A stretch of 64,000 nt of DNA from Paraspadella gotoi. Its lineage: Eukaryota > Animalia > Chaetognatha. Positions 1 through 64,000 of the stretch are shown one piece after another (the stretch's first letter is position 1; each line of letters begins with the position of its first letter). The DNA is taken from contig CM119266.1 in assembly GCA_051294375.1 (NCBI GenBank), positions 27,229,596 to 27,293,595 of the forward strand, written 5' to 3'. A program made the translations under genes and the position numbers. Below the pieces are notes generated by a model. That model was given only the letters and a program-made list of their open reading frames with translations. It had not been told where the DNA came from and did not search any database.

Positions 1-263
1 CCTTACCTAAATAATCACTTTGAAAAACTACGTAAATCATCAGAACCTTTCCAAACAATATCAATACATAATGAAAACTTTAATTTAATCATAAATTTGA
101 ACGTTCATTTTCAATTAACGCCTCTGGATCCTCGAAAGGACGAGTCGATTTTATGATCGCCTCGACAGATTTCTGATTCGTAAGCGAAGACGAAAGAGAT
201 AAAACGATCGTTCGCCGCCATTCAACTTAGCCAAGCGTGAAATGACTCGGTGAGTGAGTGAGA

Positions 264-268
<5 letters not shown>

Positions 269-343
<75 letters not shown>
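269..343. repeat. (GA)n microsatellite, representative of many (GA/CT)n, (GTC/GAC)n, (TAA)n and (AAAAG)n tracts in the window
   Basis: Perfect AG dinucleotide run. Similar runs near 3205, 5977, 7994, 16361, 29473, 30309, 39100 and 39607 generate most of the SLSLSL/ERERER ORFs. Confidence 0.98.
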
Positions 344-346
<3 letters not shown>

Positions 347-3211
347 CCTTCCCCCACGAAAACAATCATACTTTTTTTTTCCCGTCGGTTTTTTGATGAC
401 ATCTGGTTGACATACGCCGTCGTCGTCCTCATCATGGCAACCGCCGCTGGTGATCGTCGTCGTCGTCGTCGTCAGTGTCATCTTTCATCGACTCTTTGAC
501 CCCTCGTCGTCTATCAAGTCATCAATGTCGTCGTCGTCATTTGCGTCCTGGTTTGTCGTTTGCGTCGTCGTTGTCTTCGTCGTCCTTCTTAATTTAGTCG
601 CCTCCTCGACATCTCATCGGCACAAATTATGTCTTCGAAGGTCAAACAATCGTCCTCGTCGTCGTCACTGTCGGTCGCTCGCTTTTCCTTTGTGACGGTG
701 ATATTCACAAATGACTTTGTTGCATTTTTTTGGCGTCTTCTTCAACCCCCAAAAAAGTCATCATACATGTATTCCGCCCAACCGCCCGCCTCCTAATTCC
801 ATGCCGCCCGCCACCCGCCACTTTTCCCGCCCTTCCTCCCGCCGTTCGTCTCTTTCCGCCCGCCACGATCGCATCCAGGGATTCCCTTAGTCTCCTGCGT
901 CTAACGCTCCTGCACTCGCAGATCGCGCGCACATTCTTCTTCAGCCTGCCTCCCGTCCCCCCCTTCCCAATCCACCTACCCAACCCCACCTGCCTTTGTT
1001 CCTTCAAACCACCAAAAAAAACCCCACCGACCATAAAAACGAGTTTCGCGGAACCGACGCCGCCGCCGCCGCCGCCGTTGCCGCCGCCGCCGTCGCCGCC
1101 GCCAACCCCGCCACCGACGCCGCCACCAAACGACGCCGACTCGTTGGCCTCCGAACGATGATTTAGACACAATGGGGGAGAGAAGATCCTTCCATTCATC
1201 CTTCCAATGGATATATCGGGTCTTCCACACCCCCTTTTTCCTTCTCCCTCTCTGTGACTCTCACCCCCTGGTCGAGTTTTCACATCACATCGCTTCACTT
1301 GATCACAGTGTTTTCGAGTCGAACATCATTTCGTCGGCTTCCCGGGGCGCCACTGATGGGGTAAGGAAGAGGGTTTGAAGGGGAGGGGGTAGAAGGGGTG
1401 CAGTCATGAAGGATGAGAAAGGGGGGCGAGTTAAAAAGGGGTCGAAGATCGCGGGAAAATTGAAAACGGAAAGGAGAAGAAAGGAGGAGGATAGAAAGAA
1501 GAAAGGATGAGGATAGAAAGGAGGATAGAAAGAAGAAAAGATGAGGATAGAAAGGAGGAGGATAGAAAGAAGAAAGGATGAGGTTAGAAAGTAGAAAGGA
1601 TGAGAACGGTGAAAGAAAAAAAAGTTTCTTCGAGAAAATCCGTGTTAGAGTTTGGGGTCATGTATATGATGTCGCACCTTTTTAGTGAAGTATTTGATAA
1701 TGATTTTTTTTTTCATACTTTTTGTATTAATTTTTTTGTTCTTCTTTATTTGTTTTCATTTTACAATTTGCAAAAATATCCAATAGTTATACATTCTCGT
1801 TATAATTTATTTCTTATCACGTCGTATATTTGTCGTCATATGAATATTGAATAATAGTCTGTAAATATATATATTAAAAATTAGGTAAATCATTTGCCCC
1901 ATCATTGGGCCTTTCAGTCTTCTGCGCTCTGATAATTTTTGTTCTTCCCAAAACTTTCGCATGAGAGTCGCTCCGCGCGACCAAAAAAAAGAAAAAGAAA
2001 GAAATAAAAAGAAAATAAAAAAGCTTTTTTCGGGAAAGAATTTTTCGATTCTTCTTCTCTTCTTTTCTTTTGACCATTTTATGAGCCTCACGCGGCGACG
2101 GTGATGGAAGAGCGAGGAGACCACGAAACACCCACTGACCTCGTCTCAAGACCACAAACTAAGAGAATCGTTGGCAGACAACCACAATCTCATGTCGAAC
2201 AAAGCGAGTCAAAGAGTGAAAAGTCATATAAGCCTTAGCATTATGCCTCGGCGCGATGATGCATGGAAAAACGGTAATCATTAAATAACTAAAAATTTGA
2301 GGAGGCTATCCAATTTAAATATTCATTACTCAACCAAATATAAATTAAATGATGCATATCATATCAACCACTCTTATACTTTCATATAATTAACGCGACT
2401 CTATGTGGCCCATCAAGCAGTTCTGTTCCGTTGTAAAGGCCCCAATAAATAAAATCTTCAGTCTCAGCCAATCTAAACTCTTTTATTTGTAGGGTTCAAT
2501 TCATTTAACCAATCAAATCTCATCTCATCATAACCATGTCGCCATCGTGTCGATTCCGATCTCTTTTCTATACCCATTACCACTCCCTCCACGAATTTTG
2601 CCCCCCCCCCCGAGACTCAATTTTCGTAGAGTTTTTTAAGCTATATTGTAGGATACCGCTGGTTCCTGCGACTGACCACAAAACTGTTTCTTTTCGACAA
2701 CCAATTTTAACGGGCCTCTCTGGACTTTCTCCTCTCTTCCCGACCGCTAGCGCCGCCACAGTTCCCGAGAGAAACGGCGCCAATTTTATGGTTGAAACGA
2801 AAATTTGCTGGAATTTTCTCATAAACGCTGTCGTCGTCGTCGTAGTCGTAGTCGTCGTCGTCGTCGTCTTTTTCTTCTTCTTCTTCCTATGCAGCTTCAT
2901 TTGTCTGTCTGGGTGTCTGTCGGCGGTGTCTGCGTTTTCGGAGCTGTACCTCCCAACGCGATTTATAATTTCGATGATTTGTTTTATAATCCTCGTCGCC
3001 ATTAACATGGTCTTCCTGGTCTGACTCCTCCTCCTCCTCCTCCTCCTCCTCCGATGTCGATGATAATGATTCCCTTCTGAATCGAGTCCATCGCGACTAA
3101 AAGAAAAAAAAAAGAAACGAACGATTTCCTTTTATTTTTTTTCTTTTATTTTCATTATCGCTTTGACCATCAGCGGAAATGAAGGGCCATTGGAGAATTC
3201 CGGAAGAGAGA

Positions 3212-3317
<106 letters not shown>

Positions 3318-3937
3318 CGTGATAAATGGCAAACAAGCATCCTTACAAACAGTCAAGCGGAAAAAACAAGACTAAAACAGGAATCGACTGTAATCTTTAC
3401 GTATTTATCGTCAACACACACATTGTTTTCTAATCGAATCTTCCAATTTTTCGTCATTGCAGTCAGCGACGCCGTCTTAGTCGTTGGTTTATGGATTATT
3501 TACTCTTTATTTACCTCATCAGTGGTAATTCGAAATTGAATGTTATTTAATATCTGATTTCTATTAATCTCCAGAATATTCAGTGAATATTATTCACCCT
3601 AGGACTATCTCGTGATAATGACGCCGTCGTCATCTTCGTCGTCATCTTCGTCGTCGTCGTCGTCTTATTCGATGTCATCGGCCACGTCAAGAAAGGGGCC
3701 ATCGGGGTTCGTTTCCTTGATTAAATTCTATATTCGAGTCATGCGTAACGCAATCTCATCGACGTCGCCGCCTTCGCCCGCTGATACCTTTGTCACCAGT
3801 GTGCCACTCCTATCACCACCTCCACCACCAACACCACCCACCCTGCCACTCCCACCACACCCCCGACCGGCGCCTTTTGTGACGGCGATCATCGATAAAA
3901 ATCCCCGCCTCCTCTTCGGCGCCTTCATTACGAGGCC

Positions 3938-4790
3938 CTCTGGCGGGACTTTAAAAGTGGCCCTTTGCTTGATTAAGTTGGCCTCTCTGACGGGACTTTA
4001 GAAATGGCCCTTTGCTTGATTAAGTTGGAATGTCTGGCGGGACTTTAAAAGTGGCCCTTTGCTTGATTAAGTTGACCTCTCTGATGGGACTTTAGAAATG
4101 GCCCTTTGCTTGATTAAGTTGGAATGTCTGGCAGGACTTTAAAAGTGGCCCTTTGCTTGATTAAGTTGACATCTCTGACGGGACTTTAAAAATGGGCCTT
4201 AGCTTGATTAAGTTGGAATGTCTGGTGGGATTTTAAAAGTGGCCCTTTGCTTGATTAAGTTGACCTCTCTGACGGGACTTTAGAAATGGCCCTTTGCTTA
4301 AGTTGGAATGTCTGGCGGGACTTTAAAAGTGGCCCTTTGCTTGATTAAGTTGACCTCTCTGGCAGGACTTTAAAAATGGCCCTTAGCTTGATTAAGTTGG
4401 AATGTCTGGCGGGATTTTAAAAGTGGCCCTTTGCTTAAGTTGACATCTCTGATGGGAATTTAGAAATGGCACTTTGCTTGATTAAGTTGGAATGTCTAGC
4501 GGGACTTTAAAAGTGGCCCTTTGCTTGATTAAGTTGACCTCTCTGACGGGACTTTAGAAATGGCCCTTCTCTTAATTAAGTTGGCCTGTCTGGTGGGACT
4601 TTAAAAGTGGCCCATTGCTTGATTAAGTTAGCCTCTCTGACGGGACTTTAGAAATGGCCCTTCTCTTAATTAAGTTGGCCATTCTGATGGCACTTTCAAA
4701 ATGACTCTTTTCCTAATTACGTTGGCCTCTATGGCGAGACTTTCAAAACGCCCTTTGCTTGATTAAGCTGGCCTCTCTGGCGTGATTTTA
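3938..4790. repeat. 47-bp minisatellite (~18 units) with alternating two-unit (94-bp) higher-order structure
   Basis: GGGACTTT recurs at 3945, 3992, 4039 and onward. Units alternate GTTGACCTCTCTGACGGGACTTTAGAAATGG and GTTGGAATGTCTGGCGGGACTTTAAAAGTGG. Confidence 0.95.
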
Positions 4791-4843
4791 CAATACCGAC
4801 TTTAGCTCTCGGTCTCTCCTTTTTTCTCACTCTTATTATACAT

Positions 4844-4915
4844 AAAGTCAGGGGCAAGATGGCTTATTTATTAAATGAATGGATAATTTTTCTATTGGTT
4901 GTACCAATTTCATAA
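4844..4915 (+). mobile_element. 3' fragment of twister family-D element
   Basis: AAAGTCAGGGGCAAGATGGCTTATTTATTAAATGAATGGATAATTTT...GGTTGTACCAATTTCATA matches 16911-16981. Confidence 0.85.
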
Positions 4916-5257
4916 TGTATTTAATGATTACGTGCTTACAACAAACACAATCACTTTGCTCAGTTACTTTTCCCCATTAGACGTTGACGGCGATGAGTCC
5001 CGCCCGGCGCCCCGCTCTATCTGCTACGTTGCGAGGAGGCGCCCTTGTACCCTGATGCCGGGGAAAACGACAATGAACCAATGAAAGAAGACGAAGGAAA
5101 AAATTATACCATGTTTTGGGGATTGAAAAAAAATACGATGTCAGGTGTCGAATTGTTCTATATAGTATATACACCAAAATCTTTGGATCATGATGTCTAA
5201 TATCTAATTAGAAAATTAGGGCAGAAAGTAACTTTTACGTTTGTGTTGTAAAGATGC

Positions 5258-5550
5258 TCTGTGGTGGTATATTCACACCACCTCACGTCCACGATCGTTC
5301 AGCCTATACCATTGGCTCAGAGGGGGAACACACCATCCTAGGCTTTATGTTCCATCCAGTCCTAACAAATTCCCTCTTCGTTGGCAAAGCAAGACCTCCT
5401 AGGGTAACCGCACCAGTGACTGGATGCGTCACTGATTGTCGGAAGCCCCCAAAGCCAACAGTGAGATGTCCCCAATGGGCAACACAGGCAACCCGGATGT
5501 TACCATTCTCCCTCTATTTCCCGAAGACAACACTAACATCCCGCTCCCAA
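5258..5550 (+). mobile_element. Family-A short interspersed element with degenerate type-P5 twister (5380-5459)
   Basis: Homologous to 46198-46425 (minus) and 42770-42890 (minus). GTTGGC...GACC-TCCTAGGG-TAA-CCGC-ACC-AGTGAC..GTCACT-G-ATTG-TCGGAAGC-CCCC-AAA-GCCAAC carries mutations in P4 and both pseudoknots. Confidence 0.8.
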
Positions 5551-5635
5551 TTTACTTTATATAATGAATATAATTGAATCTAATAAATAGTGAATTTTAT
5601 TACATTTTTAAATTTAAATATACAATTTTAAACAC

Positions 5636-5974
5636 CCTCTCTCTCTCTCGTCCTTAATTACCGCCTGCCGACCGCGTTACTCGATGTCCCACCGGGTCCC
5701 TGCCCTGGGCATCCTTTCATTCTCTCTTTCATAACAGACTCTATATATTTGCTTCTTTATGAGGCTCCCCCTTTCTACCTCGTTATGCGCCGTCCGGTCC
5801 TCGTGTGCCTCATGTTCGGTGCAATCGGGTCAGTTTAACGGGTCATTTTGTCATTTCGCCGAGCAGATGTTAACCATCTGACCGCACTCTTTTTTCCTTT
5901 CTCTTTTTTGTAAAGCTTGTTATCCCTCTCTATCTTTCTCATTCCGTCTGTCAATCTGACTTTCTGTCTGTTGG

Positions 5975-6021
<47 letters not shown>

Positions 6022-6173
6022 CTTAATTACCGCCTGCCGACCGCGTTACTCGATGTCCCGCCGGGTCCCCGCCCCGGGCATCCTTTCATTCTCTCTTTCA
6101 TAACAGACTCCATATATTTGCTTCTTTATGAGGCTCCCCCTTTCCGCCTCGTTATGCGCCGTCCGGGCCTCGT
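5636..6173. repeat. Local direct duplication (~165 bp; 5636-5803 and ~6005-6173)
   Basis: CTCTCGTCCTTAATTACCGCCTGCCGACCGCGTTACTCGATGTCCC...GTTATGCGCCGTCCGG occurs twice with few substitutions. Confidence 0.9.
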
Positions 6174-6437
6174 AACAGGAAATATTGAAAAAAAAAGCCT
6201 TTTATGATTGTTATTCGGTCCGCGTTCGCGGGCACGAGGACCGCGAAACGTTATACGTGAAAAATTTCTCCTTCTCTCGTGGTTTTTTAAAATGAAATGA
6301 TGAAGAGTTTTTAATTTGTCCAATTGAGCGCCAGGTCCTGTCGTAAAGTGCTCCGTTCATTTTAGACTGAGAAAATGAAACTTAATTTAATAAATTATTC
6401 TTTATGTATATACTCTCCTTTCGTTGTTTTTGAGGTA

Positions 6438-6582
6438 TTAGGAAAAAACAGTTTTTGTTTGACAACGATTTATTTGACACAATTTAGTCAGACATGTTTC
6501 GGCTCTAAATGAATGAGCCGAAACATGTCTGACTAAATTGTGTCAAATAAATCGTTGTCAAACAAAAACTGTTTTTTCCTAA
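6438..6582. mobile_element. Perfect 68-bp-arm palindrome derived from a Penelope-type hammerhead/pLTR 3' end
   Basis: Arms 6438-6505 and 6515-6582 are exact reverse complements around a 9-nt loop. The centre is GGCTC-loop-GAGCC-GAAACATGTC followed by AATAAATCGTTG, as in the hammerheads at 27921 and 51784. Confidence 0.85.
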
Positions 6583-6818
6583 ATTATTCTTATACAATCT
6601 TACAAAAAGTTAAGCATTGTTAAGTTCAAAGGTAAATCCGCTTAACTCGACGAAGACGCGGGTTAAACCTCAAAAACCAGTCATCGACTGGCGGTCGACT
6701 TTAAAATATGGCTCCAACGCAACGCTCTTTCCATCTCGCGGAGAAAAAAAGAACCATTTTCCTCGGGTATTTTTGGATGCCGATGACGCCGCCGCCGTTA
6801 TCGTCTTCTTCGTGGCCT

Positions 6819-6851
<33 letters not shown>

Positions 6852-7993
6852 GTTGCCAAAGTTTAAAGAAGAGCGACGGCGGACATCATTATTTCCGAAA
6901 AGCGATTTTTCTTTTTTTTTCTTCTCACTTCTTCTTCCTTTCCTCTCATACTCCTTTACTTAACTAACTGTCTCTTCTAGTTTTACTCTCTTTTTTCTCC
7001 TTTTCTTCTCCCACGTCTCTTTTCCCCCTTGTATTTTCTTTCTTTCTTTTTCTTTCCACTTTTTTTTATGCTTTTGATCCCTCCTTATCGGTTTTCTACC
7101 TTTGGCCCTCATGTCAATAATTCTCCAATCGCCATTTCCTTTTACTTACCATTCTTTTCCTTGACCTTATTCGCCACTCTGAATAATTCGCTCGAAAATT
7201 TTACCCCCTTACCTGCAAATGGCCACCATCAGTGTCCGAGGCCAAGCAACCGCCGACGAATTCAAGGTCGCCTTGACGAAGTGAATACCGAGATCTACAT
7301 TCTGCAATCTGCAATCTGCATCTTACGATCGCGACGATGCTGATAACGTCGACGACAACGACGACAACGACAAAGAATCGATATCCTTGCATATAAAGCC
7401 GTAATGCTTGTCAGTTCCACTCGGGAACCAACGAAAATCGCAGGTAATTCGAAGCGGAATTTCCTCCCCATTTTCCCGCTCTTTTTTTTCCTTTCCTTTC
7501 GATCTCCTTTCATTTTCTCCTTCCATTCATCTCATCTCCTTTTTTTTATTCTTTTCTTTTTTCCTCTTCTCTCCTTTCCTCCTCAATTCTCCTTCGTTTC
7601 CTTTCGGACTTTAATTTCCTCTTTTTTTTTCGTTTGTGTCCTCGTTGTCTTCTCGCTTTCCTTCCTCTTCTTTCTTTGTCCTTTCCTCTCTTTTTTTTTC
7701 TTCTATTCTATCTCATCTCTTATGAGGTCATTCGATGCTCAATTTCCTCTCTTTCCTCAGATGCCCTTTCCTTTTTTCTTTCCTTTTTCATTTCCTTCCT
7801 TTTCATTTTCTCATTTTTTTTTACAGTTACTCCCTTTTCCATCCTTCCTCCCTAATTCCTTTTCTTTTTCCTCTCTTTTCTTTTTTCTCCGCGAGAAAGA
7901 ATAGAACCGTCGTCAAATAAATAAGCTTTAACGACGTCAACACTCGAATTCGCGTCTTCGTTCTCCCTGACCAATAAACACATCGACGAGTGT

Positions 7994-8056
<63 letters not shown>

Positions 8057-8551
8057 CGTCTTTTGCGCGTTCGAACTCGTGTTTCTCGGCCGCGCGAACC
8101 CTGTTATTATGAAGGAGGGAGGAGAGAAAGCCTCCCAGAACGATATTTCCTCGAACAAGCGCTGGAGCGCCTTCCTTGATGCGTTTTCAGTAGCCGATTC
8201 AGCCCATTGGCTGTTTCTCTTTTTTTTAATTCTTTGTACCTAAATAAACAAGCGTTTTTAGTCCGCAGTTAAAGCATACACATATATTATATGTATGTGC
8301 AGTGGAGTGCAGTGGAGTGCAGTGCACTGGAGCAAGAGGTTTACCGACTCGAACCATTGACCAAAAAGTCGGCCATATTTGTTATTTTCACGAAGCGGCG
8401 CTGTAGGAATTGAGCATGAGTAACTCTCGCGCGATATATCAAGTTTGTATTCTGGAAAGTGTATTGCTGTATTCGAGTTTAAAACATTTCCCTTGGACTG
8501 AAAATTACTAATTTTTCCTTCTAAAATTCCTGGCATTCAACTCTCGACTCT

Positions 8552-11500
8552 TGCCCACGGTCGGTCTTCCAAATTCCAAACAATGAAAACCTCGAGAAAG
8601 AACTCTTCGCTTTTCCGCCAAGAGAGAGATTGAGTAGGTTAGGCCAAGTGGGCTGCGAGCGGGGGAACCGCTGAGCGGGTGGGAGGGAACCGGGATGGGG
8701 ATGGGAAACGGGGAGAAAAGGATTGGGACAAATGAGTAGAGGGTTAGAGAGCAAAGTGGGGCCGGAGGGAAAGAGGGTGAGGGGACAGGGGAGGGGAACG
8801 GGGTAGAGAAAGGATTGGGACAAATGAGTAGGTTTAGGCAAAGTGGGGGCGGGAGGGGAACGAGGGGAGGGATCAGGGAGAAGGATTGGGACAAATGAGT
8901 AGGTTTAGGCAAAGTGGGGGCGGGAGGGAACGAGGCGGGGGAACGATGGGGGGACATGGAAAAAGGATTGGACAAATGAGTAGGGTTAGGCAAAGTGGGG
9001 GCGGAAAAGCGAAGAGTTCTTTCTCGAGGTTTCATTGTAGGCGTGGGATGACGGAAAAATATCACAGGGCCTCGCTATCAAGCCAGAACGGAGAAGAAAG
9101 GAATCGGGGACAATTGAGTAAGGTTAGGCAAAGTGGGGCGGGAGGGAACTGAGGGGGGGGTAACGGGGAGAAAAGGATTGGGACAAATGAGTAGGTTTAG
9201 GGCAAAGTGGGGGCGGGAGGGAACGAGGGTGGGAGGGAACGAGGGGGAGGGGAACGGGGAGAAAGGATTGGGACAAATGAGTAGGGTTAGGCAAAGTGGG
9301 GGGCGGGAGGGAAAGAGGGTGGGAGGGAATGAGGGGAGGGAAACGGGGAGAAAGGATTGGGACAAATGAGTAGGGTTAAGCAAAGTGGGGCGGGAGGGAA
9401 AGAGGGTGAGGGGAACGAGGGGGGGAACGGGGAGAAAAGGATTGGGACAAATGAGTAGGTTTAGGCAAAGTGGGGGCGGGAGGGAACGAGGGGAGGGGAT
9501 CGGGGAAAGAAAGGATTGGGACAAATGAGTAGGTTAGGCAAAGTGGGGCCGGGAGGGAACGAGGGCGGGGGAACGATGGGGGGGACATGGAAAAAGGATT
9601 GGGACAAATGAGTAGGGTAGGCAAAGTGAGGGCGGAAAAGCGAAGAGTTCTCTCGAGGTTTTCATTGTAGGGTGGATGACGGAAAATATACAGGGCCTCG
9701 CTATCAAGCCAGAACGATGGGGGGAATGAGGGGGGGGGAATGGGGATAAAGGATCGGGACAAATGAGTAAGGTTAGGCAAAGTGGGGGCGGGAGGGAACG
9801 AGGGGAGGGGATCGGGGAGAAAGGATTGGGACAAATGAGTAGGGTTAGGCAAAGTGGGGGGGGAAGGGAAAGAGGGTGGAGGGGACACAAGGGGAGGGGA
9901 ACGGGGAGAAGGATTGGGACATGAGTAGGGTTAGGCAAAGTGGGGCGGGAGGGAACGAGGGGGGGGTACGGGGAGAAAGGATTGGACAAATGAGTAGGTT
10001 TAGGCAAAGTGGGGGCGGGAGGGAACGAGAGGGTGAGGGGAACGAGGGGAGGGGAAAGGGGAGAAAGGATTGGGACAAATGAGTAGGGTTAGGCAAAGTG
10101 GGGGCGAGGGAATGAGGTGGGAGGGAACGAGGTGAGGGGAACGAGGGGAGGGGAACGGGGAGAAAGGATTGGGACAAATGAGTAGGTTTAGGCAAAGTGG
10201 GGGCGGGAGGGAACGAGGGGAGGGATCAGGGAGAAAGGATTGGGACAAATGAGTAGGTTTAGGCAAAGTGGGGGCGGGAGGGAACGAGGGCGGGGGGAAC
10301 GATGGGGGGACATGAAAAAGGATTGGAACAAATGAGTAGGGTTAGGCAAAGTGGGGGCGGAAAAGCGAAGAGTTCTTTCTCGAGGTTTTCATTGTAGGGT
10401 GGATGACGGAAAATATCACAGGGCCTCGCTATCAAGCCAGAACGGAGAGAAAGGATCGGGACAAATGAGTAAGGTTAGGCAAAGTGGGGGCGGGAGGGAA
10501 TGAGGGGGGGTAACGGGGAGAAAGGATTGGGACAAATGAGTAGGTTTAGGCAAAGTGGGGGCGGCGGGAGGAAACGAGGGAGGGGAACGGGGAGAAAGGA
10601 TTGGGACAAATGAGTAGGTTAGCAAAGTGGGGGCGGGAGGGAAAGAGGGTGGGAGGGATGAGGGAGGGGAACGGGGAGAAAGGATTGGACAATGAGTAGG
10701 GTTAGCAAAGTGGGGCGGGAGGAAAGAGGGTGAGGGGAACGAGGGGAGGGAACGGGGAGAAAGGATTGGGACAAATGAGTAGGTTTAGGCAAAGTGGGGC
10801 GGGAGGGAACGAGGGGAGGGGATCGGGGAGAAAGGATTGGGACAAATGAGTAGGTTTAGGCAAAGTGGGGGCGGGAGGGAACGAGGCGCGGGGAACGATG
10901 GGGGGGGACATGGAAAAAGGATTGGGACAAATGAGTAGGGTTAGGCAAAGTGAGGGCGGAAAAAGCGAAAAGTTCTTTCTCGAGGTTTTCATTGTAGGGT
11001 GGATGACGGAAATATCACAAGGCCTCGCTATAAGCCAAGAACGATTGGGAGGGAATGAGGGGGGGGAATTGGGGATAAAGGATCGGACAAAGAGTAAGGT
11101 TAGGCAAAGTGGGGGGCGGAGGGAAACGAGGGGAGGGGATCGGGGAGAAAGGATTGGACAAATGAGTAGGGTTAGGCAAAGTGGGCGGGAGGGAACGAGG
11201 GGGGTAACGGGGAGAAGGATTGGGACAAATGAGTAGGTTTTAGGCAAAGTGGGGGCGGGAGGGACGAGGTGAGGGAACGAGGGGAGGGAACGGGGAGAAG
11301 GATTGGGACAAATGAGTAGGGTTAGGCAAAGTGGGGGCGGGAGGGAACGAGGGTGAGGGAACGAGGGGAGGGGAACGGGGAGAAAGGATTGGGACAAATG
11401 AGTAGGGTTAGGCAAATGGGGGCGAGAGGGAATGAGGGTGGGAGGGAACGAGGGCGGGGGGAATGAGGGGGGAACGGGAAGAAAGGATCGTGACAAATAA

Positions 11501-14500
11501 GTAGGGTGAGGTAAAGTGGGGGCGGGAGGGAACGAGGGGGGGGGACCATGGGGGGAAATGAAGGAGAAAAGGATCGGGACAAATGCGTAGGTTTAGGCAA
11601 AGTGGGGGCGGGAGGGAACGAGGGGAAGGGATCGGGGAGAAAGGATTGGGACAAATGAGTAGGGTTAGGCAAAGTGGGGGCNNNNNNNNNNNNNNNNNNN
11701 NNNNNNAATGAGGGCAGAGGGAACGGGAGAAAGGATTGGGACAAATGAGTAGGTTAAGGCAAAGTGGGGGCGGGAGGGAACGAGGGTGGGAGGGAACGAG
11801 GGAGGGGAACGGAGGAGAAAGGATTGGGACAAATGAGTAGGGTTAGGCAAAGTGGGGGCGGAGGGAAAGAGGGTGAGGGGAACGAGGGAGGGGAACGGGA
11901 AAGGGAGAAAGGATTGGGACAAATGAGTAGGTTTAGGCAAAGTGGGGGCGGGAGAGGGAACGAGGGGAGGGGATCAGGGAGAAAGGATTGGGACAAATGA
12001 GTAGGTTTAGGCAAAGTGGGGGCGGGAGGGAACAGGGCGGGGGAACGATGGGGGGACATGGAAAAGGATTGGGACAAATGAGTAGGGTTAGGCAAAGTGG
12101 GGGCGGAAAAGCGAAGAGTTCTTTCTCGAGGTTTTCATTGTAGGGTGGATGACGGAAAATATCACAGGGCCTCGCTATCAACCAGAACGGAGAGAAAGGA
12201 TCGGGACAAATGAGTAAGGTTAGGCAAAGTGGGGGCGGGAGGGAATGAGGGGGGGTAACGGGGAGAAAAGGATTGGGACAAATGAGTAGGTTTAGGCAAA
12301 GTGGGGGCGGGAGGGAACGAGGGTGGGAGGGAACGAGGGGAGGGGGAACGGGGAGAAAGGATTGGACAAATGAGTTAGGGTTAGGCAAAGTGGGGGCGGG
12401 AGGGAAAGAGGGTGGGAGGGAATGAGGGAGGGGAACGGGGAGAAAGGATTGGACAAATGAGTAGGGTTAAGCAAAGTGGGGGCGGAGGAAAGAGGGTGAG
12501 GGGAACGAGGGAGGGGAACGGGGAGAAAGGATTGGGACAAATGAGTAGGTTTAGGCAAAGTGGGGGCGGGAGGGAACGAGGGGAGGGGATCGGGGAGAAA
12601 GGATTGGGACAAATGAGTAGGTTTAGGCAAAGTGGGGGCGGGAGGGAACGAGGGCGGGGGAACGAGTGGGGGGGACATGGAAAAAGGATTGGGACAAATG
12701 AGTAGGGTTAGGCAAAGTGAGGGCGGAAAAAGCGAAGAGTTCTTTCTCGAGGTTTTCATTGTAGGGTGGATGACGGAAAATATCACAGGGCCTCGCTATC
12801 AAGCCAGAACGATGGAGGGAATGAGGGGGGGGGAATGGGGATAAAGGATCGGGACAAATGAGTAAGGTTAGGCAAAGTGGGGGCGGGGAGGGAACGAGGG
12901 GAGGGGACGGGGAGAAAGGATTGGGACAAATGAGTAGGGTTAGGCAAAGTGGGGGCGGGAGGGAAAGAGGGTGAGGGGAACGAGGGGAGGGGAACGGGGA
13001 GAAAGGATTGGGACAAATGAGTAGGGTTAGGCAAAGTGGGGGCGGGAGGGAACGAGGGGGGGGTAACGGGGAGAAAGGATTGGACAAATGAGTAGGTTTA
13101 GGCAAAGTGGGGGCGGGAGGGAACGAGGGTGAGAAGGGGGGGGAACGGGGAGAAAGGATTGGGACAAATGAGTAGGTTAGGCAAAGTGGGGGACGGGAAC
13201 GAGGTGAGGGGAACGAGGGGAGGGGAACGGGGAGAAAGGATTGGGACAAATGAGTAGGGTTAGGCAAAGTGGGGGCGAGGGGAATGAGGGTGGGGGGAAA
13301 CGAGGGTGAGGGAACTGAGGGGAGGGGAACGGGGAGAAAGGATTGGGACAAATGAGTAGGTTTAGGCAAAGTGGGGGGGGGGAACGAGGGGAGGGGATCA
13401 GGGAGAAAGGATTGGAACAATGAGTAGGTTTAGGCAAGTGGGGGCGGGAGGGAACGAGGGCGGGGGGAACGATGGGGGGGACATGGAAAAAGGATTGGGA
13501 CAAATGAGTAGGGTTAGGGCAAAAGTGGGGGCGGAAAAGCCGAAGAGTTCTTTCTCGAGGTTTTCATTGTAGGGGTGGATGACGGAAATATCACAGGGCC
13601 TCGCTATCAAGCCAGAACGGAGAGAAAGGATCGGGACAAATGAGTAAGTTAGGCAAAGTGGGGCGCGGGAGGGAATGAGGGGTAACGGGGAGAAAGGATT
13701 GGGACAAATGAGTAGGTGTTAGGCAAAGTGGGGGCGGAGGGAGACGAGGGGGGGGGAACGAGGGGAGGGGAACGGGGAGAAAGGATTGGGACAAATGAGT
13801 AAGGTTAGGCCAAGTGGGGGCGGGAGGGAAAGAGGGTGGGAGGGAATGAGGGGAGGGAACGGGAGAAAGGATTGGACAAATGAGTAGGGTTAAGAAGATG
13901 GGGGCGGGGAGGGAAAGAGGGGTGAGGGAACGAGGGAGGGGAACGGGGAGAAAGGATTGGGACAAATGAGTAGGTTTAGGCAAAGTTGGGGCGGGAGAAC
14001 GAGGGGAGGGGATCGGGGAGAAAGGATTGGGACAAATGAGTAGGTTTAGGCAAAGTGGGGGCGGAGGAGAGGGAACGAGGCGGGCGGGGGAACGATTGGG
14101 GGGACATGGAAAAGGATTGGGACAAATGAGTAGGGTTAGGCAAAGTGAGGGCGGAAAAGCGAAAAGTTCTTTCTCGAGGTTTTCATTGTAGGGTGGATGA
14201 CGGAAATATCACAGGGCCTCGCTATCAAGCCAGAACGATGGTGGAGGAATGAGGGGGGGGAATGGGGATAAAGGATCGGGACAATGAGTAAGGTTAGGCA
14301 AAGTGGGGGAGGGAACGAGGGGAGGGGATCGGGGAGAAGGATGGACAAATGAGTAGGGTTAGCAAAGTGGGCGGAAAGAGGCGGGGGAGGGGAACGAGGG
14401 AGGGACGGGGAGAAAGGATTGGGAACAATGATGTAGGGTTAGGCAAAGTGGCGGGCGGGAGGAACGAGGGGGGTAACGGGGAAAGGATTGGAACAGAGTA

Positions 14501-15235
14501 GGTGTAGGCAAAGGGGGCGGAGGGAACGAGGTGAGGGAACGAGGGAGGGAACGGGGAGAAGGATTGGGACAAATGAGTAGGGTGAGGCAAAGTGGTGGGC
14601 GGAGGGAACGAGGTGTGAGGGAACGGGGGAGGGGAACGGGGAGAAATTTGGACAAATGAGTAGGGTTAGGCAAAGTGGGGGCAGAGGGAATGAGGGGTGG
14701 AGGGAACGAGGGCGGGGGGATGAGGGGGGGAACGGGAAGAAAGGATCGGTGAAAATATAGTGGGTGAGGTAAAGTGGGCGGGAGGGAACGAGGGCGGGGG
14801 GACCATGGGGGGAAATGAGGAGAAGGATCGGGACAAATGCGTGGTTTAGGCAAAGTGGGGGCGGGAGGGAGGGGAAGGGATCGGGAGAAAGGATTGGGAC
14901 AAATGAGTAGGGTTAGGCAAAGTGGGGGCGGAAAAGCGAAGAGTTCTTTCTCGGGTTTTCATTGTTTGGAATTTGGAAGGACACGACGTGGGCATCTCTC
15001 TCTTTTCCCTCCCGCCCCCACTTTGCCTAACCTTACTCATTTGTCCCGATCCTTTCTCTCCGTTCTGGCTTGATAGCGAGGCCCTGTGATATTTTCCGTC
15101 ATCCACCCTACAATGAAAACCTCGAGAAAGAACTCTTCGCTTTTCCGCCCCCACTTTGCCTAACCCTACTCATTTGTCCCAATCCTTTTTCCATGTCCCC
15201 CCGCCCTCGTTCCCTCCCGCCCCCAACTTTGCCCT
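8552..15235. repeat. G-rich higher-order satellite (60-80-bp monomers) with inverted terminal segments
   Basis: Monomer GGATTGGGACAAATGAGTAGGGTTAGGCAAAGTGGGGGCGGGAGGGAACGAGG.... A ~90-bp marker (GGCGGAAAAGCGAAGAGTTCTTTCTCGAGGTTTTCATTGT...CAAGCCAGAACG) recurs near 9000, 9631, 10356, 10955, 12102, 12722, 13529, 14149 and 14927. Segment 15005-15235 is inverted. Confidence 0.95.
11682..11706. other. Assembly gap (25 N); others at 21844-21868 and 62205-62229
   Basis: Runs of exactly 25 N. Confidence 0.99.
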
Positions 15236-16356
15236 CACGCATTTTAACCTCGGCCCGAATTCCCTGGCGTTATTTTCCTTCGGATTCTAATCGCTTCACT
15301 TATCTTCTCATTGTTTCCTTCGTTCGTGTCGGGAACAAAAGGGAAAGGGATGAGGGCAGAGGGGTAAGGAGACCGAGAAAGGGGAAGAGGGGTAAGGATA
15401 CTAGGAAAGGAGTAAGGAGACTAGGAAAGCAAGGGAAAGGGGATGAGGGCAGAGGGGTAAGGAGACCGGGAACCGGGAACGTGCGGGGAGAGGAAAGGAA
15501 AGAGGAAAAGGGTAAAAAGAGGACCAAGGTTTAGGAGTCTGGGAATGAGGAAGAAGGAAGAAAAAGCGAAAAAATAAGACACTTCAATACGAATTTACAA
15601 AATCAAAAAACATGGGGGTTTGCCCAATGAAGGAAAAAGTGGGTAAAAAACCGATCATGATAACAATTGCTTCTGAATATTGTAAAAAAAACGGAAAGGA
15701 GATGTAATGAAATCAAACTCGATTGAATTTTATCCCATTAAAAGTATGAATCGGATTCTAAGAAATAGAATTAGGAGTGAGAAAAAAAGAGGAAAAAAAA
15801 AACAGAATAAAGAAGAAGAAAGAAATAGAAAAATAGCGTCGAATAAAAGGGAAACAGTTTCTTTTGTCGAAAATAAAAAGGACCGAGTGGAAAGGCCGAG
15901 GAGCGGAACGGGTAAGGCCAAGGGGCCGAGTATTGGAATCGATGAGGCCGTCGAAGGCTGCCGTTTGGGTCAGTTTTAAAAAGGGAACAAAAGAAAGCTT
16001 TTGCGAATGTAAAAGGCAAAAAAATAGCCACCATATGTTTTCGAAACGCCACGAAATCTCAGTTATATTTTTAATATTATCTTTCGCTCAACTTTTTTAA
16101 TCTCCATGGCTACAGAGCCGCGTCCGGTAGCGGCTTCCACCGCAACCAGTAGACCCGCATTTTCTGGGCGGAAAGAAGAAAAACTTCGGCTGGCCTTCGA
16201 CATTTAATAGAAAAAGAAAAAAAAAAGAAAACTAGAGAGAAAAGAGGGGAGAAAACTGTGAAGTGTGAGGAGGAAGGGCGAGAGAGAGAAAAGGGTTAAG
16301 GAAGTGAGAGAAAAAAAATTTTAGCTCCGATTCCCACCTCGGGTTTGATAGCCACT

Positions 16357-16423
<67 letters not shown>

Positions 16424-16845
16424 CCTCCCCCACCTCATTTTCTCACCAACAAAAGGGAAATGGGTCTAAATGGTTTTTCTTCTTAAGACGAAGGCTGCAA
16501 AAACCTGTGAAAGAACTTTTCACTGCGACGGGTTTTTTTTCTTCTTCTTTTTCGATCCGCGATCTTCTGTCGGTGAGACGTGAGACGAAGAACGTCGAGA
16601 TGCAACAACAACAACAACGACAACGAGGTCTTCTCTGTCTACATTTCCTCTCAGCAAAACGCTGGGGTCTTCTCGGTTTCAATGAAACTGGGTTCTAACT
16701 TTATTTGAATTTAATCTAACCTTTACCTAATTAATTTTCATACAATTGAAACATTCTTTGAAATATTTTCCACTTCATTGATAGGGAAGCCAGGTACTCT
16801 GGGAGTGAATAAACGAGACTGTGAAAGAGTCTTGATTGAAAACTT

Positions 16846-16978
16846 GCAGGGACCTGCTATGTCATTATCTTGTAAGAGTGATGGAGGCCTTAAACCACCA
16901 AAGCCTGTCCAAAGTCAGGGGCAAGATAGCTTATTTATTAAATGAATGGATAATTTTTATATTGGTTGTACCAATTTC

Positions 16979-17041
<63 letters not shown>
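16846..17041 (+). mobile_element. Family-D twister-bearing short element with (TAA)n tail
   Basis: About 138 bp identical to 40372-40509, followed by a (TAA)n tract. Confidence 0.85.
16866..16928 (+). ncRNA. Twister ribozyme, type P5, no P3 (family D); predicted cleavage 16891/16892
   Basis: TATCTTGT-AAGA-GT-GA-TGG-AGGCCT-T^AA-AC-C-AC-C-AAA-G-CCTG-TCCAAAGT-CAGG-G-GCAAGATA. P5, P2 and P4 pair; TGG pairs with CCA in L4; AC pairs with GT in L4. Confidence 0.8.
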
Positions 17042-17042
<1 letters not shown>

Positions 17043-18111
17043 TAAAATAATAATAATTTAATTTAATTGAATATCTATATTCATATCTAGTGAGCTGCTG
17101 AGCAAAAAATTAATTCAACGTAATTTCTCTGTTTATAAATGTAATCGTATTTTCCTTCATCGACGATATGTTGATAATCGCAAAGTCATCGTTCCTCCTC
17201 GTCGCATTTAATCAGCGACGCTTCTTCACCTACGAAATTTATAATATGAAATTTAAATCTAATCGGTAACATCTCTTTATATATTCATATTCATATATTA
17301 ATTAATTTAAAAATTTTCTTTGTTAACAGAGGTTTAAAACATAAATGTAATTATAAACTAAACTTTTTAATATAAAACAATTTAAAAATATAATAAAACA
17401 AGTAATCATGTAACTTTCACAATACATAGACTCATAGTCATAGTGTTTCAGTCAATAATTGTCCTCTGCCAACCACCCCCCCCCCCACTTTCAGTCTTGC
17501 ACCCCGATTCCGCATCTCACCCCCGCCACCCAACTTCCTGCCCCCGTTGTGTTTCCCTTCATTATTGTCGCGGTCGTCGGCCTCTTCTTCGTCTTTGTCT
17601 TCGTCGTCGTCGTCGTCGTTGTCGTCGTCGTCTTCATGGAGGTCACCGCCCGATAAAATATACGTCCGGAGATTATATTGCGTCAGACTTTAGATAATAT
17701 GGCTCGAATCAATTTATAATTTTTTTATATTATTAAGGACGTCGTAGTCCAAAAAAAAAAGAATTTTACAACCAAAATAAACTGCCTGAGATGTCAAAAA
17801 TATCTTAGGACTGGCGACAACAACAAGACCCAAAAAGACGACATCCTCTCCCACGACCTCTGTGCTCCTTCCCTCCCCGGAATCTCGTCATTCGACGTCC
17901 ATGATGAAAATCCGCAGACAAAAGGCGTCTCAACCGAACTCCGTCGCCGGATTAAGTATCTCGATAAAAAGTTTCCGGCGGAAAATGAAACGGGAGATGA
18001 ATTTGGGATCCGAACGGAAAGAGAATGAAGAATGAATTGGGATGAACGATAGAATGGAAACGAATGGAGAATTGGTGAATGAGTGAATTGATTAAGTAAA
18101 TGATGTAATGA

Positions 18112-18327
18112 TAAGTGTTAATGACAGAACCGTTCAATATATAAGCAGTTCCTGAGCTTCGGATCAGGTTGTAACACCTAGTTACAGGCGGGTTAAGCGC
18201 CCCGTCCCTCTTAACTGCTCGGCGGCCACCGGGCTAGAACCCCGGATCTTGGGGTTGGGAGGCGAATGACTTGCCTCCGGCACCAATGGCCGCTGATGGA
18301 GTGTTGGTGGATTTTAGTCCACCATAG
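18112..18327 (-). mobile_element. Family-B element: hairpin + tRNA-Gly-like module (18222-18293) + type-P5 twister (18145-18218)
   Basis: Minus strand TGGTGGACTAAAATCCACCA...GCGGCCA-TTGGTGCCGGAGG...CTCCCAA...CCGGGGTTCTAGCCCGG-TGGCCGC-CGA-GCAGTTAAGAGGGACGGGGCGCTTAACCCGCC...TCCGAAGCTCAGG...TGAACGGTT. Confidence 0.85.
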
Positions 18328-19939
18328 TATTAAAAAATTTTAATTAATTTAAAAAAAAAAAACTGAAAATACAGTCAAGTAAAGACGAATAAATTTTACA
18401 AAAAAAGCCAGTGAGGAAAAAAGTGTAATGACTTTTGCATGTAATTAATATTCGATGAATTTTTAAATAAAGAAGATTCAATATATGTCGAGAAATAACT
18501 CAGAAAAATACAGTACTAATCGTAATGTGTTTTGAATAAAAAGTCGAGAAATGACTTAGAGATTTAAGGAACTTGAGATTTTTTTGTTCGTGACGCTTCA
18601 TTTTAAATTTTCTGTGGGCCGAGATCCGGAAAAGCGATTTGCCCCTGTCTTCCGATTTTCACTAATCGGCCATTACACTGAAAGTCGCTCCTCGTTTGTC
18701 GTCTTTGTCGTCTTCATCCTCATTCTTCGTTGTCGTCGGTGTCAGATAATGGAGAGCCGCTGCCGTCTTCGTTAAACGTCGTCGTTATCGTCGTCATCTT
18801 CGTCGTCGCTGACCTTTTTAAAAGAAAATATTTTATCATCACCTCGGAAAGACAGTTTCCTGTCGTCGTTGTCGTTTGTCGCCGAAGTTGTACTATTGTG
18901 GTTATCATTTTAATTATCTTCGTCGTCGTTGTCGTCATCGTCATCGTCGTCGTAATATGCATACTGCATAGTCGTCGTGACCATTACCTTTGGAGGAGAC
19001 TCGTTTTACTTGGAATTGATGGCTCCTTCTTTTTGGGCTGTTGTCTAAAGAAAAGAAAAGAAAAGAAAAGAAAAGAAAAGAAAAGAAAAGAAAAGAGAAG
19101 AGAAGAGAAGAGAAGAGAAGAGAAGAGAAGAGAAGAGAAGAGAAGAGCAGAGCAGAGCGGAAAGAGCTTTGACTTTGAGTAGAAAAATTACAAAGTGCAG
19201 AGCCTTTAATCATATTATTATTAATATAGAAATTAAATTAAGTTTTTCAACTATAACTACTACCGGCCATTGTATATAAGCAGAGGATCTGCAACGAAAA
19301 CGTAAAAAAGTATCGTCGAAAATTTTTCCACGCTCCTGAAAATCCCGACAATTCTGAGTTCCTACTTTACGGCGACTCCTCGGCTCCACGCCTACAAATG
19401 CTCGTCGTTTTCGTTGTAAAAAGGATTTGATGACAATGGTCGATTCGTCTTTGTCGTTTTTATTACCGTCACAAATGTCGTTTTCTTCCTCAGCCTTGTC
19501 ATTCTTTTTTCCCTATATTGAGTCACCTAACTTATTTTCTCATTAAACCATAGAGTAGAATTAGTAGAATTAAAGTAATGTCTTAAAATTTAGTTAAACT
19601 AGTTATGAGTAATTTAAACTTTCGTACAAATGAATCTCCGAGAAAAGATTCATTTATTAAATTATAAGATATAGTTGCTTTTGTTATTTTACTTAAACTC
19701 TTTCTTCTTTTTTATTTCTTTTCCTTCTTTTCTTCCGCCATCTTTTTCTCTTGAAAAAAGGTTCTTTCGGTCGATGCACCTGCGACGAATAAATGCATTT
19801 CTTTGGATTTATTTTATTTTCTTGTCTTGTATCAAATTTCTGAATTCAGATAAAGGAGTCAATACTTAATACAAATGCTGTTTTAGTTTAATTTCATGAA
19901 AAGGTACTATACAACTTTATTCAATGTCAGAGAATATTG

Positions 19940-20053
19940 ACTGAAAGCTTGAAGAGGCCTTAACATAAACACAGGCCGTCTAAAGTCAAGTGGAAGCTAA
20001 TAGCTAATTTATTGTATGAATAGATAAATTTTTTTTGGTACCACTTTCATATT
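19940..20053 (+). mobile_element. Diverged/deleted family-D-like element (duplicate at ~26190-26305)
   Basis: GAGGCCTTAA...TCTAAAGTCAAG and a tail ATGAATAGATAAATTTTTTTTGGTACCACTTTCATA resemble family D, but the core is disrupted. Confidence 0.55.
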
Positions 20054-20388
20054 CCACTTGGAGCAGCATCCAACTGGTCTTTTCCTTTTCCTCCTTCGCC
20101 TCCAATTCTGTTTTGCGGCGGCAACCAACTGATGGCATCGATTGATGGCACCGTTTCCGCCACCAACTATTTCCCTTTGAATTAGAGACGAGGAACGGAC
20201 AATAAAGATTCGGCCCCGCGGTCGGTTCGGAAGAAAAGGGGGGAGAGTTGGGGGGAGGCGGAGGAGGGATAAGAGGGAAGGGGAAAGGAAATGGTTAGAG
20301 AGAAGACTAGAGTAGAGTAGAAAAGAAAGTCGAGAACCTTTTAAAGGGACCTAGGAAGTCGAGAGTCATTCCTAGAAATAGAATAGTA

Positions 20389-21000
20389 CTATCTAGGAAA
20401 AAAGTTAGAGACATTTTTTTTTAAAAGTTCATTTATTCAATAAAAAATATACAAAACATGGGTAAACATTCTCAATATTTGGTATGCCCTCCCTCGGCAT
20501 CGACCACTGCCTGCATTCGTCTGGGCATGCTCTCGTAAAGCGAATTTGAGGTACGAAGGTGAAATGTTTTTTCCACACCTTTAGCGCAATTTTTTTCAGC
20601 CCCGATGTTGATGTTCCAAGTCTATTGCTGATGATTGTTGCGTCTTTCCCTCTTTTCTCAGAGCTACAATTGCACCTTATGAACCAAAGAGAGGGGCTGT
20701 CTATTCGGCATAACCAAATTTAAAAAATGAAAAAAATAATTAACTCAATTTGAAATAAAACAAATAACTCAATACCAAGATTGTGGAAAACTAAGGCGAT
20801 TTTTTCCGCCATTTTTCACTTGAGGTAGCAATCTTATTTTGCCTCTAACTTCTATACGGTTGGATCTACGAAAAAATGGAAAGGGAGCACTGAAATGAAA
20901 TTTAGTGTAGAATCTGAAACATCCTGATTTTTTATAAAATCGAGCAAGTTTTCGAGTAGATATCCTCAATTAAAATGTTTCTAACTTTTTTCCTAGATAG
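20389..21000 (-). mobile_element. Non-autonomous Tc1/mariner internal-deletion derivative
   Basis: TIRs CTATCTAGGAAAAAAGTTAGA(G/A)ACATTTT with TA on both sides. The minus strand encodes the Tc1 transposase C-terminus LYESMPRRMQAVVDAEGGHTKY* joined to an N-terminal MPNRQPLS...AIVALRKEGKT fragment. Confidence 0.9.
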
Positions 21001-21941
21001 TAGAATAGCGAGAAATGCCGTTTTGCAAGGAGTCAGATTGCAGTTAAAGTTAAAAAATCAGAAGTCGTAAATTAATATGGATATCTAGCTTTTGAACCCC
21101 GTCACTATCCTATGATATACATATCTATGATAAATATCTTTTGCTAAAAGTTTTGTTAGCCAAAATATAAATCGTTTGCCCCGCACTGTATTCTTTTTTA
21201 TAGGCGTAATCAGTAAATAAAGATTCGTCTGATCTTTTATCATTAAACTGAAACCTCAAGACGCGCCTCCACCGATTAATTTTTAACCCGACCCACAGCT
21301 CCTTCCACACCATGCCCCCCACACCCCCTCCACACCCCAACGTCATCGCCCACGATTCCTCTTGTCCTCGCGAGATCAAAAGGTGAAATGGAGATAAATG
21401 AAATTTGGCTCAATCATTATCGGGATTTATTCTCTCGCCCACTCTTCATCAAAAAAAAAGAAGAGAGGGAGAGAGAGGAGAGAGAGAGAGAGAGAGGGAG
21501 AGGGGTTAAGTCGAGTGTGGCATTTTTGATTTTTAAATATCATAGTTTGTGATGAGGGATTAAAATACTTTACCTATTTCATGTAAATAAATTAAAAAAT
21601 TAAAGATATTAAATCATTGGTTGAGGAATAAAAAACGTTGCGCGGAGATGAACAGTCATTTTATTAAAAAAGTATCTGGGTTGAAAAAGAAAATTCCGGG
21701 CAGAATCTAGCAACGATTTATTTAATAGAAGCAATAAAACCCGGAGCATGAAATTCGCAGTTCGGTTTAAGCGAGAATCCTTTTTTCAGAGCGCAGTTCT
21801 GTGGCCTTTTTAATTGTGGCTTTTGTTTTTCTTTTTCTTTAAANNNNNNNNNNNNNNNNNNNNNNNNNATGAAGAGATCAGGGGCAAGAGAGCTTATTTA
21901 TTAAATGAATGGATAATTTTTTATTTGGTTGTACCAATTTC

Positions 21942-21972
<31 letters not shown>

Positions 21973-21978
21973 TATATA

Positions 21979-22016
<38 letters not shown>

Positions 22017-23096
22017 TAATTAAATAATATAATTTAATTTAATTGAAAATATCTATATTCATATCTAGTGAGCTGCTGAGCAAAAAATTATTCAAACGTA
22101 ATTTCTCTGTTTATAAAGTAATGCGTATTTTCCTTCATCGACGATATGTTGATAATCGCAAAAAGTCATCGTTCCTCCTCGTCGGCATTTAATCAGCGAC
22201 GCTTCTTCACCTACGAAATTTATAATATGAAATTTAAAATCTAATCGGTAACATCTTCTTATATAATTCATATTCATATTATTAATTAATTTAATTTTCT
22301 TTGTTAACGGAGGTTTAAAAACATAAATGTAATTATAAACTAAACTTTTAATAATAAAACAATTTAAAAATAATAATAAAAAAACAAAGTAATCATGTAA
22401 CTTTCACATACAATAGACTCATAGTCATTAAGTGTTTCAGTCAATAATTGTCTCTGCCACCCCCCCCCCCCACTTTCAGTCTTGCACCCCGATTCCGCAT
22501 CTCCACCCCCGCCACCCCAACTTCCTGCCCCCGTTGTGTTTCCCTTCATTATTGTCCGCGGTCGTCGGCCTCTTCTTCGTCTTTGGTCTTCGCGTGCGTC
22601 GTCGTCGTTGTCGTCGTCGTCTTCATGGAGGTCACCGCCCGATAAAATATACGTCCGGAGATTATATTTGCGTCAGACTTTAGATAATATGGCTCGAATC
22701 AATTTATAATTTTTTTATATTATTAAGGACGTCGTAGTCCAAAAAAAAAGATTTTACAACCAAAATAAACTGCCTGAGTAATGTCATATCTAGGACTGCG
22801 ACAACAACAAGACCCAAAAAGACGACATCCTTCTCCCACGACCTCTGTTGCTCCTTCCCTCCCCGGAATCTCGTCATTCGACGTCCATGATGAAAATCCG
22901 CAGACAAAAGGCGTCTCAACCGAACTCCGGTCGCCGGATTAAGTATCGTATAAAAAGTTTCCGGCGGAAAAATGAAACGGGAGATGAATTGGGATCCGAA
23001 CGGAAAGAGAATGAAGAATGAATTGGATGAACGATAGAATGGAAACGAATGGAGAATTGGTGAATGAGTGAATTGATTAAGTAAATGATGTAATGA

Positions 23097-23313
23097 TAAG
23101 TGTTAATGACAGAACCGTTCAATATATAAGCAGTTCCTGAGCTTCGGATCAGGTTGTAAACACCTAGTTACAGGCGGGTTAAGCGCCCCGTCCCTCTTAA
23201 CTGCTCGGCGGCCACCGGGCTAGAACCCGGATCTTGGGGTTGGGAGGCGAGATGACTTGCCTCCGGCACCAATGGCCGCTGATGGAGTGTTTGGTGGATT
23301 TTAGTCCACCATA
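23097..23313 (-). mobile_element. Family-B tRNA-like/twister element (duplicate of 18112-18327)
   Basis: Near-identical copy inside the duplicated segment. Confidence 0.85.
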
Positions 23314-23559
23314 GTATTAAAAAATTATTTTAATTAATTAAAAAAAAAAACTGAAAATACAGTCAAGTAAAGACGAATAAATTTTACAAAAAAGCCAGTG
23401 AGGAAAAAAGTGTAATGACTTTTGCATGTAATTAATATCGATGAATTTTTAAATAAAAAAAGATTCAATATATGTCGAGAAATAACTCATGAGAAAAAAA
23501 TACAGTACTAATCGTAATGTGTTTTGAATAAAAAGTAGAGAAATGACTTAGAGATTTAA

Positions 23560-24858
23560 GGTCGGGATCACTCAATTCAATTATAATTTAGGCTAAAACC
23601 AAGCATCGGATTTCGAAAGGAGAGCTCCCTGACGATTCCGAAAAATGTATTCACTTTACTATTTTTTTCAAAGCGTCATCGTTTTTTCGATTTTTTTTGT
23701 ACTATATAAAATAAAAAAACCTATTTGAAGAGTTTGCAGATCAAACGGTAAGGCGGTTTCTCATGAAATTTGGCATGAATTATCTTTAGTCACGGGACTC
23801 CAATTCTATGAAAGATCTTTCAAAATTTGCCTTCCTTCATATGAAAATTTATTATTTAGTCAATTTTTGGATTAATTCCTTGATATCTTTGAACGAAAAA
23901 AAGTTTTCCAAAAAAAGCGCTCATAGAATCTTCCCACCTTTCCTTTCTTGCCCAGATATTTTTTTTCTTCAAGAAGAGTCCCAGTTGAGCTGCAACTCTC
24001 TTCGTTTTTAACTTCTCTTCGTCAAGAAAGTTAAATTCTGTACTCATACTCTGCAAGATTCACCACAACATACACAAACAGGATGTGATGATGGGTTGTT
24101 CAACGCGATTCTTAAAAAAAAACGGCTTACGTTTTTAAATTCTTATCCAGTTTTTTGTGGACTAAACGCCACAACCGTTCTCAGCGCCATTGTGCTGGAG
24201 GCAAGTCATTCCTCAACCCAAATCGGTTCTAGCCCGGTGTGTACTGGCATTAGAGGACGGCGCTAACGCGCTGTAACATGGATGTTAAGCCTGATCTCGA
24301 AGTCAGGGACTGCTTACATTGAACGTTCTATCACTAACCATAAAATAATTACTGTCTTTCAGTTTGATTTTTTTTTTTCAGCAAGATTCCCTAGAAGAAA
24401 TAGGGCAACTATAAACATTTACATAAAGTAAAAAGTCAAATGAAATAAATTGGATAAGTTTTTAACCTCATTAAAACTCATAAAAGCATAAAAACCCGTC
24501 TGGAAAAATGTGTAGATAGTTATTTTAAGACTTATTAGTGATACAACTCCAAGTACGGTTACTTGCACAAAAGAAAATTGAAATATAAGAAGTAGAAATT
24601 GGAGCTTGCTGTAAAGAATCAGTTTTTAAGTTAAAAATTTGGTTGTAAAAATTTACCTTACATTTTAAAAAATATTTTTCTCTTGAAAATCTAGTTTTTG
24701 CCGAAGAAAAGAATTTGTTTAAATTTTTATGAACATTTTAGGTAGATTTTTAAAAGTTTTCAAAGATTTTTAATAGAAAACCTCTTATGGGACGCGAGAA
24801 ATGAATTAATATACATTAAATTGAGATTTCTACAATTTTAGGTTGAGTGATCCTGGCC
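23560..24858. mobile_element. 1.3-kb non-autonomous TTAA-targeting DNA transposon (Kolobok-like termini)
   Basis: TTAA|GGTCGGGATCACTCAA ... TTGAGTGATCCTGGCC|TTA. The empty site GATTTAAGGAA is visible in the other copy at ~18561. Termini are purine GG rather than the piggyBac CCC. Confidence 0.75.
24155..24340 (+). mobile_element. Degenerate family-B element nested in the TTAA transposon
   Basis: GTGGACTAAAC...AACCGTTCTCAGCGCCATTGTGCTGGAGGCAAGTCATT...GAGGACGGCGCTAACGCGCTGTAAC...GAAGTCAGGGACTGC...TTGAACGTT. Confidence 0.75.
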
Positions 24859-26640
24859 TTAGGAATTGAGAATTTTTTTTGTTCGTGACGGCTTTCATTT
24901 TAAATTTTCTGTGGCCGAGATCAGGAAAAGCGATTTGCCCCTGTCTTCGATTTTCACTAATCGGCATTAAACTGAAAGTCGCTCCTCGTTTGTCGTCTTT
25001 GGTCGTCTTCATCCTCATTCTCGTTAGTCCGTCGGTGTCAGATAATGGAGAGCGGCTGCGTCTTCGTAAACGTCGTCTTATCGTCGTCATCTATCGTCGT
25101 CGCTGACCTTTAAAAGAATATTTTATCATCACTCGGAAAGACGTTCCTGTCGTCGTTGTCGTTTGTCGCCGAAGTTGTACTTGTGGTTATCATTTTTAAT
25201 TATCTTCGTCGTCGTTGTCGTCATCGTCATCGTCCGCCGTAATTGCATACTGCATACGTGTGACCTTCCTTTGGAGGAGACTCGTTTACTTGGAATTGAT
25301 GGCTCCTTCTTTTGGGCTGTTTCTAAAGAAAAGAAAAGAAAAGAAAAGAAAAGAAAAAAGAAAGGAAAAGAAAAGAAAGAAAAGAAAGAAAAGAAAAGAA
25401 AGAAAGGAAGAGAAGAGCAGAGCAGAGCGGAAAGAGCTTTGACTTGAGTAGAAAAATTACAAAGTGCAGAGCCTTTAATATATTATTATTAATATAGAAA
25501 TTAAATAAGTTTCAACTATAACTACTACGGCATTGTATATAAGCAGAGGATCTGCAACGAAAACGTAAAAAGTTCGTCGAAAATTTTTCCACGCTCCTGA
25601 AAATCGGACAATTCTGAGTTCCTACTTTACGGCGACTCTCGGCTCCACGCCTACAAATGCTCGTCGTTTTCAGTTGTAAAAAGGATTTGATGACAATGGT
25701 CGATTCGTCTTTGTCGTTTTATTACCGTCACAAATGTCGTTTTCTCCTCAGCCTTGTCATTCTTTTTTCCTATATTGAGTCACCTAACTTATTTTCTCAT
25801 TAAACCATTAGAGAGGAATTAGTAGAATTAAAGTAATGTCTTAAAATTTAGTTAAACTAGTTATGAGTAATTTAAACTTTCGTACAAATGAATCTCCGAG
25901 AAAAGATTCATTATATTAAATATAAGATATAGTTGCTTTTGTTATTTTACTTAAATCTTTCTTCTTTTTTATTTCTTTTCCTTCTTTTCTTCCGCCATCT
26001 TTTTCTCTTGAAAAAAGGTTCTTTCGGTCGATGCACTGCGACGAATAAATGCATTCTTTGGATTATATTTATTTTTCTGTCTTGTATCAAATTTCTGAAT
26101 TCAGATAAAGGAGTCAATACTTAATACAAATGCTGTTTTAGTTTAATTTCATGAAAGGTACTATACAACTTTATTCAATGTCAGAGAAGTATTGATGAAG
26201 CTTGAAGAGGCCTTAACATAAACACAGGCCGTCTAAAGTCAAGTGGAAGCTAATAGCTAATTTATTGTATGAATAGATAAATTTTTTTTGGTACCACTTT
26301 CATATTCCACTTGGAGCAGCATCCAACTGGTCTTTTCCTTTTCCTCCTTCGCCTCCAATTCTGTTTTGCGCGGCAACCAACTGATGGCATCCGATTGATG
26401 GCACGTTTCCGCCACCAACTATTTCCCTTTGAATTAGAGACGAGGAACGGACAATAAAGATTCGGCCCCGCGGTCGGTTCGGAAGAAAAGGGGGGAGAGT
26501 TGGGGGAGGCGGAGGAGGGATAAGAGGGAAGGGGAAAGGAAATGGTTAGAGAGAAGACTAGAGTAGAGTAGAAAAGAAAGTCGAGAACCTTTTTAAAGGG
26601 ACCTAGGAAGTCGAGAGTCATTCCTAGAAATAGAATAGTA

Positions 26641-27246
26641 CTATCTAGGAAAAAAGTTAGAGACATTTTTTTTTAAAAGTTCATTTATTCAATAAAAAAT
26701 ATACAAAACATGGGTAAACATTCTCAATATTTGGTATGCCCTCCCTCGCCATCGACCACTGCCTGCATTCGTCTGGGCATGCTCTCGTAAAGCGAATTGA
26801 GGTACAAGGTGAAATGTTTTTCCACACTTTAGCGCAATTTCTTTTCAGCCCCGATGTTGATGTTCCAAGTCTATTGCTGATGAATGTGTGCGTCTTTCCT
26901 CTTTTCTCAGAGCTACAATTGCACCTTATGACCAAGAGAGGGGCTGTCTATTCGGCATAACCAAATTTAAAAAATGAAAAAATAATTAACTCAATTTGAA
27001 ATAAAACAAATACTCAATACCAGAATTGTGGAAAACTAAAAGGCGATTTTTTCCGCCATTTTTCACTTGAGGTACAATTCTTATTTTGCCTCTAATTCTA
27101 TAGTTGGTCTAACGAAAAAAATGGAAAGGGAGCAACTGAAATAAGAATATGTAGAAATCTGAAACATCCTGATTTTTTATAAAATCGAGCAAGTTTTCGA
27201 GTAGATATCCTCAATTAAAAATGTTTCTAACTTTTTTCCTAGATAG
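26641..27246 (-). mobile_element. Tc1/mariner deletion derivative (duplicate of 20389-21000)
   Basis: Same TIRs, TA flanks and transposase C-terminal remnant. Confidence 0.88.
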
Positions 27247-27920
27247 TAGAATAGCGAGAAATGCCGTTTTGCAAGGAGTCAGATTGCAGTTAAAGTTAAA
27301 AAATCAGAAGTCGTAAATTAATATGGATATCTAGCTTTTGAACCCCCGTCACTATCCTATGATATACATATCTATGATAAATATCTTTTGCTAAAAGTTT
27401 TGTTAGCCAAAAATATAAATCGTTTGCCCCGCACTGTATTCTTTTTTATAGGCGTAATCAGTAAATAAAGATTCGTCTGATCTTTTATTCATTAAACTGA
27501 AACCTCAAGACGCGCCTCCCACCGATTAATTTTTAACCCGACCCACACGTCCTTCCACACCATGCCCCCACACCCCCTCCACACCCCAACGTCATCGCCC
27601 ACGATTCCTCTTGTCCTCGCGAGATCAAAAGGTGAAATGGAGATAAATGAAATTTGGCTCAATCATTATCGGGATTTATTCTCTCGCCCACCTCTTCATC
27701 AAAAAAAAGAAAGAGAGGGAGAGAGAGGGAGAGAGAGAGAGAGAGAGGGAGAGGGGGTTAAGTCGAGTGTGGCATTTTTGATTTTTAAATATCATAGTTT
27801 TGTGATGAGGATTAAAATACTTTACCTATTTCATGTAAATAAATTAAAAAATTAAAGATATTAAATCATTGGAAAAAGTTTAAATTGTGATTCGGCAACG
27901 AATTTATTTAATAATAATAA

Positions 27921-27961
27921 ACGGACATGTTTCGGTTCGGTTTACGAACCTTCTTCAGCGC
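27921..27961 (-). ncRNA. Minimal type-I hammerhead ribozyme (Penelope pLTR type)
   Basis: Minus strand GCG-CTGAAGA-A-GGTTCG-TAAAC-CGAACC-GAAA-CATGTC^CGT has a full core, 6-bp stem II, palindromic ACATGT stem III and 3-bp stem I, then AATAAATTCGTTG. A garbled duplicate lies at ~21710-21795. Confidence 0.85.
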
Positions 27962-29290
27962 AGTTGTCCTTTTTATTTCTTTTTTTTTCTTTTTCTTTTT
28001 TGATTTCCGAATCATTTTCTCTTCTTTCCTTTTTTTTCCCTTTTTTTATTTTCAAAGTTAGTTTTAATTTTTTTTTCAGTACATGGACCCCATCATTTTT
28101 ATAAGGTTTTGAAAAAGGAAAGATTTTCTTAATTTTTACAAATGTATGAGTCTGTAAAACAAGAACAAGAAATTAAATTTTAAAAACAAAAATATATTTG
28201 GAATCAGCATGATGTCCGCTTTCAAACCCTTTATAGTTTTTAAATATTTTAATTAGTTTTAAGACTATAATATATTTTTATAATAATGAAAAAATATTTT
28301 TGGTATTTAAAATAATTTTTGTAAATTTTATTTGTTATTTATTAAAACTGCTCTTGTTTAATGTATCATTTTGTATAAAAAAGGAATCAATTACCTTGGA
28401 TATTTTCAGAATACTTGTAAATATTTTTGACTCAATTAATAATAAAAACAAAAAAAATTAAATTAATTCAAAAATGTTATTACATCATTATGTAGGTCTC
28501 GTTTCAGAGTATTTATGAGCAAAAAATGTTAGGGCGAGCTTCATTAATAACTGCGCTAGAGCAAATATTGTAAAAAAATTTTTAGGGTGCTGAGCGCAAT
28601 TTTTTTGAATTTTTAAAAATCCGTCAAAGCCAACCTTCCTGCATCCATTACTCATAGCTGAGCTGATTCCAACTCCTAGTTTGAGAGATATCCACGCCCT
28701 CCAGTTTATCGAGTAAAGATAAAAGGAGCTGTACCTTTTGTGTCTTTCTTTCTCATTCGTTCTGTTCTTTTCTCTTTTCTTTGTCCTCTCTTTGCTCACC
28801 TCTCTTTTTTTCTCTCGGACTCGGCGGATCGAATCGGAATTTCATGTCTTTTCGACACAAAAGATCGAAAAAATCTCCCCTTTGATGACGACCGATCGGA
28901 TGTATTTCGCAAATGGGCAATGAGTTATTTATAGAAAGACAGAGACTAAGACCAAGATATATATTACATAGTGGAGATCTCCATTACATAATTACAAAAT
29001 GAATCTCTTTTATTTTTATGTATTGATATCTATCTGTAAAGATTGGGTAAAAAAACTTAAATTGTAAGCTTAAGAATGTTTCAATTAAAAAAGATAAATT
29101 TAACTCCGTACAGTAAATAAATGTGACGTTGATAAAAAAATTTAAATATTTTTTTAATTACGTTTCCACTTTCCTAGTTTTCTGTTTTTCGCTCAATTGA
29201 AAAAAAATCTTTGCGGTGCCTTTTATTTTTATTCGATTTTCTAACTTCTAATTAATGCAAAAAACAGTCGAGATTAAGGGACTCTTTAAC

Positions 29291-29331
<41 letters not shown>

Positions 29332-29468
29332 AAGAGAAGAGAGAGAGAGAGAGGGAAGATCAATTCCTCCCGCTAACGTCTCGAGACAGAGTCTTTATGG
29401 CGACATGAAGGAGGAGTTGAAAGGATTAATAAATTGACTAAAGAATTAGAGAGGCTGGAGAGACAGAG

Positions 29469-29564
<96 letters not shown>

Positions 29565-29657
29565 CGCGCACCAGACTGAGAAAAAAAAAGGTTGACTGAT
29601 AATAAAACATAATATAAAGGAAAATACTGTTTGGGTCCCGTACTTACCCATACTTAC

Positions 29658-29752
29658 CTAGAATGCTCACCCGAAAGACTGCTCGTGCTCGGGGTCGCGA
29701 GATCGAAGCTTCGACGATGAAACATCGCGTCCTCACTGGTGAGATCACTCAA
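29658..29752 (-). other. Possible internal exon of an unknown gene
   Basis: Minus strand has a polypyrimidine tract + CAG, an open frame LSDLTSEDAMFHRRSFDLATPSTSSLSGEHS, and a strong AG|GTAAGT donor. No homology recognised. Confidence 0.25.
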
Positions 29753-29853
29753 CTGAACGAGGAAGAGGGAGAAAGTCTGGGACAGAGGAACGAGGTAAAA
29801 GATAGAGAAAGATAGAAAGACGACGGTATAGAAAGAGGAAAAGTTTGGAAGCC

Positions 29854-29897
<44 letters not shown>

Positions 29898-30305
29898 AGG
29901 GCGATGACAGATAGGGATAGCCAGGATTAAGGATTAGGTTAAAAATTTTGTAAAAGATTTTGAAAATGGTTAAAAAATAAGTACACTGTACTTATTAGAA
30001 ACAGAAATGGGGTGCGTTCGGAAAAATGTGGTGAAAGTTTGATGTCTCAGATAAACGCAATTGCCAAACGACTTGTTGGTATGGAGATAAAACTCAAGGC
30101 TACTACATTGAAGCCTTTTGCTATCCTTGCCTTCAACGCTGAAGCATATTATGCCGCTCAAGACGAGTGCCGCTGCCGCTGCCTCTGCTGCTTCCGCCGA
30201 CGCAGTTGCTCCGTCTCCTCCTCCGCCGACGCAGCATCACCATAAAACGTTTTTTCGGCCTAAAACAAAAGTCGATCGTGATGGGGGAGGTTATGTGAGG
30301 GAGAA

Positions 30306-30350
<45 letters not shown>

Positions 30351-30357
30351 GAGAGAG

Positions 30358-30410
<53 letters not shown>

Positions 30411-30494
30411 CCGGATAACGCGGAAAGGTCGAATGGAGGTCGAAGCGGAGGCGAGGTGAAGAGAAATGAAGCGAGTTGGGCAAGGTTAGGAAGG

Positions 30495-31560
30495 GAAATG
30501 AAATGAAATGAAATGAAATGAAATGAAATGAAATGAAAAGAAATGAAATGAAATGAAATGAAATGAATTGAAATGAAACGGAATGAAATGAAATTAAATG
30601 AAAAGAAAAGAGATTTGATGATATAGGATGAAATGAAATGAAATGAGATGAGATGAGATGAGATGAGATGAGATGAGATGAGATGAGATGAGATGAGATG
30701 AGATGAGATGAAATGAAATGAAACAAAATGAAATGAAATGAAATGGAATGAGATAGGGTGATATAAGTCGATGTAAGGTCAAGTGGGATGAAGTGAAGTG
30801 AGGTGAAGTGAGGTGAAATGAAATGAAATGAAATGAAATGAGATTTGATGAGATGAGATGAGATGAAGTGAAATGAAACGAAAAGAAACGAAATGAAATG
30901 AAATGAGATTGGGTGATATAAGTCGATGTAAGGTCAAATGGGATGATGTGAAGTAAGGTGAGGTGAAATAAAATGAAATGAAATGAAATGAAATGAAATG
31001 AAATAAAATGAGATTTGATGAGATGGGATGAGATGAGGTGAAATGAAACGAAATGAAACGAAATGAAATGAAATGAGATTAGGTGATATAAGTCGATGTA
31101 AGGTCAAGTGGGATGATGTGAAGTGAGGTGAAGTGAAACAATGAAAACAAAGGTGAACAAAATTGAAGATATGAAGATAGAAATGAATAGATGGAGATGA
31201 ACTATTTGAAGCGGATAGAGATGGAGATGAACTATTTGAAGCGGATAGAGATGGAGATGAACTATTTGAAGCGGATAGAGATGGAGATGAACTATTTGAA
31301 GCGGATAGAGATGGAGATGAACGGATAGAAAAGATATTGAAAAAGATGGTGAACTGATTTGATGGATCCCGAAAATCCGCCCTTCCGAGGATTAAACTTT
31401 AATCCTCGGGAGGGGGGATTTTTAATTAAAAGGGGATTAAACTTAAAGGGGATTAAAGGGGATTAAACTTAAAGGGGATTAAACTTAAATCCTCGGGATT
31501 AATCTTTAATCCTCGGGATTAAACTTTAATCCTCGGGAGGGGGGATTTTTAATTTAAAGG
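30495..31560. repeat. Compound satellite block: (GAAAT/GAGAT)n, a 30-bp tandem (31190-31320) and GGATTAAACTTTAATCC units (31388-31540)
   Basis: Direct inspection. The insert GTGATATAAGTCGATGTAAGGTCAA recurs three times, and GATGGAGATGAACTATTTGAAGCGGATAGA occurs about four times. Confidence 0.92.
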
Positions 31561-31806
31561 CGAATATTTTTTTATGAAGGTCGAGGGGTGTAGTTCAAAG
31601 CGTCGAAAGTCAAAACAGCGTACAGTTCAAAGCGTCTTATATTAATTTTTTTATGTGTATGATCAATAAGCACAATTACTTCGCATGGCTAATTATTTCT
31701 ATTAGACTTCCAAGTCATCTTTATCGTAATTCTGGTTGTTTTTTTTTTATTTTTTTTTATTTTTAATTTTTTCAAAACAATTTGTTTCGTTGAATTTTGG
31801 GCAAAA

Positions 31807-31899
31807 ATGAAGAAGTTTGTTTGTCTGTTGGCGATTGGGACGATCCTGTTGGCGGCGACGACGATGGCGTCGATGGACACGAACCTGAAGGCGTTGAAG
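31807..31899 (+). CDS. Exon 1 (signal peptide) of a secreted prepro-knottin/ICK peptide
   Basis: MKKFVCLLAIGTILLAATTMASMDTNLKALK has a basic N-terminus and hydrophobic core. It ends at a phase-0 donor AAG|GTGTGT. Confidence 0.8.
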
Positions 31900-31989
31900 G
31901 TGTGTTTGCCATTCTTCGGTTTCTGCGAATGCTCCAGTGCTGGGAGAGTTGTTAAGAGAGACAAAGTGAATTCCTGCCACAATTTTTAG

Positions 31990-32064
31990 ACGGAAAATGA
32001 CGCTGACGCGGCTCTGGGGAATATGCGACTCGCCGCTGTACGACGAAGGCACAATAATCGACGC
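31990..32064 (+). CDS. Exon 2 (propeptide with basic cleavage sites) of the ICK precursor
   Basis: TTTTTAG| acceptor; TENDADAALGNMRLAAVRRRHNNRR; |GTAAGC donor; phase 0 at both ends. Confidence 0.75.
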
Positions 32065-32323
32065 GTAAGCTTTACCTTTCATACAGCCAAATTATACAGT
32101 TATTAACGGGATACATGATAGTTGTTTTTTTTAATTGCAATAGCCTTTTTCGGTTCAATTGCCCCTTCTGGTCTCCTTAATTGCTCCACAATCATTTCTA
32201 TTGTCTTTGGCTTACTTTTATCATCGTCTTTAGAAATACGTATGTTTCACTTTCTTTTTAACTTTTTTGTCACAAATAATTTGTTCCCCCACCCTCTCCT
32301 TCTCCCGATTCATATTTTTTTAG

Positions 32324-32479
32324 CCCTGCTTAAAGTTTGAACAAGACTGCAGTCGACGTCCTCAAGGATGCTGCAGAAGCAAAAATAAGGTGCAGGATTT
32401 AACGTGCGGACTCTCGCGAGCGGAGTGGACCCGTGGCAAGCTTGCCTGGATGTGCTATCATGTTTTCCGGTGGGGATAA
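32324..32479 (+). CDS. Exon 3 (mature inhibitor-cystine-knot-like peptide)
   Basis: Pyrimidine tract + TTTTTAG|; PCLKFEQDCSRRPQGCCRSKNKVQDLTCGLSRAEWTRGKLAWMCYHVFRWG*. Cys spacing C-X6-C-X6-CC-X10-C-X15-C, with a terminal Gly. Confidence 0.8.
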   Translation, partial: PCLKFEQDCSRRPQGCCRSKNKVQDLTCGLSRAEWTRGKLAWMCYHVFRWG

Positions 32480-33689
32480 GGAATGGCAGAAAATGAGAAA
32501 TGTTGAGATGTTGAGATTCAAAGAAATCAAAGGAAAAATTCATTTGGTTCAAAATATATTTTTATTTCTCTTTAAACTTTAGTCAAACAATAGATCCGGG
32601 TCTATTTCCAACTCTTTATTTCTGGCCTCTTCGTTTTATTAATTAAATTTAATTAAATTTAAAATTACCTTTCGTCGTAAGTTTTCAAGAAATTTTTTTT
32701 CATTTAAAATCAAAATCTTTAGAGCATAGTTATTGTATGTTACTATGTACAATATTAAATCAATTTTTTTTAATAGGAAATAATAAAAGAATTAATTAAG
32801 GATTGAAATGAAGGATGAAAATGTCGAATGACAGGATGAAGATAATAATACATAAGAAGAGACTGAAGATGAACAAATCTGGTAAAGACAAACCTTGTCA
32901 ATCCTAAAATGAAACTGACGATATATAAATAAATATAAATATAAATAAAATTGACGATATATAAATACATAAGATTGTCGCGATTTTATGGAAATATGTA
33001 TTTTAAATTTCAAAAGTTGGTAAAACTAAATTTATTTTATAAAAGTTTTGTTTACTAGATTCCTCCATAAATTTTTAAATTTGTCAGAACGTTTTACTCT
33101 TTTTTTTCCCTATTTTTTTGTCACGCTAAACGTTTATCTGATTACGCAAAATATCATGTAAGAAATAAACAAGTTTGAGCAAACAATGTCGGATCTGCCC
33201 ACGATCATTATCGGTAATTAATTCATTAATAATTAAATAATTCAAGTTAATTTATTAATTAGGCAATTAATTAATTAATTTGATCCCAAATATTTGTTTT
33301 TAGGTCCTTTCGTCACTAACCACGATAAAAGCAATGACGACGAAGAGAATAATGTCGATAACAACTGACTTGATTAATTGACTGATTAATTAATTATTGA
33401 TTAATTAATTAACTAATTGATTAATTATTTTATTTATTAATACATCCTGCATTTACATTTAATATAAAAGGAAAAAGAAGCATAATAAATTAGTGAAACA
33501 GGTTTTTTGTTTTTTTCCATTTAAACTCATTTCCACTCAAACGATTCCATCGAAACTTGATTTCCAGTTTAATCACACACCTTTCTACCCAAATACAAAA
33601 TTTCAAGTCAATCGCCCCATCCACTCATAAGTAATTGGTGTTCAAATAGTGTAATATATTTTTTTTGTTTTTTCCATTTAAACCAATTT

Positions 33690-33985
33690 CCACTTGCACG
33701 ATTCCATCAAAACTTCATATCCATTTCAATCACACAGTTTCCTACCCACACACAAAATTTCATACCAATCCATCCATCCAATCACGAGTAATTGGTGTTT
33801 TTTGCTAATGTGGGACGGACGGATGGATGGACGGATGGACATCGCTTTTTTTTGCATAAATTATCATAATTCGATGTTCTGACATGATATAAATGAGTGC
33901 CCGACAATATTGAGGGGGCGGACTGATGGACCGACAAAGTGAATTATAGAGTCTGGATCTGCTGAAAGCAGATCCGACTAAAAAT
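33690..33985. mobile_element. Dispersed non-coding element with GGAC/GGAT microsatellite and terminal hairpin (Helitron/Helentron-like, tentative); second copy ~51620-52000
   Basis: Shared ATCACACA..TTCCTACCCAC..CAAAATTTCAT..CAATCCATCCATCCAATCACGAGTAATT...GGATCTGCTGAAAGCAGATCCGACTAAAA. Confidence 0.55.
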
Positions 33986-34952
33986 TAATAGAATCAATAG
34001 CTAGTGTTATGTCTCGAATAGATGGAAAAAAACCTCGTCTAAAAATTCGATCGGGAAGTGGGGTAACTAAGGCTTACCAATGGCATCCTCCACGGAATGC
34101 AGGTTGCCGAAAGGGTACAGATAATCTGGACATACTGACATGATAATCATGTGTAATTGTGAAATGGGGGCAGTAAAGAAATCTAAAAAATTCGATCATT
34201 AAGTCAGGCTCCACTCCCGCTTTGGGTATTTTAGACAATGATTTTGAAATTGGAATAATTGTCATTTATTTTCATCTCGCTGATAAAAATAGGACATTCT
34301 TCAGTTAAAAAAACGGTTGGCTATAGTTATCTTTTACTTGTAAGGTAGAGCACACTAGGTGAATTTCTATGCCTTCAAAATACGGTAAGACATGATTTCT
34401 TTTGCGACAAACAATCAAATCTCGTTATCTGCTTAATTTAAGAAAAAAGTACAGGCGATTTTTCATGGTAAGAGAAAAAGATGACACATAATCTTTTTGT
34501 TTCTTACACTCTCTTTTTCTTTTTTCTTCTTTCTTCCTTCTTTTCTGTCACTCTTTCTTTCCTTTAATCCTCCTCTCTTCCCTTTCCTCTCTCTTCCTTT
34601 TTTTTTGTCTCTTTTCCTTTACTATTTCTTTCTTTATCTCAGTTTTTCTTCTTTTTCTCCGATTTTGTCTCTCCTTTCCTACTATCTCTTCTTTTCTCTC
34701 CTTCTCTTGTTCTCAAACTCCTCTTACTCATTTTTTTATACTTTCCAATCCGCTCCCTCCCCCTCTATCAGCTTCCTTTTTTCACACACATTGTCTCTCT
34801 CTCCTCTTCTCTTTTTCTCCCGGTCACTTATTATATCTGCGTTTACATTATGTTAAATATATGAAAATGTTTAAAATGTAACGTAGTAAAAAAAATTTTG
34901 GGTAGCGCAAGATTTTATTCTAAGTTTGGTTGCCTAGCAGATTTAGTAAATC

Positions 34953-34990
34953 GACAGATTTTGCGGAAAATATTTTCCGCAAAATCTGTC
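34953..34990. repeat. Perfect 38-bp palindrome
   Basis: GACAGATTTTGCGGAAAATATTTTCCGCAAAATCTGTC. Confidence 0.95.
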
Positions 34991-37635
34991 ATTCTGAGAA
35001 AAAATAAGTCCTGACGCTTTCCATTGGATTAAAAGGATGCGGTTTTTTTTTATTAATCAACGTCAGTATGTATATTATCTTTTAAAACTAATAAATGAGT
35101 TGAAAATATTATCTTTATTAAAAATAAATGCAAGTCACAAAAAGTCACAAATTAATTGCCGTCTTTAAAATTTTTTTTTTTTTTTTTATTATTTTATAGG
35201 TTTTAAAAGCTTATTCAAATTCAATAGGCTATATTTTCTGTTAATTTAAACCAATTTGAACAATTTTTGTTTAACAAATTATGATAAAAACTGAAAATGA
35301 AACTTTTTGACTTGTTAACTTTAAAATTAATTCATAGGCAAACTACAAATAAATTTACCCAGAGGTAAATAAGATAAGGAAGAACGGATTTCTAAAGTAA
35401 AAAATTGTTCTCAACTTTCCTTGGCATTCAAATCAGAGGACGAAAGTGAAAATGGACAAAAATGAACATAATTTTTTTTCTTAAATATTGCAAAAAATGT
35501 ACTTTTTTATTATTCAGATGGAGATGATTTTAACAAATCCCTAGTTCGACCCAATTTGTATTGTGGTACAAATTAAATTAATATTGTAAGTAACGACTGA
35601 ACAATATAGGAAAGAGTTGTTTTTTTGCTAAATGCGACGTTTGTAAGCGGAACCGTCAGTCAATTAACCCTTTCCAATGGGCTATTCCGTGAGTCAAGCT
35701 TTTTGTTTGCAAAAATGAAAAATGAAAAATGACGATTTTTTTTCACAGACTGTTTATATCAAGCTGAAAACATTTTTGGATTTATCATTTTTCATATTTA
35801 AAAAGACATTTTATTAAGCTACTATATAAATTTTTGCTTGTTTTTTACTTTAACTAAAAAATACAAGCAAATTTGTGGAGTAGAGAAAATTTAATGGTAA
35901 TAAAAATGTAATTCAGTTTTTCCTTTTTTAAATTACAAAAGAAAAAAAAATTTTATGCCTTCATTGAAATTTTTAATGCAAAAAACTTTTATACTTTTAA
36001 CTATTTAACTTGAAACTATTTTAGAAAATGTCCCTTGATTAGGGCTTTAATTTGATACCACGCCCACCTTGCTATCTCTTTACTTTTTTTTTTATTCAAG
36101 AAAATAACTTTTTTTACCATTAAGAGGAAAGGTCATTCAGCTTAATAATGCGTTATCTTTGATGTATTAGAGCAAATACATAGAGAAATACATCGTAATC
36201 ACCAGTAATCACCAAAAAAAGTTTTTATTTATATGTAAACATTCTGTTTTAAATATTTTTTTTAAATCGGTAAATAACAAAATTGTTAAATTAAATCGGT
36301 AAGCATATTTTTTAAAGATTTGTTTTTCAATCTGGTTATTAAAAAATTTTAGGTAAGAAGTTAAAACATGGTAAAGGCAAATTTAGAATGTGAGAGTTAA
36401 ACAATTAATCTTGTTACTCTGTTGGTTTTCCAGTCTTGAACAAAATCTTTAGTTAAATAGATGGTAAAAAAATTCGATCTACACTGAATTTAAAGAGTTG
36501 CAGCCTAAACAATTGCAATAATATTGATTTAAAAATTTGATTAGCAATCTTAAAAAGATTTGTGAAAATGTAATAGAGAGACATTTTGATAAACGTGTTC
36601 CAGTTAGAAAGAATTCAGGGTTAAAGTTAAAAAACGTTTTATTTTCAAGGATACAAGTTGAAATTTAAAAATGTCTTTCTATTACATTTTTCTAATTCAC
36701 TAATAAAAAATTCATAAAAAATATCAGATGGATTGGCCTTTTCGTTTGACCTGCAACTCTTCAGATAGGTTTCTTTTCTTTTATATTATAATTAAAACCG
36801 ATATAAAATGGCGTTGAATGCATCAAATGCTTAAAGTGAATACATTTTCGGAATCGCCAGGAGCTCAGGTTTTTGAATCTGTACTTCATTTTTGCCTATT
36901 TTCAAGTTGATTTGAATGACCCTTTTTCTTAAAGAACTTAAGGAACTACGCAGTACAAATCTTTGTTAAATAAAAATTTTGGCAAAGCGGGAGTATCTCA
37001 CTTAATCCTATTGGTACAATACTTAAATTTTAATATAAAACTTGAGAGAAAAATTTTTCGTCATCTAGAGACATATCACTTTCTGTTGTACCCATCGTAT
37101 AACTCATTTATGGTAAATGCTTGAAGAAATCAACTAAACGTTTACTCTTTTTTTTAAATAGTTACAAGCGCGTCAGAAATCTTAAGAGAAACTCGAAAAT
37201 TTTATTCTGACAAATTTTGCCTTTCAATGCTTTCGTTTATGACCAATTTTCCATATCTCGGAAACTATTGTAGGAATCTTAAAACGTTTTTTTTTTTCCA
37301 AGTGAATATTGATATTGGGACTAGGACTGGGACTGGGACTGGCATAAAAATATATAATAAAATAAATTAAAATTAGCTCTCCTATGAGGTATCTATGTTT
37401 ACACATTGTTGCAATTTATATGGATGTCATTTTTTAGATGTGTTTCGACGGAATTAAAAGATTCTCAATTCCCATTAATGACTGACGTCAGGTGTTACGC
37501 CTGACCAGTGACCAGTGACCAGTAGAGTGAAGTGAAAGTTACATAAGAAAGTTTTAAATGTCAATTATGAACAACATACCATCAGTGAACATTAATTTGT
37601 AAAAAATATTAATTTTATATCTTCAATTTGCACAG

Positions 37636-38013
37636 AAGGCTATAATTATATATAGTACTATCCTTATAAAATCGAAAAATTTAAATATAGGCTTTTCTTA
37701 ATTTTGATTACAGATTTGAATTCCTCGTCAAAAGTTGATAAAATATAAATCATTTTTAAAAATTCTTTCATTAAGTGGGTTAAAAATTAAAAAACTATAT
37801 TTAATATATAACATTTTAATTTTCAGCTTAAAATATAGGTTTTTTTATATATTTTATTAACTTAATGAAAGAATTTTTAAAAAAGAGTAATATTTCTTTA
37901 TATCAACTTTTCATGACAAATCCAAATCTGCAAAAAAATCTTACAAAAAACTATTTTGAAATTTTAAAATTAATTGGATTAGTACTACTAATAGTAGTAG
38001 TATAAATATAGCC
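37636..38013. mobile_element. Imperfect palindromic MITE-like element
   Basis: Inverted blocks (CAGATTTG..AAAAGTTGATA..TTTTTAAAAATTCTTTCATTAAGT / ACTTAATGAAAGAATTTTTAAAAA..TATCAACTTTT..CAAATCTG). Shares TAGTA(C/A)TATCCTTATAAAATC with 43095. Confidence 0.55.
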
Positions 38014-38321
38014 TACTGCGTAAATTATAAAATTTATTATAAATTTTTTTATACATAAATGGGCACTTTTTTCCATCGATACCCCCTTGCTGCGGCTCCT
38101 GAAGCAGCTGACTAAAACACACGCACAAAACTAGTCTCTTTTGCTACTTCCATCGTCGCTTTATGAGTAACTCCCTTCGTCGTCGCTCTCACAGTCGCAA
38201 CTGCTTCCTCCATCGTTCAAATTATCGTTGTGGTTTCTGTCGATCTCGATCCTGACCGATGTGTCAACAAGCAAGACATAATTTCTTTTTGTAAAAGTAG
38301 TTAAGTGAAAGACAACCCTAT

Positions 38322-38420
38322 TCCCTAACCTTAATCACTAACCTTAATCCCTAACCCTAATCCCTAACCCTAACCCTAATCTATCCCCTAATCTAACCTT
38401 ATCCCTAACTGAAACCCTAA
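38322..38420. repeat. Degenerate interstitial (CCCTAA)n telomere-like tract
   Basis: CCCTAACCTTAATCACTAACCTTAATCCCTAACCCTAATCCCTAACCCTAACCCTAATC. Confidence 0.7.
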
Positions 38421-39094
38421 ACAATTAATACATGGTTAAAATTATTGTTGTTTTTGTCAATCCCGATCTTGACTGAGTCATCCAGCCAGAGAGAGAGAGA
38501 GAGCAAGAGAGATTCGCTGCTCCGTCATACGGCAAGGGGGCAACGAAGAGCATTTCGCCCATAAATGTTCATTTATATAATGTTGTTCGTCCCTCACTTT
38601 TAGAATTTTAATTAAAGTTAAATTGATAATTTTTACTACGCTTTAGTGACCAGTGACCACTGACCAGACAGACTGAGCCGAAAAGAGTAACCGCGCGCCG
38701 GCCCACGACGTCTCAGACGCCGCTTCTAAAATACAACGCCAATCTTAAATCGAGACGACGCCGTTTCTCCGCCGCCGATGAACGCCGGGACGACGTGATC
38801 TCATTCGGGAGTCCAGAGAAGAGAGGAAGAAAGGAAAGAAAAGGGAGGAAAGGAAAAGAAAAACAACACGAAAAGGGGAAAAAAGTGAAGACAAAATGGA
38901 AAAGAGTAAAAAAAAGGGAAACAAACTCGTCGATAAAAGACTAAATGTCGCCGAGGGATCGATCGTAAGGACGACGACGACGACGACGACGAGGAAAACT
39001 TTTGAGGGTCATGACAATGAAACCGAGGAGACGATGGGGAAGAAGATGACGAGGATAATGATAATGACAAGAACCATCAGTTCCAGGATGTGAT

Positions 39095-39155
<61 letters not shown>

Positions 39156-39603
39156 TTCCGATAAATCTTTTCTCATAAACCCGAGTTGACGTTGGAAAGA
39201 AAATAAATGTAATAAAATGTTATAACGACGGCATCGATCATAATGTTACAGTCGATAAAGGAGAGAGACTGAGAGTGTGACTCGAATGAAATCTCAAAAA
39301 AAGAAAAAAAATCGCTATTTTCTTTTTTTTTTCTTCTTCTTCTTTTTTTGTTTTGAAGGGCTGAGATGAAGACGACGACGACGACGACGACGCAACTGTT
39401 CGAGTGTCATACTTATTTCGTGCGAGACACCGTTCTGAATAATAAACAGATCAAAATGGGAAAATTAACGGATTCGCTTAAAATGAAATAAAAACAAAAA
39501 TTTAGTTTTTATCGATTTTGTCCGAGTCTCGTTTTGGTTAATTTTCTACTTTCCCAGTTCTTAACTATCCAGTATCCATGACTCCATCCCACGTTTTTCT
39601 TAC

Positions 39604-39684
<81 letters not shown>

Positions 39685-39757
39685 AGTCCTGAATTTCTAT
39701 GAGAAACATTATTCTTGTAAATTTACTTACCGTAAATCCGTAAATTCTTCTCTCTCT

Positions 39758-39814
<57 letters not shown>

Positions 39815-40391
39815 CTCTTGTCATTTATCGATCTTTTTTGTGGCACCGAAACGCATTTTTCTCTTCCTATCTTTTTTTCCCTTCTCCCTTCCTTTCACTT
39901 CCTCTTTCACCCTCTCTCTTTCCTCTCTCCTCTTTCTCCTTCTCCCATCATTTCTATCCTCTGATTCTTTTTAAACCAATCGATGCACAAAGTAACATTT
40001 ATATTCAACAATATTTCTATTTAAATATTCCCTCTTAGTCTCATCTTTCTCCTACTCCTCCTCCACCCCCCTCCCTCCCTCCCTCCGCCAACACTTTCCA
40101 CCCCGAGTTTTTGAGGAGAACTCCGTCTCAATTATTGGGTCATAGTTTGGGTCACATCTCGGGTCAACGCTCGTCGGCCCGCGATCGGTTTTTGGGGCAA
40201 ATCTATTTACACGTCTCAGTCATCGTCGTCATCGTCGTCGTCGTCGTCTTTCTTTCTGTTTCTCTTTTCTTAAGTCTTTCATCCGATACTCGTCGTCGTT
40301 GTCGTTGTTGTCGTCGTCGTCGTCGTCCTCGTTGATATGCAATTTTATACATATACTGTTATATATATATAGCAGGGACCTGCTATGTCAT

Positions 40392-40454
40392 TATCTTGTA
40401 AGAGTGATGGAGGCCTTAAACCACCAAAGCCTGTCCAAAGTCAGGGGCAAGATA
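40392..40454 (+). ncRNA. Twister ribozyme type P5 (family D), in element 40372-40512 flanked by (TA)n; predicted cleavage 40417/40418
   Basis: Identical to 16866-16928. Confidence 0.8.
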
Positions 40455-40972
40455 GCTTATTTATTAAATGAATGGATAATTTTTATATTGGTTGTACCAA
40501 TTTCATATATATATCTCACATGAAACTTATGGTTTCTGCTTTTCTTTCGATTTTTTTTACCACTTGGTGGCAGTTATTGTTTTGTAATTTGTTTACCTTT
40601 CGCTGTTTTTAATTTTTATTTTTAAAATTTAGTTTTCTAAGCGTGTCATATTTTGAACTATTCGTCTTCGTCATCGTAGTAACTTTCTCGATCATGACGC
40701 CTAATGGCCGACGACATGGTTGCCGTCGTCGTCGTCGTCGTCATATATTCGTCCTCTTCATCTTCATCTTCGTTGTCGTCGTCGTCATGATCGTCGTCAT
40801 ATTCGCCAGTCTTCGATATGATCAAAGTTCGTGATCCATCAGCCTCTCCATTTCTCTTTCCATTTCGCGGCGCCGATCTTCTCTTCAGTTTTTCTCCTCG
40901 CATACAAAATTAATTATGTACAATATTAAACATTGTGAAGAGACATTAATTATTGTTATGTGTTCAATATAA

Positions 40973-41046
40973 GCAGTCCCTGAGCTTCGGATCAGGCTGT
41001 AACACCGTGTTACAGGCGGGTTAAGCGCCCCGTCCCTCTTAACTGC
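40973..41046 (-). ncRNA. Twister ribozyme type P5 (family B, cleanest copy); predicted cleavage 41023/41022
   Basis: GCAGTT-AAGA-GG-GA-CGG-GGCGCT-T^AA-CC-C-GC-C-TGTAAC-ACGGT-GTTACA-G-CCTGA-TCCGAAGC-TCAGG-GACTGC. All stems pair, as do both pseudoknots (CGG/CCG, GC/GC). Confidence 0.85.
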
Positions 41047-42471
41047 TAGGCGGCCCACTATGATCGAAGTGAACGTTAGAATCGGAAAAATTATACAATG
41101 GCATATTCAGATAGCTTAACCAGAGTAATTCTTAAAAACTTTAGAGGTTCTTCTCATAAAATATTAATATTTCCAAAAAGGACAAAAATGTAACATTTTA
41201 TTTTTTTACGATTCCTAAAGATGACCCGAACGCTACAATATTTTTTTTTAGCTTGTTTTAATTTTTTTCCCTCTCAAATACGGTAAAACAAAAGTTTAAA
41301 GAGCAATTTGATCCAATCAGTTAAGCGAGGAAGTTAATAGTGCTAACGTGTTTTTAGCTACTAATTTTTGAAAAGGATAGAGGAATCAAAATAGAGATTG
41401 AGTAAAATTATTAATTAAAGTTTACAAGATGTTTTTTTTTTGGCATTTTTGTTCTTTTAAAGAAAATGTTTGTTAGGTTCAATCCATTTATTAAATTTAA
41501 GACATCAAAAAGTTTAACTAGATTTAATGTAAAAATAACGATTTTTTTCACAGACTGCTTAATAAATCCAAAAATGTTTTCAGCTTGATATTAAACAACT
41601 GAAAACATTTTTGGATTTATCATTTTTCATATTTATAGAAGATTCTTACAGAGAATTTCGCCTCACTGTGATCGTCAAATAAGAATTTCCCAAAAGTCTA
41701 AACGTTTATTCTCGGTAACTGACGTGGCAAATATGAGACAAATGTAATAAATATTTTATCTTAAATGATTTTGAAATTTCAAATGTCAAATTTCTAATCA
41801 ATATTTTTACACAATCAATTCTTTGAAGTCCAATATTCATGATTACTTATATTTTTTTCCTCTCTCTCTGTCTCTCTCTGTCTCTGTTCCTTTATTATAC
41901 CAAATTTACAATTATTTTATTTAAAAAAAAATTACTTACGTCTTTGTCATGAAGACAATTTAGTTATCTTAACCACTTCAAAATAATTTACTTAGTAAAT
42001 AGTATCGAAGTGTTAGAAAAAAAATATATGAAAATCATTTTGACATTTACTCATTTTGCGGATCGTTGCGGATGAAATCCGGAACACATCAAGTGCGTTA
42101 TAATATTAATCATTATATTTAATAAGAATGGTAGTGATTCCCCATGATTCCCTAAATATTCTAAGCTAGTTTTCAAAAACTCAGATACAGTAAAACCTTT
42201 TTAGAACAAATTTGTATTTTATCCATACTAGGTATCCAGTTGTTTATCAAGATTTTAAAAAAAAGTAAATTCATCATAAAGTTCCTGGAATATAGCTCGA
42301 CAAAGTGAGTCTGAAATAGAGAAAAGCCTTATATCTCCTAAAGAAATGATTTTTGACAACTGATATTGCTTGAGAGGTTTCCGATGATAGTCACTAATTA
42401 ATTAAAAGCATATATATTTTTGTACGATGAACTAACCTTATTCCGATAAAAAAAATTATTTTGATGATAGT

Positions 42472-42890
42472 GCGGCCACCGGGTTAGAACCCCGGACCTT
42501 TGGGTTGGAAGGCGAATGACTTTCCTCCGGCACCAATGGCCGCTGATGAACGGTTGGTGGATTTTAGTCCACCATACATCCCCCCTACCGTAGGGAGAAG
42601 TCTGTTGCTTCTCTTCAGTGAATTGTTGTTGTTGGTGGAAAGTGCGTCACCAAGTTGATGCATGTCGCCTGATGTGTTGTTGGCGGAAAGTGCATCGCCA
42701 GGTTGAGGCATGTTGCCTGAAAGTGTTGTTTTTGCTGTTGTGTTTGGAAGTCGACTTGTGTTTGGAAGAGACTATGGCAACAGCCGGGTTGCCTGTGATG
42801 CCCCTTTGGGATGGGGCATCTCACTGTTGGCTTTGGGGGCTTCCGACTCTCAGTGACACCTCCAGTCACTGGCGCGGTTACCCTAGGACG
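42472..42890 (-). mobile_element. Composite element: family-A twister (5'-truncated) + spacer + family-B hairpin and tRNA-like module
   Basis: The minus strand runs continuously from GTCCTAGGGTAACCGCGCCAGTGAC...TCGGAAGCCCCCAAAGCCAAC through a CAA-rich spacer into TGGTGGACTAAAATCCACCA and GCGGCCA...TGGCCGC. Confidence 0.85.
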
Positions 42891-43049
42891 CTTTACAGGG
42901 ATGCTCTAACGATATTTATAATATTTTTTGAAAGGTTTTATTATTTATATTACAGAACTCTTAATTTTTACCTTGTTCCGTAAAGATTGAGCGATGGAAC
43001 AATATTTTTTGCTGCCTTTGTATATGTAATAAAAAATAATTAAGCTATT

Positions 43050-43505
43050 TTTCAAAAAAAATTTGTATAACAGTATCATTAATTGAATTTTCTTTATAGT
43101 AATATCCTTATAAAATCATAAAATTTTTAAATCATATTTTTTTAATTTTAAGAACAGTTTCGGATTCGCCGGAAAAAACTGAAAAACTTTTGTAAGATAT
43201 GTTACATGATATTTTTATGTTAAAGTTGCGAAAAATGATCAAAATGTTTCATCATATAATAGTTTTTACTACAAAGTGTGAAAAAGTGGAGAATTTGACC
43301 TTTTTTTGCATTTTTGATGCTGAAGACATTAAAATTTTTAATAACATATTGTATATTTTTGATATAACTTTTTATGAAGAATCAGAATCTTTAATAAAAA
43401 TTTAAAAAAAATTATTTTGAAAATTTATGATTTTATAAGGATATTACTATAAATATATTGTAATTAATGATATTGTTCCCCAACAATATAAGCAAAATTT
43501 TTTTT
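43050..43505. mobile_element. MITE-like element with inverted repeats
   Basis: TATAGTAATATCCTTATAAAATCATAAA (~43095) versus TTTATGATTTTATAAGGATATTACTATA (~43424). Confidence 0.6.
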
Positions 43506-43625
43506 GTACTCCTTAATTATACTATGTTTGTTCACTCAAATAAAATTTATGTTCCCCAGTGCTCAACTCTATTACTCATCATAGCCTGACGAAAGTCAGC
43601 TGCAAGTTAGCTCGTTTATTGAATG

Positions 43626-43865
43626 AACGCACTTTCCACCAACAACAACAATTCACTGAAGAGAAGCAACAGACTTCTCCCTACGGTAGGGGGGGATGTA
43701 TGGTGGACTTAAATCCACCAACCGTTCATCAGCGGCCATTGGTGCCGGAGGCAAGTCATTCGCCTCCCAACCCAAAGGTCCGGGTTTCTAACCCGGTGGT
43801 CGCCTAGCAGTTAAGAGGGACAGTGCTCAGGGACTGTTTATATTGAACGGTTCTGTCACTAATAC
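43626..43865 (+). mobile_element. Family-B element with spacer tail, tRNA-like module and internally deleted twister
   Basis: ACGCACTTTCCACCAACAACAACAATTCACTGAAGAGAAGC... matches the spacer of 42472-42890. It continues into the tRNA-like module, GCAGTTAAGAGGGAC|AGTGCTCAGGGACTG (core deleted) and TTGAACGGTTCTGTCA. Confidence 0.85.
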
Positions 43866-43904
<39 letters not shown>

Positions 43905-43906
<2 letters not shown>

Positions 43907-44510
43907 AACAAACATTAGGAATACCAATTGGACTAGATTCTGGTCAAATATTGCCAATATGTTGTTATTTTATTTTGAATCAACATATATGGAAAATATG
44001 TCAAAAAATATCTAGGAATCACTAGACAATTTAAAAATTTCAAGATATATTGATGACCTTTTTTCGGCAGATTTTAAGGATTTTAAAACACATCTTGATA
44101 AAATATCCAGCAGCACTTACTGTCAATAAATCTAATAGTATAGACACAAATGTAGATTATTTAGACATTAACATCAAATCAGAAAACAAAAATCTTACTC
44201 TTTCTGTATATGATAAAAGGGATTCCTTTTCTTTTGAGGTAGTGAACTACCCATTTATGGACAGTTGTATTCCTAGAAAAGCAGCATTAGGTGTATTTAT
44301 TAGCCAATTAATTAGGTATGCCAGAATATGTTCAACATTTATAGATTTTTCATCGAGAGCAATAAATATTAAGCAAAAAATTACAAAGTCAGGGTTATAT
44401 ATTTAAGGACTTAAGAAAAATGGGAATTAAATTTTTTAATAATTATAAGGAAATACTAAAAAATATAATTTTACTGATGTTAATCTATTTTTTTAAAAAG
44501 ACTATACATG
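43905..44510 (+). pseudogene. Decayed Penelope-like element reverse transcriptase, C-terminal part (Naiad/Chlamys-like signature)
   Basis: QTLGIPIG (RT motif B), SRYIDDLF (YIDD at 44046-44057), then after a frameshift DYLDINI...VYDKRDSFSFEVVNYPFMDSCIP...GVFISQLIRYARICS. Frameshifts and stops are present. Confidence 0.85.
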
Positions 44511-46221
44511 ATAGTTCCTAGTAAAAATATTAAATAATAACAAAATTAAACCACTTAAAATAATAATAATAATAATAATAATCATCAACATACTATTTAT
44601 TTAACTTATTTAACTTATTTAACTCTTTGATGTAACTTATTTTTTAAATTATACTAATTAACTTTATGTTAACTTTACATTAACATTCCCTTGATTATTA
44701 AAATATTATTTAACTAATTTTTTAACTTATTTAATTATTTACAAAGTACAAATTATTGCAAAACCTTAATAAATTTCCCTAAAATTAATAATGCTGTGAT
44801 ACCAGGGCTTTGGTCTGTGTAAGATAAACATTAAAAATATATCCTTAAAAAATAGGATAAGCAACAATGAAGGATCACCATTTGGTGATGGCTCGCCTAT
44901 ACCTGGATATTGGGATTAAAGAGCCGAAATCCATGAAGGGTATAGGTTCAAAACTGATGACCTTCCCATTGTATAAACATAATAGATAAAAGATATTCAG
45001 AAATAGAATAATTAAAAATTAGGATAAAGGAAAAAATTATTTTCATTAAAGTATTTTAAAATTATATCATGACATAAAGGTGCCCCTATAGACCTTTCCC
45101 AGTATGTATCCCTATCAGAACATACAATTCTACTTTGTAGTCTTATCCCTATTAGTTTTTTAAAAAAATCATATATAACTTTGGTCCCCCATCAAAAAAT
45201 TATCCATTCCCACCCCTTTCTGTTCAGCCTATTAGATATTATGATTTTTCATTAATGACTTTCTAACAGGAATGATGTGTGATATCTATTAGAAAACTAG
45301 GACAGATTGTAATCTAACCTTGTGTTGTGTAGATGCTCCCTCTATTTCCAGAAGACAACACTGACTTCCCATTCCCAAAATGAGTTATTAGATATAATGA
45401 TAAGTAAAAAATTTTAAGAAAGCAATATATATATATTTAAAGAATATAGATTAAATGGTAAATCTTTCATAAAATATAAAAATAAAAAATAAAAAATAGT
45501 GAAACAAGTAATTTGAAAATTTTCATATCAATAATTACTGTCTCATCAAATGGATAATTTGTAATTTGTACTATTAGTATATATTAGAATAAGTTATTCT
45601 ATAATACTCCGAACAAGGCTGAAATTTTTTTGTTACATGATATAAAACGCTAGCATGAAGAAAAAGTTAGTTTTGTGGTATGACGAGGAAATGATATTTG
45701 TACTAGAATTATGGAGGGAGAATTTTTCAGGTTGAGTCGAGGAATGAAATAATCTGGATCCGATGAGTGAGAAAGAGCAAAAAAAGGTAATATTTACTAA
45801 TTGTCGAAGTCCGGAAAAGAACGACTTTCAGATACATTGAAATAAAATATTGTAAAGTGGTAAAGCGGGGTTTTCAAGAGAAGGGGAATGCAAAGAAAAT
45901 AATCCCAAAAGGTAGGCAATGAGAAAGGAGGTGGATTAAAAGAGAAGAAAAAGGGAGCAGCGCCTCTCGCGGATGTCCTCGTCATTATCATAATGGGAAA
46001 AGAAAACATATGAACACGAGTCCGAGGGAAAAAAGGGAAATCCGTTGAGGGCAGGGAGAAAAGGGAGGAAGAAGAAAATTCCTGAAAAAGATATGATGGG
46101 AGAAAAGAAAATAATGGAGGAAAAAAAAATCGCTCGCTGCGATCGGGGAAAGTGAAAAGGAAATTGCAGAATGAGGAAGAAATGTGTAAGTTATAAGGCC
46201 CATTGGGTTGGGCATCTCACT

Positions 46222-46302
46222 GTTGGCTTTGGGGGCTTCCGACCCTCAGTGACGCATCCAGTCACTGGCGGGGTTACCCTAGGACGGTCTCGCTCTGCCA
46301 AC
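46222..46302 (-). ncRNA. Twister ribozyme type P5 (family A), in element 46198-46425; predicted cleavage 46276/46275
   Basis: GTTGGC-AGA-GCGA-GA-CCG-TCCTAGGG-T^AA-CCCC-GC-C-AGTGAC-TGGATGC-GTCACT-G-AGGG-TCGGAAGC-CCCC-AAA-GCCAAC. Pseudoknots CCG/CGG and GC/GC pair; P2 is partly mismatched in this copy (CCGC in the other two). Confidence 0.75.
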
Positions 46303-47240
46303 GCAAAGGGAAGTCGTTAGGACTGGATGGAACACAACGCCTGGGATGGTGTGTTCCCCCTATGAGTCACTGGTATTGGCCGAAAGATCGTGGACGTGAG
46401 GTCGTGTGAATATACCACCACAAAGTAAATGAAGGTCGGGGCAGTGAGGAAAGGAGAAAATGCATTAATGCAATCGGTGAAATAGTTTTTTTAGGAAAAC
46501 CAAAGGAGAGGACAAAAAGGGAGGAAGATATGATCAAATGTCGTGGGGTTGGACTCGTTGTGAGAAAGTGATTAATTGAGGTGATACCGTTGGACTCACG
46601 ATAAATACTGTTGTGTTTCTTTTTAAAAAAATAATATTTCGAAGATAAAAAAGTGATAAAAAAATGAAGAATAACTTAAGGCTCCGGTAGGACGTTGGAA
46701 GCTGTTCGATAAAGTATTTTTTCAGACATACATTTGTCAAAGATGGAAGTGAATGGATAGAATTATATATATATATATAATATATTTATTATATGATATG
46801 TATAAAATTGTATATTGTATAATATCTAATTAATATATTATTCATCAACCGATTTGACATCTCAGTTGGTCGGAGAGCGTTTGTCTATTTTTAAGTGTCT
46901 GGAAACCCAGGACGCCCTTTTTAATTTTTCTTAACTAATTATTTTTTTATTTAATTTACTACGTATAATTGCGGCCGCTCCGACGCCGCAGCGGCTCAAA
47001 ATGTAACTCGCGAATAACGAGCGAAATAAAGAAAAAACTGAAGAATGAAGAAAGAAGTAAACCGTAGAGAGGAAGAAAAAGGGAAGAAAGAAATAATGAT
47101 TTACGTGGGACGCGCGAGCGCGCGAAAATCTGAATGCGAAATCTCATGAATTATGATTGAATAAAATAACAAAAGGAAGACGAGGCGATGAATTATTCAT
47201 CCGCCCAGATGACAGCAACGACAAAATAAACAGTCCGGGG

Positions 47241-47279
<39 letters not shown>

Positions 47280-47478
47280 GGGGGTGGGTTATGTTTATTT
47301 GGCCGATGCGCATATCTCGACGACATCCCCAGTCAATATCCGGCAAGACGTAGATGGCAGATAAACAGAAATTTCGGAGATGGCAAACTGAGACGGCGGG
47401 AACGGCACGCCGTAGCAATGATGCCATTGCTGACGCGCAACTGCAAATGAACTCGTCACGGAATAAACTTTCTAAACA

Positions 47479-47680
47479 TTATGGTGGACTAAAATCCACC
47501 AACCGTTCATCAGCGCCATTGGTGCTGGAGGCAAGTCATTCGCCTCCAACCCAAAGGTCCGGGGTTCTAACCCGTGGCCGCCTAGCAGTTAAGAGGGACG
47601 GGGCGTTAACCCGCTGTAACATGGTGTTACAGCCTGATCCGAAGCTCAGGACTGCTTATAGGTTCTGTCATTAACACATA
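47479..47680 (+). mobile_element. Family-B tRNA-like/twister element (1-nt deletions, possibly read errors)
   Basis: TATGGTGGACTAAAATCCACCAACCGTTCATCAGCG...GCAGTTAAGAGGGACGGGGCGTTAACCCGCTGTAACATGGTGTTACAGCCTGATCCGAAGCTCAGGACTGC. Confidence 0.85.
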
Positions 47681-48369
47681 TCAATAATTACTGTCGCTTC
47701 AATATTTTAGTATTAACTATTAATAGTTGTTCACTCTAGTTTAATTTGGTCAAATATTTGAATTTATAGCAGTCACACCAGTGTGACATCAGGGTAACAA
47801 AAGCGTGGAATCAAATGTCAGCTGCATGTCTAAGATTTCAACAACAAAGGGCGAGGTCTTAACCTCGAGGAAAAACGTTACTATTTCTTTTTCGGCTCAA
47901 ACGCGATGATAATGAATAATTAGGAAAATTTAAATGGATATAAATATGAACAATAAGATATAAATGGCCAAAACTACGACTAGGAGTGTTTATTTTCTTA
48001 TTGAGTTATTCTTTTGCGAGTTGTGATCGAATACAAATGAAGAGAAAGAGAAAGAGAGATAAATCGTTTGGGTTTCGCGACCCCCGATTGTTTTCTCCTT
48101 GTCGCGAAGATCTGTCGAGACGTCGACCTTACTGCCTCTGTCGCTCTCTGTCTTTCTTTTTTTTCCCCCCTTCTTTTCTTTTCTTTATTTTCCCCCCTCT
48201 CTCTCTCTCTCCCCCATCGACCCCAAGAAAAGCTTGATCCCGCACGACCCTTGAAAACAGATTCGGACAATCATCCTTTGCATATTTTACACTCAACGTT
48301 CATTCAGTCTCACCATAACTTACCTATCTCTCTCTCTCTCTCTCTCTCGTAGGCAAATTACGGATCAAA

Positions 48370-48560
48370 AGACGAATCAAAAGGCAAGAAGACTGGTGTA
48401 CTTAATGGCGTCTAAAATTAGCCCCACACAAGTCAAATTTAATAATTTTCAGCCGTCTACAAAGCCACCTGAGGGCAGACGTCAGCTTGAGTCTCCTAGG
48501 CACAACGGTGGAGGTGGTCGACAAGGTAAAATTTCTGGGGGTAACGCTGGATCAAAAATT
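48370..48560 (+). pseudogene. Non-LTR retrotransposon (Jockey/I-group-like) RT fragment
   Basis: The frame reads EDWCT*WRLKLAPHKSNLIIFSR...VEVVDKVKFLGVTLDQKL, matching the WxLKxNxxKS and KYLGVxLDxKL motifs of LINE RTs, with an in-frame stop. Confidence 0.75.
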
Positions 48561-51500
48561 ATTAGTCTGCTACATTTTATGTCTACTAGGCCGGATCGAG
48601 TTCAGAGTTAGGCCTTGCCTGTCTGGGATTCCTGTACTTTCCATGTACTTAAATAAGTATATAAAGTTATTTTTATCTAAATGTAAAGTGCATTATTGAA
48701 TATTTACGTTTTAAAATTTTACCGCACTATAATATGCAAATGAGATTAAAGGACAAATGATTTCTCAATATAAATTAAAAATATTGGCAAATAAATTAAA
48801 ATCTGCACCGTTTTATCTCAACAGTAATATTTATATTTAAAATTTATATTTTTTTTGGAAAGGATATAAATAAAACTGAAAGATTTTGTAACCTCGCGTC
48901 CGGTCATTTTTCCCTGGTCTTTTTTCACCATTCTCGTAGCTTTCTTTTAGCCGAAAACCTCGTCACTTGTTATTCGATCATAATTGTTTCTCTGGAAAAG
49001 ATCGGACATATAGAACCGTAGTTTTTACGGAATCAAGGATTTTCTACACCAATTTATTGTACTTCATCAGTTTCGCCATTCATTTATTCTTTACAATAAA
49101 TAAACTTATTCACGAATTTCGCGTTTAACCTCAAATTATTTTTTTTACTTTTTCAAAGGCTTACAAAAAAAAGGTTTTATATATATTTTGCTAATCAAAT
49201 AATTTTTTTTCTCCTGTCAAAAGATCTTACAAGTTAAGAAAAAATAAATTTCGATTTGGGAATCAGATCGACAATTATTCAATTCCCTTTGCAATTTCAT
49301 CGCCAAGAAATAGAAAATCTTTCAGGAGAAAAAAGGTTGGCTTCACGACACCGCTGATTTTCTCCTGAGCCATCTGCTTCGTCATCTCCATCGTCATTTC
49401 CATCGTCATCACTTCCAACTTCATCGCCAACTTCAACACCATTTCCTTCGCCGGATCTATCATCGGCTCGACGACCGATTCCGTCGCCAAGGACGTCTCT
49501 GAGTTCAATGAAAAATAAATTCAATCAACAACCAAAGAACATTGTATGCATTATCTGCGAAGAAAACCACTTGACATCTTCCTACTCCCACTTTCGTAGA
49601 AGTGAATTAATGTTATTAAAATTTTAGCACAGATCTGGGAAGACTTTATTTATAAAACTTTTTGCTGAGGTTGAATCGATGTTTTACCAAAAATGGTTCT
49701 ATTTTTATTCGTTTTTATGACCCAATCAAGATCGTCAGTCTGAAATTTGTTTCTACGAATTTCTCAACCCTGTTTTTTACTCTTTTCTCTCATTAAACAT
49801 ACATTTTGTAACTCATTGACTCATTTTTTGATGGGGAACGCTTGAACGTTAGATAGAATAATTCTTCAGAAGAGAGAGAGGGAGAAAGAAAGGGTGAAAG
49901 AAGTCGATTGTATGTCCGTACAACCTTTGTTACGGTCAGGGGCTTTACACTGCAAAGTCTCAAAATGGAATTGGAAAAAAGTTATTTCCAAAGGTTAGCA
50001 TTGTTGACATTTCTTTTTCTGACTGATGTTTACAATATAGAATTAGCAAAATCCTAATGGAATTAAACATATAAAAGGGTTGGCAATAAATTTATATTAC
50101 TTTTTAAATATTTTTTTAATTGCTGCCAAATAGGGCATTTTAATAATAAATATTAAAAACAATCATTTTTTTAAAAATTATCTCAAAATTAAAACATAAT
50201 TTTATGATAAAAATAAATAGAGGCAAAGTTTTTATTAAAAAATAAAAAAATTAATTTTAATATAATTGTAAAAGTTTATATTAGTCTGCTTTAACACGAG
50301 ATGCCATAAGGAAAAAAACTTTGATGTGAAAAAGCTTTGAAATTAACGTTGGGTAAGTTATCACAACTGCTTTTTCTTTATTTTTAAAAGATTGTTTTTC
50401 TATATAGTTTCCCTACTTATTTTAATTTTATTTAGGTTGAAAATGATTGACACCTATCCCTACAGATATTTGATGCTGAATTTTTTCAGATCATTTCATA
50501 TTATAAATATAATAAGTCAGAGACTCTTCTTGATAAAAATAAATTTATTCTCGTCAGATGTTTTGTAACAATCAACTTCGACCTCCTATAAATTTCTGAC
50601 GCTTTAATCGATTTTAAGGGGACCTGGACCAATCGCTTTATCTTTCAATAAGCTTTGTTTTATGTTTCTATATTGCAGTGAAATTCATCCATCCAATATA
50701 ATTTTTTCGGTGTAAAAGAAGCGTTCTTTTTTTGCGCCGCAGTGTATTTATTTCTTTCACACGCTTATTCTCTTTGATATTGTTCATAAATCTTAATGTA
50801 GTGCTTTAAATACATACAATTTCCATTGCTTAACTGAAAAACAATTTTTTATTAATATTAAGTAAAACTAAAACCAAAACTAAAATTCGATGGTCACGTA
50901 ACCAATTTCCACCAATCATAGATCGCAATTGAAGATTCTTTTAAAAATTGTAAAATCTGCAGTAGATCCTGAATATTTTTTGGGAAATTTTTATTATCAA
51001 ATCAAATAAAACTACATTAGGTAAAGGAATCACCGACTGGCAACATATTTTGAAAAATTATATATGCATATGATCCGCCCTAATGTCTACCGTAATCATT
51101 AATTATGAAACGAAAGAACTCATCGAATATCCAGATATCGCCGATTTAGTATCTGCTTGTACTAGTTTGTGTCATAGGATTATGATTAACAGGTTATACG
51201 CTACGTACTAATGTTCAAACATTTAATATTTAAATCATAACAATACAATTGATTTGGACAATATGTTAGAACCAAGATAAAAAGAGATCTTTTAAAATAA
51301 ATTAAGAAAATCCTTTAAAATAAATTATACTTTATAGGCGCAAGCATGAAAGTTTATATGTCCCCCAGGAACGGTCTATTCTCTTCTTCCTAAATCCCGA
51401 GTCGCGCTTGTGTGTTCACTTGTGTGATCACTCAGTTCGAAGGCCCATTTCGACATCAAGATGAGAGTCGATCAGCCTTTAAAGGAGACCACGTATTAGA

Positions 51501-51742
51501 GAAGAAATTCGTCGGAGTTTGTGTTCGTCGTAATTGTTATGTTCGTCTCTCAATTGGGACCCAGTTCAGAACGCCGAGTACAGTCTTGTATGTTCTCGCA
51601 GCACCACCAATCCCCTAAATCACACACTTCCCTACCCACTCACAAAATTTCATTCCAATCCATCCATCCAATCACGAGTAATTTGCTAAGGTGGGACGAA
51701 CGGACAGACGGACATCGTTTTTTTTTTTTGCATAATTTATCA

Positions 51743-51872
51743 AAGTTTGATTTTATTTTTGCAACGAATTTTATTTTACAAGAGCAGACATGTTTCGGCT
51801 CACAATACGAGCCTTCATCAGCGCATATGAGTTTGTTAATCTCTCAAACAACGAAAAAAAAAGGAAAATTAC
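51743..51872 (-). mobile_element. 130-bp hammerhead-bearing insertion with 12-bp TSD
   Basis: Flanked by CATAATTTATCA at 51731-51742 and 51873-51884. The host repeat is uninterrupted at this point in the copy at ~33855. Confidence 0.85.
51784..51824 (-). ncRNA. Minimal type-I hammerhead ribozyme; predicted cleavage 51787/51786
   Basis: GCG-CTGATGA-A-GGCTC-GTATTGT-GAGCC-GAAA-CATGTC^TGC followed by AATAAAATTCGTTGC. Confidence 0.88.
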
Positions 51873-52280
51873 CATAATTTATCATAATTCGATGTTCTGA
51901 CATGATATAAGCGAATGCCCGACAAGATTGAGGGGGCGGACCGACGGACCGACAAAGTGAATTATAGAGCCGGGATCTGCTGAAAGCAGATCCGACTAAA
52001 AAGCAAGCGTTTTGTATTTTTTTATCGTAAATATTTTTTAAAATAATTTTTAGATTTTTGCCAAATATGAAAATATGCAAAATTACCAGTTTTACTTTTT
52101 TCATATCTTTTAATGACGCCCATGTACGAGATCATAATACGGAACGAAAAAAATGCAGGTGATGTCCGCAAATTATCTAAATAAACCGACTTACATTCAG
52201 AAGAAAAATAAAAATCAAAGAAAATAAAAAAAAATATAAAAAAATATATTGAAGAGATAGTAATTATTTTATGTTGTTAG

Positions 52281-52420
52281 TGGACAGACCGTTCAATATA
52301 AGCATCCTGAGCTTCGGATCAGCTGATACACCGTGCTACAGCGGGTTAGGCGCCCGTCCCTCTCTAACTGCGAGCGACCACCGGCGCTAGAACCCAGGAC
52401 CTTTGGGTTGGACGAGCGAA
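52281..52420 (-). mobile_element. Noisy family-B copy (twister + partial tRNA-like module)
   Basis: GACCGTTCAATATAAGCATCCTGAGCTTCGGATCAG...CCCGTCCCTC...AGAACCCAGGACCTTTGGGTTGG. Confidence 0.75.
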
Positions 52421-53800
52421 TTTCAATGATTAGAATTCATTTCAAAAAGTTACAATATTCATCATGTTAACCTAATGTCTCCTGGGCAATCTCCTAAAAG
52501 TTTAAAATTTCTTGCCCCTTTTATACTTATTTGAAAATTAAATAGACAATTAAAAACGACTTTTACTTTTGAGAATACTAACCAATAATTGGATCAGAAA
52601 GGTCTCGTCCAATCAGAATAAAGAACCAAATATTAACCAATGAAATCATGGAATAGAGGACGAGTTTGAGATTTAAAGCTACTAACGTTATTGGTATTCT
52701 ATATAAAACCGAATATTAATTTCGAAAATTAATTTATTATTTATAAACTATTTAACATAACATAACTTTCGATAGAACTGTTGGGGATTCGAATCTTTCA
52801 ATACTTTACCCCGAACAAACTGACATTGACTATGCTATTCAAGCCTATTCTATTTAAGGTTCATTACTACTTTTTCTTCTTTAATCCTCCTCACCTTAAC
52901 GGGTTTTTAATCCTAAATGATGCAAGTTGAAAAAAAATTATTAGTGCCACAGTAACAGTTCAGCTTAAGCCCTTGAAAGCGATTTACATGTATTGGCGCA
53001 GCTACTGGTTCTTCGAGTAACCGAAACTAACCATCGCTCTCCACCTTATTTTCCTCTTTTTATCTCTACTTCTCTCTCTCTCTTCTTCCCCTGTCTTTTC
53101 GTCAATTAATGACTGCTGTATAGCGATGAAAGGCTGACAGAATAATAAAAGTTAACGAAAAAAAACATGTTATCACATCCCTGACTCAACCTCTAACTCG
53201 TTCCACATCCCTGTTTCTTCCTTAACCCGTCCATAACGAAAAGCTTTAACAACGACAACTCTTAAAATAAAAGGAAAACCACTCAAGTTTCCACCAAAAT
53301 ACCAATGCGCAAGAAAAATCCATGGGTTCTCCCCTCCTTGCGCTTACCCAGATGCCACCTTCCTCACGAGCTCACGACCTCTTCCTTTCGTTTGATGAGG
53401 TTTCGTCGAGGTTTCACTTAAACCTATCGATATCAGATAATCAATTCATTTTCGTGTCACTATGTCGATAATTTGAAATATCATCGCAAACTTACGTTAA
53501 AATTTCGTAATGTACATACAAACCCATCAATTTTAAATATTTGGATATCAAAAAGATCACCCAAAGACTCCTGAATCGTTTTAGGAATATAATAATAATA
53601 TGATATAATATAATATATAATAATATAATACATTGCCTCTCTCTCCTCCCTCCCCCCCTCTGACGTCTAACCGAGAATCGAACCCATACAATCGTTTTTC
53701 CCCTGTTGTCGTTTGGTGTAAACAAAAGACGAGGTTTTAACCGAAAATCGATACTTTCGATCGGGAAGAAAACGAGAGAGAGAGTGAGAGAGAGAGAGAT

Positions 53801-53845
<45 letters not shown>

Positions 53846-54825
53846 CTACTTTTGGCACAAAGCAACAAACGATACGGAAAAAACTAACAACAACGACGGC
53901 AATTGTTTTTCAGTTAGAACTTCGTATTTTCGAAGTTGTTTTTTTTCCCCATAAACACCTACCAAAGAAAAAAATTCACGAGAGGCCGGAAGCGGGAATT
54001 TTGAACCAAGTTAGTCTGTTTTGTGCTTGTGTGGTTGTTGTTGTTGGCCTTTGTTGTTGTATTGTTTGACCTCGTTGAACTCCGCGACACAACCTGCTTT
54101 CGCCCTTCGTGCAGTGCAACGACGATCGATGGTTACCGAGGGCTGTGCCAGCGGCCGCATCGGCTGAAAGCGGCGGAAGCGGCGGCTACCGGCGAGGCAG
54201 GGCAGCGGTGGTCCAGCGGCAGCGGCTGGTGCATGCGGCAGCGGCAGCCTTCAGGCGCCCGGAAGAAAAAATCCCAGAGGCTGTTTTGTTCAACTCCACC
54301 GTTCAAGGAGACGAAGGAAGACGATGGAAATGACGTACGACGACGACGACAGTGATAGCACTATGGGAAATTACAGGTGCTTAGGAGAGCACGCAGATGC
54401 GACGAGAAGAACGGGACGCACTATCACACGTACGACCGGAACTTTATAAGATATATATACTTTCATCCGGCGAGTAACACGTTGGCGGAGGATGCAGTTA
54501 GGGAAGATTGAAAATCTGAAATTAAAATGGGCGATGCCGAGAAAGGAGGAATAAGAATAGAAAAAAAAAGAAAAAGAAAAAGAGAAATAGAAGCTCGGAG
54601 GAAGTCAACAAGTCAAGATTAGTCTGGATTTATGATTGGTCGACTTGGGACACATTCTTTCTTTCTTTCTTTTCTTTCTGTAAAGAATGCGCAGATGAGT
54701 GTTTAACAGAAAGGTGACTCGTGGGGGAGAAAAATTGCAGATGTTAAAAAGGCGAGAGGCAAAATAGGGTGAGCTAAAATTTCTGAATTTCACCATTTAG
54801 TTTATATGGATAAATAAATATGTTG

Positions 54826-54958
54826 TGGTCTCGCTTTGCCCAACGCGATCTCATAGAGAGATAGAGATGGACACTACCGCCTGGATATGTTTCCCATAAG
54901 AGCCAAAGGATTTGGCTGACGATGTGGCGTGAGGCGGTTGTGAATATAATCGCACAGT
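54826..54958 (-). mobile_element. Noisy 5' fragment of family-A element
   Basis: GGTCTCGCTTTGCCCAACGC...GTGAGGCGGTTGTGAATATA resembles 46286-46420. Confidence 0.55.
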
Positions 54959-55170
54959 GTCACCGGACCAAGAACATGCACTCAGGTTCCTCAAGCCTGA
55001 GAGGTGTCTGACAGACTGTCACCGATAGTGGAAGAGAGATGAGAGCTGCGAGTTGTAGAAGAGATACGGAGATATTGATAGATAGATACGATAGGCGTTT
55101 TGCGTAGTACCGAAGAAGAGAAGGCGTTGTCGTAGCGTACCCATAGATACAGATATAATGTCGGGCTCAA

Positions 55171-55437
55171 CTTAATGGCAACGGGAAGGATAGCCTGTGA
55201 TACCGGGGCGCGGTATCTTCACCAACTGGCGTAGGGGCTGCGGACCCTCAGTGACGCGCCTCCTGTCACTGGCATGTTTATGACCGGCACCGTCACATTT
55301 AAGCCAGAACCTAAGAGGGACCCAGGGTTGAAGCCCGGGACGCACGTTGGAATGAGATGATTTAGCATAACTCAGCACATTGAGAACGAGGCCTGAGGAC
55401 GGAGACAGCAGTGAGGCATATTAAGTCTTGCTGCCAA
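55171..55437 (-). mobile_element. Family-C element with type-P5 twister (55226-55307), noisy copy 1
   Basis: Minus strand CTGGC-TTAA-ATGT-GA-CGG-...-TAA-ACAT-GC-C-AGTGAC..GTCACT-G-AGGG-TCCGCAGC-CCCT-AC-GCCAG, with perfect P2 and P4. Confidence 0.7.
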
Positions 55438-55648
55438 AGACCACTCAGAAATATATACAGGGGCTCTCAATCCTGAGGAGATGTGAGAGAAGGTTATATA
55501 TATATTAGAAATAGTGAGCGAGCGGGCCGAGGAGCGGCGAAGTCTGGAGCGTATACAAGATAGGGCATAGCGTGATATGCATACCCTAAGCGACGTAAGC
55601 TAGAGATAGAGAGTCGGTATACGTGTTAGCTAGGTAGGTGCTCACCAC

Positions 55649-55917
55649 TTAATGGCATACGGGAGGATAGCTGTGATACCGCGGGGCGCGGGGTATCTCA
55701 CCAACTGGCGGTAGGGGCTTGCGGACGCCTCTAGTGACCGCCCTCCTGTCACTGGCATGTTTAACGGCACCGTCACATTTAAAGCCAGAAACGGGATACC
55801 CAGGTGATTGAACTCGGGACGCACGGAATGGAATGAGATGATTAGCCTGCTTCATGCCATTGAACGGAGGCTGAGGACGGAACAGCACAAAGTGAGGCAT
55901 CTTTAAGTCTTGCTGGC
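55649..55917 (-). mobile_element. Family-C element with type-P5 twister (55705-55788), noisy copy 2
   Basis: CTGGC-TTTAA-ATGT-GA-CGG-TGCCGT-TAA-ACAT-GCC-AGTGAC...TCCGCAAGC-CCCT...GCCAG, about 480 bp from copy 1. Confidence 0.7.
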
Positions 55918-56241
55918 CATCAAGTGTATTATATTTCTCATCTTTGATATTAATTTGTGAGCTTAGTGTGTATTGATTTTTTTTTTCTTATTTTTGTTTT
56001 CTTTTTTCATTTTTTAGCCTTCATTTTGTGTTTTCTTTCTCTTTTTTTCTTTTTTTTTCTATAAAAAAAAATTCTCCTTTTTTTTATTTTTGGTCAACCC
56101 TATCTTAGTTTTTTTTTCTACTCTTCTCTTCGATGTGACGTCTCAATAGATAGAAGAAACAAAAATGGCGATCAGTGTGAGAAGACGACGATCTCTCTCT
56201 CCCTCCTCTCTCTTCTTTCTCTCCTCTCTCTCTCTTCATTC

Positions 56242-56272
<31 letters not shown>

Positions 56273-59200
56273 TCCTCTTCCTCTCTCTCTTTCACCAGCT
56301 CCACCGCATTTGAACTTTTTCAAAGAAAAAAAAATTTTTCGCCCTGGTTCTCTCTTTTCTTCTCTTACTTCTCTCTCCTCTTTCTTCTCTCTTCTCTTTT
56401 CATTGCTTAATTCTTTCTCTGTGATTAATCATTTCGACGAACTCATGACGACGCAAAAATAATGAAATAAATTTTAGAAGAAAAATGCTAAGAAACATTT
56501 TGTAAAAAATTGTTAAGATAAAAAAAAGGGAAGAAGGAAAAGTCGGAATTCCGATGTCCTTTCGACGATATCGAAGAAATGGCGGCGGGGATGATTTAAG
56601 TGCACAACTTTTTCCTTCTTTTCCAAAATTTTTATAATTGTGTTTTTCTTTTTTAAATTGAATTTTACATACTTTTTACAAATTCTTCTGGCAGATCGGG
56701 ATGAGGAAAAACTCTCTGAAAATTCGGTAGACGTTAGACAGAGAGTCAGCTGATTTAGGTTATGCGCAGGACCTATCTCAAGGAATACGCGCCAGAAATT
56801 TGGGCAAGGCTCGTCATTACCATGGACATGGGCATGGGCAATGGCTTGGGAATGACGGAAATGCGTCGAAAATATACAAGAGAACCTGCGTATCACGACG
56901 AAGAAACAGACAAAGACAGAGTTCACGCCGCGACCACATACGTACGACACGGATAAAAAAACCTCTTCGTGATAGACTAAGTCTTAATCTGTTATCTTAA
57001 TTTAAGATTTCGCTCGTCGTCGCAGCCACCCTCAAAAAATGCAATACTTGCCATCATGTCCGGAATACAACCCTCCAAAGCGTCCATCTTTTCCGAACAA
57101 AGGAGCTCCACTATTCACCTCCAGCGCCGCTACAACCCACCGAAAACAAAAGTGCCGTTTTACAGGATGGCTTCTCGTCACCACCCACGTTAGTTTAGTA
57201 TTCCCCACTCACAGATCACACCGCCTCCGTGCCCTCCTATACCACCCACGTTCAAAAGAGGAACCGATGACGGGATAGCCCCCTCCAAAACGCAAACCTT
57301 TTTCTAGCGCCCCGCATCAGGGAAATTCACACCCTCGTCACCCACCGACCGCGCGCGCTTTTCCTCTTCGAAAAAATCCTCGGCGGTTGGTAATCTTGTT
57401 TTTTCCAGCGCGTGATCGGCAAATTGAAGAAAATAATTTGGGGGAGAATCTTCGACGTCTCTCTCTCTCTCTTCTTTCTCTCTCTCTCTCTCCTCTCTCT
57501 CTATCCTCTCTCTCTCTATCTTCCTGCTCTCTCTCTTCTCTCTCTTCTCTCTGCTCCTAACTCTCTCCCCTCCAGTCGCCCTTTGCCTATACAAAGTTGT
57601 TTTTAGCGCCCCGTAAATTCATTTTTTTTCCGGCTTGATAGAAAAAAAAAATTTCCCCCTTTTTGGTCTCGGAACCAAACCGATTTCTCATTTCCGGTTC
57701 ACGACGAGGTGGCTTTCACCTTTTATCTTTCTGTCTTCTGTCTTTTTGTTGATTTTCCCTTTTTTCTCCTATATATTCTCTTGTCTTTTTTCTTTCTTTC
57801 TTTCTTTTTCTTTTTTTCTTGTCTTTTTCTTTTTTCTTCTTTCTTTCTTTCTTCTTTCTTTCTTTCTTTCTTCTTCTTTTCTTTTCTATGTTTTCTTTTC
57901 TTTTTTTTTCCTTCTGTTCATGCTTCTGATTATGTCTTTCCCTTTGTGTTTGTATTCCTTATTTTCCTACGATCTTGTTCCTTTTGTTTCTTCGATCGCT
58001 CACATTCTACGCTACCTTCTCTCTTTTCTCTTTCTTCGCGATTCAGTTTCCTCTTTTGTTTCCTCACTCACCGTTCACTCGCGTCACCTTTCTCTCACTA
58101 CAACTTCTCTCTATTACTATTCTTAATCTCTCTCTATTTCTTCCTTGTTTTCCCTCCACAGTGCGAAGAAATCTCCCGTTCGATTCCTACTCGGGAAAAC
58201 AACATTCTTGTTCGCCGGCTTCTATTATTTTTATGTAAATTGGATATCCTTCTCAGCTTCGGCATTTAAAATATAATATAATATAAATTTTACTTTTCTC
58301 ACTTTTGACGAAGTTTAAATTTTGTTTGTAAAAAAAATACTCGTCCTCTGGCCTCCATTATCCTGATCTCTTCGTCCTCAGTGTTCCTTCTTTTCGACTC
58401 TTCTTTATGCCGCTGTCGTTGTCTTTTTTTTTTTTGATGCATTTCCTCATCTTCTTCTCAACAGAAGAGATTATAGATTATCAACTCTTTGTTTTTTATT
58501 CAAAGGACAACAAACCATCGACGGTTAGAAAAAAGGTCTACTTTGAAGGAATTTGTTTATGCGATAAGTTTCTTAAACGAATTTTAAGGAACTTTATAAC
58601 GAATTTTACCTGATGTGAGAGAAGTCCAAATAAAGAATGGCTGCTCTGATTTTGCCACTTTTGGACAAAAGGGCTGTTTGCCCTGGTACTACGTAGAATG
58701 AGCTTAGTGTGGCGAGTCGTGGAATGACCTGCACGACCGCAATCTTAAGCGCTGCGATAGCGGAGGCGAAGGAGTCGCGACTACGGACTCGGCTTTAAAG
58801 GTGGCGGGGTGTTAGGACATAAGAGTACAAAGCAGCGGCACGCGGCGGACGGGCGGTGGAGTAGGCCTCGGCGGCGGATAACAGTGAGAGCAGTAGTGGC
58901 GGTGTATGTCGGCGATGGAGATGGAGGCAGAGGTGCGTTGCGCATGCGCCTTCGGTGTTTATCCTCAGGATTCGAGTTATTTTCCCTCTTCTCGTCGGAT
59001 CCGCGTAAACAGACGTCGAGGCGTCGTTTCCGTCGCGCGTTTCGCCTCATATTTATATTCTCCCCTTTTCTTGTTTTTTTTTTTGCTCCGGGAAAATAAG
59101 AAAAGCCGCGATCGGCTCGAGCGGATTGGCGGTGGAAAGGGGGGGGGGTAGAAAATTGGAGATTGGTGAATCGTTCAAGTTCTCACTGCTCGTCGTTTCT

Positions 59201-59403
59201 GCTCATAAGTAATTTTCCTAAAAACTAAAATTCTACTACATAAAAATTATCATTTAAACACTCGGCATAATCGTGAACTGTTTTACGAGAACGCGTCTAT
59301 GCGTATTTCCCAACTCACGAACGATCGAAATTAATTCGCCAATGTTATCCCGAACTATTCCTTTAATGAGAAACGATTAAAACACAGAAAAGCATTTCAG
59401 GTC

Positions 59404-59485
59404 CTCATTAGGGAACGATTAGGCGTTCGTTCTCGGCTCATTAGCGAACGATTAGGCGTTCGTTCTCGGCTCATTAGCGAACGAT
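59404..59485. repeat. 33-bp tandem repeat (~2.5 units)
   Basis: CTCATTAGCGAACGATTAGGCGTTCGTTCTCGG repeated. Confidence 0.9.
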
Positions 59486-60090
59486 TTGGACGCGAGATCG
59501 GGGCCCGGGGCCGCCTTCCGGAGGATTTGGGGTTCGAGGTTTCGGAGTCGATGTCGCCGACGCAAATTCGAGACGAAAATTCGGAGACGCAATGAGAATA
59601 AATCGGAAATGAGCAAAACAAAAAAGACGTTACAGTTTGGACTCAAGGTCCGTAGGGGAGATTGATTAGAGAGGGGGGAGTTAAAATAATGGATGGCTGA
59701 ATGAACGAACTGAAAATATGTGAATGAATGAATTGAAAAAAAAAAACAATAACCTGTTCTTTCCTTTTGTTTTCTTTTCAACAATTTCTGGACAAGAAAA
59801 GCGTAGAGATGAGAAAAAAAATCAGGACTGATTGATAAATTTACTTTAGTTCTCTAGTGATGGCAAGATATATATATGCAATGAAATTTTTTTTTATTTA
59901 AACCCAAAGAAGAAAAAAAATGACAAAATAATAACAAAAAAATAGTAACAATAGGAAAATAAATAAAAAGAATAAGAAGAACGCGATTTGTTAGAGAGCG
60001 ACTGGAGTTTCTTTCTTTTTTCTTTCTTTCCCGAAAACGTCGTCACGAATAATTCTTCAGGGAGAATCCATAAAAAAACGGAAAAGTAAT

Positions 60091-60141
<51 letters not shown>

Positions 60142-60621
60142 AGAAGATAGACAAGACAGACACGAAAGTAAGGTGAAAGTATGGTAATAAGGTCGAACAG
60201 AAACTCTTTGACTTATGTCGCCGTGAAAGAAGAAGCTGGTAATGAATTGTTTATTAGTCCCTTTGTGCAGTAAGAGAGAGATGAGTGAGAAGAAAACCAG
60301 AGACAGAGAGAAGATGAAGGAGCTCTCCATCAGAATCCATGGCCTTAAAGAGGTCGACTTTAATTTTCGGCAGCTTAGTTAAGAGTTGGGGTTGCCTGAT
60401 TGGGAGATGGGGTCAAATAAGTCAAGCGAACCTGTTGATATCGTGGTGAGGCTGTAGGCGCAATGTGCGGTGATGAATTATGAGAGATTAGATGGAGAGA
60501 AAGAGAGAGGGAAGAAAAGGGTGGTTTTTTGACTTTTCTTTCTTCGTTTTGTCTGGGGATCGTCTTAAGGGTCTGGATGTTGATGTGGCAGGGTTTCTTT
60601 TACTTTCTTTCGTTATGTTTT

Positions 60622-60652
<31 letters not shown>

Positions 60653-60931
60653 CTTTCTGTCTCTTGCTCTTCTATCTTTCTTTCTTCTCCTTCCTTCACT
60701 TATACACCTTCAGGTATAGTAGACTCTTTCAGCTTTCCCTGTCCTTTGATGAGGTTAGACGACATTATTTATGGAGACGAAGATCTCGATTTAAAAAAGA
60801 TTCAACATTTTTCTAATAGAGAGTTCCGTTCAAATCTGACAACCAAATTGCAAACGCGATTGCTCAAAAATCCGGGTAGAAATCAGTTATAGAACGCAGG
60901 ATTCGTAGCTGTTAACATCTGAAGAGCTTGT

Positions 60932-63497
60932 CCTATCTTTTTTCACATTCTGATGAAGGATTTGATATCAAACAAGCCAGGGGAAATGCACTCCTCATCT
61001 TCAGAGAATTTTCAAACCTCATTTTATACTATAGAAATGAACGGGAAAGGTTTAAAAACTAAAAATTGCAACGGGATTTGCTATATGTTCCTGTTACATG
61101 AGCGACTTTGAATTTCGCGATTCTGATAGCTTTGTGTCTGAAGGCTTTGTCTATTTTTTCCTTTTTTTCATTTTATAATGATTTTGACATAAAAATGATT
61201 CAGGTTTAAATGAAATAGTCCGATTTGAATTGCGAAATTTTTATTTAAAAAGAAATTAAAAGGAAAGGTTGAGAAAAAACTTGATTTTTCCTAATTCTTT
61301 TGAAGGAATAAAGATAAGGGATGGCAATAGTACCAAAATGAAGCCATAATCATAGGGCACATACAAGATACAACTTTAGATTACTTATGCTCTGAAACGC
61401 CTCCTTACAGGTGATGTGTCAAACTAGGTCAAATTATATGAATTTAAAAACTAATGAACCCCATAAAATAAATGAAAAATTTAAATTCTTTTTTAATGAT
61501 TCTGAAAGAAAATAAGGCTAATTGTACTCTAGTAAAACTTTAAAGTTATTTGTATAAAAAAAAAAATGTGAATTTTTGTCACTTTGTCTGATTTTACAGA
61601 GCTGCTTACAAATTCTACAAATATTATTACTTTACCCCATCACAGCCAAGTATTTATCCTTCTTTTCCACAGCATAAAGTAAACATTATCTTATTGAAGA
61701 GAACAGGGATGTTTACTGAAAGGAGCCGGAAGACATTCAACTTCTTCACTTTGATGTTATTATTTTCAATAATAAAATAAGCGAATTTTTTAATTATTTA
61801 ATTCCACAGGTTCATAAGATATTACACTCTTTCATAACTCCAATGTTAATGTAATTTATTATATTTTTTACCCAGAAAAATCATAAGAAATAACACAGAA
61901 AGTTGTGGATCCCTTCGCTCGTTTAAGAAAAAAAAAATAACTAAGCGGAATTATAAGTTTGTAAGAGGAATCAGAATTGGCGAAAATCTTTAAAGGCGAG
62001 AATGTTGAAAAAGGGAGAGGAGAATTTTGGTTTTTTTGGTCGATTTTCTTCTAAACCCATGGGCCAATTTAGACGTAACTTAAGATTAACATTATTCCAG
62101 TCATTTCTCTATCCAAAACTATAAATATATTATTGAAAAAAGTTTGGATCGACTATAGGAATTTGTGTTCTCTTTAATGTTTTTTAAAAAAAACATAAAG
62201 CAATNNNNNNNNNNNNNNNNNNNNNNNNNCCTATTCATTTTTTCACATTTGATGAAGGATTTGATATCAAACAAGCCAGGGGAAATGCACTCCTCATCTT
62301 CAGAGAATTTTCAAACCTCATTTTACTCTATAGAAATGAACGGGGAAGTTTAAAACTAAAATTGCAACGGGATTTGCTATATGTTCTGTTACATGAGCGA
62401 CTTTGAATTTCGCGATTCTGATAGCTTTGTGTCTGAAGAGCTTTGTCCTATTTTTTTTTTTTTCATTTTATAATGATTTTTGAAATAAAAATGATCAGGT
62501 TTAAATGAAATAGTCCGATTTGAATTGCGAAATTTTTATTTTAAAGAAATTAAAAGGAAGGTTGAAGAAAAAACTGTATTTCCTAATATCTTTTGAAGGA
62601 ATAAAGATTACGGATTGCAATAGTACAAAATGAAGCCTAAATCATAGGGCACATACAAGATACAACTGTTAGATTACTTATGCCTGAAACCCTCCTTACA
62701 GGGTGAGTGTTCAAACTAGGTCAAATTATAATGAATTTTAAAACTAATGAACCCCCATAAGAATAAATGAAAATTATATTCTTTTTTAATGATTCTGAAA
62801 GAAAATAAGGCTAATTGTACTCTAGTAAAACTTTAAAGTTATTTGTATAAAAAAATGTGAATTGTTTTTGTCACTTTGTCTGATTTTACAAGCATGCTTA
62901 CAAAATTCTACAAAATATTATTTACCCCATTACAGCCAAAGTATTTATCCTTCTTTTCCACCAGCATTTAGTAAACATTATCTTATTGAAGAGAACAGGG
63001 ATGTTTACTGAAAGGAGCCGGAAGAATTCAACTTCTTCACTTTGATGTTATTTTTTCAATTAATAAATAGCGAATTTTTATATTAATTTAATTCTCACAG
63101 GGTCATAAGATATTACACTCTTTCATATAGCCCAATGTTAATGTAATTTATTTATATTTTTTACCCGAGAAAACATTAAATATAACCAGAAAGTTGTGGA
63201 TTCCCTTCGCTCGTTTAAGAAAAAAAAAATTAATAGCGGAATTATAAGTTTGTAAGAGGAAGTCAGAATTGGCGAAAATCTTTAAAGGCGAGAATGTTGA
63301 AAAAGGGAGAGGAATTTTTGTTGTTTTTTGGTCGATTCTCTTCTAAACCCATCAGTGGCCAATTTAGACGTAACTTAAGATTTACCTTATTCAGTCATTT
63401 CTCTATCCAAAACTTATAATATATATTATTGAAAAAAGGTTTGGATCGACTATAGGAATTTGGTTCTATCTTTATGTTTTTTTAAAAAAAACAATAA
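60932..63497. repeat. ~1.27-kb tandem duplication across a 25-N gap (60932-62204 vs 62230-63497), likely assembly artefact
   Basis: Collinear copies differing by scattered indels on either side of the gap. Confidence 0.85.
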
Positions 63498-63726
63498 AAA
63501 AAAAAACAACTTCGAAAATACGAAGTTCTAACTGAAAACAATTGCCGTGTGTGTTAGTTTTTTCCGTATCGTTTGTTGCTTTTGTGCCAAAGTTAGCCAT
63601 TCTTTCTCGTCTCTCGTCTGCTCTCCTCTCGTCTCTTCTCTCTCTCTTGCTCCTATCTCCTTTCTCTCTATCTCTCTTCTCTCAGCTGCTCGTCGTCCTC
63701 CGTTTTCATTCGATCTCTCTCGTGTT

Positions 63727-63963
63727 ACAAGCTCTTCAGATGTAACGCTATCGGAATCCTGCGTTTCTATAACTGATTTCTACCCGGATTTTGAGCAATC
63801 GCGTTTGCAATTTGGGTTGTCAGATTTGAACGGAACTCTCTATTAGAAAAATGTTGAATCTTTTTTAAATCGAGATTCTCGTCTCCATAAATAATGTCGT
63901 CTAACCTCATCAAAGACAGGGAAAGCTGAAAGAGTCTACTATACCTGAAGGTGATTTAGAGTG

Positions 63964-64000
<37 letters not shown>
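63727..64000 (-). repeat. Inverted copy of ~60620-60931
   Basis: ACAAGCTCTTCAGATG...ATACCTGAAGGTG...(GAAA)n is the reverse complement of (TTTC)n...CACCTTCAGGTAT...CATCTGAAGAGCTTGT. Confidence 0.9.

Follow-up and report, generated by a model that had tools for sequence, protein, structure and literature searches.

Introduction

The minimal type-I hammerhead ribozymes of Penelope elements have a palindromic helix III, and in the case that was tested they cleave at a low level as dimers and not at all as monomers (PMC4209133). For one Penelope element, insertion in vitro has been described as proceeding without a need for hammerhead cleavage (PMC11167929), and Naiads, a further group of these elements, are reported in PMC8557442 to be without canonical hammerheads. 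The word 'twister' does not occur in the main text of that paper. Among twister ribozymes, those without P1 are described as cleaving almost as the wild type (PMC5408937), and a large screen of type-P1 twisters only, as described in PMC11662667, found imperfections in P1 to be without effect. Outside subscription journals and bioRxiv supplements, our searches turned up no description of twisters that are palindromic or dimeric or that belong to Penelope-like elements, and no literature that contains both 'Naiad' and 'twister'.

Here we analyse 64,000 nucleotides of the chaetognath Paraspadella gotoi (contig CM119266.1, positions 27,229,596 to 27,293,595; hereafter the window). Several very abundant repeats with a twister-type fold are seen in its DNA, and these were grouped into families A to E.

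Twister folds in the repeat families

The copies in the window are the following.

16865..16929, plus strand: family D twister fold, P1 AGGCCT at 16885-16890, predicted cut at 16891/16892 (exact search, descriptor, Rfam 25.8 bits)
40372..40507, plus strand: 5'-truncated element of family D within (TA)n, with twister 40391-40455, P1 40411-40416 and a sharp 3' end at 40507 (descriptor)
18106..18342, minus strand: family B element with terminal hairpin, tRNA-shaped segment 18222-18293 and twister 18143-18220; P1 GGCGCT 18196-18201
23091..23329, minus strand: family B, duplicated-block counterpart of 18106..18342; P1 23182-23187
40972..41047, minus strand: family B twister of a 5'-truncated element; P1 GGCGCT 41024-41029
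47464..47686, plus strand: family B element; P1 GGCGT 47602-47606, short by one base
52243..52421, minus strand: family B, noisy; P1 GCGCC 52349-52353
24157..24374, plus strand: family B, very noisy
43699..43870, plus strand: family B copy that has lost its twister core, with (TA)n after it
46222..46302, minus strand: family A twister; P1 TCCTAGGG 46277-46284; imperfect P2
5257..5506, plus strand: family A element; P1 TCCTAGGG 5397-5404; T1 strand lacking one base
42774..42890, minus strand: family A, truncated just 5' of P1 (42881-42888), running through a spacer into a family B 5' part at 42472-42576
55226..55307, minus strand: family C twister (A-related); P1 TGCCGGTCA 55281-55289, including self-complementary GCCGGT
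55700..55790, minus strand: second family C twister, noisier, 480 nt from the first on the same strand; P1 TGCCGT 55764-55769
19930..20050, plus strand: family E, degenerate and D-related; AGGCCT kept at 19955-19960; duplicate at 26208

Type-P5 twister folds whose pseudoknots covary are seen in families D, B and A, and their RNAs are predicted to self-cleave. The L1 UAA at the site of cleavage and the opposing GA-NNN are present in all three and in family C. The T1 pseudoknot is formed by UGG/CCA in D, CGG/CCG in B and C, and CCG/CGG in A, and T2 by AC/GU in D and GC/GC in B, in C and in the family A copy at 46284. P4 has 4-5 bp and P5 6-9 bp, and P2 is a 4-bp helix in C and a bulged 3-bp helix in D and B; the family A copies have an imperfect P2 and a 3-bp P4. 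An intramolecular P1 hairpin was not found in D, B or A, where the expected number of intramolecular pairs is 0.0-0.007.

A relaxed structural descriptor gave 11 matches in the window, seven of them family members and four AT-rich sequences outside the families, against a background of 0, 3, 0, 3 and 0 matches in five locally shuffled windows. It did not pass the family A copies, which have the imperfect P2 and 3-bp P4, with one T1 base missing at +5397 and the truncation just 5' of P1 at -42888. No Rfam model matched the window at its gathering threshold. The Twister-P5 model (RF02684) aligned with family D over its full length, with 14 P1-interior positions deleted, at 25.8 bits (gathering threshold 37.6), and did not match families A, B or C at E up to 10.

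The block 16915-21620 recurs at 21878-27872 with 94-95% identity and an N gap between, and the B copies at 18201 and 23187 and the two E copies were therefore each counted once. The window resembles an indel-rich assembly. Only family C is arranged in tandem (two copies, 480 nt), and most copies are solitary. The family D copies are identical over 138/138 bases at distant places. A head of tRNA-derived SINE type was considered for family B, where a stretch of 72 nt has an acceptor-like and a T-arm-like stem spaced as in a tRNA; in it ARAGORN predicted no tRNA gene and the Rfam tRNA model found no match.

The P1 segment is a short palindrome

At the position of P1 the RNA reads AGGCCU in family D, GGCGCU in family B and UCCUAGGG in family A, segments of 6-8 nt that are self-complementary and that, in intact copies, are flanked immediately by GA-NNN on the 5' side and TAA on the 3' side. 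Exact searches for each segment followed by TAA placed AGGCCT at +16885 and +40411 (D) and at +19955 and +26208 (the degenerate D-like family E), GGCGCT at -18201, -23187 and -41029 (B), and TCCTAGGG at +5397, -42888 and -46284 (A). These searches bear out the three palindromes named in the original prediction; the end of the span it gave, 16885..46283, is one base off the family A position 46284. TGCCGT was found at -55769 in family C, the other copy of which (-55289) reads TGCCGGTCA, and by eye TGCCGGTA, TGCCGGTCA and TGCCGT fit both copies with equal minimal edits. Noisy family B copies read GGCGT (+47602) and GCGCC (-52353); independent contigs from run X9 read GGGGCGCTTAACCCGCC in 8 records, which supports GGCGCT as the family B sequence. 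Between the D and B segments there is one change that keeps a pair and, at the centre, one that alters both sides. As a weak test, no P1 variants appeared among the 40 of 569 difference rows listed for contigs over 40340-47230.

The joint chance of full self-complementarity in D, B and A is 4e-5 under the base composition of the elements and 4e-4 under 90% GC; if the outer hairpin pair or pairs are granted free, it is 2e-4 to 5e-3 when the centres are counted by Watson-Crick pairs and at most 9e-3 with G-U included. P1 palindromy thus goes beyond chance, with an overall range of 4e-5 to 9e-3 that depends on the null model and that does not give strict p-values, because the three families may share ancestry.

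As a control, prokaryote genomes were scanned with a P5 pattern that leaves P1 free at 2-32 nt, which gave 127 matches, 48 of which passed the T1/T2/P4 filters. All 48 have a P1 hairpin of 12-32 nt (-1.1 to -24.1 kcal/mol); none has a fully palindromic P1, and none a P1 shorter than 12 nt. Phage P5 twisters (n=7) agree with this pattern. In a first phage scan, the one locus of 120 that passed the filters proved to be two tandem type-P1 twisters; a type-P3 phage scan gave 3 loci, none usable as a control, and a B-like pattern gave 30 loci in viral contigs, none of which passed the filters.

Predicted pairing between two copies

The P1 segments had been judged too short for a stable hairpin, and the calculated energies agree: in isolation the best hairpin is at +5.6 (D), +4.2 (B) and +2.0 (A) kcal/mol, and the self-duplex at -9.1, -8.3 and -11.0 kcal/mol, respectively. 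With the twister helices enforced, a core-swapped dimer lies 11.7-13.9 kcal/mol below two active-like monomers, 8.6-10.2 kcal/mol of which is due to P1-P1 pairing. Free co-folding leads to the core-swapped dimer in family D, with P1 pair probabilities of 0.99-1.0, and gives no P1-P1 pairing in B (0.0) and A (0.04-0.08). When the freely folded monomer at its energy minimum is the reference, the swapped dimer comes out at -0.5 kcal/mol for D, +3.9 for B, +14.0 for A (a mutated copy) and -1.5 for C, in a model without pseudoknots. For monomers the prediction is misfolding, with a gap of 6-14 kcal/mol to the active-like secondary structure.

A probable link to Naiad-type elements

One further feature of the window bears on the origin of the repeats.

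43906..44493, plus strand: C-terminal part of a Naiad-type reverse transcriptase (RT), 5'-truncated and frameshifted

It indicates that this genome contains Naiads. The fragment maps to the C-terminus of homologous proteins of 912-918 aa, in which the CxC and DKA motifs and a C-terminal RT are seen and in which PF01541 (GIY-YIG) starts at residues 51-54 in 5/6 scanned. After the fragment comes a hammerhead-like motif and not a twister; within the window we saw no RT joined to families A-D and no full Naiad-type element, and a Pfam search of its RT pieces gave no match. Family D has a fixed end (40507, where X1 contains 344 loose ends), varied 5' starts and (TA)n or (ATA)n flanks.

In six metagenome loci (L149, L173, L180, L186, L201 and L240), a Naiad-type RT C-terminus lies just upstream of a D-like P5 twister on the same strand, and by eye 6/53 of the published Naiad tails (file S5 of PMC8557442) contain the fold with palindromes. 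In these Naiad-linked twisters P1 consists of two palindromes, with sequences other than those of the window. A core-only pattern scan of metagenomes gave three other P5 families together with a relative, in all of which two palindromes stand at P1. For the two-palindrome P1s, a position-specific shuffle, picked after viewing the data, gave p values of 0.025, 0.003, 0.0008 and 0.007; a position-free shuffle was weak, with p of 0.006-0.13 for the most frequent variant per family and 0.49-0.64 for three degraded copies. Rfam gave no match to six animal-type loci, and alignment of Naiads with viral contigs confirmed none. Another Naiad tail motif, of oysters and hemichordates, also has covarying palindromes by eye. 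The Penelope link, originally drawn by analogy, is now backed by the RT evidence, and the repeats probably form the tails of Penelope-like retroelements of the Naiad type.

Discussion

Taken together, the results favour, on balance, a reading in which the twister folds of families A-D, all of type P5, likely lie in the 3' tails of Naiad-type elements or of short forms derived from these, and in which their P1 hairpin has been reduced to a 6-8-nt palindrome predicted to pair with that of a second copy. That the palindromes of two copies pair with each other is likely. Such pairing could take place within a transcript that carries two tails, at the upstream pseudo-LTR and at the 3' end of one tandem insertion, or between separate RNAs. 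Each fold's 3' half would then be completed by the 5' half of its partner, in an arrangement that is nested throughout and has two active sites and a proper P1 for each. A unit that is alone or circularised would lack a P1 and be prone to misfolding. U/AA cleavage would thus be favoured in tandem RNA and element RNA would be trimmed from read-through transcripts, the role that has been suggested for the Penelope hammerheads whose stem III is palindromic. Pairing would be expected to boost cleavage. Of the dimer- or tandem-dependent activation originally proposed, the palindromy stands: it is real, beyond chance, absent from the 48 prokaryotic P5 twisters and recurrent, with other sequences, in Naiad-linked twisters. 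The dependence step is unproven, given that P1-less twisters cleave, that most copies are solitary and that free co-folding yields a P1-P1 dimer only in D. Strict dimer dependence of cleavage is uncertain because P1-less twisters cleave near the wild-type rate, and we regard it as possible though somewhat doubtful. A DNA-level role for the palindromes was set aside by inference, since the families differ in sequence yet keep the pairing.

The RNAs might instead be active mini-twisters in which P1 is an unpaired linker and the monomer cleaves, with the palindrome being kept for another RNA-RNA step, such as template joining for switching or a protein dimer. The efficient cleavage of P1-less twisters and the tolerance of P1 imperfections would fit this, as would the truncated-P1 variants known from other retrotransposons (PMC8501958), the predicted dimerisation of a Penelope protein (PMC11167929) and the palindromes of the oyster and hemichordate motif, from which palindromy may serve the element and not catalysis. 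We nevertheless hold it to be unlikely, as the palindrome occupies P1 exactly, end to end, such that pairing rebuilds P1 beside the cleavage site, and as monomers are predicted to misfold. It is improbable that P1 is a shrunken hairpin of 1-2 bp, with a loop of 4 nt, that the folded core keeps in place and whose centre is self-complementary by accident. Hairpins are half palindromic anyway, which leaves two informative pairs per family, GC-rich loops raise the joint chance to 0.005-0.009, a stem of 2 bp closing a CUAG loop is conceivable in family A (at +2.0 for the best hairpin) and the two family C copies disagree in P1; however, no prokaryotic P1 among the 48 is fully palindromic or below 12 nt, and three further families have palindromes of different sequence and length.

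That the folds are decayed, non-cleaving remnants within high-copy repeats we consider very improbable. The sub-threshold Rfam score of D, the P2 of just 3 bp and a bulge in D and B and the many damaged window copies point that way, yet the L1 and L4 core letters are kept, T1, T2, P2, P4 and P5 covary across families, and the identical distant D copies suggest recent amplification from an intact master.

Returning to the palindrome as an intermolecular P1, a bolder form of this reading is that the twister used by Naiads and by the short elements derived from them is obligately dimeric and core-swapped, has a P1 only in paired tails, cuts tandem RNA and spares the single unit; on present modelling this is a tentative proposal, rather less probable than the pairing itself. 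If true, no earlier natural case of a twister activated by dimer formation would precede it, and the palindrome gate of the Penelope hammerhead would have been reached by convergence in a second class of ribozyme. A twister with the same palindrome design at the tail suggests that the element selects RNA-tail pairing rather than a ribozyme class. The role of Penelope tail ribozymes becomes testable in a second class, a natural and simple scaffold is at hand for RNA cleavage gated by concentration or tandem arrangement, and Rfam is seen to miss a large group of twisters.

Comparison with known systems

With type-P5 twisters (RF02684, clan CL00120) the window families share the order P2'-GA-NNN-P1-UAA-P2-T2-P4-L4 and both pseudoknots, T1 and T2. 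They differ in P1, which is an 8-bp hairpin with a tetraloop in RF02684 and 12-32 nt in prokaryotes, compared with palindromes of 6-8 nt here, in the 3-bp, bulged P2 of D and B, and in the score of D, which falls below gathering.

The T-variant twisters of Schistosoma Perere-3, as described in PMC8501958, are likewise twisters with an altered P1 in a retrotransposon, but of type-P1 topology, at the 5' end of the element and with the 5' strand of P1 supplied by target DNA; neither 'palindrom' nor 'dimer' occurs in that paper's text. Naiads, as far as PMC8557442 describes them, share the N-terminal GIY-YIG and C-terminal RT with the homologs of the window's RT fragment, and 5' truncation, a fixed 3' end, (TA)n targets and very high copy number with the repeats; for families A-D, no junction with an RT was seen in the window.

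The Penelope minimal type-I hammerheads belong to an unrelated ribozyme class, and their dimer dependence is not automatically transferable because a hammerhead needs stem III and a twister can lose P1. What they share with the window twisters, from the descriptions in PMC4209133 and PMC6765202, is a ribozyme in the tail or pseudo-LTR whose cleavage-adjacent helix is cut down to a palindrome.

Self-complementary P1 segments in predicted type-P5 twisters

The P1 palindrome of families D, B and A, repeats with a predicted type-P5 twister fold, is a real, non-random feature. Exact search bore out the original placement of these segments between GA-NNN and TAA: TAA follows immediately 3', and GA-NNN lies immediately 5' in intact copies.

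Features located in the window (strand in brackets)
16885, 40411 (+): family D P1 segment AGGCCT, by exact search
18201, 23187, 41029 (-): family B P1 segment GGCGCT, by exact search
5397 (+), 42888 (-), 46284 (-): family A P1 segment TCCTAGGG, by exact search
43906-44493 (+): broken RT C-terminus, by protein homology
18222..18293 (-), 43732..43803 (+): tRNA-shaped segment of family B, 72 nt, immediately 5' of the twister; folding z-scores of -5.4 and -3.5

Around each segment the type-P5 order can be traced (P5, P2', GA-NNN, P1 segment, UAA, P2, T2 strand, optional P3, P4, L4, P4', P5'), with covariation between families in T1 (UGG/CCA, CGG/CCG, CCG/CGG) and T2 (AC/GU, GC/GC). In the window, a structural descriptor accepted 7 family members along with 4 AT-rich strays, compared with 0, 3, 0, 3 and 0 hits in five shuffled windows, and rejected the family A copies owing to P2 and P4. 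An Rfam search of the window gave no matches at the gathering threshold; family D scored 25.8 bits against the twister P5 model (gathering 37.6), with 14 interior P1 positions deleted in the alignment. Since the fold elements and covariation are present, while a P1 hairpin and an Rfam gathering score are absent, the families would, judging from sequence, work like a P5 twister that deviates formally in these two features.

The window is animal-like in its sequence, rich in repeats and prone to indels. Because a block of ~4.7 kb occurs twice (16915-27872), either side of an N gap and at 94-95% identity, two pairs of copies were each counted once. Near-identical blocks flanking N gaps at 16915-27872 and 60938-63498 (91-95% identity) are probably assembly overlaps. 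A long G-rich satellite occupies 8500-15250; its units are 70-90 nt long, a spacer recurs in it, and either end carries inverted segments.

In computed energies for isolated segments, no stable hairpin was obtained (best +5.6, +4.2 and +2.0 kcal/mol for D, B and A) and self-duplexes reached -9.1, -8.3 and -11.0 kcal/mol, as expected of palindromes too short for a stable hairpin, which is how they had been described. Family C, whose TGCCGT had been thought an unclear fit, has two copies 480 nt apart with discordant segments, TGCCGGTCA and TGCCGT: TGCCGT at -55769 is indeed a misfit (-0.9 kcal/mol), and the segment at -55289 includes GCCGGT, with a self-duplex of -9.9 kcal/mol. By exact enumeration, the joint chance of end-to-end self-complementarity in D, B and A is 4e-5, or 2e-4 when the outer pair(s) are taken as given; a null of 90% GC that also counts G-U raises it to no more than 9e-3.

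As a control, prokaryote genomes were scanned with P1 free at 2 to 32 nt, followed by T1, T2 and P4 filters. There were at least 127 pattern matches; among the matches listed 48 passed the filters, all 48 with a 12-32-nt P1 hairpin and none with a full palindrome, and phage P5 twisters (n=7) agree. Three phage contigs, L074 (150-230), L127 and L131, carry two type-P1 twisters back to back, ~50 nt apart.

In metagenome relatives, P1 consists of two palindromes with a YAA linker between them: CCCCGGGG and AGCGCT at locus L178, TGGGATCCCA and AACTAGTT at L201 and, as a further example, GGCGCT with an odd AATCTGATT. The single 6-8-nt palindrome of the window is the minimal form of this arrangement. 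The largest metagenome family has 39 copies among the matches listed, and in 17 of them P1 is one of the two segments most frequent in that family. Position-specific shuffles, a test picked after the data had been seen, gave 0.025 (L163), 0.003 (L178), 0.0008 (L201) and 0.007 (L180); position-free tests were weaker.

Pairing between copies

We consider it rather likely that the P1 palindromes pair between two copies. With a single palindrome per copy, the paired structure would be fully nested: the 5' half of each fold would complete the 3' half of its partner, forming two sites, each with a proper P1. Tandem transcripts carrying two tails would be the natural setting. With twister helices enforced, the swapped dimer is 11.7-13.9 kcal/mol more stable than two active-like monomers. 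Free co-folding of D yielded the swapped dimer (P1 pairs 0.99-1.0), and that of B and of A did not; relative to free monomer minima the dimer stands at -0.5 (D), +3.9 (B), +14.0 (A) and -1.5 (C) kcal/mol, energies that exclude pseudoknots.

The precedent invoked originally, minimal Penelope hammerheads pairing through a palindromic stem, is described in PMC4209133, where Penelope hammerheads whose helix III is palindromic show weak cleavage as dimers and none as monomers. The main objection arises because twister does not need P1: it is dispensable according to PMC5408937 and, for type-P1 only, PMC11662667. Dimer gating of the predicted twisters is a plausible model, and we lean slightly against cleavage being strictly dependent on copy-copy pairing. 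In the literature covered, partly as incomplete texts and with subscription journals, bioRxiv supplements and the PMC11662667 supplement outside it, we found no description of a natural twister as palindromic or dimeric, and no paper naming both Naiad and twister.

Abundance and the connection to Naiad elements

In one set of public contigs of the same organism, stacking depth reached 816,483 for D, 170,385-263,693 for B and 232,706-245,939 for A, four orders of magnitude above single-copy bins (~27-48), depth being distinct from copy number. Family D has an abrupt 3' end at 40507 and is located in (TA)n. Homologs of the window RT fragment are ~915-aa proteins with an N-terminal GIY-YIG domain, the layout of Naiad, a Penelope-like retroelement type; in the available text of PMC8557442, Naiads lack canonical hammerheads, prefer (TA)n and reach copy numbers of up to tens of thousands.

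In metagenomes, a core-only pattern matched at least 121 loci. Among the matches listed, D-subtype P5 twisters comprise three families and one relative, and at six loci (L149, L173, L180, L186, L201, L240) a Naiad-type RT C-terminus closely precedes the twister on the same strand. L201 resembles those Naiads that carry SECIS, by a weak match (28 of 35 bits). Inspection by eye of the final 300-350 nt in 53 of the 54 published Naiad consensi showed this twister fold in six tails (Naiad-1_Movir, Mgal, Bpla, Mphi, Scon, Mmer), and longer tails may conceal further folds; the largest metagenome family closely resembles the Bpla tail and does not count as independent of it. As no RT was seen joined to families A-D, we infer their Naiad origin from these relatives. 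The twister-retroelement links so far known lie at the 5' ends of other elements, among them the one in PMC8501958.

Composite elements and other ribozyme-like motifs

Family B, whose tRNA-shaped segment was called by neither ARAGORN nor Rfam, may represent a SINE-like element whose tail is a Naiad-type twister. By eye, its terminal hairpin is similar to a motif at Naiad 5' ends. At -42890..42472 and +43627..43870 a composite joins the A 3' end, a spacer and the 5' part of B; since this spacer is found again ahead of another B copy and has deep coverage, one element may carry two different twisters ~430 nt apart.

The classic Penelope form, minimal type-I hammerheads with a palindromic stem III (ACATGT), occurs twice in the window that contains the twisters, at -51785..51830 and -27920..27965. 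Among the tails of PMC8557442 file S5, Naiads of oyster, ark shell and hemichordates have another motif in common; it is conserved and includes a palindrome that covaries (CCTAGG, CCATGG, TCCGGA, TTCGAA). Behind the Naiad RT fragment, at +44888-44962, lies a hammerhead-like motif of unusual order (stem III and UA, GAAA, CUGAUGA), whose layout recurs, by eye, in the Naiad_Amil, Bfor, Obim and Ovul tails. Its part order is similar to that of the type-SGC hammerhead, as described in the accessible part of PMC10085705, but here CUGAUGA has no stem II after it.

Follow-up and report, generated by a model that had tools for sequence, protein, structure and literature searches.

A newly described, probably ribozyme-bearing and non-autonomous retroelement uniting a tRNA-like unit, a twister-type fold and a tail shared with a Naiad

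The stretch of DNA analysed here, whose whole length of 64 kb is referred to as the window, carries copies of a newly described, probably ribozyme-bearing and non-autonomous retroelement of about 240 nt, in which a tRNA-like unit, a twister-type fold and a tail shared with a Naiad retroelement are united. The family is abundant, its ends are fixed, its modules follow one another from a head hairpin through the tRNA-like unit and the ribozyme-type fold to an AC/AT-rich tail, and this tail recurs at the end of the region behind a neighbouring RT fragment assigned to the Naiad type. As to its mode of life, the balance tilts slightly towards a non-autonomous passenger of the Naiad RT, one likely to have an internal Pol III promoter and to carry a twister predicted to cut only when dimerised.

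Copies, ends and abundance of the element

The window consists of animal-type, microsatellite-rich DNA with 39% GC and three 25-nt gaps, and copies of repeats within it are distinguished by many small indels. Genome-wide statements made below refer to contigs of four public runs (X1, X2, X5 and X9) over two stretches of the window, and their summed depths are orders of magnitude, not copy numbers. Other repeats in the window include a long G-rich composite satellite at 8500-15500, with units of 71-90 nt and a longer periodic insert, and a GC-rich dispersed repeat (5257-5506, 42774-42890, 46198-46425 and 55234-55273) with stable predicted hairpins, one copy of which folds with z of -2.0 and -2.9 on its two strands.

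BLAST and nhmmer searches revealed eight copies or fragments of the element on both strands of the 64 kb (Table 1), of which seven are independent given that the 18k and 23k copies share a near-duplicated block, in keeping with the about seven copies counted in the preliminary description of this DNA. The block (16915-21620 / 21878-27872, 94-95% identity, with an N gap between its halves) is probably an assembly duplicate, since the flank depth at 18 kb equals single-copy depth. All the modules named in that description were recovered in place on the minus strand. Truncations in the window are mixed and without a 5' bias, two copies being 5'-truncated and three having lost 3' sequence, and the window majority sequence, built from seven copies after dropping the 23k copy as a duplicate, amounts to 237 nt. 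None of the eight window copies is arranged head-to-tail. Two copies, at 42472-42647 and 43627-43803, stand head-to-head about 1 kb apart and share 72 nt upstream, which resembles the inverted arrangements of PLE insertions. As for target duplications, the best repeats found around the two full-length copies measure 4 and 6 nt and lie in AT-rich flanks.

Table 1. Coordinates of the modules, the window copies and the neighbouring Naiad region
Feature	Position	Strand	Remarks
Head hairpin	18305..18324	-	7 bp, 6-nt loop; TA precedes at the 5' end
Enclosing stem, 5' arm	18297..18305	-	9-bp stem; three private changes in the 18k copy
tRNA-Gly-like unit	18221..18293	-	Acceptor (7 bp) and T stem (5 bp) preserved; D and anticodon stems disrupted
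A-box-like motif	18274..18285	-	One mismatch, removed by a minority variant at 18279
B-box-like motif	18232..18241	-	One mismatch
Twister-type fold opened at P5	18145..18218	-	Type-P5 order; layout as in Table 1 of PMC8501958
P5 strands	18218-18213 and 18150-18145	-	Twister fold
General-base G	18206	-	Twister fold
Pseudoknot strand	18204-18201	-	Twister fold
Palindromic linker replacing P1	18196..18201	-	Predicted inter-copy pairing: 4 Watson-Crick pairs, 6 with G-U ends
U-AA	18195-18193	-	Twister fold; followed by short P2
Predicted cleavage site U/A	18194..18195	-	105 nt from the family 3' end
GC	18189-18188	-	Twister fold; followed by P3
P4, 8-nt loop	18168-18151	-	Twister fold
Enclosing stem, 3' arm	18128..18136	-	18k copy
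Start of 3' tail, AC/AT-rich	18106..18127	-	18k copy
18k copy	18106..18326	-	Element of about 240 nt; family tail incomplete, lacking its final ~21 nt
23k copy	23091..23313	-	In near-duplicated block; probably assembly duplicate of 18k
24k copy	24155..24362	+	Full length, heavily degraded
40k copy	40936..41055	-	5'-truncated; cleanest twister and tail
42k copy	42472..42576	-	3'-truncated; head and tRNA-like unit
43k copy	43699..43870	+	Twister core deleted; ends where the shared tail would begin
47k copy	47480..47704	+	Full length, small deletions, complete tail
52k copy	52243..52421	-	5'-truncated, with tail
Naiad-type Penelope-like element, 5'-truncated: broken RT fragment from the C-terminus	43906..44506	+	
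Multicopy non-coding 3' region after the Naiad RT	44507..45553	+	By depth
26-nt end of the Naiad region	45524..45549	+	Matches the element tail at 25/26

In the three DNA runs the median summed depth of the element exceeds that of its flanks 2.0e4 (X1), 1.5e4 (X2) and 3.3e4 (X5) times, corresponding in order of magnitude to roughly 10^4 copies, and run X9, guessed to be RNA, shows an element-to-flank depth like that of the DNA runs. Depth in X1 falls from 229,946 to 3,895 between the bins ending at 18327 and 18345, and because this drop lies just beyond the head hairpin, the family starts at that hairpin, 33 nt upstream of the tRNA-like unit. The earlier remark that conserved sequence extends upstream of the tRNA part, unlike in a classical SINE, was thus correct, the extension being 33 nt by the depth edge. 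At the opposite end, loose ends at 18109 reveal about 21 nt more of 3' tail than the 18k copy carries, and both ends of the element read TA. Loose ends listed at the two termini are heterogeneous, and no tandem signal emerged from the joints listed (15 of 39), none of which goes back, the reference copy being without the tail end. Core positions of the element show minor variants of the CpG type only. Over positions 18199-18301, such CpG-type variants are several-fold higher in X2 than at the same positions in X1, X5 and X9.

The 18k copy folds with z = -4.3, with none of 200 shuffles folding as well, and the window majority with z = -3.6. In the majority fold, eight of the nine pairs of the enclosing stem reach probabilities of 0.81-1.0. 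A perfect 9-bp inverted repeat with arms more than 100 nt apart arose in 41 of 2000 shuffles, so that the 9-bp stem taken alone is only moderately significant. It had been claimed that the 5' arm is mutated in the 18k copy and intact elsewhere, and intact arms were indeed located at 43720 and 47501 on the plus strand and at 42547-42555 on the minus strand. No copy in the window combines an intact twister with both intact arms, as the 43k copy has both arms with the twister deleted and the 47k copy has lost part of the 3' arm. Genome-wide, the intact 9-bp enclosing stem is the majority form, with the majority letters at 18299, 18301 and 18302, which rebuild the 5' arm, accounting for most of the depth in all four runs. 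A family beginning at the tRNA 5' end with an unconserved stem, the outcome named in advance as fatal to the module, was hence not what was found, given the upstream start and the majority stem.

The tRNA-like unit and the twister-type fold

The tRNA-like unit very probably has its origin in a tRNA. Its acceptor, its T stem and its broken anticodon stem were found as first described, whereas the T loop turned out to be one base off the canonical register. In the majority fold, the acceptor stem has pair probabilities of 0.98-1.0, and its two commonest variants, at 18225 and 18222, convert G-C to G-U with pairing kept. ARAGORN at its default threshold made no tRNA call, the Rfam gathering scan of the window returned no matches, tRNA included, and even at E <= 10 no Rfam tRNA match was obtained at the element; a true tRNA gene was hence rejected, with the full cloverleaf not rising above the detection threshold of ARAGORN or Rfam. 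With relaxed ARAGORN settings, three of the four tested copies were called, namely the 42k and 43k copies as tRNA-Gly pseudogenes and the 18k copy as a Gly/Trp pseudogene, with the 47k copy uncalled, and the thresholds of these three calls were reached by 0, 1 and 4 shuffles per 2000. The closer resemblance of the unit is presumably to eukaryotic tRNA-Gly, and blastn against phage sequences gave only matches with E >= 2. An HDV-like reading of the unit was rejected by eye, due to a misfit of strand order and of the GG junction.

Scoring with the consensus patterns of the A and B boxes placed one candidate for each within the unit, and a transversion at 18279, present at 4.5-12% of depth, supplies the A missing from the A box. 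No T4 run occurs inside the 18k or 47k copies. Judged from the sequence, a tRNA-Gly-derived internal Pol III promoter is plausible and is treated here as putative. The fixed 5' end of the family lies 41 nt upstream of the A box, and a type-2 Pol III start usually lies nearer to the A box than this.

The ribozyme-type fold was stated earlier to begin 3 nt past the acceptor stem, and it does so, running from 18218 to 18145; its derivation from a twister is held with high confidence. The U-AA cleavage loop with the opposing general-base G-A is present, as are both pseudoknots, one GC/GC and a longer one from L4 with three Watson-Crick pairs plus a G-U pair in all five descriptor matches. P3, P4 with its 8-nt loop closed by an A-U pair, and P5 are likewise present, with pair probabilities of 0.93-1.0 for P4 and P5. 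No catalytic or pseudoknot position is disrupted, and these positions are compatible with one another; no covariation was detected within the family, and comparison by eye with the S. mansoni rows reveals a double change in the pseudoknot, from C to G in the loop and from G to C in its partner. P2 consists of two clean pairs and a mismatch or bulge, as against the twister norm of 3-4 pairs, and an intramolecular P1 is absent, its place being taken by a 4-nt palindromic linker. Natural twisters tolerate an imperfect P1 and P2, and P1 has been reported as dispensable (PMC11662667). A twister descriptor, written after the sequence had been seen, matches five places in the window, all of them copies of the element, and was matched neither by any of 100 shuffled windows nor by any of 20000 shuffled versions of the 81-nt piece; in the remaining three copies the motif is absent, deleted or overly degraded. 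Rfam twister models gave no match even at E <= 10, and Rfam E-value scans of 17900-18500, 40955-41065 and 44500-45600 yielded none or only unrelated weak matches.

The palindromic nature of the linker is newly recognised here, having been missed in the preliminary description; the chance of a 4-nt linker being palindromic is 1 in 16. In the predicted monomer, a competing hairpin covers the pseudoknot strand with pair probabilities of 0.98-0.99 and P2 has a probability of about 0. An active-like monomer lies 8.1 kcal/mol over the minimum, and a domain-swapped dimer, which is nested and shares a 6-bp P1, lies 4.5 kcal/mol over two misfolded monomer minima, pseudoknots being counted in neither value. 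The calculated best cofold differs from this swapped dimer (-70.7 vs -52.7 kcal/mol). In PLE hammerheads a palindromic short stem accompanies cutting as dimers (PMC6765202). On the strength of these folding models, a dependence of cleavage on dimers is predicted tentatively, with confidence just short of even.

Shared tail and the neighbouring Naiad retroelement

The RT fragment of the window matches no Pfam family, and 46 of 217 candidate proteins proved to be homologues of it at E <= 0.001. All four homologues scanned carry an N-terminal GIY-YIG, and the DKA motif with a C-terminal RT is present in all four that were inspected, CxC in three of the four. Naiad elements are defined by an N-terminal GIY-YIG, the DKA and CxC motifs and the C-terminal RT (PMC8557442). 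By its sequence relatives, the neighbouring fragment is thus classed as Naiad-type, the motifs being scored on homologues as the window carries the RT end alone.

The match between the tail of the element and the end of this Naiad region is newly found, the earlier reading having missed it, and no position of the Naiad 3' region was matched at 23/26 by any of 2000 shuffled tails. From the RT through the bin 45487-45549, depth is that of a multicopy sequence (7617 in X1, 35253 in X2 and 484 in X5), and it is single-copy from 45613 on (about 26, 204-242 and 0-12, respectively), with a single-copy contig beginning at 45524. Because depth drops just after it, the tail is the end of a multicopy unit that contains or follows the RT. 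It could instead end a different short repeat, since the RT and the tail are never bridged by one contig and the depth between them is jagged. Beyond the tail, the Naiad 3' region and the element have nothing in common. The 43k copy runs into (TA)n and then into a Naiad fragment, and adjoins them exactly where the shared tail would begin. Mobilisation of the element by Naiad is considered probable.

The twister is not derived from the Naiad copy in the window, since the 3' region of the latter has hammerhead-like blocks instead and no twister. These hammerhead core blocks, at 44866-44971 on the plus strand, occur in a non-standard order (site, GAAA at 44926, CUGAUGA block at 44954) at a depth that exceeds the RT depth about tenfold, and hammerhead stem I would be completed by the majority changes at 44950-44951. 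Further downstream, at 45046-45423 (plus strand), depth is far above that of the RT, up to 227,414 vs about 3,000 in X1, suggesting another abundant non-autonomous derivative. Another dispersed repeat, which terminates in (TA)n or (TAA)n (4844-4914, 16846-16983, 21878-21946, 40372-40509 and 43577-43627), has an end that resembles the bases just past the Naiad end at 45549, and may be the 3' terminus of a further Naiad family.

Proposed life cycle, rival readings and related elements

In the proposed life cycle, transcription would be driven from the A and B boxes of tRNA origin. Since the 33-nt head precedes the usual Pol III start, a copy standing alone should be unable to renew it, and productive copying would instead proceed from a read-through transcript of tandem units, or from a circle made from it. 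In a single RNA the twister would be off, with P1 unable to form and the pseudoknot strand hidden by the competing hairpin. Adjacent units would pair via the palindrome and release an RNA of unit length in permuted order, possibly circularised by a host ligase, and the 9-bp stem would keep the tRNA part and the ribozyme joined while leaving tail and head free. The Naiad RT/endonuclease would nick AT-rich DNA and start at the shared tail about 105 nt past the cut, and copying of one unit would give dispersed, promoter-clipped monomers with TA at both ends. Such terminal TA fits a tail-to-head junction copied once around, and a TA target preference explains it equally. A dimer-dependent twister combined with a tandem or circular template would resolve both the problem of copying the head and that of self-truncation. 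Since neither a tandem among the eight window copies nor a tail-to-head joint among those listed was observed, we infer rather than observe such source loci or circles. This is the main weakness of the scheme, and the lack of a 5' bias in the truncations also speaks against it. Precedents exist in the schistosome Pol III hammerhead elements, which need tandems (PMC6765202), and in a Poseidon PLE, for which the RT was found to start 85-92 nt after the ribozyme cut, with AT-rich DNA as its target (PMC11167929). Against the scheme, insertion in vitro did not need ribozyme cleavage in the Poseidon study (PMC11167929). A stronger and more doubtful version of this scheme holds that the twister is a natural obligate double ribozyme that senses tandem copy number in a Naiad-dependent, tRNA-promoter 'SINE', such that tandems would be cut and circularised and monomers spared.

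In the strongest rival reading, a SINE-like monomer is spread through linear transcripts of full length by the RT of Naiad or of another element; the twister would be what remains, without activity, of the end of some retroelement, and the head the product of read-through or of an unusually far upstream start. It accounts for the dispersed monomers and the lack of any visible tandem, and for a ribozyme predicted to misfold in the monomer. Judged by the CpG-type minor variants at its core positions, the family is young enough for the core to be intact without selection; it has also been argued that a SINE would be truncated by a ribozyme active behind its RNA-derived head (PMC5786205). A 5' end fixed beyond the usual type-2 Pol III start, catalytic and pseudoknot positions that are all intact and compatible, and a palindrome occupying the exact position of P1 leave this reading unlikely, though not negligible. 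Besides a Pol III promoter, the preliminary description had suggested another possible role for the tRNA-like unit, namely that of a mimic cut by RNase P/RNase Z or bound by tRNA ligase and coupled to self-cleavage. The preservation of 7/7 acceptor and 5/5 T-stem pairs next to broken D and anticodon stems, the pairing-neutral variants at 18225 and 18222 and the near-certain acceptor pairing in the majority fold are what such a mimic would show. The genomic ends do not support this proposal, as they coincide neither with a tRNA end nor with the predicted cut; in addition, the register of the T loop is shifted and cuts at the tRNA ends would part the head from the unit-defining tail, leaving processing mimicry improbable.

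Two readings that dispense with a Naiad-driven RNA passenger receive even less credence. A non-autonomous Helentron (HINE), moving by rolling circle on the plus strand after capture of tRNA-like and ribozyme-like DNA, would agree with the layout of 9-bp inverted repeats and an end-adjacent hairpin on that strand (PMC4067079) and with the finding of no clear target duplication. Its repeats should, however, measure 12-15 rather than 9 bp, the distal one should lie 2-4 rather than about 40 nt from the end, and the hairpin 8-35 rather than 2 nt from it (PMC4067079); ends reading TA, not TT, as well as the unexplained Naiad tail and intact RNA folds of the other strand, render a HINE quite improbable. 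Solo LTRs of a Helenus-type TRIM with tRNA-like sequence within the LTR are suggested by TG and CA near the two ends and by conserved sequence upstream of the tRNA part, which Helenus likewise has (PMC10886601). But conserved bases reach past TG and CA, no 4-5 bp duplication was found at the TG/CA junctions of the two full-length copies, no two-LTR form occurs within the window, and the tail matches Naiad, so that this origin appears very remote indeed.

Among known systems, the element works like Sm-alpha and the animal retrozymes while lying outside both by their defining features. Similar to the schistosome Sm-alpha and Sj-alpha elements, it is short and non-coding, with a Pol III promoter, putative in its own case, preceding a self-cleaving type of ribozyme, and its lone copies are expected to lose propagation (PMC6765202); it differs from them in having a twister instead of a hammerhead, dispersed monomers with fixed ends instead of visible tandems, and a tail shared with Naiad (PMC6765202). 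With animal non-LTR retrozymes it has in common a non-coding ribozyme unit (170-400 nt in retrozymes) and a proposed derivation from PLEs, and dimer-dependent cleavage is known in some of them; retrozymes, however, are characterised by a type I hammerhead and tandem repeats (PMC7229834; bioRxiv 10.64898/2026.07.22.740005). The element shows neither feature among the window copies and the joints listed, has a twister layout without any Rfam hammerhead match or type I hammerhead, and contains a tRNA-derived part. Its 3' end, its AT-rich/(TA)n context and its inverted neighbouring copies are like those of Naiad PLEs (PMC8557442), although it has no ORF; the Naiad paper reports no canonical hammerhead, and its main text is without the words 'twister' or 'SINE' (PMC8557442).

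All core blocks of type P5 twisters and of the T-variant twisters of S. mansoni Perere-3, which are also retroelement-borne, are present, and in P2/T1/P3/L4 the S. mansoni rows are strongly resembled (PMC8501958). In contrast to the Perere-3 twisters, which occupy the 5' end of an RTE LINE, that of the element is opened at P5, has its cut in mid-element, lacks an intramolecular P1, has a short P2 and gives no Rfam match (PMC8501958). Helenus TRIMs share the embedded tRNA-like Pol III promoter and the conserved upstream sequence, but have two LTRs, PBS/PPT and target duplications of 4-5 bp, and no ribozyme is described for them (PMC10886601). A tRNA-derived SINE would be comparable in its A/B-box segment and its partner-shared 3' tail, with the differences that the partner here is a PLE, not a LINE, and that the element starts 33 nt before the tRNA-derived part.

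Neither a Naiad-dependent, tRNA-headed element nor a palindrome-dimerising twister was encountered in the literature searched, to which Repbase and subscription journals are external; the supplement of PMC11662667, which covers twisters of about 1000 organisms and also lies outside that search, might already include the motif. Relatives of the element in another species were not found in the metagenome, viral and genome contigs searched: the 25-nt twister pattern had 0 matches in metagenomes, viral sequences gave 0 matches, and 11 metagenome matches to the 18-nt hairpin, which extend over at most 23 nt, were set aside as chance. Naiad loci were confirmed in none of 34 candidates from viral contigs and in one of 15 from genome contigs, which is a distant RT. 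This Naiad-like RT (L012:133-2640) sits in a short contig of a Gammaproteobacteria MAG, probably as host contamination, and is followed by about 1.1 kb that look protein-coding by eye; only unrelated weak Rfam matches were obtained there and no similar element was seen by eye. In the published Naiad consensus file, in which line breaks can hide matches, the 15-nt tail motif and the 14-nt P4 motif had 0 matches, and shorter motifs, with 1 and 8 occurrences, were discarded as lacking a twister context by eye.

The proposed life cycle would seem to solve the problem posed by a tRNA head joined to an intact ribozyme, which should cut itself, and by an internal promoter that cannot copy the sequence upstream of it. 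If true, a dimer-gated twister would also be usable as an RNA switch. The purpose of PLE ribozymes was left open by the in vitro study of a PLE (PMC11167929), and the element, should the reading proposed here be correct, would offer, at 240 nt, a substrate on which the reason for ribozymes in PLEs could be tested. The RNA signal required by the Naiad RT would, on the same condition, narrow to about 26 nt, and parasites that use Pol III would extend from LINEs and LTR elements to the Naiad PLEs.

What the first reader, a model, noticed from the sequence alone, without database searches (positions are those of the whole stretch)
42472..43865. Composite twisterA-spacer-tRNA-twisterB element: a possible natural circular-RNA generator
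Seen: 42890-42472 (minus) links twister A through a spacer to the tRNA-like module. Segment 43626-43865 (plus) links the same spacer end and tRNA module to a twister-B remnant, and other copies give the intact tRNA-twister B junction. No single copy here is complete. Inference: the full element has two different twisters in the same sense, cutting out ~435 nt (408 nt from 42879 to 42472 plus 27 nt to the B site) with 5'-OH and 2',3'-cyclic phosphate ends, which are established RtcB substrates. On ligation the junction would be a B/A hybrid whose L1-L4 pseudoknot is CGG against CGG and whose P5 is mismatched, so the circle should not re-cleave. This differs from retrozymes with identical terminal hammerheads and resembles engineered two-twister circularisation cassettes.
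Basis: inference. Interest (0 to 1): 0.85.

Follow-up and report, generated by a model that had tools for sequence, protein, structure and literature searches.

The report
Mini LTR retrotransposon carrying twister ribozymes
The flagged stretch is two broken, locally duplicated pieces of a very abundant ~650-base jumping element whose terminal repeats each hold a tRNA-like module followed by a predicted self-cutting twister RNA, so intact copies would likely release a ~420-base RNA that closes into a circle between two identical ribozymes, not between two different ones as first proposed.

Summary
In public DNA runs the 'spacer' is normally preceded by the 3' end of the tRNA/twister-B unit plus a tRNA primer-binding site, and it ends in a polypurine tract before the next tRNA/twister-B unit. 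So B is the ~233-nt LTR of a high-copy non-coding mini LTR retrotransposon (Helenus-like TRIM) with a ~187-nt internal region. The twister-A/spacer join has summed depth hundreds of times below both flanks in two of three runs; A is a second, mostly solo, LTR family. Both ribozymes at this locus are broken, and the two half-copies share private alleles. What remains is interesting: a type-P5 twister fold in each LTR, 27 nt after a tRNA-like module. That predicts an LTR-retrozyme cycle (double cut, ~420-nt monomer, RtcB ligation), so far described with hammerheads and mainly in plants. I did not find a twister-bearing LTR element in 8 paper searches. Cleavage, transcription and circles are untested; no single full-length copy was seen.

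The parts
42773..42890 (-). 3' ~118 nt of LTR family A (5'-truncated). Holds a dead twister-A remnant: predicted cut 42880/42879, P3 42871-42851, L4 42846-42839, P5 3' strand 42831-42826; 5' half of the ribozyme missing
   Evidence: loose ends at 42890 in 4 of 4 runs show the missing 5' half exists in other copies; heterogeneous flanks at 42771-42773
42765..42772 (-). last 8 nt of a B-family 5' LTR, left between A and the internal region
   Evidence: same letters and same 11-nt distance to 42753 as in the loose-end consensus of X1 and X9
42754..42764 (-). 11 nt that stand where the primer-binding site lies in other copies; a local copy of downstream sequence (13-nt direct repeat 42738-42750 / 42756-42768)
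   Evidence: D8; depth trough at 42752-42769
42577..42753 (-). internal region of the B element (the 'spacer'): non-coding, 48-nt duplication 42627-42720, polypurine tract 42586-42577; high-copy
42472..42576 (-). 5' 105 nt of the B 3' LTR: terminal hairpin, then tRNA-like module 42543-42472 with B box at 42491-42482; truncated before the twister
43627..43698 (+). 3' 72 nt of the same internal region, inverted local duplicate of 42647-42577
   Evidence: (I1, I3); shared minority letter at 42587/43687
43699..43869 (+). B LTR with tRNA-like module 43732-43803 and a twister with a 43-nt deletion (between 43821 and 43825) that removes the cut site, P2, P3 and most of L4; 3' end lost at an (AT)n tract
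47480..47701 (+). near-complete solo B LTR (TA...CA), twister 47584-47656, predicted cut after 47607; flanks ACAT / ATAT
40936..41055 (-). 3' half of a B LTR with an intact-looking type-P5 twister 41047-40972, predicted cut after 41023
18105..18326 (-). B LTR (duplicated at 23313-23090 within a larger duplication); folds into hairpin + tRNA-like + twister modules, z = -4.08
5258..5505 (+). solo LTR of family A with a 4-6-bp target duplication (one mismatch); empty site of the same flank at about 45333
46198..46422 (-). family A LTR, 3'-truncated, best-preserved twister A in the window (P2 weakened)

Best explanation
The locus holds two decayed pieces of a high-copy non-coding mini LTR retrotransposon whose LTR carries a tRNA-like module followed by a predicted type-P5 twister ribozyme, with a fragment of a second LTR family (A) likely inserted into one of them; intact copies would likely work as retrozymes. 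Shown: order LTR-end > TGG primer-binding site > ~187-nt internal region > polypurine tract > LTR start, many solo LTRs, twister fold 27 nt after the tRNA module. Inferred: RNA polymerase III starts at the tRNA module of the 5' LTR and reads through (no run of 4 T in the internal region or the three LTR copies checked); both twisters cut, leaving a ~420-nt monomer with 5'-OH and 2',3'-cyclic phosphate and no terminal redundancy; RtcB closes it; a Gypsy-type reverse transcriptase primed by tRNA-Trp copies round the circle and so rebuilds LTRs, solo LTRs and multimers. The flagged copies themselves would make no circle.
For: Loose ends at 42753 (X1 6 contigs, agreement 0.98; X9 3 contigs, 0.97) and at 42730 (X5 2 contigs) read as LTR end + T + TGG primer-binding site; the 20-nt LTR-end part matches 4 B tails in the window, 0.02 expected. 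The PBS matches the honeybee tRNA-Trp 3' end shown for Gypsy-32_NVi and Helenus-2_SyJa at 12 of 13 positions (supplement Fig. S2). Contigs bridge polypurine tract and LTR start with 31+ letters each side (X5 record 18 and X9 record 29; X9 record 17). B starts and A ends carry heterogeneous AT-rich flanks in all runs laid. A solo A copy has a target duplication and an empty site. Twister core, both pseudoknots and P5 are present in 4 B copies (3 loci), with compensatory pseudoknot changes among families B, A, A' and C. Natural twisters tolerate bulges and mismatches in P1, P2 and P4 but not in pseudoknots or catalytic bases (PMC11662667, passages). The plant model with no R region and a circular template: PMC4918200 passages; RtcB ligation of animal retrozyme monomers: PMC7229834 passages.
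Against: No single sequence with both LTRs was seen: runs are short contigs and no genome is held, so LTR-internal-LTR is read from overlapping adjacencies. Rfam gives no hit to twister B even in E-value mode and only 16.1 bits, E = 5, to A. Box A of B departs from the TRGCY consensus and my A-box pattern missed it; ARAGORN calls no tRNA. Target duplications of B copies are imperfect (3 of 4 at 47480; uncertain boundary at 24157; other copies truncated). A natively ligated junction would rebuild a whole twister, so a circle must refold or be re-cut. Depth figures are sums over contigs, not copy numbers. The host's own tRNA-Trp is not available.
Confidence: 0.7

Rival explanations
1. Same element, but linear cycle: Pol III starts at the tRNA module, only the 3' twister cuts (as a terminator substitute), the 5' one is kinetically silenced, and the ~99 nt between tRNA start and cut site serve as the R region of ordinary LTR reverse transcription.
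For: Most Helenus LTRs I read show a T-run just after the tRNA (supplement parts 1, 5-9), while B has a twister there and no run of 4 T. Cassandra uses a short Pol III-defined redundancy (PMC10886601).
Against: Both LTRs would carry the same ribozyme, and a natural LTR folds into separate hairpin, tRNA and twister modules with nothing masking the ribozyme.
Confidence: 0.15
2. One reading: a family of elements with twister A at the 5' end and twister B at the 3' end yields a ~435-nt circle whose hybrid junction cannot re-cut.
For: The join exists once in the window. A few single-copy-depth contigs link an A end to a B start across unknown sequence (42576>42773: 4 contigs X1, 3 X2, 2 X5). At 55915-54830 a noisy tandem ends in a family-A start after an A'-type internal region. 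The pseudoknot logic of a B/A hybrid is correct on paper (for B, loose end for A).
Against: Depth trough at the join (X1 397-517, X5 264-1344, X9 19-321, against 28,000-301,000 in A); no listed contig bridges it (most records are not displayed); a B-LTR end lies between A and the spacer; both ribozymes are broken here; B occurs about once per 9 kb in this window, so some A-near-B contigs are expected by chance.
Confidence: 0.05
3. B is a tRNA-headed SINE or a tandem non-LTR retrozyme mobilised by Penelope-like elements, and the PBS/PPT look is chance.
For: A Penelope-like RT remnant abuts the 43k copy; animal retrozymes are tied to Penelope-like elements (bioRxiv 10.64898/2026.07.22.740005, passages).
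Against: 33 nt of conserved sequence precede the tRNA module; both ends are fixed (TA...CA); CA + T + TGG with a 12/13 tRNA-Trp match and a purine tract sit at the LTR-typical places; animal non-LTR retrozymes lack PBS and PPT. The RT remnant sits in an (AT)n tract that cuts off the B tail.
Confidence: 0.07
4. The twister folds are inactive relics of an old capture; the TRIM spreads by ordinary means.
For: Below Rfam thresholds; P1 is only 1-2 bp and P2 has a bulge.
Against: Catalytic G and A and both pseudoknots are kept in families with different stems; P1 is reported dispensable.
Confidence: 0.03

Closest known systems
Helenus TRIMs (TRIMp3; Kojima 2024, PMC10886601; main text parts 1-4 of 6 and supplement parts 1, 5-9 of 11 read), above all Helenus-2_SyJa / Helenus-2_SyUm of gall wasps
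   Same: Short non-coding LTR element, tRNA-like module in the LTR, PBS and PPT, many solo LTRs; Helenus-2_SyJa has the same T + tRNA-Trp PBS type and a similar LTR start; some wasp Helenus LTRs also begin with TA.
   Different: No ribozyme is mentioned for Helenus in the main text. Here a type-P5 twister follows the tRNA. By eye the two Synergus LTRs hold a type III hammerhead at the same place, which I could not run through a tool.
Plant LTR retrozymes (Cervera et al. 2016, PMC4918200; passages read)
   Same: Ribozyme in each LTR, PBS and PPT around a non-coding centre, solo LTRs, predicted monomer without R region that must circularise.
   Different: Twister instead of type III hammerhead; tRNA-Trp-type instead of tRNA-Met PBS; tRNA-derived promoter module; monomer ~420 nt against ~700 nt; host not a known retrozyme plant (likely an animal, not shown).
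Animal non-LTR retrozymes and Schistosoma tRNA-hammerhead repeats (PMC7229834, PMC4918200, PMC6765202; passages read)
   Same: Small ribozyme repeats giving 170-400-nt circles through RtcB; the schistosome repeat joins a tRNA to a ribozyme.
   Different: They use type I hammerheads, lie in tandem arrays and lack LTR, PBS and PPT.
Twister variants of Schistosoma non-LTR retrotransposons (PMC8501958; abstract start and passages read)
   Same: Twister used to process a retroelement RNA.
   Different: Described for non-LTR elements; the word 'circular' does not occur in its main text.
Tornado circular-RNA expression cassette (described in bioRxiv 10.1101/2023.07.11.548538, passages read)
   Same: Twister-type cuts at both ends followed by RtcB ligation.
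   Different: Engineered; that its two ribozymes differ is recalled, not read here. The natural element has identical terminal ribozymes.

Membership tests
Helenus-type TRIM | two LTRs around a non-coding internal region, total under ~1.3 kb | tested here: inconclusive
   Both junctions shown separately in runs of 3 studies; LTR 233 + internal 187, total ~653 nt; no Pfam hit in 5 frames of the finding region; no single full copy seen
Helenus-type TRIM | PBS complementary to a tRNA 3' end just after the 5' LTR | tested here: met
   Loose ends in X1, X5, X9; 12 of 13 to the tRNA-Trp PBS of supplement Fig. S2; host tRNA not available
Helenus-type TRIM | polypurine tract before the 3' LTR | tested here: met
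   42586-42577; the majority letter at 42587 extends the purine run
Helenus-type TRIM | tRNA-like sequence in the LTR with boxes A and B | tested here: inconclusive
   7-bp acceptor, anticodon-like arm and T arm fold; GGTTC box B present; box A departs from TRGCY; ARAGORN and Rfam negative
Helenus-type TRIM | 4-bp (animal) or 5-bp target site duplication | tested here: inconclusive
   B47 3 of 4; B24 plausible with uncertain boundary; A5 4-6 bp with one mismatch plus empty site; other copies truncated
Helenus-type TRIM | transcription by RNA polymerase III | not testable with these tools
   no RNA holder listed
LTR retrozyme | self-cleaving ribozyme motif in each LTR | tested here: met
   twister descriptor hit in 4 B copies; motif only, activity untested
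LTR retrozyme | the ribozyme is a type III hammerhead and the PBS is tRNA-Met | tested here: not met
   type-P5 twister fold, tRNA-Trp-type PBS; works like a retrozyme, not filed as a member
LTR retrozyme | monomeric circular RNA accumulates | not testable with these tools
   only contigs of DNA-type runs available
Type-P5 twister ribozyme | P5-closed permutation, GA + pseudoknot partner, U/AA site, P2, two pseudoknots, P4 | tested here: met
   4 B copies, 1 A' copy, 2 C copies; 3 hits in 60 shuffles; not met by the two copies inside the finding nor by 3 A copies
Type-P5 twister ribozyme | Rfam RF02684 gathering score | tested here: not met
   best 25.8 bits (family C) against 37.6; B has no hit
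Type-P5 twister ribozyme | self-cleavage | not testable with these tools
   bench assay needed

The most novel reading that the evidence does not exclude
This genome carries thousands of Pol III-driven LTR retrozymes built on twister ribozymes, in at least two or three families, that spread through ~420-nt circular RNAs: an LTR retrozyme without a hammerhead and outside plants. Together with an unremarked hammerhead in published gall-wasp Helenus LTRs, it defines a wider class of tRNA-promoter TRIMs that swap ribozyme classes at one position in the LTR; rare LTR swaps between families could give two-twister units whose circles cannot re-cut.
Probability: 0.45. Interest if true: 0.8.

Novelty: new variant of a known kind. 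Interest (0 to 1): 0.6.

Why it matters
It would join two lines that the papers I read keep apart: TRIMs with tRNA-derived promoters (no ribozyme noted) and LTR retrozymes (hammerhead, mainly plants). It would give eukaryotic type-P5 twisters a concrete role, making unit-length templates for reverse transcription, and would show that circle-forming retroelements can exchange ribozyme classes. It is cheap to test: one in vitro cleavage assay and one RNase R northern.

Tried and rejected
Whole-genome search: no genome is held for this window. Collection scans: spacer-LTR junction motif 0 hits in metagenome contigs; twister-B motif 0 hits in viral contigs; an 18-nt P4-L4 motif gave 29 metagenome loci, 0 of 29 with the upstream twister half or longer similarity, so chance. 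No RNA holder listed; run X9 is only guessed to be RNA and shows the same repeat profile as the DNA runs, so it was treated as DNA; nothing here bears on expression. Spacer as the end of a protein gene: no Pfam hit, longest ATG frame 45 codons. Spacer as a private flank that was duplicated locally: rejected, it is high-copy in all runs. A PBS-motif search of the window gave 1 hit with 2 mismatches at 55172-55160, 0.34 expected, so not significant alone. MAFFT could not align twisters across families, so covariation was read from the descriptor parse instead of a pair count. Four twister L4 motifs gave 0 hits in the Helenus supplement (exact short motifs, line breaks can hide matches; fungal parts 2-4 and parts 10-11 not read whole). 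The original twister paper (Roth et al. 2014) is not held; the twister consensus I used is recalled, apart from the Rfam consensus line. Earlier scan findings: none by sequence, place or TRIM words. Paper searches that found no twister-bearing LTR element: (listings; selected papers read as passages); subscription journals, Repbase reports and bioRxiv supplements were out of reach and may hold such a description.

Full report
Setting. The window is repeat-rich eukaryotic DNA with three 25-N gaps. No genome is held, so genome-wide evidence comes from contigs of public runs of the same coded organism: nine runs of three studies were listed, four were laid on 42200-44100 and three on 42545-42812. 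The host is likely an animal, but this is inference: a Penelope-like RT remnant has 49 relatives, many of ~915 aa with GIY-YIG, and the only one with a species name is from a bivalve.

Observation. The segments and cut-site arithmetic are as reported. A type-P5 twister descriptor finds 7 motifs in the window (4 B, 1 A', 2 C) and 3 in 60 shuffles; it was written after I had seen the sequences. Stems differ among families while the catalytic GA, the U/AA site and both pseudoknots are kept, with compensatory changes. Rfam is much weaker: nothing at gathering level, 25.8 bits for family C, 16.1 bits for A, nothing for B or for the flagged region. Neither ribozyme in the finding is intact. Twister A starts at 42890 and lacks everything upstream of P1, including the catalytic G and the pseudoknot partner, which natural twisters do not tolerate (PMC11662667, passages). 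Twister B at 43806-43839 has lost 43 nt including the cut site.

The two half-copies are one event. They are identical across 60 nt of spacer, and at 42587 and 42609 both carry letters that 98.8-100% of the summed depth in X1, X5 and X9 does not (43687). They lie inverted about 1 kb apart around another inverted repeat. They cannot be combined as independent witnesses of a composite.

What the spacer is. It is high-copy: summed depth 104,000-268,000 in X1 over 42581-42733, falling to 84,000 and 13,000 in the next two bins, and to 517 and 397 over 42752-42769, before rising to 175,000-301,000 in A (X5 1344 and 264, X9 321 and 19 in the trough). These sums are not copy numbers, but the trough is two to three orders of magnitude. 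Contigs that leave the window at 42753 (6 in X1, 3 in X9) or 42730 (2 in X5) agree at 0.97-0.98 and read, in the element's sense, as the 3' end of the B unit, CA, one T and a TGG-starting primer-binding site. The 20-nt B part matches four B tails in the window, 0.02 expected. The PBS agrees at 12 of 13 positions with the tRNA-Trp PBS that Kojima lists for a wasp Gypsy and for Helenus-2_SyJa. At its other end the spacer closes with a purine tract directly before the B start, and contigs bridge this join (X5 record 18, X9 record 29; X9 record 17). Most other contigs at the B start (42576-42577) and at the A end (42771-42773) go on into unrelated AT-rich flanks with agreement 0.42-0.6. So B is an LTR of about 233 nt, TA...CA, the spacer is an internal region of about 187 nt, and the whole is about 653 nt. 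A is a second LTR family: the copy at 5258-5505 has a 4-6-bp duplication with one mismatch and an empty site near 45333, plus A- and B-box matches. In the flagged copy the last 8 nt of a B LTR remain between A and the internal region, and the PBS is replaced by an 11-nt local copy: the picture of A inserted into, or recombined with, the 5' LTR of a B element, followed by deletions.

Results against this reading. No single full-length copy was seen. B target duplications are imperfect. Box A is atypical and ARAGORN finds no tRNA, although a natural LTR folds into hairpin, tRNA-like and twister modules with z = -4.08, 0 of 200 shuffles as stable. A few low-depth contigs link an A end to a B start across unknown sequence (4 in X1, 3 in X2, 2 in X5 for the commonest join); with B present at 7 loci in 64 kb some are expected by chance, but I could not read them. 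Most contig records are not displayed, so the absence of a listed contig across the A/spacer join is not proof.

Mechanism. Shown: the anatomy. Inferred: Pol III initiation at the tRNA module (no run of 4 T in the internal region or in three LTR copies), cleavage 27 nt after the module in both LTRs, a ~420-nt monomer without R region, ligation by RtcB, and copying by a Gypsy-type RT. This is the model published for plant LTR retrozymes, where the circle replaces the missing redundancy and yields solo, full and multimeric copies (PMC4918200, passages); RtcB ligates animal retrozyme monomers in vitro (PMC7229834, passages). The main rival is a linear cycle in which only the 3' twister cuts.

Comparison and novelty. 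The element fits Helenus in layout (PMC10886601), whose main text mentions no ribozyme. Reading the supplement by eye, fish, bivalve, nemertean and most wasp Helenus LTRs end soon after the tRNA, but the two Synergus Helenus-2 LTRs, which share the tRNA-Trp PBS, show a type III hammerhead about 23 nt after the tRNA with a 12-nt loop-loop complement; I could not run these sequences through a tool. A 2026 preprint still describes LTR retrozymes as type III hammerhead elements found primarily in plants. Seven topical paper searches found no twister-bearing LTR element (an eighth, concerned Tornado). I rate it a new variant of known kinds: it works like an LTR retrozyme and is built like a Helenus TRIM, but fails the hammerhead and tRNA-Met features of the former, and activity is untested.

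Verdict. Observation partly confirmed; two-different-twister model not supported (0.05); twister-bearing TRIM with a likely circular intermediate best supported (0.7); interest 0.6.

Noticed in passing
window 16865-16929 + and 40391-40455 + (remnants 4844, 19954, 21878, 26207, 43577-43627): A third type-P5 twister family (C), the only one with an Rfam Twister-P5 hit (25.8 bits), in a 138-nt unit that ends in (TA)n or (ATA)n tracts; likely the tail of a Naiad-type Penelope-like element (label recalled). A C-like remnant abuts the 43k spacer piece.
   Followed up: partly
window 43910-44500 +: Frameshifted 3' part of a Penelope-like reverse transcriptase inserted in an (AT)n tract that cuts off the B LTR; relatives of ~915 aa carry GIY-YIG.
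   Followed up: partly
window 55915-54830 -: Noisy tandem A' LTR / ~205 nt / A' LTR / ~205 nt / 5' half of an A LTR. A' has its own P5 twister (cut after 55280) and a PBS-like motif after each copy; a second case of two LTR families around one internal region, but the A piece stops before its cut site.
   Followed up: partly
PMC10886601 supplement DataS1, Helenus-2_SyJa-LTR and Helenus-2_SyUm-LTR: By eye, a complete type III hammerhead follows the tRNA module; not mentioned in the paper's main text.
   Followed up: partly
window 42472: The flagged B LTR stops exactly at the last base of the tRNA-like acceptor stem; one case only, may be chance or a processed RNA end.
   Followed up: no
window 42904-43500: AT-rich high-copy repeat with 109-nt inverted arms (43069-43177 / 43369-43477), MITE-like, between the two half-copies.
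   Followed up: no
window 16915-18569 / 21878-23561; 18567-21620 / 24861-27872; 60938-62199 / 62238-63498: Long 91-95% duplications, two beside 25-N gaps; may be assembly redundancy, so B copies at 18326 and 23313 count as one locus.
   Followed up: no
window 45529-45548 +: Isolated B-LTR tail remnant.
   Followed up: no
window 8800-14870: 6-kb purine-rich satellite of 70-90-nt units ending in a long inverted repeat (14880-15064).
   Followed up: no
window 44800-44970 +: Downstream of the RT remnant, a stretch with hammerhead-like core motifs by eye; not tested.
   Followed up: no
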